Part shown: in pieces, positions 1 through 41,025 of the stretch
Layout: the number at the start of each line of letters is the position of its first letter
Numbering within the stretch: the stretch's first letter is position 1
NCBI GenBank assembly: GCA_008632985.1
Contig: QPGO01000360.1
Span: forward strand, 1-41,025
Source of the DNA: Psammoneis japonica
Lineage: Eukaryota
DNA: 41,025 bases
Direction: 5' to 3'
Program-made: the position numbers and the translations under genes
The notes under the pieces: model-generated
The model's database searches: none
The model's input: the letters and a program-made list of their open reading frames with translations, nothing else
What the model was told of the DNA's origin: nothing

Positions 1-271
1 CATGACGGGTGAAAGCGTTGTTCGAAGCCACCTGAATGGAAGGAATCACAGGCAGGCCAAACGTCAGTGCTTTGAAAACGGCTGTCTTGCTAATAATTAT
101 GCAGCGGAAGCTTTATCTGAACGGATCGATTCGCTTGGACTGCCCAGGTGGAGGTGGAGAGAAAAGGCGATGCTGCTAGATTACGTTCAGGGAGGAGATT
201 GTAGTCCTCACACGAACGCCCTTTACGACGAGGCAAAGGCGATGCTGGAACACTACGAAAAGATGGAGCGC
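1..271 (+). CDS. Partial host CDS (zinc-finger-like HLNGRNH motif, then ...LEHYEKMER), cut by the LTR and open at the left edge
   Basis: ORF 2..322 reads plausibly to EKMER at ~271, then runs into LTR sequence. Base composition is normal. Confidence 0.45.
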
Positions 272-618
272 TGTGGGAAAGTAGCCGGAATTCTGGGATT
301 CGTCTGCACTTTCAGTGATTAAAAGCTGTGATTGCGACACAACAATCAATCAGTAACTTTATTGTGCCAAAAGTTGAGAGGTGACAATCAGTACGTTAGA
401 AAGATTATGAGCAGTTTTTATGAGCAGATGCAGCTGCCATCTAAAAGAAACGCGAAGTTAAACAAGCGCGAAGCTAGGAACAAACATCGCATTCGTGACT
501 CGGCTTCCGCGGGATTCGAGACTGAGCATCGCACACGGGGTTCGAATCTTGGATCTCTGATTTGAATCGTGGAGGTCCGATGTTGTTGTAAAAACATGCA
601 AATATGAATATTGTCACA
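272..618 (-). repeat. 3' LTR (347 bp)
   Basis: tgtgggaaagtagcc...ttgtcaca; matches 6422-6768 except for 10 substitutions. Confidence 0.95.
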
Positions 619-626
619 CTCCCTTC
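619..626 (-). other. Polypurine tract
   Basis: Minus strand GAAGGGAG immediately precedes the TGTGACAA start of the 3' LTR. Confidence 0.8.
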
Positions 627-661
627 AACAATGTCGGGTGGAATGATGACTCGAAAACGTC

Positions 662-3600
662 TTACCACTTAAGGAGCGATTTCCTGTGTTTAACGAAGAG
701 ATTCTGTGGTAGAGGTTTGGTGAAAATGTCTGCAATCTGATCCGCCGTATCAATTGGTAGGATTGATATGAGACCTTGCGAACATGGTCTTTAAAGTGGT
801 GGAGAGTGAGGTTGAAGTGTTTTGTCCGAGGACGCATCTTAGGCAATCTCGCGATCTCCAATGCTCCAGAATTGTCTTCAAAAGCCTTACAATGTACGAC
901 TGGTGTCTTGGAAGGGACATTATGACCGTGATCCATAAATTCTTGAATGAGGTTCATAATTGGGATGGCGCTTCGAAGACTTTCGAAAGAGCGATAAATT
1001 CAGCTTCAGTAGTGCTGAGCGCGATCTGAGTCTGTAGCTTGGACGTCCAGACAATCGGACATCCTGCATAGGTGATGACAAACCCAGTTCGAGATTTGGA
1101 AGTGCCAACGTCATCGGGTGCAGTCAGCTTATTCCAATTGCCCACAAAGTCCGCGTCGGCGTGAACTTCAAGGGACTTGTCCGTTGAGGGCTGTAGTATA
1201 ATACCTTCAGTTCTGGTTGACCTTAGGTACTTACAGAGCCATAGTACGGCTTCACCGTGAGAAACCTTGGGATCGGAAGAAAAGCGTGCGACTTGGTGCA
1301 CCGCGTAAGCGATATCCGGTCGAGTGCTCTTCTCCAGAAAATTGAGCTTGCCGATGATGGATCGGTAATGAAAGCTCCCTTGGAAAGCAGGCTCACTCAT
1401 ATGCCTGTGGAGGATCTTGGAGGAAGGAGCAGGAGTAGACTTATCTGGTAGTCTCTTTGGAATATTGGCCATCTCCAGTATCTGATTGATAAGGTGAGGT
1501 TGGGTAAGTTTCATTCTGCCGTCTGGTCGTGTCTCGACGTTGACACCGAGATAGTCGTCCAGAGCGCCTTGATCATCAATATCAAAATTCTCATCTCTGA
1601 TATCCTGTATCGCCTTGTCAATAGCAGACTTGTCAGGGGATGCAAAGATACCGTCATCGACATAATGAATGAAAATGACATTGCCACGAAAATACAGGCA
1701 CTCATCAACCGCCGATTGTACGAAACCAATCCTTAACAATCCATCACGTAAGTGTTCTTGCCATACTCTCCCTGCTTGCTTTTGTCCATATAAGTTCTTG
1801 AGCAACTTCAGAACATGAGTCTTATCATTGCCATATTTTGTTTCAATTCCTGCAGGTAACTCCATGTACATATCATATTCGATATCGGCATGCGGATACG
1901 CCAGAACGAAGTCGACTTGGCGTGTATGCCACTTCTTAAGAATGGCAATGATCAGTAGGAGCCGGATAGTGAACCAGAAGACCACGGCAGAGTAGGTCTG
2001 GAAGTAGTTGACAGCATACTCTTGCTTTCCGCCGTGCACATTAAGTCGGGACTTCCATTTGTAGACGGCTTGAGTCTTAATATCTCTTTTGCGCTTCATA
2101 GACCATACCGAAGGGAGAACATCAACATCGTCAGGTACGTCCTCTCTTGGAATGAGTATCCAATGTTTCCTTTCAATATGATCATTGACCTCCTTAACAC
2201 AGGCCTTGATAAATTCGTCTCTGTCAGGTTCACGCACAGCCTGATCAAAGTACATGGTGTCGGGGTCCGAGCTCGCCAGAAAAGAGATAGGTGAGTCCAT
2301 ATCGTCCTGCAGTTTGTAATCATCCTCGTGCATCGCATCATAATATGCCTCTGCCTCTGCATTGTAGGAGACAATGCCTTGAGCCCGTTGTAGTTGGCTC
2401 TCGCGCATTCTTTCGGTCGGGCGTCGTTGTCGGCCGGACCTGCTGGTACTGGGTTGACCCATAGTGCGCTGTGGCTCAGATGGTGCGTCAGAATCATCTG
2501 GAGGCGTGTATAGCATTTCATCATCCGGTTGGGCATTATCAAATGAGTCATCAGTGGTAGACGTGTCAGTGGGATGCAGCAGCTGAGACGGGACATCCGA
2601 ATTCGGCTCAGGTGGTTCCGTTGTGGTAGGGACTGATCCCTCAACCGGTACGTCACTTGATTTCCCAAAGATGTTAAAAGTACTCCTTGTTTTGAGTTGT
2701 CTGAAACCTGTAATGCCTTGCCATTGTGAGAATGTAGGAGGATTCCCAGCAGATGGACGAACAGTCTCAAAGAAGTCGTCAAATTGTACGTGAAATTGCG
2801 GCGATACGAGTCCGGTCTGCAAATTCAGAACCAAGGTAACTGAACCTGCGTGTCTTGTTGATGGTCCCAAATTGATTCCTAACCTTGCCCTTGGTCCCAC
2901 TTAGGCAGCCTACCTCCTCCCTGCAACCGGTTGTGCAAGGCGTAGACGGGACAGCCGAAGGTATGGTGTTGTTTGAGATTAGGCTGGACCTTGACGGACG
3001 AGAAACGTTCCAGCGGAGAAGAACCGTCCTCGTGATTCGGTAAGTGATTCTTGATCTCGTTTGAGTTCCTGAGAGCGCTTGGCCATAAGTTCAACTCAAT
3101 AGCCGTTGGCCATCTCACTTTTGCATGCAGGAGTTGCTTCCGAGATTGCTCTTGGAGGTCCCTTATTCTTTTCTCCGCGATGCCATTTTGGAAGTGGGCG
3201 TTGACCCCACAATAGGATATTGTTTGCTGTTGCTTCTTGACGTCTTGTATGAAAGCATTATCAGCAAATCTTCCATTGTCGGCGTGGCAGTGTTGAATAC
3301 GGACGTGCATCCGGCGTGCGAATGCCTCGAAAGCGTGCTTGGCTTCGAGCGTCTCGGCTGAGGTAAGTCCTTTCTGCAAATATATGTATCCCAATCCGCT
3401 GAAATGATCAACAAAAATTGTCGCTGCTCGATACCTTTGTTTCGTAGGTCTCCCTTTGAGCTGTGGGATCAATCCAGGAGTAGGACTCTCGAGCTGGTCG
3501 ACGGATACGGCTTCTCCAGGCGAAGTTGCCAAGTGGATTCGTCGGTTCCGCTTGGACTTGGAGCGCCATGGTCGTTTCGTCATGGCACCGTATAGGCAGC

Positions 3601-4918
3601 CGGCACATTTTGGGTTGTGTACCTTTGTAAGGCGTTTCGGTCGAATGCCTAGGGCGGCCAATAGCTTTATCATTTTGAATGACATGTGGCCCAGGCGGTA
3701 ATGCCAACGCAATAGTTCACCCTGGTCATCTGTGGCAGCAAGGGCGTCATCATTTGGTATGATGTTGATGGGTTCCGGTAAGTCCTGCTGTACCTCCGGT
3801 GTCGTGAAATCCCTTAGGTTTTCCTCGTCTGAGTCTGAACGACTTGCTCCGTCTGTTGGCTCAAATAAGACAGGAGCATCCTCATCAGTAGTGTTGCGTG
3901 CGTCTTGCGTCTCGGAAGGACGTGTCTCGGATGGACTTCTGAAGACGTCTGTATCAATTGCAGCCTCGTCATCATTCGCAATACTCTCGTCGTCTGGTGG
4001 TATGATGTGAGCTTGATGGGCCACGTGCTCGATAGTTTCGACATCGGTTTGTTCTTCGACAGCGGCTGCAAAGGTCCGGTATTTGTTGGAACCGGGTGCG
4101 GAGCGCATCTTGGCGACATTAGAGTTGGCGGACCATGGAATCAGGCGATGGTACTTGCGCTGGTCCCACATCAGTAATAGTCCATCGTCCCTAGTCCAAG
4201 ATACGGTTCCGTGAGGCTCTGGCGTGTGGTCATTAGCTTGTTGGCTCCATTGCTGCGGGCAGAGAAGACAATGAGGTAAGTCCGGTACGAGTGGCGCGTC
4301 TCGAATTTTGATGCTGTGCACTCGTCCCATGTCGTCCTCAATTGCCCACTGCACTGTTCCTTCTCCCTTAGCACGTAAGTAGCCCTTGACACCGAGTGCC
4401 ACTTTGTTGGATTTGCGAAGAGGACCAATGAAGTGTGCCTCGTTGTTGGACATGGTGCAGGAAGAATGTGAGTCGACACCGATTACGAATGAGTCCGAAT
4501 CGTAAGTGGGCTCCGTTCGCTCGGGACGGTATGGTGTGGTTGAGTTGTACGCTCTAACCGTCTTGTATCGCGTAATGACATAGTGAGCCTTCTTGGTGGC
4601 CACTCTGGAGCGGTGACCTGGCCTCGTCGACGTATGATACCGTGCGCAGTACCTCGTCGTTGGCCGTCGCTGGTAAGTCTTAACTCGTCTTGTGCCTAGT
4701 TCAGCCAGGATATGTGAGATGACCCACTCACCCAGCGTCATTACGGCATGTGACAGGCGCTTACACTTTTCTGAAGGAAGGGATAGCATCATGAATAGCA
4801 GTATGATCCAGATCGGTGCTGCACATTTCATGACGCCAGCGACCGCTATCAGGAGCACTGACACAGTGACGGCTATCTGCAAGGACAGCAGCAGTGTCAG
4901 AGTGAACCTGTAGAGCAG
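662..4918 (-). CDS. pol: Copia Pol polyprotein (protease, GAG-pre-integrase, integrase, RT, RNase H) with three 1-nt frameshifts (~2898, ~985, ~775)
   Basis: PR IGVDSHSS; WHYRLGH...CAGC; integrase VSVDQ / HADNG / QNGIAE; RT KNLYGQKQAG, YVDDG; RNase H DADF, LSTTEAEF, EDNSG, and QIADIFTKPL...LKW* after frame correction. Confidence 0.93.
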
Positions 4919-6347
4919 TCACTCTTGATCCACTTCGTTTAGGATGGTAGAGATAGCACTTGCGAAGGAGACTTTCTTGTCCAACGTGTCTGTGGATGGA
5001 GCAGACTGTTGCTTGCGGAGTCTACAGCCTTGGTTGCCCGGATCATCAGGTAAGTGTATGACCCAAGCAGTGTGATATGGGCACCAGTGATAGTCGCGAT
5101 TGTTGACGCGCTTGTGACAGTGCTGATGACCGTTCACTGTCTTCTTAGGAGCGTCCTCCTTAGGCGGGACTTTCTTCCAGGCTTCGTCCGCTTTCTGTCT
5201 CTGACGTGGAGTGGTCTTGGTCTTCCTTGACCGTGTGCTTCTTTCCTTGGTTGAACCAGCCTTGGCCTTCAAAGCTTTAGATAGCTGAAGGTTCTGATCC
5301 TTGATGGAGTCTACCTTGGCTGCAAGCGCGACGATTTGCTCTTCAGCCGGTGACAGTGCTCCCCACTTCGTCGTCGTACCTGTCCTTGTGTAACATGATG
5401 TACTTGACGAATGCTTCGTCAGCAGCTGCGGCGTGTCCTTTGAATAGATTCATGATAAGGTCGTCGCACTGCTCTCCTCTAGCTTGGAGTCCGTCAACGT
5501 TGAGCTTGGCGTACTTGTTGAACTCTTCGATGTCCGAGTCAACAGCCGCCATGCACGCATCCAGGCTTGACAAGTTCTCGCGGAAGTAGTTGGTGGTAGA
5601 GCGTGTGTCAACGATGGCCTTTTGCGTAAGTAGCTTGAAGAACAGTGTGCCGATTTGATTTCCATTGATCGTGTGGGAATCTATCTCAGCCAATGTCTTG
5701 TCTCTTGCTTCCTCCGTAAGGGATTGAGAGATCGCCTCGGCCATCTGCACATTGTTCTGTGCTTGTCGCGTAGGTAGATTCGCGAAGGTGTTCGCGTGGG
5801 TTCTTACATCCTGCAGAGTGAGTGGTCCGTACTCGGAGATGAGATCTCGTGGAGTTCCATTCGCGTCGGGAATGGCAAGCATGTCTCCTGCCCCTGTTTT
5901 CCATCCTGCCTCGGCAGCTCGTTGACTGAGTGTCTCACAAAACCGTTTGAGACCTTCTGAATCGCCGCTGAACTCGTGCGGCAGCGGCGCAGCAGCGGCG
6001 TTCCAAAATTTGAGGCCTTGCGATGTGCCGTAGTCGATGAAGATGTTGGGACGGTGTTGACCTGGAGTCAACGCGAAGATCGGCAGTGGTGGCACAGGTG
6101 CCAATGGTGGTCCACCTGGCGGGACTCCACCTGGTGGGACTCCGCCTCCTCCTCCACCTCCTCCGCCACCTCCTCCTGGAGGTGCACCGGGAGGAACGAC
6201 TGGGGGAGGTGCAGGAGCGACTGGAGCGGCTGCAGGAGCAGGTGCTGTTGCCGGAGCAGCAGCAGTGGTAGGAGCTGCAGCGGGTGCAGCAGCGGGAGCT
6301 GCAACAGAGGCAGCTAGAGCAGCCGCGGTTCGTGTCTGCGTGACCAC
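4919..6347 (-). CDS. gag: Copia Gag; start codon now GTG; internal deletion/frameshift near 5370
   Basis: Ala/Pro/Gly-rich N-terminus, FALTPG, IDYGT, QAQNNVQM, DIEEFN, KWGALSPAEEQIVAL (second frame) and a WCPYHTAWVIH zinc-knuckle-like motif. Ends at TGA 4921-4919. Confidence 0.88.
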
Positions 6348-6407
6348 AGTGACAGCAGAGTAAAGTAGAATCGAGAGCTTAAGATCGATTGACTTAACTT
6401 GTAGATT

Positions 6408-6421
6408 GCGCAGAGGAAGCG
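6408..6421 (-). other. Putative primer-binding site complementary to the D-arm region of tRNA-iMet
   Basis: Minus strand CGCTTCCTCTGCGC directly follows the 5' LTR. Plus strand GCGCAGAGGAAGCG(TG) resembles the recalled iMet tRNA segment GCGCAGCGGAAGCGTG. Confidence 0.6.
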
Positions 6422-6768
6422 TGTGGGAAAGTAGCCGGAATTCTGGGATTCGTCTGCACTTTCAGTGATTAAAAGCTGTGATTGCGACACAACAATCAAT
6501 CAGCAACTTTGTTGCACCAAAAGTTGAGAGGTGACAATCAGTGCGTTAGAAAGATTGTGAGCAGTTTTTGTGAGCAGATGCAGCTGCCATCTAAAAGAAA
6601 CGCGAAGTTAAACAAGCGCGAAGCTAGGAACAAACATCGCATTCGTGACTCGGCTTCCGCGGGATTCGAGACTGAGCATCGCACACGGGGTTCGAATCTT
6701 GGATCTCTGATTTGAATCGTGGAGGTCCGATGTTGTTGTAAAAACATGCAAGTGTGAATGTTGTCACA
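6422..6768 (-). repeat. 5' LTR (347 bp)
   Basis: Direct repeat of 272-618 with TG...CA termini. Confidence 0.95.
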
Positions 6769-9700
6769 CCTTTTTGTAGACGCCTGCAAATGGACGTTTG
6801 GTTCTCTTTGCTCTTTTGAGAAAGAACTGCGCATTCCGCAAGCCTCCTCGATGTTTTCAAGGGCATCGGCGTTGTTGAAAAACAAGAGATCTTGGCAATC
6901 GTTCTAGACCAGAATGAAGCTTGGCACCAATCTGACGATCCGTTAAAGAGCGTGCTGACAGCACAACTGCGTTCTGCCGCAACTAAAGTCTTGAAGCATT
7001 TGTTTTTCATTGTTGTTAACACATTGTCTTGGAAGCGCCCTTGCAACAAAACCAGGGCCCTGTGATGCCGGTGCGTGCGACATGCCAGGGTAGAAGACAA
7101 CACTGCGCAGTCAGTGGACTTTTGTTCATGAAGTTGAGGCCGTTGCCTTGGTCCACCTCAGCTTCTTGACGATCTCGCCATCTTCGCTTCGCGTTCAGAC
7201 ACCCAAAGCAAACCACACACACGACTCCACTGTTCTGCGAATGGGAAAAATGGGTGTCATTGCCAGTCAATTCAGTCATGCGAACAATGGCGCAAGGGGT
7301 GGTGATCTCGCGCAAACACGCTGTCTTGTGCGCTGAGTTCGAATGATGGAACCTGTCACCAGAATGACATTTGTGGGATGGTGCTGGGCAACTTGGATGG
7401 GTGACATTGATGGCATCAGGGGGGTGCCTTGAGCTGATCTGGGATGAGGAAATGCAAGACCCTTGAAGACAATTGTGTGCTGCCCTCACTGTGGCTGGGG
7501 GGGGGCTCATTCTGGCATTGACACACTGCTGAATTCTGAACATGGCTTCTGCCATTTGGCAGCTGGTTGTGCTGGCTGTCAGATGGAGCACCACTTTGGC
7601 TTCCTTGCCAAAAGCTGGCCACAGCATGACATCACAAATGGAGTGAAATGGCCATGCTGCTCAAGGCAAGGCTTGAGACACTTGCACTTTTTCTCTCATT
7701 CATGATCCACTGGAACCTCTCCTGGTGTCTTGGACTGGCAAAACTTTGCATCAGCTCCATGTCACAGGAACACAAATGTGAATGTCAACTGCTGCCATGC
7801 ATGTCTGTCTGTTCTGCAATTTGCAAGCAAGGACATCTCTGTGGTCTCCATCCATCTTCCATCTTTTTGCTTGTGGATGTTGTTGGCATTGCCTGAGCAA
7901 CTGTTGGTGGACTGGATCAGGCTTCTCATGGGTGCAACCAGGGTTGACCAACAAGGGTTTGTCATGCATGATGCTGTGCAGGAAGGCCCAGAGGAGGGTG
8001 GTTGGCACACTGGAGTGTTCGCCAACAGCAAGCTCAGTTCCAGTGCAGACAATGCAAGACACAAGGAAGGACAGCTGCTCTGAGCGCTCCCACCCATTGT
8101 TGCACACCATTTGGCAGCTTCCATGTTGTCCCATCACAAAACATGCCACACTGCATTGTGCAGTCTGCAGAGCAAGCACGGAAATGAACTCAGCCTTGGT
8201 GTTGGTTGAAAAAGCAACAACCACGTGGCTTCCAGTCCAATGTGACAGATTTGATGGCACTGGCATTTCAGCTGTGCATCAACCAGGACATGTTGCTCAA
8301 CCAGGACATGTCACACTCATTGCCAGTGGTGAGTTGCAATTTTGGCAAGGCCTTGGATGACCAAGAATTTTTGACTTGGCTTTTCTGCCAGCAGTCTCAT
8401 TCTTCCATCTGGCTGATGAAGCCACAAGCTTTGTTGGCCTCTGCTGCTGGCTTTGGCCATGGCTCGTTGCCACACCTGTCCCATGCTGACTGGATGGATG
8501 CCCAGATTTTTGTCTGGTGTGGCAAGTTGCTTCTCCATGAGTGCATGGCAGGCAGCCCATGGTTTGCCAGCCAGCTCACAAATGTGTGCAACACCTGTCA
8601 CTCTGAAAGCAATCTGCGGGCTTTTCCATCATGGAGAATGAGCCGTTCTGACACACAGCACTGCTGGCATCAGATCTGCCAAGTCCTGCACCTCCAGATG
8701 GTCATCATGTGATGGTCTCAATGGTGCCATGGGCAACAATGGCATCTTTGAGTTCAGGTGGTTTGGTGAACTTGTGAAAATGGTCTTCTTCTGGAATTCG
8801 TTGGCTCTTGTGTCCTTGGATTTTTCATCAACGTCATGTGACACCGTGTCTCCTTGGATTTTTCATCAACATCATCTGACACAAGAACTCACCCACCTTT
8901 TTGTGCTCAGAAATGTGCCCAACTGCTCTTCTTGGGTTCCATTGCAGCACCACTGCTCTGCCGCTGAATGCCTCCACTCTGCCACTGAATGTTTTGGCAC
9001 GCTGCTCAGGAGGCGTCCCTGCTCAGGTGTCGCTCACTGCTCAGGCATCTCCTCCTCCTTTTGAGTGGTCTTCAGGTTCACTTCAAGCAGCCATTCCTTT
9101 GACTGGACCAGCATTTTGTGCTTGCCCGCGTCCCGATCTAGCTTGTGCTGTAGACTGCGAATTCCAGAATGTTGGCACAAAGTGGAAATCCGGATGAGTC
9201 CTTTCAGGCGATTTTCGCACATGCAATGTTTTAATTGAACACATTATTTCGCGTTTGTGTCATCAGGATGCCATCACACACTTCATTTGGCAGATTCTTG
9301 ATGAAATGATGGTGGATCTCATGCTTCAAACGATGATTTTCTGTGGATGCTAGGCAGACAGTAATTGCAACAGCGCCAGCCACTAGAGCAAATGCAATTA
9401 CAGTGGCACTGCTGTCTGGGCATGTTGCAATTGTGTCATCAAGAACGTGTCGTGAACAAGGAAACGACGATGGATCTAATGCTTCGAACGACAATTTTCG
9501 GTGAACACACGCTAGAGTCATTGCAACAGCACTAGAGATGGAGCAAATGCAAATCCTGCAGCACTGTCTGGATGTGTCGCAATGATGACATTGCAGCACA
9601 ACAAAGCAGTCATGCACAATGGATTCCTAAAATCACACATTGCCAATGGCATTCCTAGAAGCAACGCGGCCGATGACAGAACGCATTTCATGCTAAATCG
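6769..9700. other. TpA- and CpG-depleted degenerate block of unidentified origin (decayed repeat or pseudogene)
   Basis: TG/CA-rich. TA is almost absent between ~7030 and 9130. Only Cys/His-rich junk ORFs are present. Confidence 0.7.
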
Positions 9701-9925
9701 CTGTTGAAAGTGAATCACCCTTTTTTGGAGGTTGTCTTTGAGTTAAGAGAAGGATCTGGAGGGGGTGGGGGGAGGAGGAACCTGCGGAGGCAACGGCGGC
9801 GGCGGAAGAGGCGGCGGCGGCGGCAACTGACGATCCCACGTTGTCTTCCCCAACAACTGGTTGAAGCAACAGCTTTTCCCTGTTGCTGGATCCTTGGCTT
9901 CCTTCCAGCCATGAGGAAGAAGCAA

Positions 9926-10015
9926 AGGAGGTCCAGCAGCAGCCTGAGCAGGCGCAGGAGGTCCGGCAGCAGCCTGAGCAGGTGCAGGAGGTCCAGCAGC
10001 AGCCTGAGCAGGCGC
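9926..10015. repeat. 30-bp coding tandem repeat x3 (PAQAAAGPPA)
   Basis: aggaggtcc(a/g)gcagcagcctgagcagg occurs three times. Confidence 0.85.
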
Positions 10016-11232
10016 CGCTGCATTCTGAAAAGTCGGAGCGCCGAAAGACGCTCCCGGCGGAACCTCGTTCAGCTGTTGCCGCTGGCGATCAAGGAGTGCC
10101 TGGTGTGACCAACAATGAAAGCATCAGATCAACACAAACAAATGAGATGTTTCAGGACACTTGCGTGCACTCACCGACTGCAAAATGCCTTGGTTGGCAA
10201 AACCCAGACCACTCATTCCACTGGCAATGGCGATTCTAGCGTTTGCAGATTCTAGCCTGTCCTTGCGCTCCTTGTCCTTCCTTTTGCTCTCTCTTTCTTT
10301 ATCCTCTTGCTTGAGTCTCGACTTGTTTTCCAGGAGAAAATTTTTTCCTTCAAGCACGACGGCTTCTTTCTCCAGCTTCATCTTCATTTCCTCCTGCCGC
10401 TTGATGGATGCATGCTTCATCTCTTCCAACTTAAATTGAGCCATTGCTCGCTCATGTTCCCTTTTCTCGGTTCTGTCTGCCACCAACTGCAGCTTCACAC
10501 GACTGTTCTCATGCTCCAAAGCTTGAAGCGACCTCACCTTGGCTTTACACTCAGACATCTCCGCATCTCTCTGAGCGATGGTGCGGCGGCACTCCTCTCC
10601 TTTTTCAGTCAGCTTGGCACTCTTCTTCTCTTCTGACAACAGATCCTTCCTGAGCTGGCTCAAACTCCGCTGTGCATCCGTCTTGACAGACTTCAAAGCC
10701 TGAAACTTGGCATCCACGCTTGCTGCTTTAAGCTCAGAAGTGGCCAAGCTCCGCTCCAGAGCGGTGGCTTTCCTCTTCGAAGTTGCCACCTCCTTCTTCA
10801 GCTGTGCAACTTCTTTCTTGGCATCTGCAATGATCTCCTTCTTTCCTTCCAGCTGCTCCACAACCTTGGAGAGCTTTTGTTCGCTGGCTCTGGCGGCCTT
10901 GGCAGCGGCATGGTCGTTGGCGTCAGCTTCTTCCTGCTGAGCGACGAGCGCCGCTTCAGCGCGCTCGAGCTTCCGCTGGATCTTGTTGAAGCTCCTTTCT
11001 GCAAGGGGGTTACGAGGTTTCGATCCCCCTGATTGCTTCGAACGCTTGTTGGGTGGACTGCGGTCGTCTTGACCATCAGCAGGCCTCTTGGGGGGCCTTA
11101 GAATCATCCTCGGCAAAGGCATGACGTTTTCATCATCGCCAGAAGATTCTTCGACAGCAGAAACGTCGCCGTTAACTACAGGATCACTGCCCGTTTCCTC
11201 CCAGGACGCTTCGTCAGCTTCTTCTGACTCAA

Positions 11233-11679
11233 CACCGCATCCACGGATTCACCAGGCAAAATTGGCAAAAGTCGGGTATGGCAAAAAGTGTGCATTTGGT
11301 CAAAATCGATCATTGAGTGCAAATGGTGGTGTCTTTAGGGTCTCTTTAGTGAGCCGAACACGCACATTTCTCATTTGACCATCACAGGTCCGTCTCATGG
11401 GGGGTGTCAAAACGTCGTGCTTTGACGCGTCTCGAGGATTAATCGTTATATAATGTATACAGCCATTAAGGTTATATAAAATTGAAAATTCACACATTAA
11501 AGCACGACGTTTTGACATCCCCCGTAAGACGACCTGTGATGGTCAGATAAGAAATGTGCGTCATCGGCTCACCAAAGGGACCCTAAAGACACCACCATTT
11601 GCACTCAACAATCGATTTTGACCAAATGCACACTTTTTGCCGCACCCGAGTGTTGCCTGGTGAATCCGTGGATGCGGTG
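11233..11679. mobile_element. MITE with ~190-bp inverted arms and TTAA target site (piggyBac-like)
   Basis: CACCGCATCCACGGATTCACCAGGCAA ... TTGCCTGGTGAATCCGTGGATGCGGTG; flanked by TCAA (11229-32) and TTAA (11680-83). Excision restores the host ORF. Confidence 0.88.
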
Positions 11680-11766
11680 TTAAATGAAGCTGAATCGATC
11701 AAAGAAGAGTCATCTGAAGCCTTTAAGTCTCCCTCAACCTCGCTCGAGATGTTATCGCTCATGTTG

Positions 11767-12879
11767 GGCGATCCAGGAAACTTCGAAGTTTCGAAAAATA
11801 TTTAAGAGATTCCTAATTCCTATCAAAATGTCTCTACGTGGACCTCGTGTAGGATGGACAAAAGCTTCGAACATTGTGAAATTTCTTTCTCTATTGCCCT
11901 TTATACTGCCCCAAAGAAAGTTCGAAGTGTTCGAAGTTGTTCGAAGTGTTCGAATACTTCGAACACTTCGAAGTACTTCGAACACTTTCGAAGTTTCTAA
12001 TTCATAATAAATAAAAGTAAGGCAGGGAGACGAATGATGATGTCACGATGACATCTGTAGCCGAATGATGTACTTACTGCTGGTAGTACAACACGCGCGA
12101 TGCGGTACCGGTATGACATCTCACGTTGTTGTTTTGTGCTCTCTTCTACTCGAGTCTCGAGCATCTACCGGCATCAATGAGATGATGAGATACGGTACGT
12201 ACAATCGAAGCGACAAGTACAGGCAGCTACGAGATGATGTACTACAAGCTTATTACGCGCGCTTGTGGCTCAGAGTAGGCCTACGTAGGTTTTCTACGCC
12301 AAAGCACGACAAAACAACACGTGAATCCTTTGCCGTCGTTCATTTGTCAACCACGAAGAATTACCAATCCAATGAGACATATATGATCCGCAAGTACCTC
12401 ATTGATATAGCTGTACCCAAATGGCTTGGTAACTATTCCGGGTGGGCCCGAACTCGTTCGACGGAACGTGTCATCGTGGTGGTGTCGCGTGCCAAAAATC
12501 GGTGGTTGTCAATTCGTAATGATATATAAATGACTAAATAAATAATTAAAATTCAACTTGTTCGAACACTTCGAACTTGTTCGAATAAGTTCGAACTTTG
12601 TTCGAATAAGTTCGAAGTGACCAAAAGGGCAATATGAAAAGTTCGAAGAATAAGTGACTCAAATCAAAATCTTTGGAGGGCAATATGTTTGCGACAAAAC
12701 TTCGAACACTTCGAACAATATTCGAAAGCTTCGAACACACAACATATTTGTTCGAACTTTTATCTATTGCCCCTTGTTTATAAAGTACCAACAACCTACG
12801 AGCTCTGCACGTAGAATAATTTGCAGAAATGTCATGGAATATGGAATCTTTCGAAGTCTTCGAAGTTTCCTGGATCTCC
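11767..12879. mobile_element. Non-autonomous TIR element with subterminal TTCGAA arrays and 3-bp TSD (PIF/Harbinger-like)
   Basis: GGCGATCCAGGAAACTTCGAAG at left is the inverse of CTTCGAAGTTTCCTGGATCTCC at right. TTG flanks both ends. Dense TTCGAA repeats at ~11780-11995 and ~12560-12865. Confidence 0.7.
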
Positions 12880-13275
12880 TTGAATCACTTATGTGTTATT
12901 TTATGTGCAAATCATACTAGAGTCTACGTGAAGAAATCGCTGTCGATCGCTGAAACTCGCAAAAAATCATCGTTCTGTTCTTCAGAATTCTCGTTGGGTG
13001 ACATCCAAATTCGCATCGGCCAAAAAAAAAAAAGTCTTGTCCGGGAGTTGGTTTGGCTGGATAATACGATCAAATATCAAATTGGAAAAAAATATTCAGA
13101 AAAAATGAACCGCACACCGCACCCCCAGTTTGATTTGGCTGTGGGTTGCTATGTATTGTTGATTGATTGAACATGAGTAGGGATGGTGCGTTCATTCAGG
13201 GCAAGGTTCAGGGCTTCATTGGCGAATGTGTTTCGCGTGATCGCCACCTTGCAGTAGATTGCACATTTTTGACTA

Positions 13276-14930
13276 ATGGCCATGTGGGTGCTTGCTCTTT
13301 GTTTGTTCGCAACAGTTGCTGGTTTGCGCTCATGCTTGCTCTTGGCTCTGGGATTTGCTTTTCTTGTTGGGGCTGATGCTGCTATAAGCGACAGAAACGA
13401 AGCTTGCACAAACGAGTACCTTTGTTTAGGATCCAATTCTGAGTACATTATAAGTTTCTTGCGTGAAGGAGAATGCAGGCAGGGATGCTATTCACAAGAT
13501 GCACTAGCGCAAAACAATGAACTGTTCGACTGGTCGTGTGGTCCCTGCCCAACATTGACACAGAGTCAACAGAAAGCGCGCAGTCTGAGCGTCCTCAGCA
13601 AGGAAGAGTTACTGGCAGAACAAGCCAAAGTTCTATCGATTGATTGGGAATGGGTCGTTTTTAAATACTTCTCGGTGGATAACCTTCCGAGAGGGACCGC
13701 ACCGACGTTATCGGTACGAGCTGTCGTTGACCAAGAGCCTGACATTAAATTTTCCCGTGACAGACTCATTTCATCTTACTCCTACCCTGCGGGAGACGCA
13801 AGTTCATACTGGGTAGGGTTTGTAGCTTACCCCTACGACTCTGCTTCTTCACTCGAAGTGACTGTCAATAGCCAGGATGGAGATATCCTTGTCCAGGAGC
13901 AGGTGGTGTTTCCAACTATGTACGATGAATGGACTGATGTCACTATCGACAAGGATGGAATTCAAATCAACATGTCAGTTAGGAGAAGTAACACGCCAAT
14001 TGTTTCTTCAGATGAGCAAACTGCCATGGAAGCGAGTATGACGGAGAAGCTCATTGATCTCGCGAACGGGGAGAAGGCGTCCTTAGCCTACAAGATTAAT
14101 GACCCTGTGAATACCAAGGCGGTTCTATACTTTCCTGGGCGCTTTGATTCCTTCGGTCAGCCTCATTTGCTCGAGACCTATGCATCTCGAGGGTTCGATT
14201 TCTACACACTTGATCCACGGAGGTGCGGCCGGGTTGCTCAGTTTCTTGACGACCCCCACTATATGAACTCCTTGAAAAGCTTTGACGAATATAGGGAAGA
14301 GATTGACTACACCATGGAATTTATTCGGAGCCAAAAGAGCTACACTACAATTCTAACACATGGCTTTTCGACAGGAGCGCTGGCTGCTCTGAACTATAGA
14401 ATGCTTCTGGAAGAAGAGTCCGACGTTGACCCCTTTGACGGATACATTCTGGAGAGTCCCTTGCTTGATTGGGGATACGTTACGTCCATGGAAGAATTTG
14501 GGTTAGAGAATGCTGAGATTGCTCGCCTTGTTTATGGGGACATTGCCAGAGAGGCAACCGGGGTGTCGAGTTTTTCAACTTTCAACTGGATCCTCTACCG
14601 CCAAGCTGTAAATTGGAAGACGCTCATTGACGGACATACAACGTTTGATTATGCAGAAGCATGCACTACTGTGATGGAAAAGATAAACAGTCGATTCTGG
14701 CTCTTTTGGGGAGCGCAATCACGGGGAAACCTGTCCTTTCCCTCACCTCTCAAGGTGATGATGTCGTGATCCCCGAAGAAACTATTGAACGATTGCGCAA
14801 TATTTCAAGAGATGTCGAGTCAGTGATGTTGGAATACAATAATCATGCTTTGTTCAAGTCATTCACAAGGGCGATGACCGATGATGCAATCCATGCGACC
14901 GCGTCGTGGCTCGACCGCAGGTTCGGCTAG
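13276..14930 (+). CDS. Secreted alpha/beta hydrolase (lysophospholipase / serine aminopeptidase S33-like); 1-nt frameshift ~14700
   Basis: Hydrophobic N-terminus, VLYFPGRFDSF, DPRRCG, nucleophile elbow HGFSTG, ILESPLLDW; C-terminal GDDVV and NHALF lie in ORF 14661..14930. Confidence 0.8.
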
Positions 14931-15122
14931 AGCAGCCAAGTTGATTGTTTTAGTTTGCAGTCGCGTTGGTCGAACATGAAAGCAAGCAACTGCTGTCTAC
15001 TCTATAGCATAGCTATGTACAGTAGAGAGAAAAGTGACTACTACTAGAAGTGCTGTCTGATAGCAGAGAGGGAACAAAGTAGACTACATAAAGGTATCGA
15101 CGGTGTTACCGGTCGGTAGCTA

Positions 15123-15864
15123 CAAGTAAAAAACCGGTCTGTCCTCTGCCTTTTGGCATCTGTGTAAAAGTCGATTTTGTTTCCAAAATCGATTCGCTTT
15201 TCACTGTGCAATGCTTCTTACGTCTTCTAACATTGTCAATTGACGTGCTCCTATGCCTGTATTTGCCAGGTTCACGGTTCTGAACACCATTGTTACTATC
15301 GCAAGAAGGGCCTTTTTTCGTTCCAAGAGGACAGACCGGTCGTCAGTAGATTTCTACGTGGCAACATACCGAGAAATTTACACAGTTCTTTTTTTGCATC
15401 CTTCGTCAATCGCTTAGCCATTATCTCTCGCAAGGGCAGAATGGCAAGTCCATAATACACACTCGTATCGAATAATGCGGGTCCATAAGCTCTCCTTCGT
15501 TGTTGTTTTGCCTTATTACTCGCATTTCGTATGCAGGCATTTGTCACGAATTGGAAATGGACATGTAAAAAACATCCATCAATGAGGATAATTAATGATA
15601 GAAAATCTGTGTAAATTCTCAAACGGTAGATTTTTCTTAGAAAATGGCGATGTGCCGCTTTTGGCCCCAATTGTGCCATGATGCAACACTCTTTTAGCCC
15701 GCTGTTTTCGCAAAGATCTCTGTTGACCTTCTGACCGATGCCAGCAGACAGGGTTTGCATGTGTGACAACGGGAAGCCCTTCTTAGAGTGGTTTTACACA
15801 GTTTGCTCTTGCAAGAGGACAGACCGGTCGGAAGAGGACAGACCGGTTTTTTACTTTTCGTATG
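15123..15864. mobile_element. Probable MITE with imperfect terminal inverted repeats
   Basis: AAGTAAAAAACCGGTCTGTCCTCT (~15124) is the inverse of AGAGGACAGACCGGTTTTTTACTT (~15833). The motif AGAGGACAGACCGGT recurs at ~15326 and ~15814. Confidence 0.6.
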
Positions 15865-16167
15865 TACAGTAGGTCTACAGTACTGTAGCGAGAAAAGTGA
15901 GCCCTACAGTACCTGCGCCTGCCCTACAGTATGTACGCGTATACGCCGGTATCATAGCCTTACGCACTCAACGTATGGCTACACTGTATGACATTCTTAT
16001 ACTGTATTCAGATATTGTTAAAACACATGACACGTCACAAGTGCCACCACACAACACATCATTTCATAACATTCCTTCTCTCTATCGGAAGAATCCATCG
16101 ACCATGACCTACCCCGTGACCGCCTTGGTGACCGCGACATGTGGTGTTCCCTGTTCATAGTATAGCC

Positions 16168-19100
16168 ATGACGATGGAAAACAGCAATAAGACTTACGCC
16201 TCGTCACCAAGCAAGGAAAAAGAATCTGGGACGAATAATAGTACTTCTGATTCTGAGTCCAGAGGCGTGGCGTCGGATCGGACCATTCTAGAATTCCAAG
16301 ACAGCGGTAGCATAAGCCACGACTTCTCAGTCAGTGCATTATCGGACGGATTTCGCTCTAGCAGCAAAGAAACCTTGGTTTCCTCAAAACGGCTATCTTA
16401 TCAATTTCGTAAGCCATCAGATCGGAAAGTTAACAGTCTCGACGGGTTCACAATTAATCGGCTCAATTTCGGGAATTCGATTTTATGGACGCGACACCGA
16501 AATCAAACAACTCAATGAGGCGCTAGATTCTATAGAGAATAAAAAACAATTGGTGCTGCTAGCCGGATATTCCGGTACGGGAAAGACGGCACTGGCCAAG
16601 ACTTTGCAGCATCGTGTGAACAAATTGAAAGGCTTGTATGTGGAAGGCAAATTTGACCTAAACTTGCGCAACGAACCCTACTCGGCCTTGGCACATGTTT
16701 GTGGGGCAATTTGCGCCCGAGTCCTGTCTCTTGAACATGAGTCGTCTGATACCTTTCGTACGATTCTCACTTCGATTGAAGAAGGTCTAGGCCCTGAACT
16801 TGAAGTGCTGCTCCGAGTGTTTCCCATCTTGGAAGAATTAGGGAGTGTTTCCGCCAAGCATTATGATGCTCAGAATCCAGTGGACGCCAAGAAAAGACTC
16901 AACTATGCCTTTTGTCGATTAATACGAATCGTTGTGCATTTTTTTAAGCCGTTTGTTATGGTCTTGGATGATTTGCAGTGGGCTGATGCACCCTCACTTG
17001 ATCTGTTGGATGCCATATTGATGGACCGTGACATGCAGATGTTAGTTGTTGGGATTTATCGATCAAATGAGGTCAACGAAACGCACATGTTGTCGAGCAA
17101 CCTTCGAGACTGGCGGATCCGTTCGAAAATAGGCGATGTATTTTCTATTCGAGAGATCAATGTCGGAAATCTCGACTTTGAAGCTGTACACAAGTTTGTC
17201 AATGACATTCTGTCCACTTCTGATACACAAACCCTCGGATTGGCATCGCTGTGCCAAAAACGGACTCATGGCAACGTGTTTTTTCTCACTCATTTCCTAC
17301 GTCTTTTGCATCGCGATCAGTTGTTGCAGTACAACTTTGGTACACTCAAGTGGACCTGGGATCTGCATGAAATTGAATTAAAGACCAAGGCAAGTGAGAA
17401 CGTTGTTGACTTGCTGTTGCAAAAAATGCACGGATTGCCAAGCGATCAGAGTGAGATTCTTCGAGTCGCCGCTTGTTTGGGTGCAACCTTTGAAGAAGAT
17501 ACCTTGATCTTGCTGTTAGGCGAGCTGCGCGGAGGCATAGAAGCAAGAGAGGATAATACGGATGAAATTAAGAGCGCGCTGAAAGCACTAGTGGTTGAAG
17601 GCTACCTTCATGAGGAGGAAGGGACTAAATACACTTTTTCGCATGACAAGGTCGAAGAGGCCGCCTCGCTTCTCACACCTACAGAGGCTGGTCGTCATGT
17701 CTTCCACCAGGAGGTTGGTCAGACATTGTTGACTTCTTTACGTCCGAAGGATTTGGAATCAGCTGTTTTCATTGTGGTGAATCTGTTGAATGAAGGCGAC
17801 TTGCCTGTTGACGAAGCGAAACGAGCCGATCTCGCTCAACTGAATCGTCGAGCATGCACTAAAGCCATGACCGTTTCTGCTTTCGAAGCAGCTAGCAACT
17901 ATGCCTCAAAAGGGATTGCTCTATTGGGAGATGCCCCCTTTAAAAACGACTGCGACCTTGCTCTGGATCTCTTCTCAACTGGCGCCGCAGCGGAAAGTTG
18001 CCTTGGTAACACGGAAAGAATGGAAGCCTACTGCCAAGCTGTCATGCAAGAGACTGCTCTGCCCATCAAGGACAAGCTTCGAGTCTATACGACTTGGCTG
18101 GATAGCCTGGCGAATCGGGGACACATGGAAGCGGCGGCTAAGGAGACACTGCGTCTCTTGGAAGAGTTTGGTATTCGCTTTCCGCGTAGTAGAACGATGC
18201 AGTCTTTACGCACCCTGACTAACATCATGAAGGTCAAGAAGGCTGCCACCAAGGGTAGCTTGCTTCAAGATGTCTTGGCACTCCCTGTCGAAAAGGATCC
18301 GACTAGGATCAAACTGCTTCATTTGATGGATCGCCTTTCGGTCTATCTCTTTATTTCACATGATGAGCTTATGCCCCTGGTGATGTTTCGCAATTTGAAT
18401 GGACGCTCAAGTATGGTAGAAACGATGTGACTCCCACCGCGTTGACTACCTTGGGGATTATCTTTGCAGGCATCTTGGGTGATCTGCAGTTGGGGGCTGA
18501 GTTTGCCCAGACAGCTCTGAAACTTATCCCAAGTCTTCACCTCTAATCGAGTCGCGGACTCTTTTTGTCGCCCACGGCTTTGTAGTGCCGTGGACTCAAC
18601 CCATGCGTAACCAGCTTAAACCTTTACAGCGAGCTTACGAGTCAGGGCTGTGTTCCGGCGACGCGGAGAGTGCGTGTTGGGCGATTTATGCGTTTTATCA
18701 TATGCGATACTTGACAAGCTTTTCCTTGGATTTGTGTATTGCCGACGTTGAAACTTACATGCCGCAAATGAAGGACTTGAATCAAGTCGTCACCTACCGC
18801 AGTACAGTGGTGAATTACCAAATTTTATGAATTTGGCGGGACGCTCCGAAACAGACCCGCTGTCTTGGTAGGAGAATATTGCATAGCCGAGAACCATAAG
18901 GCTTGGTTGGCTGAAGATCCTTTTTATGAACACCATTGTCGCATCTGGATTGTTACGTTCGACACTATACGGGGAACACGAAGAGTGTGCAAAGCTTGCT
19001 GTCAAATACGGACCGAACGCTACTGTGAAATCGAACCCTGGCGCTTTTTCGATGAGCCTCTTTGAAATCATCACTAAAGGGGTATCTTCCTTTATATCCG

Positions 19101-19511
19101 CACGCCAGACAGGAAAGAAGGCTTACCGCAAGATTGCAATACTATTCGGAAGCGAATCAAGGATTGGATCGACAAGGCAATCCCAATGTTACTCATTTCG
19201 ATGCTTTCTTTGATGCAGAATTTGCCGCTCTAAAAGGCAAGAGCTTTGCTGCCATCAAGAGTTATCAAGTTGCCATCATAATTGCAGCACGTGGGGGGTT
19301 GTTGCTTGATGCTGGCTTGTTTTCAGAAGTTCTTGGGGAGTACTTGCTTGATCAGGGCAATGACACGGATGAAGCAACATTTAGGCTACAAGAAGCAATC
19401 AAATATTATGGAGAATTTGGAGCAAAGCGTAAAGTCGAAATGATTGAAAGGAAGCACCGCGAACTTTGGCCCAAGCCTTTGGTCGTAATGGCCATAGAGA
19501 CGGCGCAGTAG
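16168..19511 (+). CDS. COG3899-like P-loop ATPase (AAA_16) with helical/TPR-like C-terminus; several 1-nt frameshifts
   Basis: YGRDTE, Walker A GYSGTGKT, GKFD, Walker B VLDDLQWAD, YRSNEV, THGNVFF, FSHDKVEEAA; C-terminal EAIKYYGEFGAKRKV. Pieced together from ORFs 16141-19511. Confidence 0.85.
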
Positions 19512-19887
19512 CAGTTTTATGTAGCTAGCTGAGCACACATATTTTCCCTGAATTGTAATCACTACTTGGGGGGTTCTTTGTTCTCTTTCAACAGCAGCGT
19601 ATGATACCGGTATATACCGGTATAGATTCTTCTTGCTAGCTACCGGTACTATGGAGGCTTGCTCTCGACCAGTTTCAGGCGGAAATCGCTCGGTACCTCC
19701 GTAAGTATCCACCACATTTGATAACTTTCGAGCTCTACCATTATGACTGTCAGCAGAAGTGGGATAACTGCTTTTAAAGAGTTAAAACATTCGCGAGAAA
19801 CAGGTGGAAGAAAATGCGTCATGGCCGTGCGCGTCAAGAGCGAGTATCTGAGGACAGAATGAGACATAGACTGTTAAACAACGTACG

Positions 19888-20893
19888 TTATGATAATTTC
19901 CGAATCAAGCGTTGCTGTTGTATCGCAAGTGAGGTTAACCATTCCAAGGCGGCACGAACATTTCTTCCCGTCTTGGCTGATCCCACAAATTGCCCAACCA
20001 GCGGACTTAGCTCTACGGGCATGATTGTAGTAGAATTCTCGTTGCAGTTGCAAAACACCAAGATTGGTGTTTCTTCATTGGGCAGTTCCTTGCGTAAAAT
20101 GTTAATGAGAGATGTAGGTTGTTCTTTGTTGGGAACACAAATAATCACAGCATCCGCGTCGGCATAGTACTTGGGCCAAATGTCCCTCATTTTGCCACCC
20201 AAATCCCAAAAGTGACACTTTGCACCACAAATGTCGACACGTGCCAAGTTCATACCAACTATAGCATAGAAAACAAATAAGAAAACAATATTAAGTTGTT
20301 ATGGCTTTGTTCTGAAATCAAATCATCTTCAGAAAGCAAACTACTTACTTGTTGGTCTGATTTTGTCCAGAGACAGCATATGGGCGCCTTTTTTCAAGTC
20401 ATACTCTTGTTCCTCCTCTTCCTGTGGAGCATTATTTGCCGCAAAACCGTTTGAAGTATCGTTTCCTTCGTCAATTGGAATGTCCTCCATACTACTCGAC
20501 CAGCTCGCAGTTCTCTTTGAAGTGCGGTGGTTATTGCTGTTGTTTGCTTTCACCAATTTTCCTCTTCATCATCATCATCATCATCCTCCAGTTTGACTGC
20601 ATATTTTGCTGGTGCTGGGCACAGTCGTCTCCTTAGTGGTTGTCGTTTTGGTGGTTCTGCTGGCTCGTTGGGAACAGCGTCTTGTGCTTGTGGTTGGCTC
20701 GTACTCCTACTACTCTCCTCCTGAGAAGAAGCAACAGCAAGAGTCAAGTCATTGATTGTTTTTCTAGAGAATTCCGTCACTTTGATGCGTTCCAACAGTG
20801 TCGATTTTCCTACACCTTCATTGCCAATCACAAGAATATTCAATTGACTTGGCGCCCAATACCGTTGATACAAACCCGACGCTAACTAAACAT
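19888..20893 (-). CDS. ARFRP1: ARF-related small GTPase (ARFRP1-like) with long insert; intron 20259-20348
   Basis: MFSLASGLY N-terminus (after 1-nt correction), GNEGVGKST, RPT|IGMN across a GTAAGT...TAG intron, WDLGG, WPKYYADADA, SAKTG. Confidence 0.8.
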
Positions 20894-21059
20894 GGTAACC
20901 TCAACGGAAGCAAGAAAAAATTTCTGCTGATTTCAGAAATGACTGCAGGGAAAACATGATAACGGCAAATTAACGGATAGAGCTCGAAGAGCTTGCAAAT
21001 CTTTCGACTTTCGAATCATCGTCTTGCTCAAGAATCCTCCCCCAGCCCGAACATCATTG

Positions 21060-22600
21060 TAGTTTCAATCTGGAGACAACCTGGTGGGCCACACCATCTG
21101 CCACCTGGGGCTTCCAGCGATCTCAGATGTCTCCAATAAAACAGGGCTGTGGCACCAGAGGCATCCGCAGAGGTGCGGGCTGGCTGTGCACAACGTCCCT
21201 CTCTCTCCCCGCTTTGTTTTCTGCCTTTGATTGTCTCCTCCTCTGGAGCAAGCTTTGACACAACAAGGCAGGATCCAGGCCACACTTGAGAGTGTAAAAC
21301 ATGTACCAGGAAGTGATTCAAAGGGTGTGTGCCAGCATCTCAATGAACTGACAGAAAAAACTTGGCTGCAACACGAGGACCCTCTGCCCTTCGGAGCTGG
21401 CAGGAGGGAGCGGAGTGCAGCAAAGCTCTGTCAGGGGGGATTTTTTGACATTTGACACTTTTGTGGGTGTCTGGTTGTGCAGAATGTGACCAACTTTGTG
21501 CAATGATGGCACCACAAGTGTTCCGTGCTGTGTGGCTGGGAGTCCTCCACACCCCTCCTGTTTGTGAAATTTTCATGCCAAGAAAGACATGCTCCAGCTG
21601 TGGATTGATGGGGCATGCAAAAAAACATGTGTGCATGCACCCAAAATTTTTGCATGGTCACCAACTTGGGATCAAAGTTGTGAGTGGAGAGCATTGTTTC
21701 ATCCATTTGGAATTGTCTTGATGCACCAAGCAGCAGCAACAAGACCCGCTGCACGCAGCGCACCAAACAAGCACAGAGCGGCTCCTCATTTCTCCCATTT
21801 TCATTCTTGAGCCAAGGGTGGGGGGAGGCATGTCCCAGGTTTGTCCAAAATTGCCATTGTGATGTTCAACAAGGCCACCACAAGTGCTCATTTTTGAACA
21901 CAAAAATTGTTCTCATTTGTGCTCAATCTTGCACAAAAATGGGACACTGGGTGTGGCACATTGATGACGGCAGTCATTGATCTTTTTCAAAAATGCAGTT
22001 GTCCAGTGTGGGACTCCAAATGCATGATGTTGATCACTCAACACAGGAGAGCACAATTTTAAAGCAAGTCTCATGCTGGCATGCCTTTGCAGCACAAACT
22101 TGTTGTGGCTTGTGTTTTTCCCCTAGACAAAGCCCGGTGAAAAAGTCAGAAAAACCATGCAAAACATGAGCTGTCTGGCCAGCCAAGCTCAAGCCAAAAA
22201 AATTTGCATGCATCTCAACACAGAGGTTTGTTGAACTTGAGAGCCAAGTCTTGTTCATTTTTGTGGTCATTTGGTGTGTCAACAAAAACTTGTGCACATG
22301 ATGCTGCAAACAATCAGTCGTTGCAGGGAGAGTCTGCAAAATAACACACAAATGTGAAGGCATGCTTTCTTGTGTTACACAAAAAGCACTTGGAGCCATT
22401 GACAAAAAGCTTTGTGCCATCAAAACTCACAAAAGAAACTTCACACACTGGGTGGCACTTGAGGCTCTGCACAGAGCAACAAGTGTCTCTTGCACAAGTC
22501 ACCATGGTCTGTGGTGTGTGGCTGTTTTTTTTGACAACTTCTTGAAGCTTTGCTGCTGCTTTGCAAGTGGCACCCAATCAACAATGTGAAGCAGATGTGA
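21060..22600. other. TpA- and CpG-depleted degenerate block, possibly DNA-transposon relics
   Basis: Abrupt switch to TG/CA-rich sequence. Weak VLHTPP...GHAKKHV resemblance to a Tc1/IS630 transposase C-terminus at ~21540-21630. Confidence 0.55.
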
Positions 22601-23583
22601 CACATGCTTTAAAGGAAATGACAGTGTACAGTGTTTTCCTCATGATTGCCAAAAAATGGACCTGTTGCATTCACAGCGTTTTGCCAGGTTTTTCATGCAT
22701 CACAGAGAGTTGGCAGCCAGATGAAGTCACCAAAGTGGATCTGCATGACACAGAAGCAACTGCAGAATGGGTCAACTTGGGTGCATCCTCAGACTCATTG
22801 GGATTCCTGGCATTCAAAGCTTGCAACGCAAGGCCCCACTGCAGTCTTCATCACAACGAACTCCAACCCAAAAGTGGAGGACTCTGTGATGTTCTGCCTC
22901 TTAGAGCAGTGCAAGATGGGTGCCCGCTGGATGAATGTCAGGATCCCAGTGTGGGACCTGCACACGTCACACGGCATCCAGTGTGATCAGCACTCACAAA
23001 ACAAGTGGCAGTCATGCTGTTCCCATGCACTTCCGGCACATTCAGCGGCAATGGTTCAGCCGTGCCGGGGCAGAATTCCTCTCAATCACATTTTGTGAAA
23101 TGACTCTCATCAAAGATGGGCTCAGTGTTGTCAAACATGCAAAAATGTGGAGCACCTCATCCAGATGTCCTGCTTGTGGTGCCACAAGGTGGGACAGCAA
23201 CAAAAATGTCAATGCATCCCACACTTCAAAACTGCCCATTGGAGCACCCCAACAAGACCTTGGTGACAGTTGACTGTTTTGGCATTCAACTCAGGTGAAC
23301 TGTCCAGTTCAGGTCTGTGTCCTGAGCTCAAGGGTGTTGATGCCTTTGTCAGAAGACACCTGTCAGTCTTCTTAACCTCTAGCTTGACATCAGCTAATGC
23401 CCTTTTGATGCACAAGTCAGAGGACATAGCCCAGCATGTCTTACCATCTGCATCAGACAACTGATGCTTTCTGATTTGTGCACCCAGGTGCTCTTCAGGT
23501 TCACAGACACTTCTGTCATTCAACGTGTACCTAGAGCTCATGTAATCCATGACCTTTTGGGGTTCATGGCCGATGCCAAGGAC
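22600..23583 (-). pseudogene. Relic RT/RNase H of a second Copia family
   Basis: VLGIGHEPQKVMDYMSSRYTL, EPEEHLGAQI, WAMSS, GHRPELDSSPEL, NCHQGLVGVLQWAV, HTGILTFIQRAPILHCSKRQNITESSTFGLEFVVMKTAV. Confidence 0.85.
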
Positions 23584-24200
23584 TGCGAAAAAGTCGTGCT
23601 TCTTTCAAACAACGACAAGACGAAATTCCCACACTCAACGAATTCATGCACAAGGCTGCTGTACTCCGACAATGCCGAACATTCTTGAGAGCATCGAAAA
23701 ACATCTCGGCAGGAATGGAGCGCGACCAAGCTCAAGATGAATTCGGCGTTCCTTATCGAGATTTAGTCTAAGAGACGGCTCTGATCCATTGGCCATTCAA
23801 ATGTCCTTTAAATGGGGTGAAATGCGATTAAAGAGCTTTGTTTCCATGGTGGGACATCAAACTCCAGCTTTTCAAAAGAATCCATCAATGTTCACAACAA
23901 ATGCCAGTAATGATGATGAGGAACCACAAAATGATGAGGAGAAAAGCAAGTCTGACATTTGGGGTGAACGAGGACGTGTCGGTGTCGGATGGCCGTGGCA
24001 TCAAAAATAAACTATAGAAAGTGATAGACTGGTGATGACTCTGCTTTGCTGCTGCTTGCTTTTTGTATATTTGCATGACAAAATTCTACATTCTTCCGGA
24101 TCAGCCCAGAGGATTTGCAACCAGAAGCCCGACTCTACCTTTTTAACGCAAGAGAGTGGATCCTCAGAGCAACATAGTCACCTCCCTTTCAAGCTCATTG

Positions 24201-25304
24201 CTAACTCAAATCGCAAAGTCGGAAGGCATCCTCGGGCAAAAAACCAATGGTTTTGGCCATTTTGGCAAACATGCTATAGGGATAGCTCACCAAACCGGGA
24301 TAATTCTTGGGCACCTTGTTGGAAACCAACCCTTGTCGGTGCGATAAAAGGAATAGCTCGAGCCATTCACTGCTCGTCACGGCCCGAATGTAGGGTTGGG
24401 GTTGAACGGTTGTAGTGTACACATGCGAGTATTGTTGTTTGCGCTCCTTGATCCACTCCTTGGCTGCAACACTGTCTGTGGCGAGATAATAGGTTACATT
24501 TTCTTTCTCTGTCGGGAATAGTTGTTCGGCCAATTCGTCGGCACACGTCAACATTTGTTTCAGAGACGACTCGAGCGATCCCGTGCGCACATCTTTGGTT
24601 CGTTCCAATCCAAACGCAGCCACATCACCAGCTCGAAAGTGAATACCAATACTCGGTTGCCCAATGATTTGGTCGTGGTGTTGTATTTTTCTTGTAGTGC
24701 AGGTGTTGGACGACAGAGTGCATAAAAATAGCATGCATCATACTCAAACGAAGCTCCGCCCTTTTGAAAATTCACGTGTGCACGCGTTTCCTGGCCATTG
24801 GCAAAATCCTTGACGGTTCGCTCTTGGCCAGGCCAAGAGCGATACCGAAACACTTGGCCCCACCATCCCGACTTGTCTTGGTAGACGGCTGATTTCAAAC
24901 TTCCATGCCTTGTACCTCGTGATCGAGTTGAATGGCAATTCCCTCCTTCATTGCCAACTCGACGGCGGATAACAAAAAGCGCATTCGATGACCTAATCCC
25001 ATGCACGGATCGCAGTGTCCCCAACTATTGCACCATTTGCGATGACATACAAAAACCATTCGTTTCTCGTGCTGTTCTTGAACGTGATGAAACTTGGTCA
25101 CAGTGTCGAGACAGTGTTCTGGTACAAACTCGTCGTCATACGTTTCAAACGTGTCGGCATAATACAGTTCGGGTGGAGGGGATTTTTGCAGAGTACAAGT
25201 AGCAGAAGAATTCCTCCCAGTAAAAGTACGGCGTGCCGCCTTTGCAGTAGTAACAGTCGTTGAAACGCAAACCGCCGATGGCTTTCACCATTGTCGGAAC
25301 CCAT
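24201..25304 (-). CDS. Type II membrane glycosyltransferase-like protein (fucosyltransferase-like motifs), frameshifted
   Basis: N-terminal TM AVLLLGGILLLLVLC; GLGHRMRF; IGIHFRAGD; YYLATDS; LELFLLS. Confidence 0.6.
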
Positions 25305-25469
25305 TTTATGCACGCAGCTGTGCCGAAGTGGAATAAAAGTTGATGGCGGAGGGCAGAGTGCAGAGTGACTAAAATTGAAAATCCACAAAACCAAAAAAAT
25401 CCAGCCACACCGCGGGGACGTTTTTTAGGACGGTTTGGCGAAATCCAGTTGATTTATTTACCGTGTGGA

Positions 25470-27110
25470 CTGTCTTCTCCCGAATCTTGTCAATCTGTTG
25501 GAGCATCTTTGCCATCCGGTGAGTCGCAAACACAATTGCAAACACAGGAACTTGACCCATGCTCTCAACATGATGTTCATTTTGCTCAGACGGCAGCCGC
25601 GAAGCTCCGAGGTTGTTTTGCCTTTGACCAGCACATCCCCAGTGCCAATCATTGGAAGGTGCACTCAACAACCTCCCAGACCTGGGAGAGCCACCGATGG
25701 CAGAGACCAAGAAGGTCTCTGACTTCCTGGAGGCTGACAGAAGAAAGTGTCATGCTGGGGGGTGGCAACCAGGCCAACCTCTCCATTTTTGAGCTGCATG
25801 ATCAGCACATTGCACAAAGACTCCAGAGTTGACAATGCGAAGAGCTGTGACTGCTCATCAGTGCAGTGGCCAAGTTTGAACTGAAGCCAGGAAATGAGAG
25901 TGAGATGAACAGCGTGTTGTGTGTTGGCAGCAACAGATGCCAATTTAGACAAAGAGGCATTGGAAAATGTGAGCAATTTTCACAACATCAAGCTGCAACA
26001 AAGACCAGATGTGCACGCAAGCTGCCCAAATTTTGTTCACAATTTTGGCAGCTTTTTGCAACTCAAGAGCTGTCAAAATCATCTGATCACTGACAAAAAT
26101 CAAGTGAAGAAGCCACAGCTGTTTTAAAGACATTTGACGAGTTGAAAAGCAAGCAAGAGCAGTTGAAAGCACTGCCTCAACTCAACAACTGTGAAAACAA
26201 TGCAGCTGTTTTGCACACTCCAATGTGCACTCTTTTCATTGCTGCACGGCCTGTGTGTGCCATGCATTTTGACTATGAAGACCTCTGAAACCACCACAGC
26301 TTTGACACCAGCTCAGAAAATTTGCACGAGGCACCAAGTTTGGCAGGCTCTGGGCTTCAAGATTTTGGGTGCTGGCCTTGGCAGAGGTGCAACTCAAAAA
26401 AGGTGGCACAAACAAATGCTGTTGGCAGCTTCAACACACATGCATTGCAATGTGTGCATCATGTGACTGTGCCAGTGCAAGCTGATGGTGCGCACAGGTG
26501 TTGGAGCACAAAAGCACAGCAGCGAATCTGACTGTGGCTGCGTTGGACCCAGCTGAGGTGTCAAGAGTTTTTGCTGAACAGCAGAGCCCACTGGGCTTCA
26601 AAAGTGAGAAGAGTCCATGGCTCTGTCTGAGAGTGAAAGAGATGGCATCAAGCTGCCGCTTGTTTTGCTGATGTGTGGGGGAGAAGGGCCTGTGCAGCAG
26701 ATGATGGGCGCTGTGGCGCACGCCAACAGAGAGCACAGAGCTGTTGCTTCCGTGCTGGTGAAAGAACAAAAGCAGAAAATGCACCAAGTGGCAACCAATG
26801 GACAATGACCAAACACAAAAAAACAAGCACCATTTGGGGACATGTGAGGCCAAGGTGGGTGCCACAATGTGCAAAAGCCCTTGAGCCAGAGCCAGAGCAG
26901 TGTGGTGCTTTGACTGTGGTGGCTGGGCACGACAATTGAGAGCCTCTGGCAGAGCTGGCTGCACCTTCATTCCCCCTTCTGCTGGCCACCTCCCCGCTTA
27001 TTTTGTCCTTTCAGCTAGAAATGGGTGTCAGATTTGGTCAGATCATTGCTGCACTTTTCCCTTCCATCTGAGAAGTTGCTCTGCTCGCAAAGCACACCCG
27101 CATGCATAGA
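25470..27110. other. TpA- and CpG-depleted degenerate block, probably a decayed transposon
   Basis: TA is nearly absent, with sharp compositional edges next to normal genes. No confident protein match. Confidence 0.6.
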
Positions 27111-27268
27111 CAGACAGAAAATCATTTGACTCATTACCAATTACACTGCCCACCATTTTTTCTGCCGCCGACAAAAAACAAAACAGAAACGCTCCCTACT
27201 CCCCGACAGTATACTTTCTTTATAGTTAGTCTCTAATCGTTGTTGCTTCATAGCAAACACTTGTTACC

Positions 27269-28845
27269 ATGTCTCCAGTCGACGAGGATTTGCGTTTTGG
27301 GATTCTTCAATATCTCCAATCCCATGGCGAATTCGAAAAGAGCGCCAAGGCGCTCAAGCAAGAATTGAAAAAGTTGTATGGAATCTCCAACAAGCCCACG
27401 GTGTTTGGAAGTTTGACCCTCTTGCCTCCACCGCCACCGAAAAAAGCGTCTCTTCCACCACTGCCCAATAACGATGGATCGGAAGCGGATACAGAAGACA
27501 GTGATGACGACGACGAAGAAGAAATCATGCCGTCGGGTACAAAACGAAGCAACTCCAAGGATGCGAGTGAAACAGCAAAGAAAGCCGTACCGAAACCGAA
27601 AGCATCCGCAAATAGCTCAAGCAGTTCTAGCAGTAGCAGTGACTCCTCCTCCTCGTCATCATCATCTGAAAGTGAAGAGGAGACTACCAAAGCAAAAGCA
27701 GTCACCAAAAAGAGTGAATCGAGTAGCAGCAGCAGCAGCAGCTCTTCGTCATCGTCGTCGGAAAGTGAAGAAGAAGCCTCCAGAACAAAAGCTGTCGCCC
27801 AAAAGAAAGAATCTAGTAGTAGCAGCAGTAGCAGTAGCAGCTCATCCTCATCATCATCGGAAAGTGAAGAGGAAACGACAAAGCCAAAAATGGTCGCCAA
27901 GAAGAGTGAATCCAGTAGCAGCAGCAGCAGCAGCTCGTCATCGTCTGAAAGCGAAGAGGAAGCAGACAAAGCAAAAGCAGTCACTAAAAAGAAAGATTCT
28001 GGCAGCAGCAGCAGTAGCAGCAGTGACTCTTCCTCTTCTTCTTCGGAAAGTGAGGATGAAGGAAAGGTAAAGGCGACCGACAATAAGAGAAAGCATGACA
28101 GCAGTGGTAGTAGTAGCAGTGATTCATCATCTTCGTCTGAAAGCGAAGACAGCAAGAACCTCTCGCCCGTACGGAAAAAGTTGAAATTGGAAAACGTCAT
28201 TGAAGATAAACAAGAAGGCAACGATTCAGCAAAGAAGGAGGAATCTCTCGTTGAAGCTGCTCACAAGGTGACATCGTCCGACGATAGCAGTGACGTAAGC
28301 GACACGGATGTGAGTGATGTATCCGATGTATCGACCGATTCTTCGTCCGACGACAGTTCTAGCAGCAGCAGCGACGACTCGTCGTCATCATCCGAGGACG
28401 AGGAGGAGGCACGTAAACACCTCGAGGCAAAAAAGGCGGCGGCACGGAAAAAGGCACAACAAGCCGCCAAGGCGGCAGCAAGCTGGACACCCAAAAAGTC
28501 TCCAAATAATGACGCGGCTAATACAACGCCCATTACTACAAAACGTGGCACAGACGGTGCTCAGGCTTTGTCGTCTGGCAAACCCTTTCAACGGGTGGAT
28601 GATGAATATTGGGGCGAGGCGGCTCTCCAACACGGTGGGGCATGGCGGACAATTCGTATGAAGGTGTCTTTGGGAACGAAGGATTCGGCTCCAAGGCGTC
28701 TGAAAAGCTACTCACGGTGCGTGGTAAGGACTTTCGACATGAAAAGACCAAGCGCAAGAGAAGTTATAATGGCTTTGCAAAGGCGGGAGGTGCAATATCC
28801 ATGCAGAGCAATTCTACCAAATACACGTATTCTGATGAGGAATAG
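27269..28845 (+). CDS. NOLC1: Nucleolar phosphoprotein SRP40/Nopp140-like; 1-nt frameshift ~28640
   Basis: LisH-like ILQYLQSHGEFEKSAKAL; alternating poly-Ser/acidic and Lys/Ala blocks; SRP40_C-like KPFQRVD, DNSYE, GKDFRHEKTKRKRSY. Confidence 0.9.
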
Positions 28846-29220
28846 AATGCAAAGTTGTGGTGTGCTGTAGAAAAGTTATTAGTGAAGGCGTACTGCACAA
28901 AAAGAGAAATCATCATTTGCAGCTACTATCTGTGCTTTATGTCGAAGTGTTGTGGGGCTTGGGAGAAGAAATTTAATATGTCTACATACTGCATGAGCCA
29001 GCGAGTTGTGTGCCAAGTTTACAGGATTGTCATGGAGTATTCTACAAGCGTAAAAAAAAAACATGCTGTGAGCAGTGAGGAGTAAGAGTATTTATCACTT
29101 GGCGTGCCCGGGATGAACCTGGTACTTCTACTACCTGTAAGGTTACTTGTTGAGCTTGAGATTACGATAGTAGCAACGGTACGTAGGCCCTCTACAGTAC
29201 ACTAGTTGTAGAGAGTAGCT

Positions 29221-30300
29221 TCAAGTTTTCTCTAGAGTGATTAGAGAGTCTATGGTATATTGGAAGGGATGCGTCTGGGGAAATGTGTGGCGGAAGGGTC
29301 GCGCGAAGCGCGCTAGGGGATGGGGAGAAAAAGGGTGGACCGAGAGTACGGACAGACGGTTGAGAGGAGGAGTTGGTAACAGCAGGGTGGCGGAGGAGGA
29401 AAGCTTGATGCGTAGAAAGATGGGTGGAGAGAGCAAAGCCGAAGTTAAGACTGAGGATTTGGGAGGCCCAAAGTGATGGTGTTGAGGCGTGATGTGAAGA
29501 GCCGAAGCGGTCTTGAGAGAGTTGTTTCCAGGCCCCGCGTTGGAGTTGGCAAGGAGATCGGAGGGTGCGAGGAGTGAGTTGGTGCAGGCGGAAAAGGATG
29601 GCTGAGAGTTGGAAAAGGAGGCAGGACTTGTCCAGGGTGGTTTAGGAGGAAGGGGTGGCATGGGGGAGGAAGTTTTGGCAGAGGTGCCGAAGAAAAAGGT
29701 GTTGAAATGGCAGCCGATGCCGCCGAGGTGGTCGAGGATGAAAGGGAGAAGGAAGAGACCGGCTTGGTTGATGGCGTCAATGATGTTGGATCTGTGAGTG
29801 GATGATGCAGAGCAACCAAGGAGCTTGTCCCATGTGCTGCTGAGGTGAGCCTTGTTGAGTGGGTTTTCAGGGACAGGCAAACCAGGTGCAGGAAGCGGGG
29901 CAGCTCTCGAGAGGCAAACAATCGCGTGGCAGGACAGAGGTGACAAAAAGCGTTCGCCAAAATGACCGGGACATCGGGGCATGTCTCAGGATGGCACAAA
30001 AGCAATGCCAAATGGAAACTTGGCTGTCACATTGAATGAAGGCGAGAACCACGTCTTTCAACATGTGAACGAGAAAGATCAGATCGAAGCGACTGAGCCT
30101 GTGCAGGTCGATCTAGGGCCCCAGCTGCCGGTGATGTTGACGAGAGTTGTGAGATGTGATCGTGCACTCTTTTGCCAACCAACCTGTGGGCAAAAGAGCA
30201 CCACACTCCCACAGGAAGTCAGACCAACCGGAGGTGTGGGAGCATGAACAACACGGTTGTTTGGCTCTTCAACCCATCCACCATCACCCCAGAAGCAACC
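29221..30300 (-). mobile_element. 3' fragment of a non-LTR retrotransposon (CRE/RLE-like), degenerate
   Basis: LFLLPFILDHLGGIG and, after a frameshift, RFGSSHHASTPSLWASQILSLN resemble recalled C-termini of diatom non-LTR ORFs. TA loss increases toward 30300. Confidence 0.5.
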
Positions 30301-30306
30301 TAAGAA

Positions 30307-33300
30307 TGGATTGTGTCGGGATCTGCAATCCTTTCAACAACTGTGTCAGTTCCAACAGAGGGAAGCACAGTTGTTCCCGCCATCCCTGCTGGCTCCGGTG
30401 TGAGGTTCAGTGCCTCTGACACTCGGTTGACACAAAAAGGTGTGATTGGGTTCACCCTTTGCTGGCAGCAGATCAACTCATGCATCAGGCACTTGTTGGT
30501 TTGGGTTGTGGCTGTGCAAACAACACCTGTGATGACAAATCAATCAAAAGCATCATGTGGGTTGCACCTGCAGCAGATGCCACTGTGTGCATCGACTGTG
30601 ATGGCGATGGATCATTTGACGACTCTTTTCAAGCTTTGGAGCTCTGGTCAATCAAAATCTCTGACAACTCAGATGCAGACATGACTGGGGCAACTGCATT
30701 TGCTGCTGCTGGTGGTCCTGATGACCCAACGGTGGACATCACAGTTGCTTGGGACAGAACCCCTTTGTTTTGCATGTTTTTCAGAGACTTGCTCATTGGA
30801 CCTCAGAACAACTGCACCCCCTTTGCCAATGCTTTTGGCTGGAAAGACATCGGCTCTCCTCCAGGACATTGATGGACATGGAAAGGCTGACTTGGGTGAC
30901 TTGTTGTTGCGCGCTGTTTGAGTGGCAAACACCGGAAGAGTTGGTGCACTGACTGGTGGCTGGAATGTCACAAACTTCTGCAATGCCATGTTGGATGCCA
31001 GAGACTGCATGGCAAACACTGCCATGTGCAATGATGGAACTAAAAGGTTTCCATCCAAGACAAAGCATCTGGAACTCCCTTCCCTCTTGGGGGGCTAAGG
31101 TCTGACCAGTCCGTTGATCTTGGCCACTGAAGGGGCACATGAAATGACATTCAAAGTTGCACAAAGCAAAACATTGATGATTTGGAAGCAGGCGTGGATC
31201 AAATTTCCAGTGCTGGAGAGATCAATGGAAACAAATCTGATTGGTTTGAATCTGCAACCCTGCTTGATTTTAATCCAAACATTGAGCATGATGGCGCTGA
31301 TTGTCCCAGATCAGAGTCTTTTGGAATGCAACAAGAAGATCCGGTGACACATTGCTGCAACATGATCAACCTGGAGACACCCAGTTGAGCAGTGTCAAAG
31401 TCTCAGATGCTGTTGCAAGCCTTGTGCTCCGACGGCATTCAGCCCAGGCAGCTGGCAAGTGCTTGCATTCCAAACTGACGTTGAACGCAGTCAATTCAGT
31501 GCTGCCACAGCATCAAGGATCACAAACCACAGAGATGGAGAGAAATGATTGTTGATCAATTCATGGACCCTGTCACATCATCTGATGCTGCCGGTGCAGA
31601 TGCGCTCCTTGCACCAACAGCAAATGACAAAAATTGCGCTGCCAATGAAGACACCCCAATCCAAGTTGCTTCCCCTGAAAATCTTTCGAATGACAGTGAT
31701 GAGAACTGGAACAATGATTTGATGGTGACTGTCTTGATGGCACCTGCAAATGGATCTCTTGACCAGAATGCGCCAATGTGGACTTCAATGGATTGGATTC
31801 TCACACGTGCAAGGCCTGCAACCAAAACGGCCCATGTGACCAAGCGACAGTCACGGTCATTGTCAAGGGGATGAACGATCAACCCGCTGCTCTCAACAAC
31901 TCAATCGTGACTTCAGAAGACACTCCAGCAACAATTGACATTGCAGACAATGATCTTGACATCAATGGTGACCTTGTCCCATTCAAAGCTGCTGTTTTAA
32001 CCAGGCAGACAAACAGGACAGTGGATGACAACAGCAATGGCACCATTGCGCACACCCCACATGAAGACTTCAATGGTGTTGATGCGTTCGCACACCACCA
32101 AGTGCGAGACACTGACAGCAACTGCACCAGTGCAACCACAACTGTTGCACTTGATGGTGTGGACAATGCACCTGTCACTTTGGGTGACTCCATCATGACT
32201 CCAGAAGACACTCCAGCAACGATTGACATTGCAGACAACAATCTTGACATCGATGGTGACCTTGTCCTCAGCACAGCCGCTGTTTTAACCGGGCCAACAA
32301 ATGGATCAGTGGACAACAATGGTGATGGCACCTTTGTGCACAACCCCCATGCAGACTTCAATGGTGTCAACATGTTCACATGTCAAGCGTGCAACACCAA
32401 TGGTGACTGCGCTGCTGTGACCACAACCATTGCAGTTGATGCCATGAACGACGCACCTGTTGCTTTGGATGACTCCATCACAACTCCAGAAGACACTCCA
32501 GTGATGATCAACATTGCAGACAAGAATGATCTTGACATTGATGGTGACCTTGTCCCAAGTGCAGCTGCTGTTTTAACTGGGCCGACAAATGGAACAGTGG
32601 ACAACAACGGTGATGGCACCTTCACACACACCCCAGTTGAAGACTTCAATGGTGTCAATGCAATCAAATGTCAAGCGCGCAACACCAACAGTGACTGCAC
32701 TGCTGCAACCACAACAACTGCAGTTGAGGCCATGAACAACACACCTGTTGCTTTGGACGACTCCGCCATGACTCCAGAAGACACTCCAGCAACAACTGGC
32801 ATTGCAGACAATGATCTCGACATCAATGGCGACCTTTTCCTGAGCACAGCTGCTGTTTTAACCAGGCAAGACTTTGACGGCAAAGATGCACTCACACATC
32901 AAGCAGTGCGCACAATGCCAACGGTGACTGTGCACTGCAGCAACTGTCAATCTTGTTGTGCTTGGTGTCAATGATGCACCAGTTGTTGTTGTGGATGCAG
33001 TGAGCACCAACAAGGACACTGCGGTGGATGTCAACACAGTCACCAATGCTCCAGAGGATGTTGATGGCAACCTTGATGCAACTTCTGCAACAATTCTGAC
33101 ACCACCTGAGAATGGCCAGGTTGTCAACAATGGCGACGGAACATTTGCATGCACTCCGGACCCAGACTTCAATGGCAAAGACTCCTTCACCTGCCAAGTG
33201 TGCCACATTGACCAAGAATGTGCAACAGCTGCTGTCACCATCACTGTTGAACCTGTCAATGACCCTCCTGTGGCACAGAATGGCAAATTTGCCATGGAAG

Positions 33301-34490
33301 AAGACGATGTGCTTGACACTCCGATTGGCGCAATCTTGCTGAATGACAGTGATGACAAAAATGAACTGAACCAATTGTCTTTGGTGGTTCTCACATCAAA
33401 TGCGTTGAACGGAGCTGTGGTCAATCAAGGAGATGGAACACTTTGGTGCACTCCCAACCCTAATTTCAATGAAGTTGATGAACTCACCTGCGCCATTTGC
33501 AACACTGGTGGTCTCTACAACAGTGCCCTTGTCACAATCACTGTCAGCTCCATCCTGGATCCACCCATTGCCCAGGACCTTGGACTTGTCATTGACCAGG
33601 ATGCAGACTTGTTTCTTTCCGAGGCGGCTGGAATCAAGCAATGTCTTTCATGCAAGGACGGCATGTTGGGATGCACAAACTGTTCAAACGCTGGCATTTC
33701 TGATGTGGACACACCACTCGGCACCTTGATGATTTCCACAATGGAAAGCACGAGCCAGTTTGGTGGAGACATTGATTCCACATCCAATGGCAAGTTTGCT
33801 TGTGAGCCAGCAGAAGGCTTTGCCAGCATTGATGACGCTGAGTGCTTGGTTTGTGATCCTGAGGCAGGGTGTGCATGACACTGGAATGATCAAGATGATT
33901 GTCATGCCTGCAACCAAGCACAATTGTTCTGTTTGCTGTGGAGACTGGAGTCAGGTGGTCACTTTTACATCTCCAACAATTTGGGTTGAGAGAGTGTGCA
34001 GATTAAAGAGTTTTCTCTCATTTTTGAGCACCTGACCAGCGGTGGCACATGCGCTTCCGGCACTTGGACGCCATTCGAGGTGGTTGGCTGCAAATTTGAC
34101 CATGCCACAAGGACCGTGCTTTGCTCAAACAACATGGTTGTCAAATTTCAGCAGTGCAAGGCCAACACACACATCCCACCAGGTGCAGAGACTCATGCCA
34201 TGGCATTGACAGATGTTTTGGCAGCATGTCAAGCAATTCAATCAAGAGCATCATCTCTTTGAGCATGGAGGGAGCAAAAGGTGAACTCAGGGATCCAAGG
34301 GAACCCAACGGTTGCATTTCCCAAGGCAGATGCTCCAAAGGTTGCAGCAAAGGCAAGGGCAAGGGTTGAAAATGCAGAAGAAGTCTCAACTGATGCTCTT
34401 CCTGCACCCGCTCCAACTCCTGCCAGCAAGGGCAGAAAAGGAAAAGCAGTGAGAGCCGGCAAGGGAGGAAAAGGAAAACAAGCAGCATGA
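30307..34490 (+). pseudogene. Hypermutated gene for a large extracellular protein with tandem ~95-aa cadherin-like / Big_9 (tandem-95) Ig domains and a GK-rich tail
   Basis: Repeated NDAPVALDD..TPEDTP..I..NDLDIDGD..LTGPTNG.V.NNGDGTF.xTP..DFNG.D.FTxQ units at a ~285-290 nt period; ends GKGGKGKQAA*. Has stops and frameshifts; the 5' limit is approximate. Confidence 0.85.
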
Positions 34491-35167
34491 AAGCAAGATC
34501 TTCCATCACCACAATTGTTGCATTGCCCCCAAGCATTTGCTCTTTAGATGCAACACAAAAGAGCAAATGAGCCACTTCAAAAGTCAACAAGATCGTCATC
34601 TTCATCTTCCCCAAACCAGGCTCAGCTTGTGCAGTGGGCTCTTTCATTGCCGCAATTGTTGGATTGCCCACCAACATTTGCTCTTTGGGTGCAACACACA
34701 ACAGCAAATGAGCCATTGCATGAGTCAACATGATCATCATCTTTGTCCTCCCCAACCAGCTTGGCTTGCAGGGAGCTTCCCACAAGGGTGGAAAAGAAAA
34801 ACCAGCATGAAAGTGCAGGCTTCCATTGCAGCAATTGTTGGATTGCCCCCAAGCATTTGCTCTCTGAGCATGACAGCACACATGCCATCACATGGGTCAA
34901 TGTGATCGTCATCATCTTCGTCTTCCCCAACCAGCTTGGCTTGTGCCGTGGTGGGGAGCTGCTCAGTTTTCTGTGCACTTGCTTGGCGCTCATCCTGCGT
35001 TGAAACCAAGATGGGTCATGGGGCCACTTGTGCTTGTTAAAACCAGTTGTTGGAGTCCGCAACATGACTGCTGGCTCAAAAAGTCGTCAGAAAGAATGTT
35101 GTGACACCACTCTCGACTCTTTCTCAGGATGTCTTTCAGGATGTGCTGTGAGATGACCTGTGCATCT

Positions 35168-35208
<41 letters not shown>

Positions 35209-35540
35209 TGTTTTCAAAGCTCCTCATCCCACTGCTGTCTCGCATGGCAGGGACCTGCTTTTTCGCGTTGCGAGGAGCGGATGTCATGCAAGAAAAGCAC
35301 AAAAGCCTTTGCGTGCACAAGTCAATGTAATCATCAGTTTTGTTTTCCCATCAAGCTCAGCTTGCAGGGGAGCTTCTCAGTTTTCCATGTTCTTGGCACT
35401 CCTCCTGCGTTGTTGAAACCGAGGGGCTGCACGTGCTTGTTAAAAAACAGTTTGTTGTTGGAGTCCGCAACATGCCCACCTTCTGACTCAGAAAGTCAGA
35501 AAGAAGACCACCACACACTCTCAACTCTTCCTGAGAGCAT
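34483..35540. repeat. Degenerate satellite-like repeats (~140-180 bp subunits)
   Basis: CAATTGTTG(C/G)ATTGCCC at 34512, 34653 and 34832; CAGCATGAAAG at 34483 and 34803; 34895-35125 resembles 35320-35540. Confidence 0.75.
35170..35208. repeat. (CT)n microsatellite
   Basis: Seen directly in the sequence. Confidence 0.95.
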
Positions 35541-35966
35541 CATCACTCTCGTGTTCTTTTTTCATTCTCGCGCATTTGTGTTTTTGCGTTTCGAGCAGGC
35601 TGCGGAGCAATTTCACGCTCTGCGCATCAGCCCTCCTCTTTGTGAGCACTTCGAGTGCACCCACACGATCAACGCCACTACATGACGATGTCTAATGCAC
35701 AAAATAGGATTAATTGAAATGCGCCGTGAGCTGCGTTCGCAACATCATTGTCGCAACACTTTTTGTCCTCTTGCGTTATTTTTCGACGAATTCAACGTGG
35801 ACGGACGACGGACGGGCGCGACGAGTTCGAGGCTGTACTCATTCGACCTCTCTCTTGCATTCAAAAGATCTTTTCCACGTGTCCTGTCCTACAAATTCCA
35901 CGTGAGATCCACATCTATGTTCACCGTTCACCTCTCACTTTTGTGCTGTTGGCCGTTGCATCCACC

Positions 35967-36615
35967 ATGTCGTTTTCCATTACCGTTCCTCCCAGCTACG
36001 GCTATGTTGTGCTTTCCTGCACCTTGGGTAGCTTTATTACCAACACCATCATGTCGGGACCCGTCATGAAGGCGCGTGAAAAGTACAATGGTAAGATGAT
36101 TCTTCATCATTATGTTTTTTAATGTTGTGCTGTGCGAGAGTGCGTTTTTTCAGTGTGTTTAGCTCACTCTTTTGAATTGCCAGTTCCTTATCCCAACATG
36201 TATGCAACTCCCGGATACCACAAACAGGCGGATGAGTTTAATCGTATTCAACGTGGACATCAAAACATGTTTGAAAACATTACCGTCATGATGTAAGTCG
36301 CGAATGCAAAAAGAAGAGTTGTTTCTTTTTGATTCTTTGCTGTTCTAAACATTCAACTACTGTATTGCACATTATAACAACAACACACAGGATTTGCGTC
36401 TTGGTGGGTGGAGTCGCGTATCCGCTCTTTTGTACCGGAAGCTGCGTCTTGTACCATGTCGGAAATATTTTGTACCAAAAAGGCTATGGCGATACCTCGT
36501 TGGATATCAAAATGGCTCGTTACAAAAAGGGTGGTCTTCTCAAGCACGTAGGCTTCCTCATGGCCTTGGGTGCCAATGTCAAGCTTGCCGGAAGTATGTT
36601 GGGTGGTGGAATTAA
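35967..36615 (+). CDS. MGST3: MAPEG family microsomal glutathione S-transferase (MGST3-like); introns 36091-36183 and 36293-36390
   Basis: MSFSITVPPSYGYVVL...VMKAREKYN|VPYPNMYA...FNRIQRGHQNMFE...YQKGY with GT-AG introns. Stop is at 36615 if a 1-nt error is assumed, otherwise 36679. Confidence 0.9.
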
Positions 36616-36845
36616 GAAACGAGATGAAACACGGGAGTTTGTTGTAGGTTGTGTTTTTGTAAGAGAAAGTAGTGAGTAGTCTATAATAGTCGTTGAAGCC
36701 GAAAGCAGTCTCTCAATTATACTCTTAGAAGTAGGTAGTACCGGTACGTCAACCTGTATCTCAGAATGCTGCATACGTTTCAGTGCCAGAAAAGCCTGCT
36801 CAGCTCAATATGTAAAATATCGTGCATCATACAACTTACTACTCT

Positions 36846-38108
36846 CTAATAGAATCTTCTATCCCCGTTTCTTTACAACCCACTCGAATCCAATTTCATT
36901 CAACTTTTGAATTCTCTCTTCGGTCAGTTTACAATGATTGGTTTTGGTTTCATGGGTGGATTTTGCCACTGCTTGTAACTTGCCCGTAATCCCTTGACGT
37001 AAGTTCCCAACTTGTTGTGTCCGGTATAATGCTGCGGCACACGGACATGACCAAATTGTTGCCGAAAATCACACAACTGCTCCAACCGCGTTTCAAAATC
37101 ATCCTTGATGGAAAACCGAAAACCAACATTTTTCAATTTTTGAATCCGTTCATCCGACAGGGCATTGGTTTCGCCACGTTGCATGCGGTGCTTGTACAGC
37201 TGGCGTTGTCCCTGAACCCACTTGCTCAGGCGGGGAATGGCCTCGTCTGGAACATCCACGTGACCGTGCTCGACGCGATAATCCAGTAATTCTTGAAAAC
37301 GACAATTCCAATTGATTTCAAAACGTTGCATTTTGGAATCCAACTGTGGCCGTTGTGGTGGAGCAACCGCTGGAGGAGGCACTTGTGGAGTGGCTTTCGT
37401 TCCCGGCTGTTGCGCAGTAGTAGCAGCTACAGCGGCAAGCTGTTGTTGTTGCGCATTAGTATTAGTATTCTTGCTTTCCTCCACACTGGCGGCTTGTTGA
37501 AAAATGACATCACGGCCCTTGTTTCGACGGGAACGCGTCTTTCGTGCCGCAAACGTAGTGGCATAGTGTGCCGTTCGAACCTTGGTCCGGTTCTGTCGTT
37601 CCTTTTCCGCCGCAACATTCCACACCATGAGTTCCTCGTCCGAGAGGCCCTTGAGAAAGTGTTGAATGGCTTGATATTGATCTAAAACGGAAAGAGTATT
37701 ATGGGAAGAAACAGCCGATTGAAGTTGTGTGACGAGTGAATCTTGTTTCTTTTTCGACATTACGGCTGAGGACTTTCTCTTTTTGTTATTGTTTGGAGCA
37801 GATAGTGCAACTGTAGGAGCCTGAGCAGCAGCAGGAGGAGGAGCCTCAACAGGAGCAGCTTGAGCCATAGTAGTAGCAACAGCAGGAGGCGGACCTTGAG
37901 TAACAGCAGGAGGAACAGCAGCAGCAGCAGGAGCCTCGTTTGCAACTGCTTCTGCCTGCGTAGCAGCAGGCGTAGTACTCGTACCAGTAGTAGCGGCAGC
38001 AGCCACGGGCTGTGCCTCTGCAACCGCGGCAGTTACTCTCGCCTCATGGTTATGGACTCCTCCTGTTTGGGTAGCATTGTTTGTAGTGTCGGATGAGGCG
38101 GACAACAT
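36846..38108 (-). CDS. Helicase-associated (HA, PF03457-type) domain protein with two HA repeats; 1-nt frameshift ~36930
   Basis: WNCRFQELLDYRVEHGHVDVP...LSKWVQGQR...LSDERIQKLKNVGF; FRQQFGHVRVP...LTEERIQKLNEIGFEW (corrected frame). Confidence 0.88.
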
Positions 38109-38912
38109 GGTGATAGCAATAGTGTGTCCACTGTTACAGCGTCAACAAACAACAAGGAAAGCGGAACACTCTGTTTTGCAGTGTGTGTCACCAACAGCAT
38201 TTTAGCGAGCGCTTGTACGTACTGAAATCTACGTAGAGTGTACGAGGAGACGAGCCTCCTAATGTGGGTGGAAGCAGTCTTTGGACCTGTGCTGTCCAAA
38301 GAATCTTGCGAAGAATTTGTACTGAAACTGTCCATCCTTGCGTATGAGGCGTTATCTCTGAACGCTGGACAGACTCTATTGCGTTTTTGTACGTCACAAT
38401 CATACTCAAAAACACAGAAACGTATGGGAGGACAGAGCTTCTATGGAGAGATTTTGTCTAGATACAGTATTGTTTACGCGACTCGAAATTTAGAAATTCT
38501 GCTTCCGACATCAACTATTTTGTGCTTTGGAGCACCGTATTGTGGTAAGGTTATGCCAAGTGGCAATCACAATTCACTCGTGACACCATATCAGTTACTG
38601 TACAACAAAAGGGACGGGCTCCTTGATGGACTCGTTAGAAAAAATTGGAGAGGAACTGTTGATTTTTATAACTACTACTGAAATCTGCACAAAATCGAAA
38701 ACAGCTTGCTGCAATCGAAAAAAAAATATCACTCGTGACACAATTTGTGTAAGATACAAAGAGGGGCTCTTTCTATCAAAGCTCGTAACCGACGATTGGA
38801 AAAGTTGAGAGCAGCTCACACACAAGTTTGAACCGAAATTGGTATTTTTGGCTTCATACGGTAGGAAAGCTTCAAAACAACAACAACAAAACAACAAACA
38901 CACCATTGTATC

Positions 38913-41025
38913 ATGACAAAAAAGAATAACAGCGACGAAAAAAAGAATCATCCTGTCGTCGTCGGACGACGAGAAAAATAACGTGGACAATGACGCTCAG
39001 GTTCGTGAATTAGCAAAAGCCTTGGCACCTCAAATGGAGCAATTGGAAACATTGTTTGGATCACCTATTCTCGAGGAGGAAGAAAATCTCAAGCAGAAAA
39101 GCAAAGACGATGACGATGGCATGGATACCGAATGGATGGATTTACAAAATTCGGAAAATTTGTTACGACAAGAATTGGAATTTGCACAAGATTTTGGGCA
39201 CTTGCTATCGGGATCTCCACAACGGCAACCCCTGTTTAGTAGTAGCAACCTGGATCCTCCAGAAATGTCCTTGGATGAATCAAAAACCAATGAGCCATCA
39301 TCCCTGAATACTACTCCAAGTAGCACGCCACAAGAGCAGGAACAGCCTTTGGTATTGTATTATACACTGGCACATCATGCACGTCATTTAAAGCTTCGGG
39401 GTGGTTGGTACAATTATCCACTGCAATTGGAAGAATCAGAGGATTGTTTTGCGCGAGAATACCTTTGTCCATTGAGTTTTGCAGAATTAAAGAAACGATT
39501 GGTCGGTCTTGCCGATCCGCCGCCAATGATGACGGCGACGACAGTGCCCTCCTCGGACAATACACCACAAGTCCATTCGACAATGCCCATAAAAAATCCT
39601 ACATTGGTAGTAGACACGTCTCCTACACGACAGAGTCTACTGGATGAAGATGAGTCGTTGTCTCCGTCGTCACGTCCATTTGCGCACAATGTGGAAGACG
39701 AAGAAGAATTGGCGGTTCGTACCGTGACGATTCGGATTCGACCCGACGTGTTGTGTGGTGCCGTCATGGATGCGGTTCATCATGCCGTCACAAGTGTACA
39801 GGGCGAAGTTACCAAACGACAGGGTGGGCATTTAAAAGGTATGATTGGTCCCACACGAGTCGGGACGCATCATGATGTTCAATACGATGACTTGCCATCC
39901 CGATGGACAACAAGAACCGACGACGATACGACGGAGAATGAGGCACAACACCACGATCCGTCTGCGTTTGAATTGCCAGCGTTTTGTGTGGATGTTCAAT
40001 TGTGCACATACAAGGGAACAAGTGCCGAAGATAATGCGTGTGAACGAACGCTCTTGATTCGGACCTATCCCGTGACGGAATATGATAATGCAGATGTCCC
40101 GCCCATGACGCAATCGGACCCCATGGACCTGGATGCCAATGTTCGCTTACGAGAGGCATGTGCCTTGGTCCAACGCATTGAAACACAGGGATCATCTGCG
40201 CCCTTTTTTTCGCCAAAGGCACGAGAACAAGCGTCCCTGGTGGGTACCATGCTGTCGCCCCTCAAATTGTTTAGTCCCTCCTCCAAGTCGTCACCACGTT
40301 CTCAACATGGCACTACGGGTGCTGACACTCAAGATGATTTGATTGCCAAAGAGTTGCTTGACAATATCAAACCGACCCCATCGGTTTCAGAGGTTGAACG
40401 CGGAAGCAAGATACTGACGCTGCCTTCTCTGTCGGATAAAGATTGGCCGGTTGTTCAATCGTCGTGGAGAATTGTATCTGAAATTTGGAATCAGTTGGAG
40501 AGTCTCGATCTTGCCTATGCGTGTCTACAAAACTGTTCCTTTGGGGCCTTTCCGGCACTCCCGACTCTGGACGTGCATTATTGCAGTCAAATGAGACGGT
40601 ACTGTCGAGAAAACATGATTGTGTCGCTTCTCAAGACGGCGTCGGAATTGGAGCAATATGCTCGGGAATCGGAATATTCGTGTGCGTCCTTGGTGCAAAC
40701 GTTGAAACCCATGTTTGAGCAGTATGGAATTGAGCCACCCGCATTGCCACGGCCCGTGCCGCTCACCGCGTATCCCTTGGACTACACGCCGCCACAAGGT
40801 GAGACCGGCGAACTCATAACGTACTGTTGACATCCACTATGCTTTCCTAACGGGCCTTGTACATTTTTGCTTTTACTATAGTGGCTTGTCCTCCGTGGGG
40901 TATAAAGGTAATGGAAGCCTTGAACCACGTGGCTGCCAACACGAGCGATGTCAACAAGTTGGATTCAACCGCGAGTGAGCATTCCACAACCACGCTGTCT
41001 CCTTCGTTTGACGCTGCTGAAGAGG
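38913..41025 (+). CDS. Protein of unknown function; intron 40799-40881; runs off the right edge
   Basis: 615-aa ORF 38983..40830. A GTGAGA...TAG intron continues the frame (PPQ|VACPPWGIKVMEALNH). The start is uncertain because ATG 38913 is out of frame as assembled. Confidence 0.75.

What the first reader, a model, noticed from the sequence alone, without database searches (positions are those of the whole stretch)
272..35690. Candidate 'reverse-RIP' system: repeat-targeted TpA->TpG/CpA (A:T->G:C) hypermutation
Seen: four multi-kb blocks (~6770-11420, ~21060-23520, ~25470-27110, ~29450-35690), made of transposon relics, satellite and disrupted genes, are almost free of TA and rich in TG/CA. 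Neighbouring intact genes have normal TA and Tyr. The LTR pair and conserved Tyr->Cys/His codons show that TA is being lost, not gained, on both strands. Established: fungal RIP does the opposite (CpA->TpA), and 5mC deamination cannot remove TA. Inference: a process acting on repeated or silenced DNA mutates adenine in TA context. Candidate mechanisms are (a) Pol eta-type error-prone resynthesis (WA->WG, as in phase 2 of Ig somatic hypermutation) triggered by repair in methylated chromatin, or (b) a TadA/ADAT-like DNA adenine deaminase (TadA-derived editors prefer TA). I know of no description of this as a genome-defence system, but I could not search the literature. No enzyme for it is visible in this window.
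Basis: partly seen in the sequence, partly recalled or inferred. Interest (0 to 1): 0.93.

Follow-up and report, generated by a model that had tools for sequence, protein, structure and literature searches.

The report
TpA-targeted hypermutation blocks in a diatom
Several stretches of this diatom-like genome have had almost every TA dinucleotide turned into TG or CA by a local mutation process, recently measured in one other alga, that may be a defence that scrambles foreign or silenced DNA.

Summary
Four blocks (RTAY-free intervals 5831-11276, 20870-23527, 25228-27209, 29348-35835; 16.6 of 41 kb) have lost nearly all TA (o/e 0.05 vs 0.56), and TG/CA is nearly doubled. The longest TA-free run is 2,048 nt, against at most 175 nt in shuffles. 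A sequencing run's contigs carry the same sequence, so this is not an assembly artefact. The direction is TA->TG/CA. In a decayed bacterial-type surface-protein gene, 17 of 17 conserved Tyr positions are Cys or His. A young Copia's LTRs differ only by transitions: the block-side LTR lost 7 TA while all 19 CpG stayed intact. New here: a flank rule (TAY >> TAR), a ~2-kb gradient into the Copia, independence from CpG decay, no strand runs, and the same signature in Copia copies elsewhere. The kind is not new. A 2026 preprint measured the same TpA-only A:T->G:C hypermutation in integrated viral DNA of Bigelowiella natans and proposed ADAT2-type DNA deamination. This window extends it to a diatom-like genome. 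'Repeat-targeted' is not supported, because apparently high-copy elements here are untouched. The enzyme is untested.

The parts
5831..11276 (.). Block 1: an RTAY-free interval. It includes the last ~940 nt of the Copia (gag end and block-side LTR) and the 2,048-nt TA-free run 7091-9139.
   Evidence: A contig of run X1 (1,467 nt, 9 differences) lies on 7667-9133. Codon-phase (RNY) runs show decayed coding DNA. Pfam finds no family.
20870..23527 (.). Block 2: an RTAY-free interval with one exception at 21304.
   Evidence: Summed contig depth is 73-79 on 21009-22342 and 817-1187 on 22343-23676, against 50-62 on unique genes (the tool warns that this depth is not a copy number).
25228..27209 (.). 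Block 3: an RTAY-free interval.
   Evidence: Pfam finds no family.
29348..35835 (.). Block 4: an RTAY-free interval and the largest block.
29849..34295 (+). Decayed, frame-shifted relic of one large bacterial-type surface-protein gene. The N-terminal and middle domains lie at 29849-31539 and the tandem-95 (Big_9/cadherin-like) repeats at 31614-34295.
   Evidence: Pfam Big_9 1e-43. Homologues are bacterial tandem-95 proteins. 161 homologues match frame 30420-30869, the best at E 1e-21; these carry IgGFc_binding, DUF11 or DUF7507. tblastn hits are colinear. Conserved Tyr is replaced by Cys/His at 13 of 13 and 4 of 4 positions.
10127..11248 (-). 374-aa open frame with a charged, coiled-coil-like composition and no Tyr, at the right end of block 1.
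   Evidence: By my own estimate of TGA frequency (inference), this is too long to be chance even in DNA where TGA is the only stop. No Pfam family. No viral relative.
272..618 (-). Distal (3') LTR of the Copia element: 14 TA, unmutated state.
619..6421 (-). Internal part of a young Copia retrotransposon (gag 5343-6461, integrase 2879-4918, RT 954-2900). RTAY density falls from 18.8/kb to 1.4/kb towards block 1.
   Evidence: Pfam RVT_2 and gag_pre-integrs. Gradient.
6422..6768 (-). Block-side (5') LTR of the Copia: 7 TA. Seven TA were converted to TG or CA, and all 19 CpG are retained.
   Evidence: 100% identity to the other LTR in purine/pyrimidine space.
11421..13004 (.). Control: apparently high-copy element with normal TA (RTAY 19.6/kb) and CpG o/e 1.1-1.5, directly abutting block 1.
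   Evidence: Summed depth 1365-1712 and a loose end at 11419..
15006..16339 (.). Control: second apparently high-copy element with normal TA (RTAY 17.2/kb).
   Evidence: Summed depth 888-1732..

Best explanation
The blocks are the saturated end-state of a real, regionally confined hypermutation that converts TpA to TpG or CpA, i.e. A:T->G:C by an A->G change on either strand. It prefers 5'-TAY-3' over 5'-TAR-3' and runs about two orders of magnitude faster than background. It acts after integration on decayed and foreign-type DNA: a bacterial-type gene, unidentified coding relics and one end of a Copia. It reaches ~2 kb into neighbouring DNA. It is the same kind of process that was measured directly in integrated viral DNA of Bigelowiella natans. 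The most likely chemistry is enzymatic deamination of adenine to inosine in DNA by a CDA-fold, ADAT2/TadA-like deaminase guided by chromatin state or by recognition of foreign DNA, not by sequence homology. The CpG loss in the same blocks is a second, slower and separable process (5-methylcytosine deamination). Shown: the reality, direction, dinucleotide and flank specificity, locality and recency of the process, and its independence from CpG loss. Inferred: the deaminase chemistry, the guidance, and any defence function.
For: Real: a contig of run X1 (1,467 nt, depth 61.9, similar to the 50-58 of flanking unique genes) matches 7667-9133 with 9 differences. The signature also appears in separately assembled metagenome contigs and in one NCBI-derived protein.

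Direction: 13 of 13 conserved Tyr columns in the tandem-95 repeats are Cys (9) or His (4). 4 of 4 consensus Tyr in a second domain are Cys.

Speed and locality: the LTRs differ at 10 positions, all transitions. Seven are TA (distal LTR) versus TG/CA (block-side LTR), one pair of positions is TG versus CA, and one is AAT versus AGT. CpG is 19 versus 19.

Flank rule: TA survival in the blocks is ~1% for RTAY, ~5% for RTAR/YTAY and ~33% for YTAR. In the LTR, 7 of 9 TA with a TAY on at least one strand mutated, against 0 of 5 YTAR (my reading of the alignment). In 7 of 7 asymmetric sites the product is the one the TAY rule predicts.

Spreading: RTAY per kb falls 18.8, 15.3, 13.3, 7.1, 1.4, 0 along the Copia towards block 1, while YTAR stays flat.

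Ongoing or recent: differences from the run's contigs include TA/CA, TA/TG and CA/TG pairs. 21 of the 30 listed positions inside the blocks are YpR interconversions; only 40 of 1,061 differences were displayed. Among three repeat units, 19 dinucleotide columns hold CA in one unit and TG in another.

Prior direct measurement: in B. natans, 230 of 231 de novo mutations in two viral insertions were A>G or T>C, and the authors state that all these changes fall on TpA, at ~6e-7 per site per generation. The NCLDV region is single-copy and silent. The authors propose an ADAT2 homologue.

Deaminase-like: only transitions. AA o/e is unchanged (1.18 vs 1.17). A review states that a TadA-8e variant edits A preferentially in a 'YAC' context (PMC13109818, passages).
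Against: No enzyme, inosine, methylation, chromatin or expression data could be examined, and the genome is not held.

The gradient rests on a single Copia. It could instead reflect something special about the element's 5' LTR and promoter end, rather than spreading from block 1.

The origin of blocks 1-3 is unknown: no Pfam family, no viral relative, no atlas hit. 'Foreign DNA' is therefore shown only for block 4, and the Copia is a mobile element.

TG and CA products are randomly interleaved (runs test z between -1.2 and +2.3). A processive single-strand deaminase would be expected to leave strand-coordinated tracts, unless many rounds have erased them.

One of 9 LTR events is not at TA.

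Run X1 may come from the same sample as the assembly, and its library type is not on record.

The diatom assignment rests on named protein hits only.
Confidence: 0.6

Rival explanations
1. Error-prone resynthesis by a Y-family polymerase (Pol eta type, WA->WG) during repair of silenced or methylated DNA creates the A->G changes.
For: The 5' base of the mutated A is T in 7 LTR events and A in 1, which fits a WA motif. The effect is regional, with a gradient.
Against: All 10 LTR differences are transitions. From recalled knowledge, Pol eta at A:T pairs also produces a sizeable share of transversions. AA is not depleted in the blocks (o/e 1.18 vs 1.17). Saturation to 2 of 223 expected RTAY, together with a strong 3'-base rule, is not a known polymerase signature. 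In B. natans, 230 of 231 mutations were transitions.
Confidence: 0.12
2. A homology (duplication)-triggered process of the RIP type, perhaps using the RID-related DNMT4 enzymes of diatoms, mutates repeated DNA.
For: The outcome resembles RIP: saturating transitions at one dinucleotide, sharp blocks, leakage into neighbouring DNA. Copia copies are hit here and in other contigs. Diatom DNMT4 is related to fungal RID and its function is unknown (PMC9998398, passages). Part of block 2 and block 1 show raised summed depth.
Against: Two apparently high-copy elements and most of the multi-copy Copia are unmutated. Identical LTRs are hit unequally (7 vs 0-1 events). A stretch with near single-copy depth (21009-22342) is saturated. 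A C5-methyltransferase-like enzyme offers no chemical route for A->G (established chemistry). The hypermutable NCLDV insertion of B. natans is single-copy.
Confidence: 0.08
3. Thymine, not adenine, is the primary target. A TET/JBP-type dioxygenase oxidises T at TpA to 5-hydroxymethyl- or 5-formyl-uracil, which mispairs with G and gives T->C. The same enzyme acting on 5mC could add to the CpG loss.
For: TAY->TGY on one strand is the same event as RTA->RCA on the other, so the data cannot tell which base is attacked. Both palindromic YpR dinucleotides end up as TG/CA. That 5-formyluracil mispairs with G is recalled knowledge, not a call.
Against: TA loss occurs without any CpG loss in the LTR (19 vs 19), in P0245 (21 of 27 conserved Arg kept, none Cys/His) and in L054/L055 (CpG o/e 0.9-1.0). 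One enzyme for both targets is therefore unlikely. No such modification is known to me in diatoms (recalled).
Confidence: 0.08
4. There is no dedicated mutator. A slow, context-dependent mutation bias plus G:C-biased mismatch repair or gene conversion in old methylated DNA has driven TA to equilibrium.
For: TA is mildly under-represented everywhere (o/e 0.56 outside the blocks). The blocks are old enough to have lost two-thirds of their CpG. From recalled knowledge, E. coli very-short-patch repair is thought to deplete CTAG in favour of CCAG/CTGG.
Against: The LTR pair shows 7 TA lost with no unrelated substitution in 347 nt, so the rate at TAY is about 100-fold that of other sites in a young element. 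AT and AA are unaffected, so this is not general W->S bias. Borders change within 100-200 nt. De novo rates 1000-fold above background were measured in B. natans.
Confidence: 0.04
5. Sequencing or assembly artefact, for example base-modified DNA miscalled at TA and CG.
For: The library type of run X1 is not on record, and it may be the source sample.
Against: Contigs of X1 at single-copy depth carry the TA-free sequence. Each site is fixed as TG or CA, not a mixture of the two. Reading frames show the matching amino-acid changes. The same signature occurs in separately assembled metagenome contigs and in one NCBI-derived protein.
Confidence: 0.02

Closest known systems
TpA hypermutation of integrated viral DNA in the chlorarachniophyte Bigelowiella natans (Mettrop et al., bioRxiv 10.64898/2026.01.13.699255; abstract, Results and Discussion read)
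   Same: Almost only A>G and T>C, all at TpA, giving TpG/CpA. Confined to discrete regions. A long-term footprint of TpA-depleted, CpA+TpG-enriched clusters. Targets include non-eukaryote-type and mobile sequences. The target need not be repeated. By the preprint's own thresholds, 11 of this window's 41 one-kb bins qualify, forming two clusters of at least 3 bins.
   Different: A different lineage: diatom-like stramenopile versus rhizarian. Depletion here is saturated (o/e 0.05, against Rho 0.45 for their NCLDV region). No viral genes were recognised here. The preprint text does not mention flanking context, CpG, spreading into neighbours or diatoms. Its supplementary tables, which hold the mutated sites, could not be opened. 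Rates were measured there and only inferred here.
Repeat-induced point mutation (RIP) of Neurospora and other fungi
   Same: Saturating transitions at one dinucleotide, sharply bounded blocks, leakage into adjacent DNA, destruction of reading frames of mobile DNA.
   Different: Opposite direction and base: RIP is C:G->T:A at CpA, making TpA, while here TpA is destroyed. GC content is kept at ~50% rather than driven down. It does not follow duplication. The taxon differs. A DNMT-like enzyme cannot perform A->G.
AID/APOBEC cytosine deamination of retroelements, viruses and immunoglobulin genes
   Same: Local hypermutation by a probable CDA-fold deaminase with a short flanking motif. A ~2-kb decaying gradient recalls AID action downstream of promoters (recalled knowledge).
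   Different: The target base is A, not C. No strand-coordinated runs. It acts on resident chromosomal DNA, including a non-retroelement gene.
ADAT2/ADAT3 and TadA tRNA adenosine deaminases, and TadA-derived adenine base editors
   Same: A->I chemistry read as G. The natural target A34 follows the invariant U33, so the context is 'UA' (recalled knowledge). A TadA-8e variant edits in a 'YAC' context (PMC13109818). Amphioxus and trypanosome ADAT2 are reported to act on DNA (as cited in the preprint).
   Different: No deaminase gene could be examined here. A natural role in heritable chromosomal hypermutation is only a hypothesis.
ADAR hyper-editing of double-stranded RNA
   Same: A->G changes on both strands with a 5' U preference.
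   Different: ADAR prefers a 3' G (recalled knowledge), whereas here TAG is among the most resistant contexts. The changes arose in DNA after integration, as the unequal LTRs and a non-retroelement gene show. ADARs are known only from animals (recalled knowledge).

Membership tests
TpA-directed hypermutation as described in B. natans (preprint 2026) | Mutations are almost exclusively A>G / T>C transitions | tested here: met
   LTR pair: 10 of 10 differing positions are transitions. Repeat units: 141 transitions vs 42 transversions, and identity rises from 79% to 94% in purine/pyrimidine space.
TpA-directed hypermutation as described in B. natans (preprint 2026) | Mutations fall on TpA and give TpG or CpA | tested here: met
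   TA o/e 0.05 with TG 1.80 and CA 1.75. 7 of 9 LTR events are TA->TG/CA, 1 is TG versus CA, 1 is off-motif. 17 of 17 conserved Tyr are Cys/His.
TpA-directed hypermutation as described in B. natans (preprint 2026) | Confined to discrete genomic regions against a normal background | tested here: met
   Four intervals hold 2 RTAY against 223 expected. Flanks are at 13.5/kb. Borders change within 100-200 nt.
TpA-directed hypermutation as described in B. natans (preprint 2026) | Targets are integrated viral or other non-eukaryote-derived or mobile sequences | tested here: inconclusive
   Block 4 holds a 4.4-kb bacterial-type surface-protein gene relic. Copia copies are hit here and elsewhere. Blocks 1-3 remain unidentified, and no viral gene was found.
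TpA-directed hypermutation as described in B. natans (preprint 2026) | De novo rate ~1000-fold above background in mutation-accumulation lines, active in only some lines | not testable with these tools
   Only an indirect estimate is possible: ~100-fold excess at TAY sites in the block-side LTR.
TpA-directed hypermutation as described in B. natans (preprint 2026) | An ADAT2-like candidate deaminase is present in the genome | not testable with these tools
   No genome is held for this window.
Fungal RIP | C:G->T:A transitions, mainly at CpA, producing TpA-rich, AT-rich DNA | tested here: not met
   The opposite is seen: TpA destroyed, CA/TG enriched, GC ~0.50 in the blocks.
Fungal RIP | Triggered by sequence duplication, with the mutated tract matching the duplicated tract | tested here: not met
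   Apparently high-copy elements and most of the multi-copy Copia are unmutated. Identical LTRs are unequally hit. A stretch with near single-copy depth is saturated. Caveat: summed contig depth is only a rough guide to copy number.
Fungal RIP | Dependence on RID/DIM-2 and on the premeiotic stage | not testable with these tools
   No genome or life-cycle data. Diatom DNMT4 is RID-related with unknown function (PMC9998398).
5-methylcytosine decay of methylated repeats | CpG->TpG/CpA with CpG depletion | tested here: met
   CpG o/e is 0.32 in the blocks. However, it is absent where TA loss is recent (LTR 19 vs 19; L054/L055 CpG 0.9-1.0). It therefore accompanies TA loss but does not explain it.
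Pol eta-type (WA) mutagenesis | Hits both TA and AA; mixed transitions and transversions at A | tested here: not met
   AA o/e is unchanged. Only transitions occur in the LTR pair.
ADAR-type editing | 3' G preference and an RNA intermediate | tested here: not met
   TAG and TAA are the most resistant contexts. The changes arose after integration, in one LTR only, and also in a non-retroelement gene.
ADAT2/TadA-like DNA adenine deamination | A->I (read as G) with a 5' T/U and a pyrimidine-leaning 3' base | tested here: met
   TAY >> TAR on both strands, both in the window and in environmental contigs. This shows that the signature fits, not that such an enzyme is responsible.

The most novel reading that the evidence does not exclude
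The TpA-only hypermutation is a conserved, chromatin-guided DNA adenine-deaminase immune system. It is shared by at least two branches of the SAR supergroup (Rhizaria and stramenopiles) and derives from the tRNA-editing ADAT2/TadA enzymes. The TAY flank rule would then be the fossil of anticodon-loop recognition. The system would be recruited to foreign or silenced DNA and spread in cis for ~2 kb, so that it permanently erases Tyr codons, among others, from invading genes without making them AT-rich.
Probability: 0.3. Interest if true: 0.9.

Novelty: new member of a known kind. Interest (0 to 1): 0.7.

Why it matters
As far as my searches and recall go, natural heritable A:T->G:C hypermutation of chromosomal DNA was unknown until a 2026 preprint on one chlorarachniophyte. 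Finding the same TpA-only signature, saturated, in a diatom-like genome and in Copia copies from other contigs suggests the process is widespread in ecologically dominant algae and not a curiosity of one species.

The window adds testable mechanistic facts. First, a three-base rule (TAY >> TAR), which any candidate enzyme must reproduce in vitro. Second, independence from CpG methylation decay. Third, a lack of dependence on repetition. Fourth, a graded ~2-kb reach into a young retrotransposon, which marks a place where new mutations should be caught in real time.

It also gives a practical marker, RTAY density. This is more specific than TpA-low plus CpA+TpG-high windows, because CpG decay alone can mimic those. 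A natural DNA adenine deaminase would also interest base-editing research.

Tried and rejected
Whole genome: none is held for this window. So there was no genome-wide map, no TE-versus-consensus spectra and no enzyme survey.

Stop-free frames were sent instead. Of 109 frames, only one, in the Ig/cadherin-like repeat region, matched its families, and one had a sub-threshold WW match.

Strand-coordinated tracts: not found.

A strict RNY threshold called nothing in blocks 1-3, so a phase track replaced it.

Origin of blocks 1-3: the atlas gave no usable hit for 22546-22983. Two scans of viral contigs, with the 374-aa frame and with 7019-7660(-), found no relatives.

Expression: no RNA holder is listed. 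Run X2 has no cover on blocks 1-2 in the stretch laid. Neither can be used as evidence for or against silence.

L054 and L055 looked like two copies but are one locus: beyond the first ~185 columns there are 5 differences in ~3.6 kb. They count once.

Cluster look-up of P0245 and P0001 returned no names.

Earlier notes of this scan: none by place, words or sequence.

The first nine found no description of TA->TG/CA hypermutation, and the tenth found the B. natans preprint. One 'YAC' hit meant yeast artificial chromosome. The AID/APOBEC survey (PMC5889660, passages) mentions algal lineages but not diatoms.

No target-site duplication could be recognised around the Copia. Whether it inserted into block 1 or beside it therefore stays open.

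Full report
OBSERVATION. A sliding-window count shows four multi-kb blocks in which TA is almost absent and TG/CA are nearly doubled. Over 11.4 kb of block sequence there are 34 TA (o/e 0.05), against 1141 in 29.8 kb outside (o/e 0.56). TG o/e is 1.80 and CA 1.75, against 1.22 and 1.21 outside. Twelve of the sixteen dinucleotides are unchanged. The longest TA-free run is 2,048 nt (7091-9139). Its probability at the outside TA frequency is 2e-35, and 200 shuffles never exceeded 175 nt. TG/CA o/e close to 2 is what full conversion of both palindromic YpR dinucleotides would give.

ORGANISM. No genome is held for the window. An AAA_16 ATPase gene and the Copia reverse transcriptase have their best named relatives in diatoms: Amphora, Bacillariaceae, Seminavis, Epithemia, Cylindrotheca, Thalassiosira and Attheya. 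No hit exceeds 70% identity. I therefore call it a diatom-like genome of a species absent from the protein collection. It is not Bigelowiella natans.

NOT AN ARTEFACT. One study holds the stretch. A contig of run X1 (1,467 nt, depth 61.9) lies wholly inside the 2-kb TA-free run, on 7667-9133, with 9 differences and no gaps. Contigs on flanking unique genes have depth 50-58. Each site is fixed as TG or CA rather than mixed. The library type is not on record and the run may be the source sample, so this alone is not fully independent. However, the same signature appears in separately assembled metagenome contigs and in one NCBI-derived protein (see the section on other contigs below).

DIRECTION. 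Block 4 contains a decayed bacterial-type surface-protein gene. I built a profile of its tandem-95 repeat from 1,034 repeat units of 120 homologues. That profile has two conserved Tyr columns, and the window's repeats carry Cys (9) or His (4) at 13 of 13 such positions. A second domain upstream (frame 30420-30869) has 161 homologues, the best at E 1e-21, and at all 4 consensus Tyr positions the window has Cys. Block frames contain 0-0.4% Tyr, against 0.9-4.8% in neighbouring genes. So TA was lost, on both strands: Cys arises from TAY->TGY and His from TAY->CAY.

SPEED AND LOCALITY. The two LTRs of a Copia element (272-618 and 6422-6768) are 96.4% identical in plain letters and 100% identical in purine/pyrimidine space. 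They differ at 10 positions. Seven are TA in the distal LTR against TG or CA in the LTR that touches block 1, two form one TG-versus-CA dinucleotide, and one is AAT versus AGT. TA counts are 14 versus 7 and CpG counts 19 versus 19. There is no unrelated substitution in 347 nt. The rate at susceptible TA is therefore roughly two orders of magnitude above other sites, the element is young, and the process acted after integration.

FLANK RULE (new). Survival of TA in the blocks depends on its neighbours. RTAY is at 0.15 per kb inside against 12.05 per kb outside (about 1% survive). RTAR/YTAY is at 0.55 against 11.24 (5%). YTAR is at 2.19 against 6.70 (33%). Of 47 survivors, 30 are TTAA, CTAG, TTAG or CTAA. 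This means the preferred target is A in 5'-TAY-3' on either strand. In the LTR, 7 of 9 TA with a TAY on at least one strand mutated, against 0 of 5 YTAR (my reading of the alignment). At the 7 sites where only one strand offers TAY (4 in the LTR, 3 Tyr codons preceded by a pyrimidine), the product is the predicted one in 7 of 7. All 4 His codons are preceded by a purine. RTAY density is thus a sensitive marker: 2 sites in 16,574 nt of blocks where 223 are expected.

TWO SEPARABLE PROCESSES. TA loss occurs without CpG loss in three places: the block-side LTR; protein P0245, which keeps 21 of 27 conserved Arg with none changed to Cys or His; and loci L054/L055, with CpG o/e 0.9-1.0. Conversely, some environmental Copia loci show CpG decay without comparable TA loss (L049/L050: CpG 0.13-0.16 and TA o/e 0.37-0.38 in their most TA-poor 1-kb window). 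CpG loss in the blocks is therefore best read as ordinary 5-methylcytosine decay of old silent DNA, added on top of a faster TA-specific process.

WHAT IS TARGETED. tblastn places one colinear bacterial-type gene relic on the + strand from 29849 to 34295. It has an N-terminal and middle part whose relatives carry IgGFc_binding, DUF11 or DUF7507, followed by tandem-95 repeats. This covers about 70% of block 4. In blocks 1-3, Pfam finds nothing in the stop-free frames. Even so, codon-phase (RNY) tracks, which transitions cannot erase and which recover the true frame in 32 of 33, 32 of 36 and 21 of 24 windows of three known genes, show long phase-consistent runs broken by shifts. These blocks are therefore decayed coding DNA of unknown origin. 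The 'satellite' is the 288-nt coding repeat.

Repetition is neither necessary nor sufficient. Elements at 11421-13004 and 15006-16339 have summed contig depths of 888-1732 but normal RTAY (17-20 per kb) and CpG. The stretch 21009-22342 has near single-copy depth (73-79) and is saturated. The tool warns that this depth is not a copy number.

Inside the multi-copy Copia, RTAY per kb falls 18.8, 15.3, 13.3, 7.1, 1.4, 0 towards block 1, while the resistant YTAR class stays flat. The last RTAY is at 5830. The process thus reaches ~2 kb into a neighbour in a graded way. Because the affected end is also the element's 5' LTR and gag, a promoter-end effect cannot be excluded from this single case.

NO STRAND RUNS; RECENT ACTIVITY. 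TG and CA products are randomly interleaved (runs-test z between -1.2 and +2.3). Of 40 displayed differences (out of 1,061) between the window and the run's contigs, 30 lie in blocks, and 21 of those are interconversions among TA, CG, TG and CA: 5 involve TA and three are CA/TG doubles (6 positions). Three repeat units differ by 141 transitions and 42 transversions, and in 19 dinucleotide columns one unit has CA where another has TG. Both results show independent resolution of the same ancestral site in different copies or alleles.

ELSEWHERE. Among 120 Copia RT relatives, P0245 is an outlier: Tyr 0.8% against a median of 3.4%. At 20 family-conserved Tyr columns it has 8 Cys and 3 His. The window's own Copia has 0 of 20, P0243 has 0 of 20 and P0310 has 1 of 20. 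The F, W, K, G, L and R columns of P0245 are intact. Of 77 metagenome loci with Copia RT, 67 had at least 8 scorable Tyr columns and 10 were dropped. L054/L055 (one locus) has Cys/His at 6 of 8, L048 at 4 of 8, L068 at 3 of 8 and L058 at 2 of 8. L045 has 2 of 9. L060, L046 (the same sequence as L045) and L032 have 1 of 8 each, and three further loci have 0. The remaining 55 loci have 0 of 466 cells, with 429 Tyr. Depleted segments of L054 and L068 obey the same hierarchy: RTAY has 0 sites against 64 in their normal parts, YTAY/RTAR are at 24% and YTAR at 47%. The host organisms of these contigs are unknown.

LITERATURE. Nine searches found nothing. The tenth found Mettrop et al., bioRxiv 10.64898/2026.01.13.699255, of which I read the abstract, both parts of the Results and the Discussion. 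In mutation-accumulation lines of Bigelowiella natans, 231 of 302 nuclear mutations fell in two integrated viral regions (NCLDV, 186 kb; virophage, 25 kb) at ~6e-7 per site per generation, against 3.5e-10 elsewhere. Of these, 230 of 231 were A>G or T>C, and the authors state that all these GC-biased changes fall on TpA. The hypermutation was seen in only 11 of 15 lines. The NCLDV region is single-copy and transcriptionally silent. By its thresholds, 11 of this window's 41 one-kb bins qualify. The same call shows that CpG decay alone can also pass those thresholds (L020, L049).

MECHANISM. A->G without transversions, saturation, strict dependence on a 5' T, and a 3' pyrimidine preference fit enzymatic adenine deamination to inosine. 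ADAT2/TadA-type enzymes act on A34 after the invariant U33 (recalled knowledge). A TadA-8e variant is reported to edit in a 'YAC' context (PMC13109818, passages). ADAR is excluded by the 3' preference and by the DNA-level timing of the changes. Pol eta is disfavoured by the absence of transversions and of any AA effect. A RID-like methyltransferase has no route to A->G. Slow biased repair cannot explain the LTR pair. Thymine oxidation cannot be told apart from adenine deamination by sequence alone. Guidance by chromatin state or foreign-DNA recognition rather than by homology is inferred from the gradient, from the untouched repeats and from the single-copy NCLDV target in B. natans. My odds: real local TpA hypermutation 0.9 or more; the same kind as in B. 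natans about 0.7; a deaminase as the agent about 0.45.

VERDICT. The core inference (TA-context A:T->G:C hypermutation of particular DNA) is supported, 'repeat-targeted' is not, and the mechanism remains open. In kind it is no longer unprecedented. It is a new member, in a new lineage, of a process described in 2026, with added mechanistic detail: the flank rule, independence from CpG decay, graded reach, a bacterial-type gene and Copia as targets, and a sharper diagnostic.

Noticed in passing
window blocks (7001-9200, 9701-11150, 21151-23350, 25451-27100, 29451-35650): CpG loss in the blocks also depends on context. ACGT and TCGA are down to ~21-22% of their outside density, while GCGC is unchanged (2.48 vs 2.38 per kb) and CCGG, CCGC and GCGG stay at ~77-78%. 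This could reflect the methyltransferase's preference, or different ancestral composition.
   Followed up: no
window 11213-11699 and 11921-12616: An element with high summed contig depth and CpG o/e 1.1-1.5. It contains a ~490-nt palindrome (89% in purine/pyrimidine space) and short TTCGAA-type tandem repeats. It abuts block 1 yet is completely unmutated, and contigs of other copies diverge at 11419.
   Followed up: partly
window 5047-5147 and 5625-5721: Contigs of run X2 skip 99 and 95 nt with GT..AG ends inside the Copia gag region, which look like spliced forms. X2's kind is not on record, so this may be RNA or deleted copies.
   Followed up: no
window 267-271 and 6769-6775: No target-site duplication is recognisable around the Copia. 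Its left flank (1-271) has normal TA (9) and CpG (18), while its right flank is TA-free. The element therefore sits at a block border and not inside a block, or one flank was rearranged.
   Followed up: partly
window 29849-34295: A bacterial-type giant surface-protein gene (relatives carry IgGFc_binding, DUF11, DUF7507; tandem-95 repeats) sits in a diatom-like chromosome between ordinary genes. It is a probable horizontal acquisition that has since been destroyed.
   Followed up: partly
L049 and L050 (about 4900-6600), L020, L067: Some environmental Copia loci have strong CpG depletion (o/e 0.13-0.3) without comparable TA loss, and they still pass or approach the preprint's TpA-low / CpA+TpG-high thresholds. 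Those thresholds can be confounded by CpG decay.
   Followed up: partly
window 27652-28021: A gene with a weak, sub-threshold LisH-motif match (27254-28870) carries four copies of a 93-nt coding repeat rich in Ser, Glu and Lys. It lies between blocks 3 and 4 and has normal TA.
   Followed up: no
window 9201-9700: The apparent gap in block 1 (TA o/e 0.14-0.25) is not an unmutated island. It has 0 RTAY but 9 YTAR, i.e. it was rich in the resistant contexts.
   Followed up: yes
window 6422-6768 vs 272-618: Of the 7 TA hits in the block-side LTR, 6 are A->G on the + strand, including all 3 at sites where both strands offer TAY. This is a possible local strand bias that is not seen in the saturated blocks.
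   Followed up: no

Follow-up and report, generated by a model that had tools for sequence, protein, structure and literature searches.

What process drives the two long terminal repeats (LTRs) of one retrotransposon apart almost exclusively at TpA dinucleotides while leaving every CpG in place? The question is raised by an element near the left end of the window (the whole stretch of DNA analyzed here, 41,025 nucleotides long), in which LTRs at 272–619 and 6422–6769 enclose an internal gag-pol region at 620–6421. Matches to Pfam-type domains on the minus strand (RVT_2, 9.7e-38; gag_pre-integrs, 8.2e-9) identify it as a Ty1/copia element, the integrase lies upstream of the reverse transcriptase in the copia order with both on one strand between the LTRs, and the LTR termini are TGTG...CACA. 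Since the element is oriented on the minus strand, 272–619 is its 3' LTR, as the original prediction had taken it to be. The 3' LTR, with 14 TA, 19 CpG and an observed/expected (O/E) ratio for TA of 0.51, is near the common state of its family, while the partly hypermutated 5' LTR has only 7 TA remaining (TA O/E 0.27) and keeps its 19 CpG. Compared with most copies of the family, the internal region is broken by frameshifts; its TA O/E is 0.66 at 620–5400 and 0.48 at 5401–6421.

A gap-free alignment of 272–619 with 6422–6769 (minus strand for both, offset 6150, 348 positions) reproduced the ten previously reported differences at the same coordinates and with the same bases, and all ten are transitions, as had been claimed. 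At seven sites (354, 361, 393, 407, 420, 604 and 610) the 3' LTR reads TA and the 5' LTR reads TG or CA. Sites 365 and 366 form a double site, GTGC at 364–367 in the 3' LTR and GCAC at 6514–6517 in the 5' LTR, the pattern expected of an ancestral GTAC, a palindrome of class RTAY, after one hit in each LTR. At the last site, 602, AAT in the 3' LTR faces AGT in the 5' LTR, an ApA rather than a TpA. The assertion that nine of the ten differences fall at TpA thus holds in part, in that seven are directly visible, nine are reached only given the ancestral GTAC, and site 602 lies off TpA. No TA is exclusive to the 5' LTR in the alignment, and nine of the ten differences have G or C in the 5' LTR, which fits a change from A:T to G:C. 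The CpGs were correctly described as intact in both LTRs, with 19 in each at identical positions and none differing. As a side observation, the TA alleles create CATAAAAAC and AATAAA in the 3' LTR, a weak argument that we have not counted as evidence.

With 21–23% of LTR positions able to yield a difference between TA and TG/CA by transition, the probability of at least eight such differences among ten is about 1–2e-4. Losses in the pair amount to 8 of 15 TA versus 0 of 19 CpG (Fisher p = 3.5e-4), and the TA losses are divided unequally, with 8 in the 5' LTR versus 1 in the 3' LTR (p = 0.039). Two sets of controls have ordinary spectra. A search among related metagenomic elements found 12 terminal-repeat pairs, of which 6 were without a mismatch and one (L006; 85% identity, with gaps) was omitted, and the remaining five pairs together showed 36 differences, including 11 transversions and only 3 of the TA type. 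An inverted repeat in the host DNA showed 12 differences, with 4 transversions and 3 of the TA type.

Two familiar processes bear comparison with this spectrum. Decay of 5-methylcytosine at CpG feeds the same pool of TpG and CpA, but it is absent from the LTR pair, where none of the 19 CpGs shows a CpG to TpG/CpA difference. Fungal RIP is likewise dinucleotide-specific, confined to transitions and to particular regions, and wrecks genes as well as mobile DNA; RIP, however, changes C to T at CpA and leaves a TpA-rich product, whereas here TpA is destroyed and CpA and TpG accumulate. Neither the RIP indices (TpA/ApT 0.63 and second index 1.22 for the element; 0.33 and 1.40 for the 5' LTR) nor the polarity of change, which is opposite, shows the C-to-T change at CpA and the TpA excess of fungal RIP.

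The reverse reading of the pair would have the 5' LTR as ancestral and the 3' LTR as having acquired TA by a RIP-like process or deamination that changed C to T in CpA/TpG. Such a gain would require 8 of 38 TGY sites to have been struck, a plausible light dose for what is generally the commonest mutation, and at 2676 and 6031, among the variant positions listed, the window copy does have private TA alleles. We nevertheless regard a gain of TA as very improbable, because the TA alleles at 602–610 are found on a contig with about 7.5 times the depth of the flank, every case in the window that could be polarized runs the opposite way, the DNA beside the TG/CA-type LTR is TA-free rather than TA-rich, and an excess of TA is predicted where the element has a TpA/ApT of only 0.63 and the TA-free blocks described below have a TA O/E of 0.03.

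The element belongs to a family whose copies are well represented in sequencing run X1, and these help to polarize the differences. The run contributed 1216 contigs placed on 1–6421, 294 of them at 99% likeness or above, and their summed depth of 91 over the flank rises to 2840–3504 in the LTR bins and 578–3021 inside the element, an excess that indicates a multi-copy family. Run X3 contributed nothing. One X1 contig (record 1) spans 574–1121 (548 nt) at a depth of 684.7, about 7.5 times that of the flank, and has a single mismatch to the window copy. Since it has at most one mismatch, two or more of the three TA alleles (602, 604 and 610) must be present in the common junction of 3' LTR and internal region. 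The original prediction had hinged on whether the family reads TG/CA at such sites, and for at least two of these three the high-depth contig keeps the state of the 3' LTR. This direct polarization covers 602, 604 and 610 in part, with the seven sites from 354 to 420 outside it, and the high depth of record 1 would also fit a master copy that passed an altered 3' U3 to its progeny.

Loss of TA to TG/CA is nonetheless supported as the direction of change, mainly by evidence outside the LTRs. The clearest case is a gene for tandem-95 Big_9/cadherin repeats (Pfam 2.4e-43; 31485–33875) in the fourth TA-free block, which has 38 relatives, named bacterial proteins among them. When its 5 repeat units were aligned with 125 homologous repeat domains, two columns proved to be tyrosine in most homologues (102 of 118 and 106 of 114), whereas the five units of the gene have H,H,H,C,C and H,C,C,C,C there. 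All 10 conserved tyrosines are now His or Cys, and the 398 amino acids contain no Tyr at all. The replacement of TAY by CAY or TGY in ten of ten cases fixes the direction as TA to CA/TG. Among 47 ORFs of at least 110 amino acids taken as located in the blocks, each has 0–2 Tyr and most have none; tyrosine is not encodable in TA-free DNA.

For the copia element itself the outgroup consisted of 24 related pol ORFs drawn from metagenome loci. The codon at 3288 is TGC (Cys) in the window copy, whereas TAC accounts for 73% of family read depth and Tyr is found in 23 of the 24 outgroups; a minority copy of the family reads CAT at 1664, a position at which Tyr is invariant in the outgroup (24 of 24). 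The 25 departures of the window copia at 274 conserved columns include no change of His to Tyr, of Cys to Tyr, or of Gln or Trp to stop. Only 1 of about 16 conserved tyrosines is lost, so the internal region is nearly untouched even though it is multi-copy, which argues that, unlike in RIP, repetition alone is not the trigger here. Variation within the family is less one-sided. Among the 40 variant positions listed of 801, none of which lies inside an LTR, 17 of 37 transitions are of the TA type versus 22% expected, and judging these by the majority allele gives, by hand count, about 5 TA gains and about 5 TA losses. Either changes between TA and TG/CA occur both ways at a low level in the family or the majority rule is misleading.

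Why should the 5' LTR have been struck and not the 3' LTR? The composition of the window gives an answer. The TA O/E is 0.43 over the whole window and 0.40 over 7000–41025, and a uniform host TA bias behind a value such as 0.40 was considered and rejected, as the 1-kb profile shows normal DNA interspersed with TA-free stretches. The profile is bimodal, with windows having a TA O/E either of 0.42–0.89 or of 0.00–0.11 and a few at 0.20–0.33 that straddle block edges; windows of the low class have a CpG of 0.15–0.71 and a CA/TG of 1.29–2.16. The process is therefore not uniform genome-wide decay but regionally targeted hypermutation, because normal host DNA in the same window retains a TA O/E of 0.60, with CG at 0.96 and CA/TG at 1.18.

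The TA-free DNA forms four blocks that total about 12.5 kb, with a TA O/E of 0.03, CpG of 0.30 and CA/TG of 1.81, their sequences being known from the assembly alone. The core of block 1 (7092–9138) has zero TA in 2,047 bp (CpG O/E 0.25, CA 1.96, TG 1.78) and passes into a mixed continuation at 9139–11010, in which TA-free runs at 9745–10236 and 10730–11010 are separated by segments with a TA O/E of 0.18–0.30. Block 2 (21305–23372) holds 7 TA in 2,068 bp (CpG O/E 0.18) and ends in a sharp TA border at 23372/23373, block 3 (25460–26998) holds 2 TA in 1,539 bp and keeps a normal CpG density in its left 150 bp, and block 4 (29644–35678), which contains the tandem-95 gene, holds 17 TA in 6,035 bp (CpG O/E 0.37). 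All remaining dinucleotides are the same in the pooled blocks (10.9 kb counted) as in normal host DNA. Since the blocks differ in TA, CG and CA/TG alone, it is only the self-complementary pyrimidine-purine steps that have turned into CA/TG.

The 5' LTR lies in the shoulder of block 1. The TA O/E falls stepwise toward the block, from 0.66 at 620–5400 to 0.48 at 5401–6421, 0.27 in the 5' LTR, 0.23 in the 322-bp right flank at 6770–7091 and 0.00 at 7092–9138, while the CpG O/E of the same segments is 0.91, 0.89, 1.08, 0.91 and, in the core only, 0.25. On the far side of the element, the left flank (1–271; TA O/E 0.58) and the 3' LTR are both normal or nearly so. Margins of 150–330 bp that lack TA and have normal CpG are present at other block borders as well (25460–25600, 29447–29775 and 35442–35678). 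Such margins indicate that TA loss extends further, or runs faster, than CpG loss. The earlier view that TA loss is faster than and separate from CpG decay is thus borne out, both by the blocks, where TA (0.03) is lower than CpG (0.30), and by the shoulders and 5' LTR, which are TA-poor with normal CpG. CpG decay is itself evident in the block cores (CpG O/E 0.18–0.37), in a zone narrower than that of TA loss. The difference between the LTRs is the visible edge of a much larger TA-destroying feature.

One could ask whether such DNA arose from selection against TA, as in avoidance of a nuclease or of a TA-targeting transposon, rather than from biased mutation. TA is under-represented in most genomes, and the 0.60 of normal host DNA here is no exception. 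The replacement of all 10 conserved tyrosines and the near absence of Tyr from the block ORFs, however, constitute damage that selection on proteins would not permit, and TA depletion is equally complete in all reading frames and outside ORFs, which leaves selection scarcely credible as the cause.

The changes follow a rule of local context. In the LTR pair, the adenines changed are 5 of 7 in TAT and 2 of 5 in TAC, as opposed to 0 of 11 in TAA and 0 of 5 in TAG (TAY versus TAR, Fisher 6.7e-4). By tetranucleotide, the losses are 3 of 3 RTAY sites, 4 of 6 half sites (those with one TAY strand) and 0 of 5 YTAR sites, in addition to the putative GTAC that would have been struck in both LTRs. The blocks show the same order at a far more advanced stage, with survival per kb relative to normal DNA of 0.006 for RTAY, 0.020 for half sites and 0.258 for YTAR. 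YTAR makes up 20 of the 27 residual TA in blocks, whereas its share in normal DNA is 122 of 844 (p = 1.7e-11), and GTAC occurs once in blocks versus 71 times in normal DNA. Errors of a polymerase-eta-like enzyme at WA were considered as a source and rejected, the changes at TAT (5 of 7) being too dense for copying errors.

A third occurrence lies outside the window, in two copia contigs (L066 and L067; 99.75% mutual identity) from separate assemblies of microbial-mat metagenomes. These have His or Cys in 8 of 14 covered columns of conserved Tyr, a TA O/E of 0.31–0.44 and CpG of about 0.8; the remaining 22 of the 24 long-ORF copia relatives retain the conserved tyrosines. Relative to the other 76 loci, survival in the two contigs is 0.95–1.04 for YTAR, 0.39–0.67 for half sites and 0.02–0.09 for RTAY, with GTAC the most depleted tetranucleotide (0.02). 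One rule, by which RTAY goes first, half sites next and YTAR is spared, thus describes an unrelated metagenomic copia element as well as the LTR pair and the blocks.

The metagenomic contigs also bear on a technical explanation, namely that false calls of TG/CA for TA stem from modified DNA or from polishing in which the reads belonged to other copies. The window copy does have 1-bp deletions relative to high-depth contigs (775, 983 and 2892) that are possibly long-read errors, and even the best run, X1, contains just 0.65 of the sampled words of 1–7200. An artefact would have to account, though, for the same signature and site rule in two separate metagenome assemblies, for TA-type variants among the X1 contigs (that at 3288 included) and for the similar changes in lines of Bigelowiella natans that were Illumina-sequenced (bioRxiv 10.64898/2026.01.13.699255); strand-specific miscalls, moreover, should give mixed TA/CG rather than clean CA/TG together with CpG depletion. 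This source of error is highly unlikely.

The best explanation overall, to which we assign a probability of roughly 0.8, is that nine of the ten LTR differences are footprints of regionally targeted hypermutation of TpA to TpG/CpA. The process would change A to G at 5'-T-A-Y-3' on either strand, attacking palindromic RTAY first and then sites with a single TAY strand, and would almost spare YTAR. In the four multi-kilobase blocks it has run to completion, with a slower loss of CpG alongside in the cores, and its zone extends a few hundred bases past the CpG-depleted core. The 5' LTR and the 322-bp flank lie inside this shoulder and so the LTR has lost 8 of 15 TA and no CpG, while the 3' LTR, in normal DNA, would have received a single hit, at the shared GTAC. 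Of this account, the loss of TA, the context rule, the arrangement of blocks with shoulders and the agreement of the LTR changes with that rule are shown by the data. Targeting may be by a chromatin state or a foreign-DNA mark that spreads across borders.

The likeliest chemistry, although we put it forward tentatively and by analogy with the proposal for B. natans, is enzymatic deamination of adenine in DNA to inosine, which is then read as G. The preference for palindromic RTAY may instead point to a symmetric, site-recognizing step. The 88 window ORFs that were scanned contain no deaminase domain. Apart from the tandem-95 gene, 44 of the 47 block ORFs have no Pfam family beyond one sub-threshold match to the WW domain; two block ORFs that were compared with viral contigs gave no match. 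Of the four blocks, one is thus recognizable as foreign DNA, through its bacterial-type repeat gene.

Editing during retrotransposition, either by an ADAR-like conversion of A to I on RNA or by deamination of cDNA, is an alternative route to A-to-G change in the element. In the established scheme of retroviral replication a single U3-R-U5 serves as template for the two LTRs of a new copy, and for this reason editing of the RNA cannot make the LTRs differ. The context resembles that of ADAR, for which a U preceding the edited A is favored (cited in bioRxiv 10.64898/2026.01.13.699255), and the antisense transcripts that are present could form double-stranded RNA; on the other hand, the strand of the changes does not suit late single-stranded cDNA, and the flank and the bacterial-type gene, which are not retroelement DNA, bear the same signature. 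We judge such editing extremely unlikely. More broadly, APOBEC3 (G to A) and ADAR (A to G) offer a likeness in that both are deaminase-type, context-dependent hypermutation directed against mobile and viral nucleic acids, but their substrate is cDNA or RNA that is edited before integration or in its course, so that both LTRs would carry the same edits, in contrast to what is seen here in resident chromosomal DNA, non-retroelement DNA included, and on both strands. Transcription-coupled damage by antisense RNA was also considered, and rejected, because coverage by run X2, which is absent over 431–1505 and 6236–6421, ends at 6235, short of the LTR.

The history of the element itself may contribute to the asymmetry. 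Its ends show no target-site duplication, in that no 4–6 bp match exists between the left flank (...GAGCGC) and the right flank (CTTTTT...), and because of this the LTRs at 272–619 and 6422–6769 may be non-sisters. Ectopic recombination or gene conversion may have joined two family copies, of which one was located in normal DNA and the second bordered a hypermutated block. Intact copia elements of diatoms without a duplication are described as recombinants by Maumus et al. 2009 (PMC2806351). In addition, the window copy differs from every placed X1 contig at six of the variant positions listed within 5968–6219, as opposed to 1 mismatch in 548 nt at 574–1121, but 5968–6219 is of low complexity and poorly covered, so that the divergence there is perhaps overstated. 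A recombinant origin is a real possibility that falls somewhat short of probable, and it adds to regional hypermutation rather than replacing it. Recombination with a copy at a block edge would help to account for 8 losses versus 1 but not for the spectrum, since it leaves unexplained why nine of ten changes are A:T to G:C in a TA context and obey the RTAY rule.

The closest parallel to regional TpA hypermutation is the report on mutation-accumulation lines of B. natans, in which two integrated viral regions received 231 of the 302 new mutations, 230 of those 231 were A to G or T to C, all on TpA, and the rate, raised in only some lineages, was about 1000 times background (bioRxiv 10.64898/2026.01.13.699255). 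The same preprint describes 124 clusters of TpA-poor windows rich in CpA and TpG in the B. natans genome, and an ADAT2-like DNA adenine deaminase was proposed there by Mettrop et al., April 2026. By the cut-offs of the preprint, 11 of 41 1-kb windows pass here (as counted from our 1-kb table), including runs of 3 (21001–23001) and 5 (30001–34001). The likeness, as far as the main account of the preprint goes, includes near-exclusive change of A to G or T to C on TpA giving TpG and CpA, confinement to regions and, judging by the one bacterial-type repeat gene here, perhaps genes not derived from eukaryotes among the targets. The differences are that the host here is probably a diatom and not a chlorarachniophyte, that the main viral region of B. 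natans is reported to keep 3.3% TpA whereas here 2 kb are without TA, and that the present case has CpG loss in the cores, the order RTAY > half sites > YTAR, and an LTR retrotransposon in the shoulder. The words CpG, trinucleotide, LTR, retrotransposon and tyrosine are absent from the main text of the preprint. What is new relative to that report is thus the complete erasure of TA, the RTAY rule, the co-located but narrower loss of CpG and the spill-over into a retrotransposon LTR. In the searchable literature, the 2026 chlorarachniophyte preprint is the only account of a TpA-removing mutation process, with no report for diatoms or other groups.

Removal of TpA is the mirror image of RIP. A more speculative reading, which we consider less likely than not, is that a stramenopile genome, probably that of a diatom, has a defence that erases RTAY and TAY adenines (A to G on both strands) in marked chromatin domains until no TpA or Tyr codon is left; it would be coupled with decay of methylated CpG but extend further, spilling a few hundred bases across domain borders into adjacent mobile elements. 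That a finished product (the TA-free blocks), an early stage (LTR and shoulders) and a precise site rule occur in a probable diatom, and that the signature recurs in a microbial-mat metagenome, hints at a genome-defence system of wider distribution in protists. If this were so, the TpA hypermutation of a rhizarian alga would be widespread among protists, and the preference for RTAY would speak for a site-recognizing step, such as symmetric modification of adenine or a dimeric enzyme, and not for a loose single-strand deaminase. Handles for further study include RTAY oligonucleotide substrates, a genome scan by segmentation on Rho(TpA), and the test of polarity by change of Tyr to His or Cys.

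The practical consequences do not depend on the chemistry. The apparent LTR divergence of 2.9% becomes about 0.3% without the TA-context sites, so the suspicion that this mutation would inflate LTR-based ages proved right, and by about ten-fold (10 differences reduced to 1). Dating by LTR divergence and estimates of neutral rates would be badly biased in such genomes. TA-free DNA also yields long spurious ORFs on both strands, which misleads gene callers.

A few observations concern the family and its host, which is probably a diatom or another ochrophyte. A degenerate 40-nt LTR pattern has 2 matches in the window and 0 in metagenome contigs, the 78 related loci offer no usable LTR homology, and a search of Rfam gave no match for the window. 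No copia copy above 70% identity is present in the protein collection; the closest relatives are metagenome proteins at 60–70% identity, and the relatives with a name belong to the diatoms Attheya and Epithemia (45–48% identity by protein search). B. natans is intron-rich; the host genes in the window are long uninterrupted ORFs. One of these, with an HA domain, has a single weak match and no close relative on record, and for another, with an AAA_16 domain, Bacillariophyta is the commonest phylum in the nearest eukaryotic cluster.

Read in the sense orientation of the copia element, the 3' LTR has TA alleles (393-427 and 354-366) that yield two copies of CTGCTCATAA together with AATAAA, whereas the same sites in the 5' LTR (6543-6577 and 6504-6516) read CTGCTCACAA twice and AACAAA. 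Judging from these paired alleles, the promoter LTR may have lost motifs resembling a TATA box and a poly(A) signal through hypermutation.

Within the TA-free block at 29644-35678 lies a bacterial-type gene of tandem-95 (Big_9/cadherin-like) repeats (31485-33875, plus strand), in which at least five repeat units lack tyrosine at both of the conserved Tyr positions. The gene was likely acquired horizontally and then inactivated. The only stop codon left in the TA-free blocks is TGA (e.g., at 7700-8400 and 32850-33450), and as a consequence both strands carry long overlapping ORFs in several frames; over-prediction by gene callers is to be expected in these regions. Just past the right end of the first block, a 127-nt inverted repeat (11264-11390 and 11531-11657; 91% complementary) has arms that flank an AT-rich spacer of 140 nt; the repeat could represent a small mobile element or mark the boundary of a domain.

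The same TA-loss signature was observed in a related copia element of another organism, represented by two microbial-mat metagenome contigs, L066 (positions 1-8000) and L067. Eight of 14 conserved Tyr columns carry His or Cys in these loci, the two disagreeing at one such column (Cys versus His), and TA O/E is 0.31-0.44 with CpG retained. Three other related elements, L060, L053 and L078, have a CpG O/E of 0.25-0.36, with TA at 0.40-0.46 and CA/TG at 1.4-1.55. Since L060 retains 19 of 20 conserved Tyr residues, the pattern in these three looks like CpG decay on a TA-poor background and not like TA hypermutation.

The gag-pol region of the window copy is split into pieces by single-base absences relative to the high-depth contigs (run X1 contigs matching the multi-copy copia family) at 775, 983 and 2892 and by an indel variant at 5369-5424, breaks that are due to genuine decay or else to errors in long-read assembly. 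In relatives including L001, L004 and L008, gag and pol share one frame with a single stop codon between them, and a TGA occupies the corresponding place in the window (4919-4921, minus strand), which suggests that this copia clade uses stop-codon read-through rather than frameshifting.

When contigs of run X2 were aligned to the copia element, 12 segments of 69-108 nt within 1700-5800 were missing, all bounded by GT..AG on the plus strand, antisense to the copia ORFs, with GTAAGT as the donor in eight. These skips indicate a multiply spliced antisense transcript that lacks a long ORF, the longest being 127 aa. A spliced antisense transcript of such a copia element is not known to have been described. 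GTAAGT occurs 11 times antisense versus once in sense in the window's element, 11-12 versus 0-1 times in its closest relatives (L001-L004 and L031), and 168 versus 34 times summed over all 78 related metagenomic loci; three of the window's 11 antisense positions are in register with those of L004/L031.

Follow-up and report, generated by a model that had tools for sequence, protein, structure and literature searches.

The 41,025-nucleotide window analyzed here contains blocks of DNA that have lost nearly all of their TA dinucleotides, and we consider it likely (a probability of about three in four) that silenced, foreign DNA of bacterial type in a diatom-like nuclear genome was hypermutated in place from TpA to TpG/CpA, on both strands and in a 5'-T-A-Y-3' context. 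The depletion depends on the flanking bases, the change runs from TA to TG/CA, and it affected both strands after integration. The host genes in the window look diatom-like.

Four depleted blocks (11.8 kb together, no strand assigned) were delimited. The TA- and CpG-depleted, TG/CA-enriched block at 29400..35550 contains 0-2 TA per 200 bp versus 5-20 outside, with observed/expected ratios in 1-kb windows of 0.03-0.06 for TA, 0.26-0.37 for CG and 1.55-2.45 for TG and CA. The most saturated block (7150..9000) has very few CG and no TA of any class, against 79 expected from background, and holds no recognizable coding content. Four TA sites, all YTAN, remain at 25550..27000. The rule fits least at 21000..23350, where four RTAR and two GTAC sites persist, contrary to it, beside four YTAR and one TTAC (11 TA). 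No recognizable domain was found in the three blocks other than 29400..35550. TA (0.07x) and CG (0.34x) were the only depleted dinucleotides and CA/TG (1.53x) the only enriched ones, all others lying at 0.87-1.25x. Block edges are graded and run across element boundaries; in the partly depleted edges, YTAR made up 11 of 15 TA sites (9000-9800), or 11 YTAR and 9 GTAR were left with no NTAY or ATAR (6100-7200).

Within 29400..35550, the 4261 bp of 30300-34560 retain 13 TA sites (11 YTAR, 2 YTAY, 0 RTAR and 0 RTAY), where ~181 would be expected at the rate of the undepleted rest of the window (25.7 kb). By class, the expectations are 26.6 YTAR, 45.0 YTAY, 55.1 RTAR and 54.1 RTAY, figures that presuppose that the blocks once shared the TA-context make-up of the remaining window, from which the original make-up of foreign DNA may differ. 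The original prediction, made from the sequence alone, had described these sites as CTAA, TTAA or TTAG with only CTAC and TTAC as exceptions, and all of them were found, with none to add. They are CTAA at 30300..30303 (TA at 30301), 31040..31043 (31041), 31095..31098 (31096) and 33460..33463 (33461); TTAA at 31270..31273 (31271) and 34003..34006 (34004); TTAG at 34544..34547 (34545); and the exceptional TTAC at 33965..33968 (33966), all without assigned strand. The remaining five lie on the plus strand of a decayed gene: the exceptional CTAC at 33515..33518 (33516), which is its sole remaining Tyr codon, and four TTAA sites in TTTTAAC, at 31997..32000 (31998), 32285..32288 (32286), 32573..32576 (32574) and 32858..32861 (32859), which form the Leu codon TTA of the motif AAVLT in the same column of repeat units 1 to 4. 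YTAR thus accounts for 11 of 13 survivors versus 14.7% of background TA sites (binomial p=4e-8, Fisher p=5.6e-8). That nearly all survivors are YTAR suggests a mutating activity that reads 5'-T-A-pyrimidine-3'.

Counting the NTAN tetramers in depleted versus other DNA gave the same picture over all four blocks. Survival relative to background was 0.30 for YTAR, 0.039 for RTAR, 0.040 for YTAY and 0.013 for RTAY, so that the proposed sparing of YTAR relative to TAY/RTA amounts to a 7- to 23-fold difference and the two groups were not equally depleted. Among YTAR tetramers, TTAA survived best (0.50), followed by CTAA (0.26), TTAG (0.19) and CTAG (0.145), and trinucleotide survival fell from TAA (0.18) through TAG (0.08) and TAC (0.04) to TAT (0.01). 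A context model outperformed a context-free one (likelihood ratio test, chi2=108.8, df 3, p=2e-23). Its additive per-strand Poisson fit put the relative rate at 1 when A is followed by T, 0.59 by C, 0.16 by G and 0.04 by A, although it misfits CTAG (14 observed vs 5.3 fitted) and TTAG (6 observed vs 11.6 fitted). TAR was converted ~8-fold more slowly (r_R=0.118), yet YTAR was lost altogether from 7150-9000, in keeping with the view of the original prediction that the rule is a preference rather than an absolute.

A pair of Copia LTRs on the minus strand was used to follow individual changes. Compared with the unmutated copy (272..619; 14 TA, 19 CG), the copy adjoining the TA-free block (6422..6769) had 7 of 14 TA changed to TG/CA, but 0 of 5 YTAR and 0 of 19 CG; polarity in this comparison, made without an outgroup, was inferred from TA density (14 vs 7) and the neighboring TA-free block. 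Nine of the ten substituted positions are at a TA or TG/CA pair and one is at AAT (6752, AAT to AGT), and all changes are confined to 6504-6760. The mutated LTR still has seven TA, comprising the predicted TTAA (x2), TTAG, CTAA and CTAG as well as GTAG and GTAA. One Copia element in the window, young and intact, has an unmutated interior, so repeat status alone is insufficient for targeting.

The decayed gene (31452..33878, plus strand) is a bacterial-type tandem-95/cadherin-like repeat gene (Big_9, Cadherin_4/5; Pfam Big_9 1e-43), now in three frame pieces (31452-31760, 31763-32950 and 32952-33875) with frameshifts and one truncated unit. Eight repeat units were matched, some of them partial, the four youngest with a 288-bp period. 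Its best relatives are bacterial (34-48% identity), and none of the best 150 hits listed from 1.84 billion representatives exceeds 45% identity. Compared with 66 bacterial units, Tyr has fallen to 0.1% (vs 2.8%), and Cys (3.8% vs 1.0%) and His (1.6% vs 0.7%) have risen. Two repeat columns hold Tyr in 97-98% of the 66 bacterial units, and all 13 units in the window have His or Cys there; therefore, TA became CA or TG at these codons. Both strands were affected, as Tyr codons in RTAY context gave five CAY and six TGY.

The direction of change was assigned at sites with TAY on one strand only. All seven clearly assignable changes, a sample of seven sites only, were TAY to TGY, or RTA to RCA on the opposite strand (two-sided binomial p ~0.016), as the original prediction of a 5'-TAY-3' to TGY target had it. 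Four come from the LTR pair (TTAT to TTGT three times, GTAA to GCAA) and three from conserved Tyr codons (ACC-TAC to TGC twice, GCT-TAT to TGT). These sites bear on a variant of the same hypermutation in which the key flank would be the second base on the 5' side of the edited A (R-T-A to R-T-G; T-A-Y to C-A-Y on the opposite strand), with the specificity base next to the unchanged T:A pair. Survivor counts cannot separate this variant from the T-A-Y reading because symmetry gives identical predicted survival. The variant would produce YCAY or RTGR, whereas the seven one-sided sites are YTGY or RCAR throughout, with no YCAY or RTGR among them. Some observations lean toward it: a CAC-CAC pair at 32093/32096 is a potential YCAY counter-example (at 32096), two or three differences between palindrome arms are possibly YTAY to YCAY, with polarity that is not assignable, and across all blocks RTGR+YCAY has an excess of 175, compared with 242 for the alternative, and a larger one in 7150-9000. 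The TGY/RCA product fraction estimated from composition gives no consistent direction, at 0.72-0.78 in 30300-34560, 0.50-0.75 in all blocks, and reversed (0.21-0.37) in 7150-9000. Overall, we regard the 5'-flank variant as unlikely.

A distinct source of A to G changes would be error-prone repair synthesis in silenced chromatin, in which a Pol-eta-like polymerase misinserts G opposite template T at WA and no deaminase is involved. Pol eta makes A to G errors at WA, most strongly at TA, and the single AAT to AGT change in the LTR and a mildly low AAT (0.78x) fit such an origin. Mutation at WA predicts loss of both TA and AA, but AA/TT was unchanged (0.95x vs 0.07x for TA) and AAN trinucleotides stood at 0.78-1.08x against 0.01-0.18x for TAN. 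A marked effect of the base following A, as seen here, is not a known feature of Pol eta hotspots, and patch repair would not be expected to convert an entire domain almost completely on both strands. We therefore give repair synthesis little credence.

The remaining TA sites could also be new, created after full erasure by C to T changes at YCA (G to A at TGR), for example with an APOBEC-like TC/CC preference. Changes of TCA to TTA and CCA to CTA would give exactly YTA, and ordinary G:C to A:T pressure must re-create some TA sites. Of the 996 TG/CA sites in 30300-34560, however, only 25.5% have Y..R flanks, versus 11 of 13 TA sites (p=1.4e-5; 8 of 10 and p=4.8e-4 when the four tandem sites are counted once). 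The TTA codon is moreover shared by four diverged units in a column occupied by Leu in all six units, so those TA sites were inherited, and 5 of 5 YTAR are identical between the two LTRs. Re-creation is accordingly a very improbable source of the survivors.

Modified motifs can cause systematic transition miscalls, and the pattern might be an artefact of long-read assembly in which modified bases in heterochromatin (methylated A next to T, 5mC at CG) were miscalled as transitions. TA and CG are indeed affected in common blocks, but the frameshifts and truncated unit of the gene indicate genuine decay, sites of one class read as TG or CA depending on the copy, and the LTR that lost half of its TA sites keeps all 19 CG. 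A comparable signature in Bigelowiella natans was moreover obtained from Illumina NovaSeq mutation-accumulation lines (bioRxiv 10.64898/2026.01.13.699255), and miscalling is highly doubtful as an explanation. Finally, ADAR-like A-to-I hyperediting of a transcript that was then reverse-transcribed and inserted resembles the present case in its preference for U/T 5' of A but is barely credible, because one LTR of an integrated element differs from its twin and the strands are equally affected (487 TG and 509 CA in 30300-34560); in addition, graded block edges cross element boundaries, and TAG, corresponding to the 5'-UAG hot-spot of ADAR1/2 (PMC10661471, Table 1), is spared here relative to TAT and TAC.

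The T-A-Y hypermutation proposed here can be set beside known mutators. With ADAR, described as a metazoan family (PMC3239186), it would share A-to-I chemistry, but ADAR acts on dsRNA and the substrate here is genomic DNA, with strand-symmetric products formed after integration. Like APOBEC3, it would be a deaminase defense with a short sequence context and a strong dinucleotide footprint; APOBEC3 acts on nascent minus-strand cDNA, where it deaminates C to U and leaves asymmetric G to A changes, whereas the changes here are A:T to G:C, strand-symmetric and made in place. Fungal RIP likewise hypermutates repeats or foreign DNA by transitions, domain by domain within the genome, with a dinucleotide preference and an effect on both strands. 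However, RIP turns CpA into TpA, enriching TA and making stop codons, whereas here TpA became CpA/TpG, which erased TA, removed TAA/TAG (six-frame counts of 18 TAA and 6 TAG versus 239 TGA) and cost Tyr codons rather than creating them. TadA and the adenine base editors derived from it deaminate A in single-stranded DNA. Naturally, TadA acts at the anticodon-loop A of tRNA-Arg, in 5'-ACG (PMC10661471, Table 1) and the ABE8e A48E variant is reported to prefer YAC (PMC13109818). T-A-C is a good target here as well, but T-A-T is the best and C is not accepted on the 5' side of A (CA, including CAC/CAT, is enriched). Links to Pol eta or TadA may be drawn as analogies only.

The closest parallel comes from the chlorarachniophyte B. 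natans, for which Mettrop et al. describe a hypermutation that hits TpA specifically in integrated giant-virus, virophage and transposon-like DNA (bioRxiv 10.64898/2026.01.13.699255). According to this 2026 preprint, mutation-accumulation lines gained 231 mutations in two viral inserts, 230 of them A to G/T to C and all of these on TpA, at a mutation rate raised about 1000-fold, and the genome holds 124 TpA-depleted, CpA+TpG-enriched clusters, defined by Rho TpA <=0.43 and CpA+TpG >=1.52 in at least three consecutive 1-kb windows. Windows 30001-35000 lie within these limits (TA 0.03-0.06, TG 1.56-2.45, CA 1.55-1.86). The LTR substitutions (9 of 10 at TA or TG/CA) and the conserved Tyr columns (13 of 13 now His or Cys) show the same change on TpA, namely A:T to G:C giving TpG/CpA in TpA-poor, CpA+TpG-rich blocks. 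The targets in B. natans are non-eukaryotic in origin or transposon-like; here the bacterial-type gene at 31452-33878 fits that description, and the other three blocks hold no recognizable domain. In each case the proposed agent is an adenine deaminase. The host differs, being one with diatom-like genes. The words 'context', 'flanking', 'trinucleotide', 'CpG' and 'diatom' are absent from the main text of the preprint (bioRxiv 10.64898/2026.01.13.699255), which therefore does not describe the T-A-Y rule, parallel CpG decay or spread into a neighboring LTR.

As the agent, we infer a DNA adenine deaminase that targets silenced chromatin and has a T-A-Y pocket, the inosine formed from A being read as G; no deaminase gene was found within the window. 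Such an enzyme would convert the A of 5'-T-A-Y-3' to G, seen as R-T-A to R-C-A on the opposite strand, and would accept T slightly better than C at the +1 position, G ~6-fold worse and A ~25-fold worse. RTAY, presenting targets on both strands, would be the first to vanish, RTAR and YTAY would each present a single target with a single predictable product, and YTAR would present none and decay ~8-fold more slowly, and would therefore predominate among survivors until it too was erased. The CpG decay (CG to TG/CA) in the same blocks would be a separate, slower process, probably reflecting cytosine methylation of the silenced domain. More tentatively, the T-A-Y footprint could mark a dedicated DNA adenine deaminase of a genome-defense system common to diatoms and chlorarachniophytes, a 'reverse RIP' across SAR lineages, aimed at silenced foreign DNA, spreading along chromatin into neighboring elements and inactivating genes by missense alone, a possibility that we hold to be less than even. 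If it were true, genes would be disabled through Tyr to Cys/His replacement, TATA loss and loss of TAA/TAG, with no stop codon created.

Exactly 13 TA dinucleotides remain in the TA-depleted stretch at 30300-34560, and 11 of them have a YTAR context (Y, pyrimidine; R, purine), the only class without TAY on either strand. The YTAR survivors are CTAA (four sites), TTAA (six, four of which belong to a repeated TTTTAAC) and TTAG (one). The remaining two are YTAY (CTAC at 33516 and TTAC at 33966), no RTAR or RTAY is left, and a purine precedes TA at 0 of 13 sites. The original prediction, that YTAR is spared and TAY/RTA removed, had named the same 13 sites, correctly and completely, with the same two as sole exceptions. 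Expected counts were scaled from a background of 25.7 kb of the window outside depleted and transitional zones, where YTAR is the rarest TA class (14.7% of TAs), giving 26.6 YTAR, 45.0 YTAY, 55.1 RTAR and 54.1 RTAY in 4261 bp. The 11 of 13 YTAR sites far exceed this background share (binomial p = 4e-8); with the four tandem sites merged, the test was computed as 9 of 11 (p = 1.3e-6), where the true merged count is 8 of 10. Random re-origin of TA from TG/CA was tested as an alternative source of these sites: Y..R flanks occur at only 25.5% of 996 regional sites, against which 11 of 13 YTAR is improbable (p = 1.4e-5; p = 4.8e-4 with tandem sites merged).

Four blocks of the window (~7150-9000, ~21000-23350, ~25550-27000 and ~29400-35550) have TA near zero, low CpG and TG/CA over-represented 1.5-2.4-fold. 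Survival over these blocks (11.8 kb), taken relative to background, was 0.30 for YTAR versus 0.039 for RTAR, 0.040 for YTAY and 0.013 for RTAY, so that depletion of the NTAN classes was unequal, as had been predicted. When the four blocks were pooled and strand-symmetrized, TA (0.07x background) and CG (0.34x) were the only depleted dinucleotides and CA/TG (1.53x) the only enriched one, with all others between 0.87x and 1.25x. Partly depleted edge zones share the YTAR bias of the blocks: YTAR makes up 11 of 15 TAs at 9000-9800, and 6100-7200 holds 11 YTAR and nine GTAR with no NTAY or ATAR. YTAR sparing is nevertheless relative, a preference rather than an absolute rule as originally worded, since block 21000-23350 (the poorest fit) keeps four YTAR, four RTAR, two GTAC and one TTAC, and block 7150-9000 (1.85 kb, the most saturated) keeps no TA at all. 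CpG is also almost absent from the latter (nine in 7201-7400, zero to four per 200 bp from 7401), and its five long ORFs had no Pfam domain match.

The flank dependence was quantified with a Poisson model over ten depleted and transitional zones, in which the per-strand loss rate of A depends on its 3' neighbor and exposure is zone-specific. Fitted relative rates by the base 3' of A were 1 for T, 0.59 for C, 0.16 for G and 0.04 for A, and strand-symmetrized trinucleotide survival followed the same order (TAT 0.01, TAC 0.04, TAG 0.08, TAA 0.18), both on the assumption that the blocks started with the TA contexts of the background. The context model was strongly favored over a context-free one (chi2 = 108.8, df 3, p = 2e-23). 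A two-class version placed the TAR rate at 0.118 of the TAY rate, and the four-rate model was somewhat better (p = 0.006). Over all depleted and edge zones, CTAG was under-predicted (14 observed versus 5.3 fitted) and TTAG over-predicted (6 versus 11.6), a misfit that makes an additional flank effect possible and hints that the base 5' of T adds an effect of its own. Overall, TA loss follows a quantitative flank rule, T-A-T >= T-A-C >> T-A-G > T-A-A, with its product on the TAY-bearing strand, a direction that is supported but not settled.

Within this stretch lies a decayed Big_9/Cadherin-like "tandem-95" repeat gene (31452-33878, forward strand; Pfam E = 1e-43), broken by frameshifts into three frame pieces, in which eight repeat units were matched, some partial and one truncated. 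Its relatives are giant bacterial adhesin-like proteins with best identities of 34-48% (the closest, 48% over 55% of the query), and in a larger search of 1.84 billion representative proteins the best 150 of 39,997 matches did not exceed 45% identity. The DNA is therefore of foreign type and has no closely related intact counterpart; using one as a codon reference was abandoned, as the best relatives found (48%, 45%) were too distant for inference beyond Tyr. Pfam analysis of 29 ORFs of the depleted blocks found cadherin-like repeats only. Two repeat columns hold Tyr in 97% and 98% of the 66 bacterial units; all 13 corresponding window residues are His or Cys. The decayed gene has one Tyr in 807 residues (0.1% versus 2.8% in bacterial units) and is richer in Cys (3.8% versus 1.0%), His (1.6% versus 0.7%) and Met (2.0% versus 0.4%). 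Loss of Tyr with gain of Cys and His indicates that TAY codons were turned into CAY or TGY, and the TA depletion is thus mutational conversion and not a compositional preference.

A pairwise comparison was also available from the LTRs (272-619 and 6422-6769) of a full-length Copia-type retrotransposon (261-6769, reverse strand; RVT_2 and gag_pre-integrs domains; gag and pol frames both long and open). The pair differs at 10 substituted positions. LTR 272-619 has 14 TAs, of which LTR 6422-6769, adjoining the TA-free block, retains seven; the latter was taken as the mutated copy, a choice made by TA density and neighbor rather than by an outgroup, because its TA density is halved, its neighbor is TA-free and the first LTR is at background density. 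The changed sites were GTAA->GCAA, TTAT->TTGT (three times), GTAC->GTGC, ATAT->GTGT and ATAT->ATGT, with one more difference being GTGC in one copy and GCAC in the other. All five YTAR sites were unchanged (hypergeometric chance ~0.01), in line with the expectation that the LTRs keep them, and the only retained sites with TAY on one strand were GTAG and GTAA. All 19 CpGs were likewise unchanged, and thus TA loss outpaces CpG decay and is separable from it. The process therefore acts on integrated DNA and is not limited to one element. Changes in LTR 6422-6769 are confined to 6504-6760, and the adjoining gag frame retains RTAY Tyr codons, which places the border of the mutated sequence within the LTR at ~6500. 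Compared with relatives of 50-65% identity, gag shows four Tyr-to-His/Cys differences and six intact RTAY Tyr codons; the latter ruled out hypermutation of gag, leaving ordinary divergence. The pattern resembles spreading from the neighboring block more than targeting of the Copia element, and the half-mutated LTR suggests that hypermutation tracks a chromatin domain. The mutated LTR also carries an A->G change at A-A-T rather than TA (6752), directly beside a mutated ATAT, and AAT is the only non-TA A-centered trinucleotide that is mildly low (0.78x); both may reflect weak activity on A-A-T.

Survivor counts cannot separate T-A-Y -> T-G-Y from R-T-A -> R-T-G, as both predict equal survival. 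Products were therefore compared at discriminating sites, those with TAY on one strand only. The one-sided LTR products (TTAT->TTGT three times, GTAA->GCAA) are all as TAY->TGY predicts, and so are three conserved Tyr codons that follow a pyrimidine, now ACC TGC (33192), ACC TGC (33489) and GCT TGT (33801). With 7 of 7 one-sided sites in agreement (two-sided binomial ~0.016), the TAY->TGY target originally proposed is supported by the sequence, though not settled. Counting against it, one YCAY product may be concealed in the CAC-CAC pair 32093/32096, and two to three sites in the arms of a palindrome (11264-11657) would be YTAY->YCAY if TA is ancestral; the 14 differences between these arms run equally both ways, however, and so set no direction. 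The composition-estimated TGY/RCA share, a noisy measure that assumes the ancestral composition, was 0.72-0.78 in 30300-34560, 0.50-0.75 overall and 0.21-0.37 in 7150-9000. Tyr codons preceded by a purine, with a target on both strands, became CAY in five cases and TGY in six, which together with raw counts of 487 TG and 509 CA indicates that both strands are hit about equally. Three further sources were rejected as direction evidence: the palindrome and a repeat family at 34440-35540, whose differences are symmetric and without an outgroup, and TG/CA disagreement among four 288-bp units (19 mixed columns, nine in R..R flanks), a count dropped because CpG decay yields the same pattern (e.g., ACG->ATG/ACA in a column where bacteria have Thr).

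The repeat family at 34440-35540 comprises three or four copies of 140-180 bp within the depleted block and is followed by a (CT)n microsatellite (35160-35210); its last copy, at the block edge, retains GTAA and TTAA. The palindrome is a MITE-like element at the border of a TA-poor zone; its two ~167-nt arms, with segments that are 91% and 85% complementary, flank a short center. Zone 9801-11000 has six TAs versus ~51 expected with CpG near normal, and is overlapped by a reverse-strand ORF (10124-11248; 374 codons) that is coiled-coil-like with no Tyr, five His and four Cys. This could represent an early step at which CpG decay still lags behind TA erasure, or a gene of unusual composition. 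Short TTCGAA-based repeat clusters (e.g., TTCGAACACTTCGAA), direct and inverted, occupy an AT-rich, TA-rich and CpG-rich stretch at 11925-12740. A forward-strand ORF at 27254-28870, which combines a LisH motif with four ~93 bp tandem copies encoding Ser/Asp/Glu-rich units, is not TA-depleted. Host genes are represented by a STAND ATPase ORF (16316-18430), whose closest relative overall is 66% identical and whose named relatives, to a cutoff of E = 1e-58, come exclusively from diatoms at <=41% identity (including Amphora, Bacillariaceae, Skeletonema, Epithemia, Cylindrotheca, Seminavis and Thalassiosira). The window also has an ORF with an HA domain, which is typical of diatoms. Judged from one gene family, the window probably does not come from Bigelowiella; a protein-atlas search with a host hydrolase added nothing on taxonomy.

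Conversion of TA to TG/CA creates no in-frame stop and removes TAA and TAG, and hypermutated DNA thus fills with long false ORFs, which appear on both strands. Six-frame stops in 30300-34560 were 18 TAA, 6 TAG and 239 TGA, compared with 169, 167 and 306, respectively, in an 8-kb control (12000-20000). Such ORFs lack Tyr, are Cys- and His-rich, and may be called by gene finders.

The sequence itself shows TA loss that depends on context, runs toward TG/CA, acts after integration and on both strands alike, and is independent of CpG decay. Deaminase-type activity on a silenced domain is the most likely explanation, with chemistry, enzyme and chromatin targeting all inferred. A DNA adenine deaminase or equivalent would act on both strands of the domain, turning the A of T-A-Y into inosine that would then be read as G, and the slower CG->TG/CA decay would be explained by methylation of CpG in that domain. 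Comparison with published TadA/ABE contexts was called for by the original prediction. The TadA/ADAT2 site is given as 5'-ACG (Table 1, PMC10661471) and the TadA-derived editor ABE8e A48E is reported to favor YAC (PMC13109818); the window rule overlaps at T-A-C, but favors T-A-T and rejects a 5' C. The ADAR1/2 hot spot is listed as 5'-UAG (Table 1, PMC10661471). A 5' T/U is common to both, whereas the 3' preference of the window rule is opposite. The Pol eta motif is WA, and mutagenesis of this kind would deplete AA too, which is unchanged (0.95x). The flank rule thus argues against both an ADAR-like UAG preference and Pol-eta-like WA mutagenesis. Iyer et al. 2011 (PMC3239186) list deaminase-fold proteins that are specific to stramenopiles and predicted to act in editing or mutagenesis; for the enzyme sought here they are only candidates. 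Stramenopile CDD/CDA-like proteins that carry tudor domains are also described there.

Literature searches for the signature, both diatom-directed and general, returned only a preprint on Bigelowiella natans (bioRxiv 10.64898/2026.01.13.699255). It reports that 231 of 302 nuclear mutations in mutation-accumulation lines fell in two integrated viral regions, that 230 of these 231 were A->G or T->C, all 230 on TpA, and that TpA-depleted, CpA+TpG-enriched 1-kb windows form 124 clusters in the genome; an ADAT2-like deaminase is proposed. The blocks described here fall within the cluster thresholds of that preprint, whose main text makes no mention of flanking context, tri-/tetranucleotides, CpG, diatoms or stramenopiles. 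TpA-erasing hypermutation has so far been on record from this one preprint, in a rhizarian alga, to which a quantitative flank rule is added here. The T-A-Y rule provides a fingerprint that any candidate enzyme must reproduce, and the signature's occurrence in a genome resembling those of diatoms suggests that the process extends beyond one lineage.

Follow-up and report, generated by a model that had tools for sequence, protein, structure and literature searches.

Does a repeat gene that has lost nearly every tyrosine reflect the chemistry of an unusual protein family, or a mutational process acting on the DNA in which it lies? We addressed this question for an array of repeats in a 41,025-nt stretch of DNA from an apparent diatom (hereafter the window, to which all coordinates refer). 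A previous description based on the letters alone (the sequence-only reading) had proposed an Ig/cadherin-like host adhesin gene, purged of tyrosine and struck by two mutational signatures as duplicated genes are under repeat-induced point mutation (RIP). We consider it likely that the array is a dead, bacterial-type tandem-95 remnant and that the intergenic block around it, in a probable diatom genome, has undergone locus-targeted dinucleotide hypermutation.

The repeat array and its lost tyrosines

The 398-aa ORF (31778-32971) matched the Pfam profiles Big_9 (E = 2.4e-43), Cadherin_4 (1.2e-37), and Cadherin_5 (1.3e-30), and the 306-aa ORF (32958-33875) matched Big_9 (1.3e-30). The Big_9 score of the array was 147 bits against a cut-off of 23.6, which places it in the tandem-95 repeat family, and the Ig/cadherin-like assignment therefore holds. 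A unit HMM made from 128 bacterial units, in which the conserved tyrosines occupy columns 59 (Y 0.85) and 73 (Y 0.90), mapped nine pieces corresponding to about eight units of about 95 aa. The array has the following features, all on the + strand; X1 is an independent read set.

31611-33875, decayed array of about eight Big_9/Cadherin_4/Cadherin_5 (tandem-95) units in three reading frames (Pfam and unit HMM)
31611-31772 with 31775-31876, 31877-32161, 32165-32449, and 32450-32737, array pieces of the first half (unit HMM)
32738-32869 (with a fragment to 32972), 32973-33260, 33261-33551, and 33693-33875, array pieces of the second half (unit HMM)
31899-32867, tandem DNA repeat of 288 bp, 3.4 copies with 79% matches (TRF)
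31772-31775, break 1 in unit 0, where profile columns 54-61 are absent and the frame shifts (unit HMM; X1 record 3 spans the site)
32869-32932, break 2, an in-frame loss of columns 45-63 at 32869/32870 followed by two frameshifts (unit HMM)

The frameshifts of break 2 lie near 32901 and near 32930, upstream of the frame of the 306-aa ORF. X1 record 4 (32454-32908, 0 gaps) contains the deletion and the first of these shifts, the second falling outside the listed records.

Tyrosine was absent from the 403-aa stop-to-stop frame and occurred once in the 316-aa frame, compared with a mean of 2.9% in relatives. At the 13 conserved tyrosine cells that could be aligned, every codon in the window was CAC, TGC, or TGT and none encoded tyrosine; the residues were H,H,H,C,C,C at column 59 and C,H,C,C,C,C,C at column 73. 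The purge that had been described is thus borne out. The sequence-only reading had itself named the contrary case, a family that naturally uses Cys or His at these positions, and we looked for it among 4,060 units from 151 relatives. Column 59 had a single His or Cys among 4,053 residues and column 73 a single one among 4,050, indicating that the loss is mutational rather than natural variation within the family. Because none of the 13 conserved cells keeps its tyrosine, we regard the array gene as a dead member of the Big_9/Cadherin tandem-95 family, and the deletions and frameshifts agree with its death.

Acting together, the TA and CG changes turned the TAY (Tyr) codons into CAY (His) or TGY (Cys), and at codon boundaries the same changes produced D-to-N, V-to-I, T-to-A, or A-to-T replacements. 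The D/N and A/T differences among repeats fell on CpG sites in the repeat alignment, for example ATCGAT / ATCAAT / ATTGAT, and a further CpG-site difference separates the copies reading AACGACGCA and AACAACACA, as expected if these replacements represent CpG decay. Both proposed signatures, TA to CA/TG and CG to CA/TG, were present. The array departed from the family consensus by 122 mismatches, and reversing a single signature change undid 54 of these (54 of 213 chances); the corresponding figure for transitions of other types was 18 of 153 (p = 0.0013). Adjacent double transitions between the 288-bp copies were of the CA/TG type in 59 cases versus 16 for all other types; the purge is therefore later than the repeat duplications.

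The best relatives of the array gene were giant bacterial proteins with no more than 45% identity. For the 398-aa ORF, a search of 5.8 billion proteins in its length range found no relative above 48% identity, and one of 1.84 billion representative proteins found none above 45%; one metagenome locus reached 44%, and a search of viral contigs gave no match. These searches thus supplied no intact orthologue against which the changes could be polarised directly. Protein searches returned no eukaryotic paralogue. A host adhesin gene is thus unsupported, and the bacterial best matches suggest a possible foreign origin. Nor did we recover the non-LTR insertion that had been placed beside the gene: ORFs of at least 45 aa at 29.2-36.1 kb yielded no reverse transcriptase (RT) or endonuclease domain; the same was true of ORFs of at least 70 aa at 6.5-12.5 and 18.3-29.3 kb. 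Pfam searches of the remaining island ORFs and the rest of the window gave chance-level matches only.

Purged islands and the context of the changes

Dinucleotide composition revealed that the array lies within one of four purged islands, to which no strand applies.

29450-35680, island 4, TpA-purged, about 6.2 kb, holding the repeat array (dinucleotide composition)
30400-35250, core of island 4, depleted in CpG with a rho CpG of 0.26-0.37 in 1-kb windows (composition)
7200-9000, core of island 1, TA 0 and CpG near 0 (composition)
5800-7199 and 9001-11250, TA-only shoulders of island 1 (composition)
21200-23400, island 2, purged of TA and CpG, without a recognisable domain (composition and Pfam)
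25600-27000, island 3, purged of TA and CpG, without a recognisable domain (composition and Pfam)

Between 29600 and 35600, island 4 had a rho TpA of 0.05 (18 TA in 6,001 bp) and a rho CpA+TpG of 1.77; rho CpG was 0.36 for the island of about 6.2 kb, and its CpG-depleted core was likewise flanked by TA-only shoulders. Purged DNA made up 28% of the window. There were 3.0 TA per kb in the islands and 38.5 outside, a 13-fold depletion, while CG stood at 17 versus 52. The gain of CA+TG (80.9 per kb) balanced the loss of TA (38.9) and CG (37.4). We also applied to 1-kb windows the cluster thresholds given in the text of a preprint on Bigelowiella natans (Mettrop et al., bioRxiv 2026, 10.64898/2026.01.13.699255), and 11 of 41 passed, including five consecutive ones at 30001-35000 and three at 21001-24000. 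On both strands of island 4, TAA and TAG together occurred 33 times versus 320 for TGA, and open frames of 100-250 aa were found throughout. The removal of TAA and TAG stops thus accounts for the abundance of long ORFs, which are seen in all six frames.

The purged block overran the array by about 2 kb on each side and covered non-coding DNA as well. Islands 1-3, which are unrelated, carried the same signature without tandem repeats or repeats within the window. Because the block exceeds the gene and three repeat-free islands share its signature, the unit targeted is neither the gene nor the repeats inside it; the whole island is affected. Hypermutation resembling genome defence, as had been suggested, is the best reading of the locus.

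The TAs that survive reveal a context rule. Within the islands, 24 of 34 were Y-TA-R, versus 17% outside (p = 1e-11). In the shoulders, Y-TA-R occurred at control density while other TAs were down 5-10 fold and CpG was normal. A Copia element adjoining island 1 served as a natural experiment.

272-619, left LTR of Copia, the reference for comparison (LTR comparison)
6422-6769, right LTR of Copia, adjoining island 1 (LTR comparison)

The element is young, its LTRs being 96% alike (10 differences in 348 bp), and its RT best matched Attheya and Epithemia at 44-48% identity. These matches, together with clusters of HA-domain proteins, are the grounds for placing the host among diatoms. Half of the TpA sites of the left LTR (7 of 14) were altered in the right one, six to TpG and one to CpA, while none of 19 CpG sites was, so that 7 of the 10 differences are TA to TG/CA if the left LTR is taken as ancestral. 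This polarity, set without an outgroup, rests on TA density (14 TA per 348 bp in the left LTR and 7 in the right, the genome norm being about 13) and on the adjoining purged zone. On this basis, the TpA changes in the right LTR appear to have arisen after the insertion, and the element is purged at one end only. Changed adenines were found at 7 of 12 T-A-Y sites and 0 of 16 T-A-R sites (p = 0.0007), with 6 of 6 T-A-Y sites changed on the + strand and 1 of 6 on the - strand (p = 0.015), a strand-coordinated run. CpG decay is confined to the island cores, the changed adenine lies in T-A-Y, and Y-TA-R survives.

These mutational footprints, the type of evidence available here, probably reflect two separable processes. 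The first is a TpA-specific A:T-to-G:C transition, giving TpG or CpA, that hits the adenine of 5′-T-A-Y-3′ on either strand, spares Y-TA-R, and reaches about 0.4-2 kb past the CpG-decayed core. It would most likely be enzymatic deamination of adenine in DNA by a putative enzyme, as proposed for B. natans. The second, CpG to TpG/CpA decay in the core only, would most likely be deamination of 5-methylcytosine in silenced, presumably methylated DNA. The mark that sets the target apart may be "foreignness" or silencing.

Alternative readings

RIP, as known from ascomycete fungi, changes C to T at CpA, enriches TpA, requires duplicated sequence, and is pre-meiotic. Like the process described here, it kills genes and transposons by block-wise transitions in a dinucleotide context and leaks into nearby single-copy DNA. 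If a RIP-like mechanism had been at work, the gene would have been marked by its own 288-bp repeats or by another copy elsewhere in the genome. The array does have tandem repeats, the hypermutation is restricted to a block, and many diatoms encode DNMT4, a relative of fungal RID without a known function (PMC9998398). However, TpA is destroyed here by A:T-to-G:C change and CpA is enriched, opposite to the direction of RIP, and the purge passes well beyond the repeats of island 4, affects the repeat-free islands 1-3, and took only one end of a young Copia with two LTRs. In addition, X1 depth was single-copy over 30.1-35.7 kb (53-57 versus 44-73 in the flanks), a measure that counts copies at least 85% alike, and a duplication trigger is therefore unsupported. 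Of the RIP reading, then, the hypermutation stood and the direction did not, while older and more diverged copies may exist beyond the reach of the depth measure; we consider repeat-triggered mutation unlikely.

Alternatively, the block may have arrived already purged, from a virus, a bacterium, or another eukaryote, without any activity in the host. The only recognisable content of the islands is bacterial in type, and islands 1-3, like the other island sequences, have no recognisable content or known relatives. Against this, the right Copia LTR acquired its TpA changes in this genome, and the TA-only shoulders, which lie in host-side DNA, also arose there. Moreover, CpG sites were the commonest difference between the window and X1: among the 37 differences listed inside the island, 15 were between CG and TG/CA, two were TG/CA double pairs, and two were between TA and TG, which shows that change is still going on. 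An origin before arrival thus seems quite improbable.

A third possibility is that base-calling of long reads, or their assembly, mistook modified bases, namely 5mC at CpG and a modified T or A at TpA. Exactly the two self-complementary YpR dinucleotides are affected, both resolved to TG or CA, and X1 record 3 has 29 gaps relative to the window in 2.3 kb, which may point to indel errors in the assembly. Yet the island sequence, just as poor in TA and CG, is also present in de novo X1 contigs (k-mer depth 53-57), with pieces of 1,907 bp and 455 bp differing from the window at 4 and 3 positions, respectively, and without gaps. Noisy long reads would not yield such contigs, although the X1 platform is unrecorded, which leaves a small doubt. 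Because contigs from an independent read set match it, the purged sequence is not a base-calling artefact, an explanation to which we give very little weight. None of the listed data sets that carry the sequence is recorded as RNA. X2, which shares its sample with X1, showed a GT..AG joint at 36089-36183 and may be RNA; it left 30636-35975 uncovered, which speaks neither for nor against expression of the array.

Finally, a working gene family that naturally places His or Cys at the tyrosine sites, for example for metal or disulphide chemistry, would fit the 403- and 316-aa open frames but is close to refuted by the rarity of these residues in relatives, by the exchange of His and Cys at one column between neighbouring copies, by the deletions and frameshifts, by open frames on both strands island-wide where TAA and TAG are gone, and by the purge of non-coding DNA. 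Adenine mutagenesis of the DGR type was rejected, as the changes affect the two strands symmetrically, are bound to TpA, and spread over 6 kb including non-coding DNA.

Comparison with known systems

Methyl-CpG decay of silenced DNA occurs in vertebrates and plants, and CpG-methylated transposons are found in diatoms. It resembles the CpG deficit of the island cores and the matching TpG/CpA excess but covers only half of the signature, as TpA is lost from the shoulders and from the Copia LTR while CpG stays intact. Deaminases of the TadA/ADAT and ADAR types share the A-to-G product and the 5′ T/U, although they act on RNA rather than DNA. The natural site of bacterial TadA in tRNA-Arg is U-A-C, that is, T-A-Y, while the substrates of eukaryotic ADAT2/3 mostly have a purine after A34. 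Since this fits T-A-Y poorly, ADAT2 is weakened as a candidate.

The closest likeness is to B. natans, in whose mutation-accumulation lines integrated viral or foreign DNA undergoes TpA-only hypermutation, with mutation in the affected regions measured at about 1000-fold the genome baseline (Mettrop et al., 2026). Both cases involve TpA transitions to TpG/CpA, kilobase-scale clusters poor in TpA and rich in CpA+TpG beside a normal baseline genome, and targets that resist annotation or look foreign, among them genes that may be bacterial in origin; island 4 also falls within the preprint's definition of a cluster. The hosts differ, B. natans being a chlorarachniophyte (rhizarian) and the present one an apparent diatom (stramenopile). 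The rho TpA was 0.45 in the NCLDV region of B. natans, compared with a nearly complete purge here (0.03-0.06), and its rate was measured, whereas the evidence here consists of footprints. The cores described here are also CpG-depleted, whereas CpG is never mentioned in the preprint's main text. The T-A-Y rule, the survival of Y-TA-R, the strand-coordinated run, and a young Copia LTR that lost TpA but no CpG are described here, and no analysis of flanking context was found in the main text of the preprint.

In the literature found, TpA hypermutation rests on this one species, as reported in 2026, with no diatom report; within that literature, targeted DNA hypermutation of this kind has so far been reported from only one other alga. 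If it is active in diatoms, the phenomenon would be old or recurrent in eukaryotes and could be tested in organisms for which genetic tools exist, and the search for the enzyme would be constrained by its T-A-Y preference, the refractory Y-TA-R, its strand-coordinated runs, and a domain that overlaps yet exceeds the CpG-decayed core. A broader proposal is possible but somewhat doubtful: TpA-directed hypermutation may be a genome-defence system common to SAR algae including diatoms, carried out by a TadA-like, strand-processive DNA adenine deaminase acting at T-A-Y across a chromatin domain that exceeds the CpG-methylated core and is in part independent of it. If the window is a guide, a large share of the intergenic DNA of a diatom genome would then have been rewritten. 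For annotation, purged islands lacking TAA and TAG give long false ORFs on both strands, and the genes within them mimic "novel" proteins that are free of tyrosine and rich in Cys and His.

Four islands depleted of TpA and CpG

Dinucleotide counts per 200 bp along the window revealed four islands in which TA is almost absent, CG is scarce and CA+TG is doubled; the fourth encloses an array of Big_9 repeats.

Islands and the genes next to island 4. All four islands are TA/CG-poor and CA+TG-rich in the 200-bp counts.
about 7200-9000, island 1
about 21200-23400, island 2
about 25600-27000, island 3
27254-28867, LisH/SRP40_C gene, neighbour of island 4
about 29600-35600, island 4, enclosing the Big_9 array
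from 35968, directly past the island-4 edge, neighbour gene with a 93-nt GT..AG joint (36090-36182 skipped; depth about 1,700) in X2, a read set that comes from the same sample as the read set X1 and may be RNA

Over the 11.4 kb that the islands sum to, TA occurs at 3.0 per kb and CG at 17 per kb, compared with 38.5 and 52 per kb outside. Expressed as observed/expected ratios, TpA, CpG and CpA+TpG stand at 0.05, 0.36 and 1.77 in 29600-35600, and at 0.64, 0.97 and 1.14 in a control region (11401-20800). The mass balance per kb is a gain of 80.9 CA+TG against losses of 38.9 TA and 37.4 CG, and the GC content of the islands is unshifted. We found no similarity among the four islands and no Pfam content in them besides the Big_9 array. 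The two strands of island 4 together contain 33 TAA+TAG and 320 TGA, and it is because TAA and TAG are so scarce that ORFs of 100-250 aa lie open in all of its frames. Ordinary genes border island 4 on both sides, and the X2 depth at the 93-nt joint places the purged block next to a gene with high coverage in that read set. The unit of mutation is the island, not the Big_9 gene. The LisH/SRP40_C (Nopp140-like) host gene, which contains internal repeats at 27629-28149 (spacing ~95-190 bp, 70-78% alike), has normal TA and CpG.

The island sequence is real DNA: contigs assembled de novo from X1, a public read set, reproduce island 4, with 4 differences and no gaps to the window in a piece of 1,907 bp and 3 differences in a piece of 455 bp. 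K-mer depth was 53-57 in the island and 44-73 on its flanks, which argues that 30.1-35.7 kb is single-copy at a likeness of 85% or more. The G-rich left edge at 29300-30100, where X1 depth is near 2,000 as opposed to about 55 elsewhere and many variant joints occur, is a high-copy repeat and may be the insertion supposed in the sequence-only reading.

Tyrosine loss in the Big_9 array

That reading had placed an Ig/cadherin-like repeat gene at 31545-33880, and a Pfam profile search bears it out, with Big_9, Cadherin_4 and Cadherin_5 repeats encoded there (for Big_9, the 398-aa ORF scores E = 2.4e-43 and the 306-aa ORF 1.3e-30). Tandem Repeats Finder detected a 288-bp unit repeated 3.4 times at 31899-32867. 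An HMM of the unit, built from 128 repeat units of 39 bacterial or metagenomic relatives, mapped nine pieces, equivalent to about eight units, to 31611-33875, in two forward frames out of three. The closest relatives are giant bacterial proteins of at most 45% identity, one of them from Mycolicibacterium; judged by these matches, the bacterial-type cargo of island 4 would be compatible with 'foreign DNA', short of proof. Downstream of the array, three degenerate direct repeats of ~140 bp (34460-34951, 69-74% alike) gave no domain match.

The Big_9 gene is dead. Profile columns 54-61 have been lost from unit 0, with a change of frame at 31772-31775; columns 45-63 have been lost from unit 4 at 32869/32870, ahead of two frameshifts near 32901 and 32930. 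An X1 contig covering 32454-32908 without gaps (record 4) contains the unit-4 deletion and the first of these shifts, while the breaks at 31772-31775, which X1 record 3 spans, and near 32930 were read from the window sequence alone.

The tyrosine purge claimed for this gene is evident, the stop-to-stop frames having no Tyr in 403 aa and one in 316 aa where relatives average 2.9%. At the two conserved Tyr columns of the unit HMM, 59 (Y 0.85) and 73 (Y 0.90), the window has H,H,H,C,C,C and C,H,C,C,C,C,C, so that all 13 aligned cells are His or Cys, and their codons (CAC, TGC or TGT) are each a single transition from TAC or TAT. Across 4,060 units of another 151 relatives, column 59 has His+Cys in 1 of 4,053 cells and column 73 in 1 of 4,050; the explanation that the family naturally uses Cys or His at these sites therefore fails. 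The lone Tyr of the array, TAC at 33515-33517, stands in a column where seven other units have Cys (TGC/TGT), and looks like a later G-to-A change. As a newly made TA that is still unpurged, it is a hint that the purging of TpA comes in episodes.

The conserved Tyr columns give the direction of the TpA changes. The D/N and A/T differences between repeats, earlier ascribed to CpG decay, do fall on CpG sites, one of which reads ATCGAT, ATCAAT and ATTGAT in three copies. Over 45 conserved profile columns we counted 122 mismatches to the consensus, of which 54 are repaired by one signature reversal (CA/TG to TA or CG; 54 of 213 opportunities), compared with 18 of 153 for other single transitions (Fisher p = 0.0013). 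Reversal most often restored D from N (15 times), Y from C/H (13), T from A (10) and V from I (5). Adjacent double transitions between repeat copies comprised 59 CA<->TG and 16 of all other types, as pairwise counts of non-independent events. The purge is therefore later than the internal duplications, each copy having resolved an ancestral TA or CG independently.

Separate TpA and CpG processes

Loss of TpA follows a context rule, in which the adenine is changed when a pyrimidine follows it (T-A-Y), so that only a Y-TA-R site is safe on both strands. T-A-Y occurs at 0.5 per kb in islands and 23.7 outside, and T-A-R at 2.4 and 18.1. Of the TAs remaining in islands, 24 of 34 are Y-TA-R (12 being TTAA), compared with 17% of those outside (p = 1e-11). 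Counting TTTTAACC once instead of in each of its four repeat copies gives 21 of 31 (p = 7e-10). The TTA codon of TTTTAACC is kept in all four 288-bp copies, and the Tyr codons in the same copies are all changed. Wherever a Tyr codon became His (four cases), a purine precedes the codon, as the rule demands of a change made on the opposite strand.

Features around island 1.
261-6769, Copia element (RVT_2 + gag_pre-integrase)
5800-7199 and 9001-11250, island-1 shoulders with TA-only depletion

In the left and right shoulders, Y-TA-R occurs at 8.6 and 7.6 per kb (control 4.4-7.6), other TAs occur at 7.9 and 3.6 per kb as opposed to 28-40 (a 5-10 fold depletion), and CpG is normal (47-61 per kb). 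The TpA process therefore spans a broader domain than the CpG process and is able to act alone. About 1 kb of the left shoulder lies within the Copia element, and the right one contains a 374-aa minus-strand ORF (10127-11248) that gave no Pfam match.

The LTRs of a Copia element are identical when it inserts, and this pair separates the two processes as a natural experiment. The left LTR (272-619) and the right LTR (6422-6769), which adjoins island 1, have 10 differences over 348 aligned bases. Having no outgroup, we take the right LTR to be the mutated copy, because TA in the left is as dense as is usual for the genome and the right is embedded in a TA-poor zone. Seven of 14 left-LTR TpAs are changed in the right LTR (six to TpG, one to CpA), whereas none of 19 CpGs differs; the three remaining differences comprise a TG/CA double and a single A/G. 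A pyrimidine follows the changed adenine on its own strand in every case (T-A-Y 7/12, T-A-R 0/16, p = 0.0007), and the T-A-Y changes are unevenly divided between strands (plus 6/6, minus 1/6, p = 0.015).

The CpG process is active now or was until recently. The 40 differences listed between the window and X1 belong to a table with 126 more rows; 37 of the 40 lie inside the island: 15 CG<->TG/CA in both directions, two pairs of adjacent TG<->CA doubles, two TA<->TG and 16 others. CpG thus makes up 41% of the listed differences and about 2% of island dinucleotides, from which we infer this timing. At 30148-30149 and 31595-31596 the window has TG and the X1 contig CA, as expected if two lineages or haplotypes had independently resolved an ancestral TA or CG.

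Candidate mechanism and known systems

These changes are probably the product of adenine-to-inosine deamination of DNA, which would be aimed at TpA inside a marked chromatin domain, and of methyl-CpG deamination, which would act within the domain core. Alternatively, the route may be thymine modification, since mispairing of 5hmU or 5fU with G would yield the same transitions. For the deamination of adenine, the preference for T-A-Y agrees with U-A-C, the site of bacterial TadA, and less well with the sites of eukaryotic ADAT2/3, in which mostly a purine follows A34.

A full-text literature search returned a sole relevant report, on mutation-accumulation lines of Bigelowiella natans (B. natans; Mettrop et al., bioRxiv 2026, 10.64898/2026.01.13.699255). 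According to its main text, 231 of 302 mutations fell in two integrated viral regions and were there nearly all TpA to TpG/CpA, the genome has 124 clusters poor in TpA and rich in CpA+TpG, and the enzyme proposed is an ADAT2-like protein; that main text does not use the words CpG or diatom, and we found no flanking-context analysis in it. Under the preprint's thresholds, 11 of the 41 1-kb windows qualify, five of them consecutive over the Big_9 array. Hypermutation, as earlier proposed, stands, but its likeness to RIP does not, as chemistry and target differ and so, judged by X1 depth, would the trigger. Regarding CpG, passages of PMC9998398 describe CpG methylation of diatom transposons and a RID-related DNMT4, of unassigned function, in many diatoms.

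We class the window with this very recently described kind of TpA hypermutation, in an algal lineage different from that of B. natans; the mechanistic detail added here comprises the T-A-Y rule, survival of Y-TA-R, runs of changes on one strand, and a core with CpG decay between shoulders that lost TpA only. The host is probably a diatom. The protein database contains no protein of this genome, and as the reference proteome of B. natans is public, that species is an unlikely source of the window. The Atlas clusters nearest to the HA-domain gene are diatom-dominated, with scores of 0.82-0.86 that make them leads only, and the named best matches of the Copia RT are from Attheya and Epithemia (44-48%).
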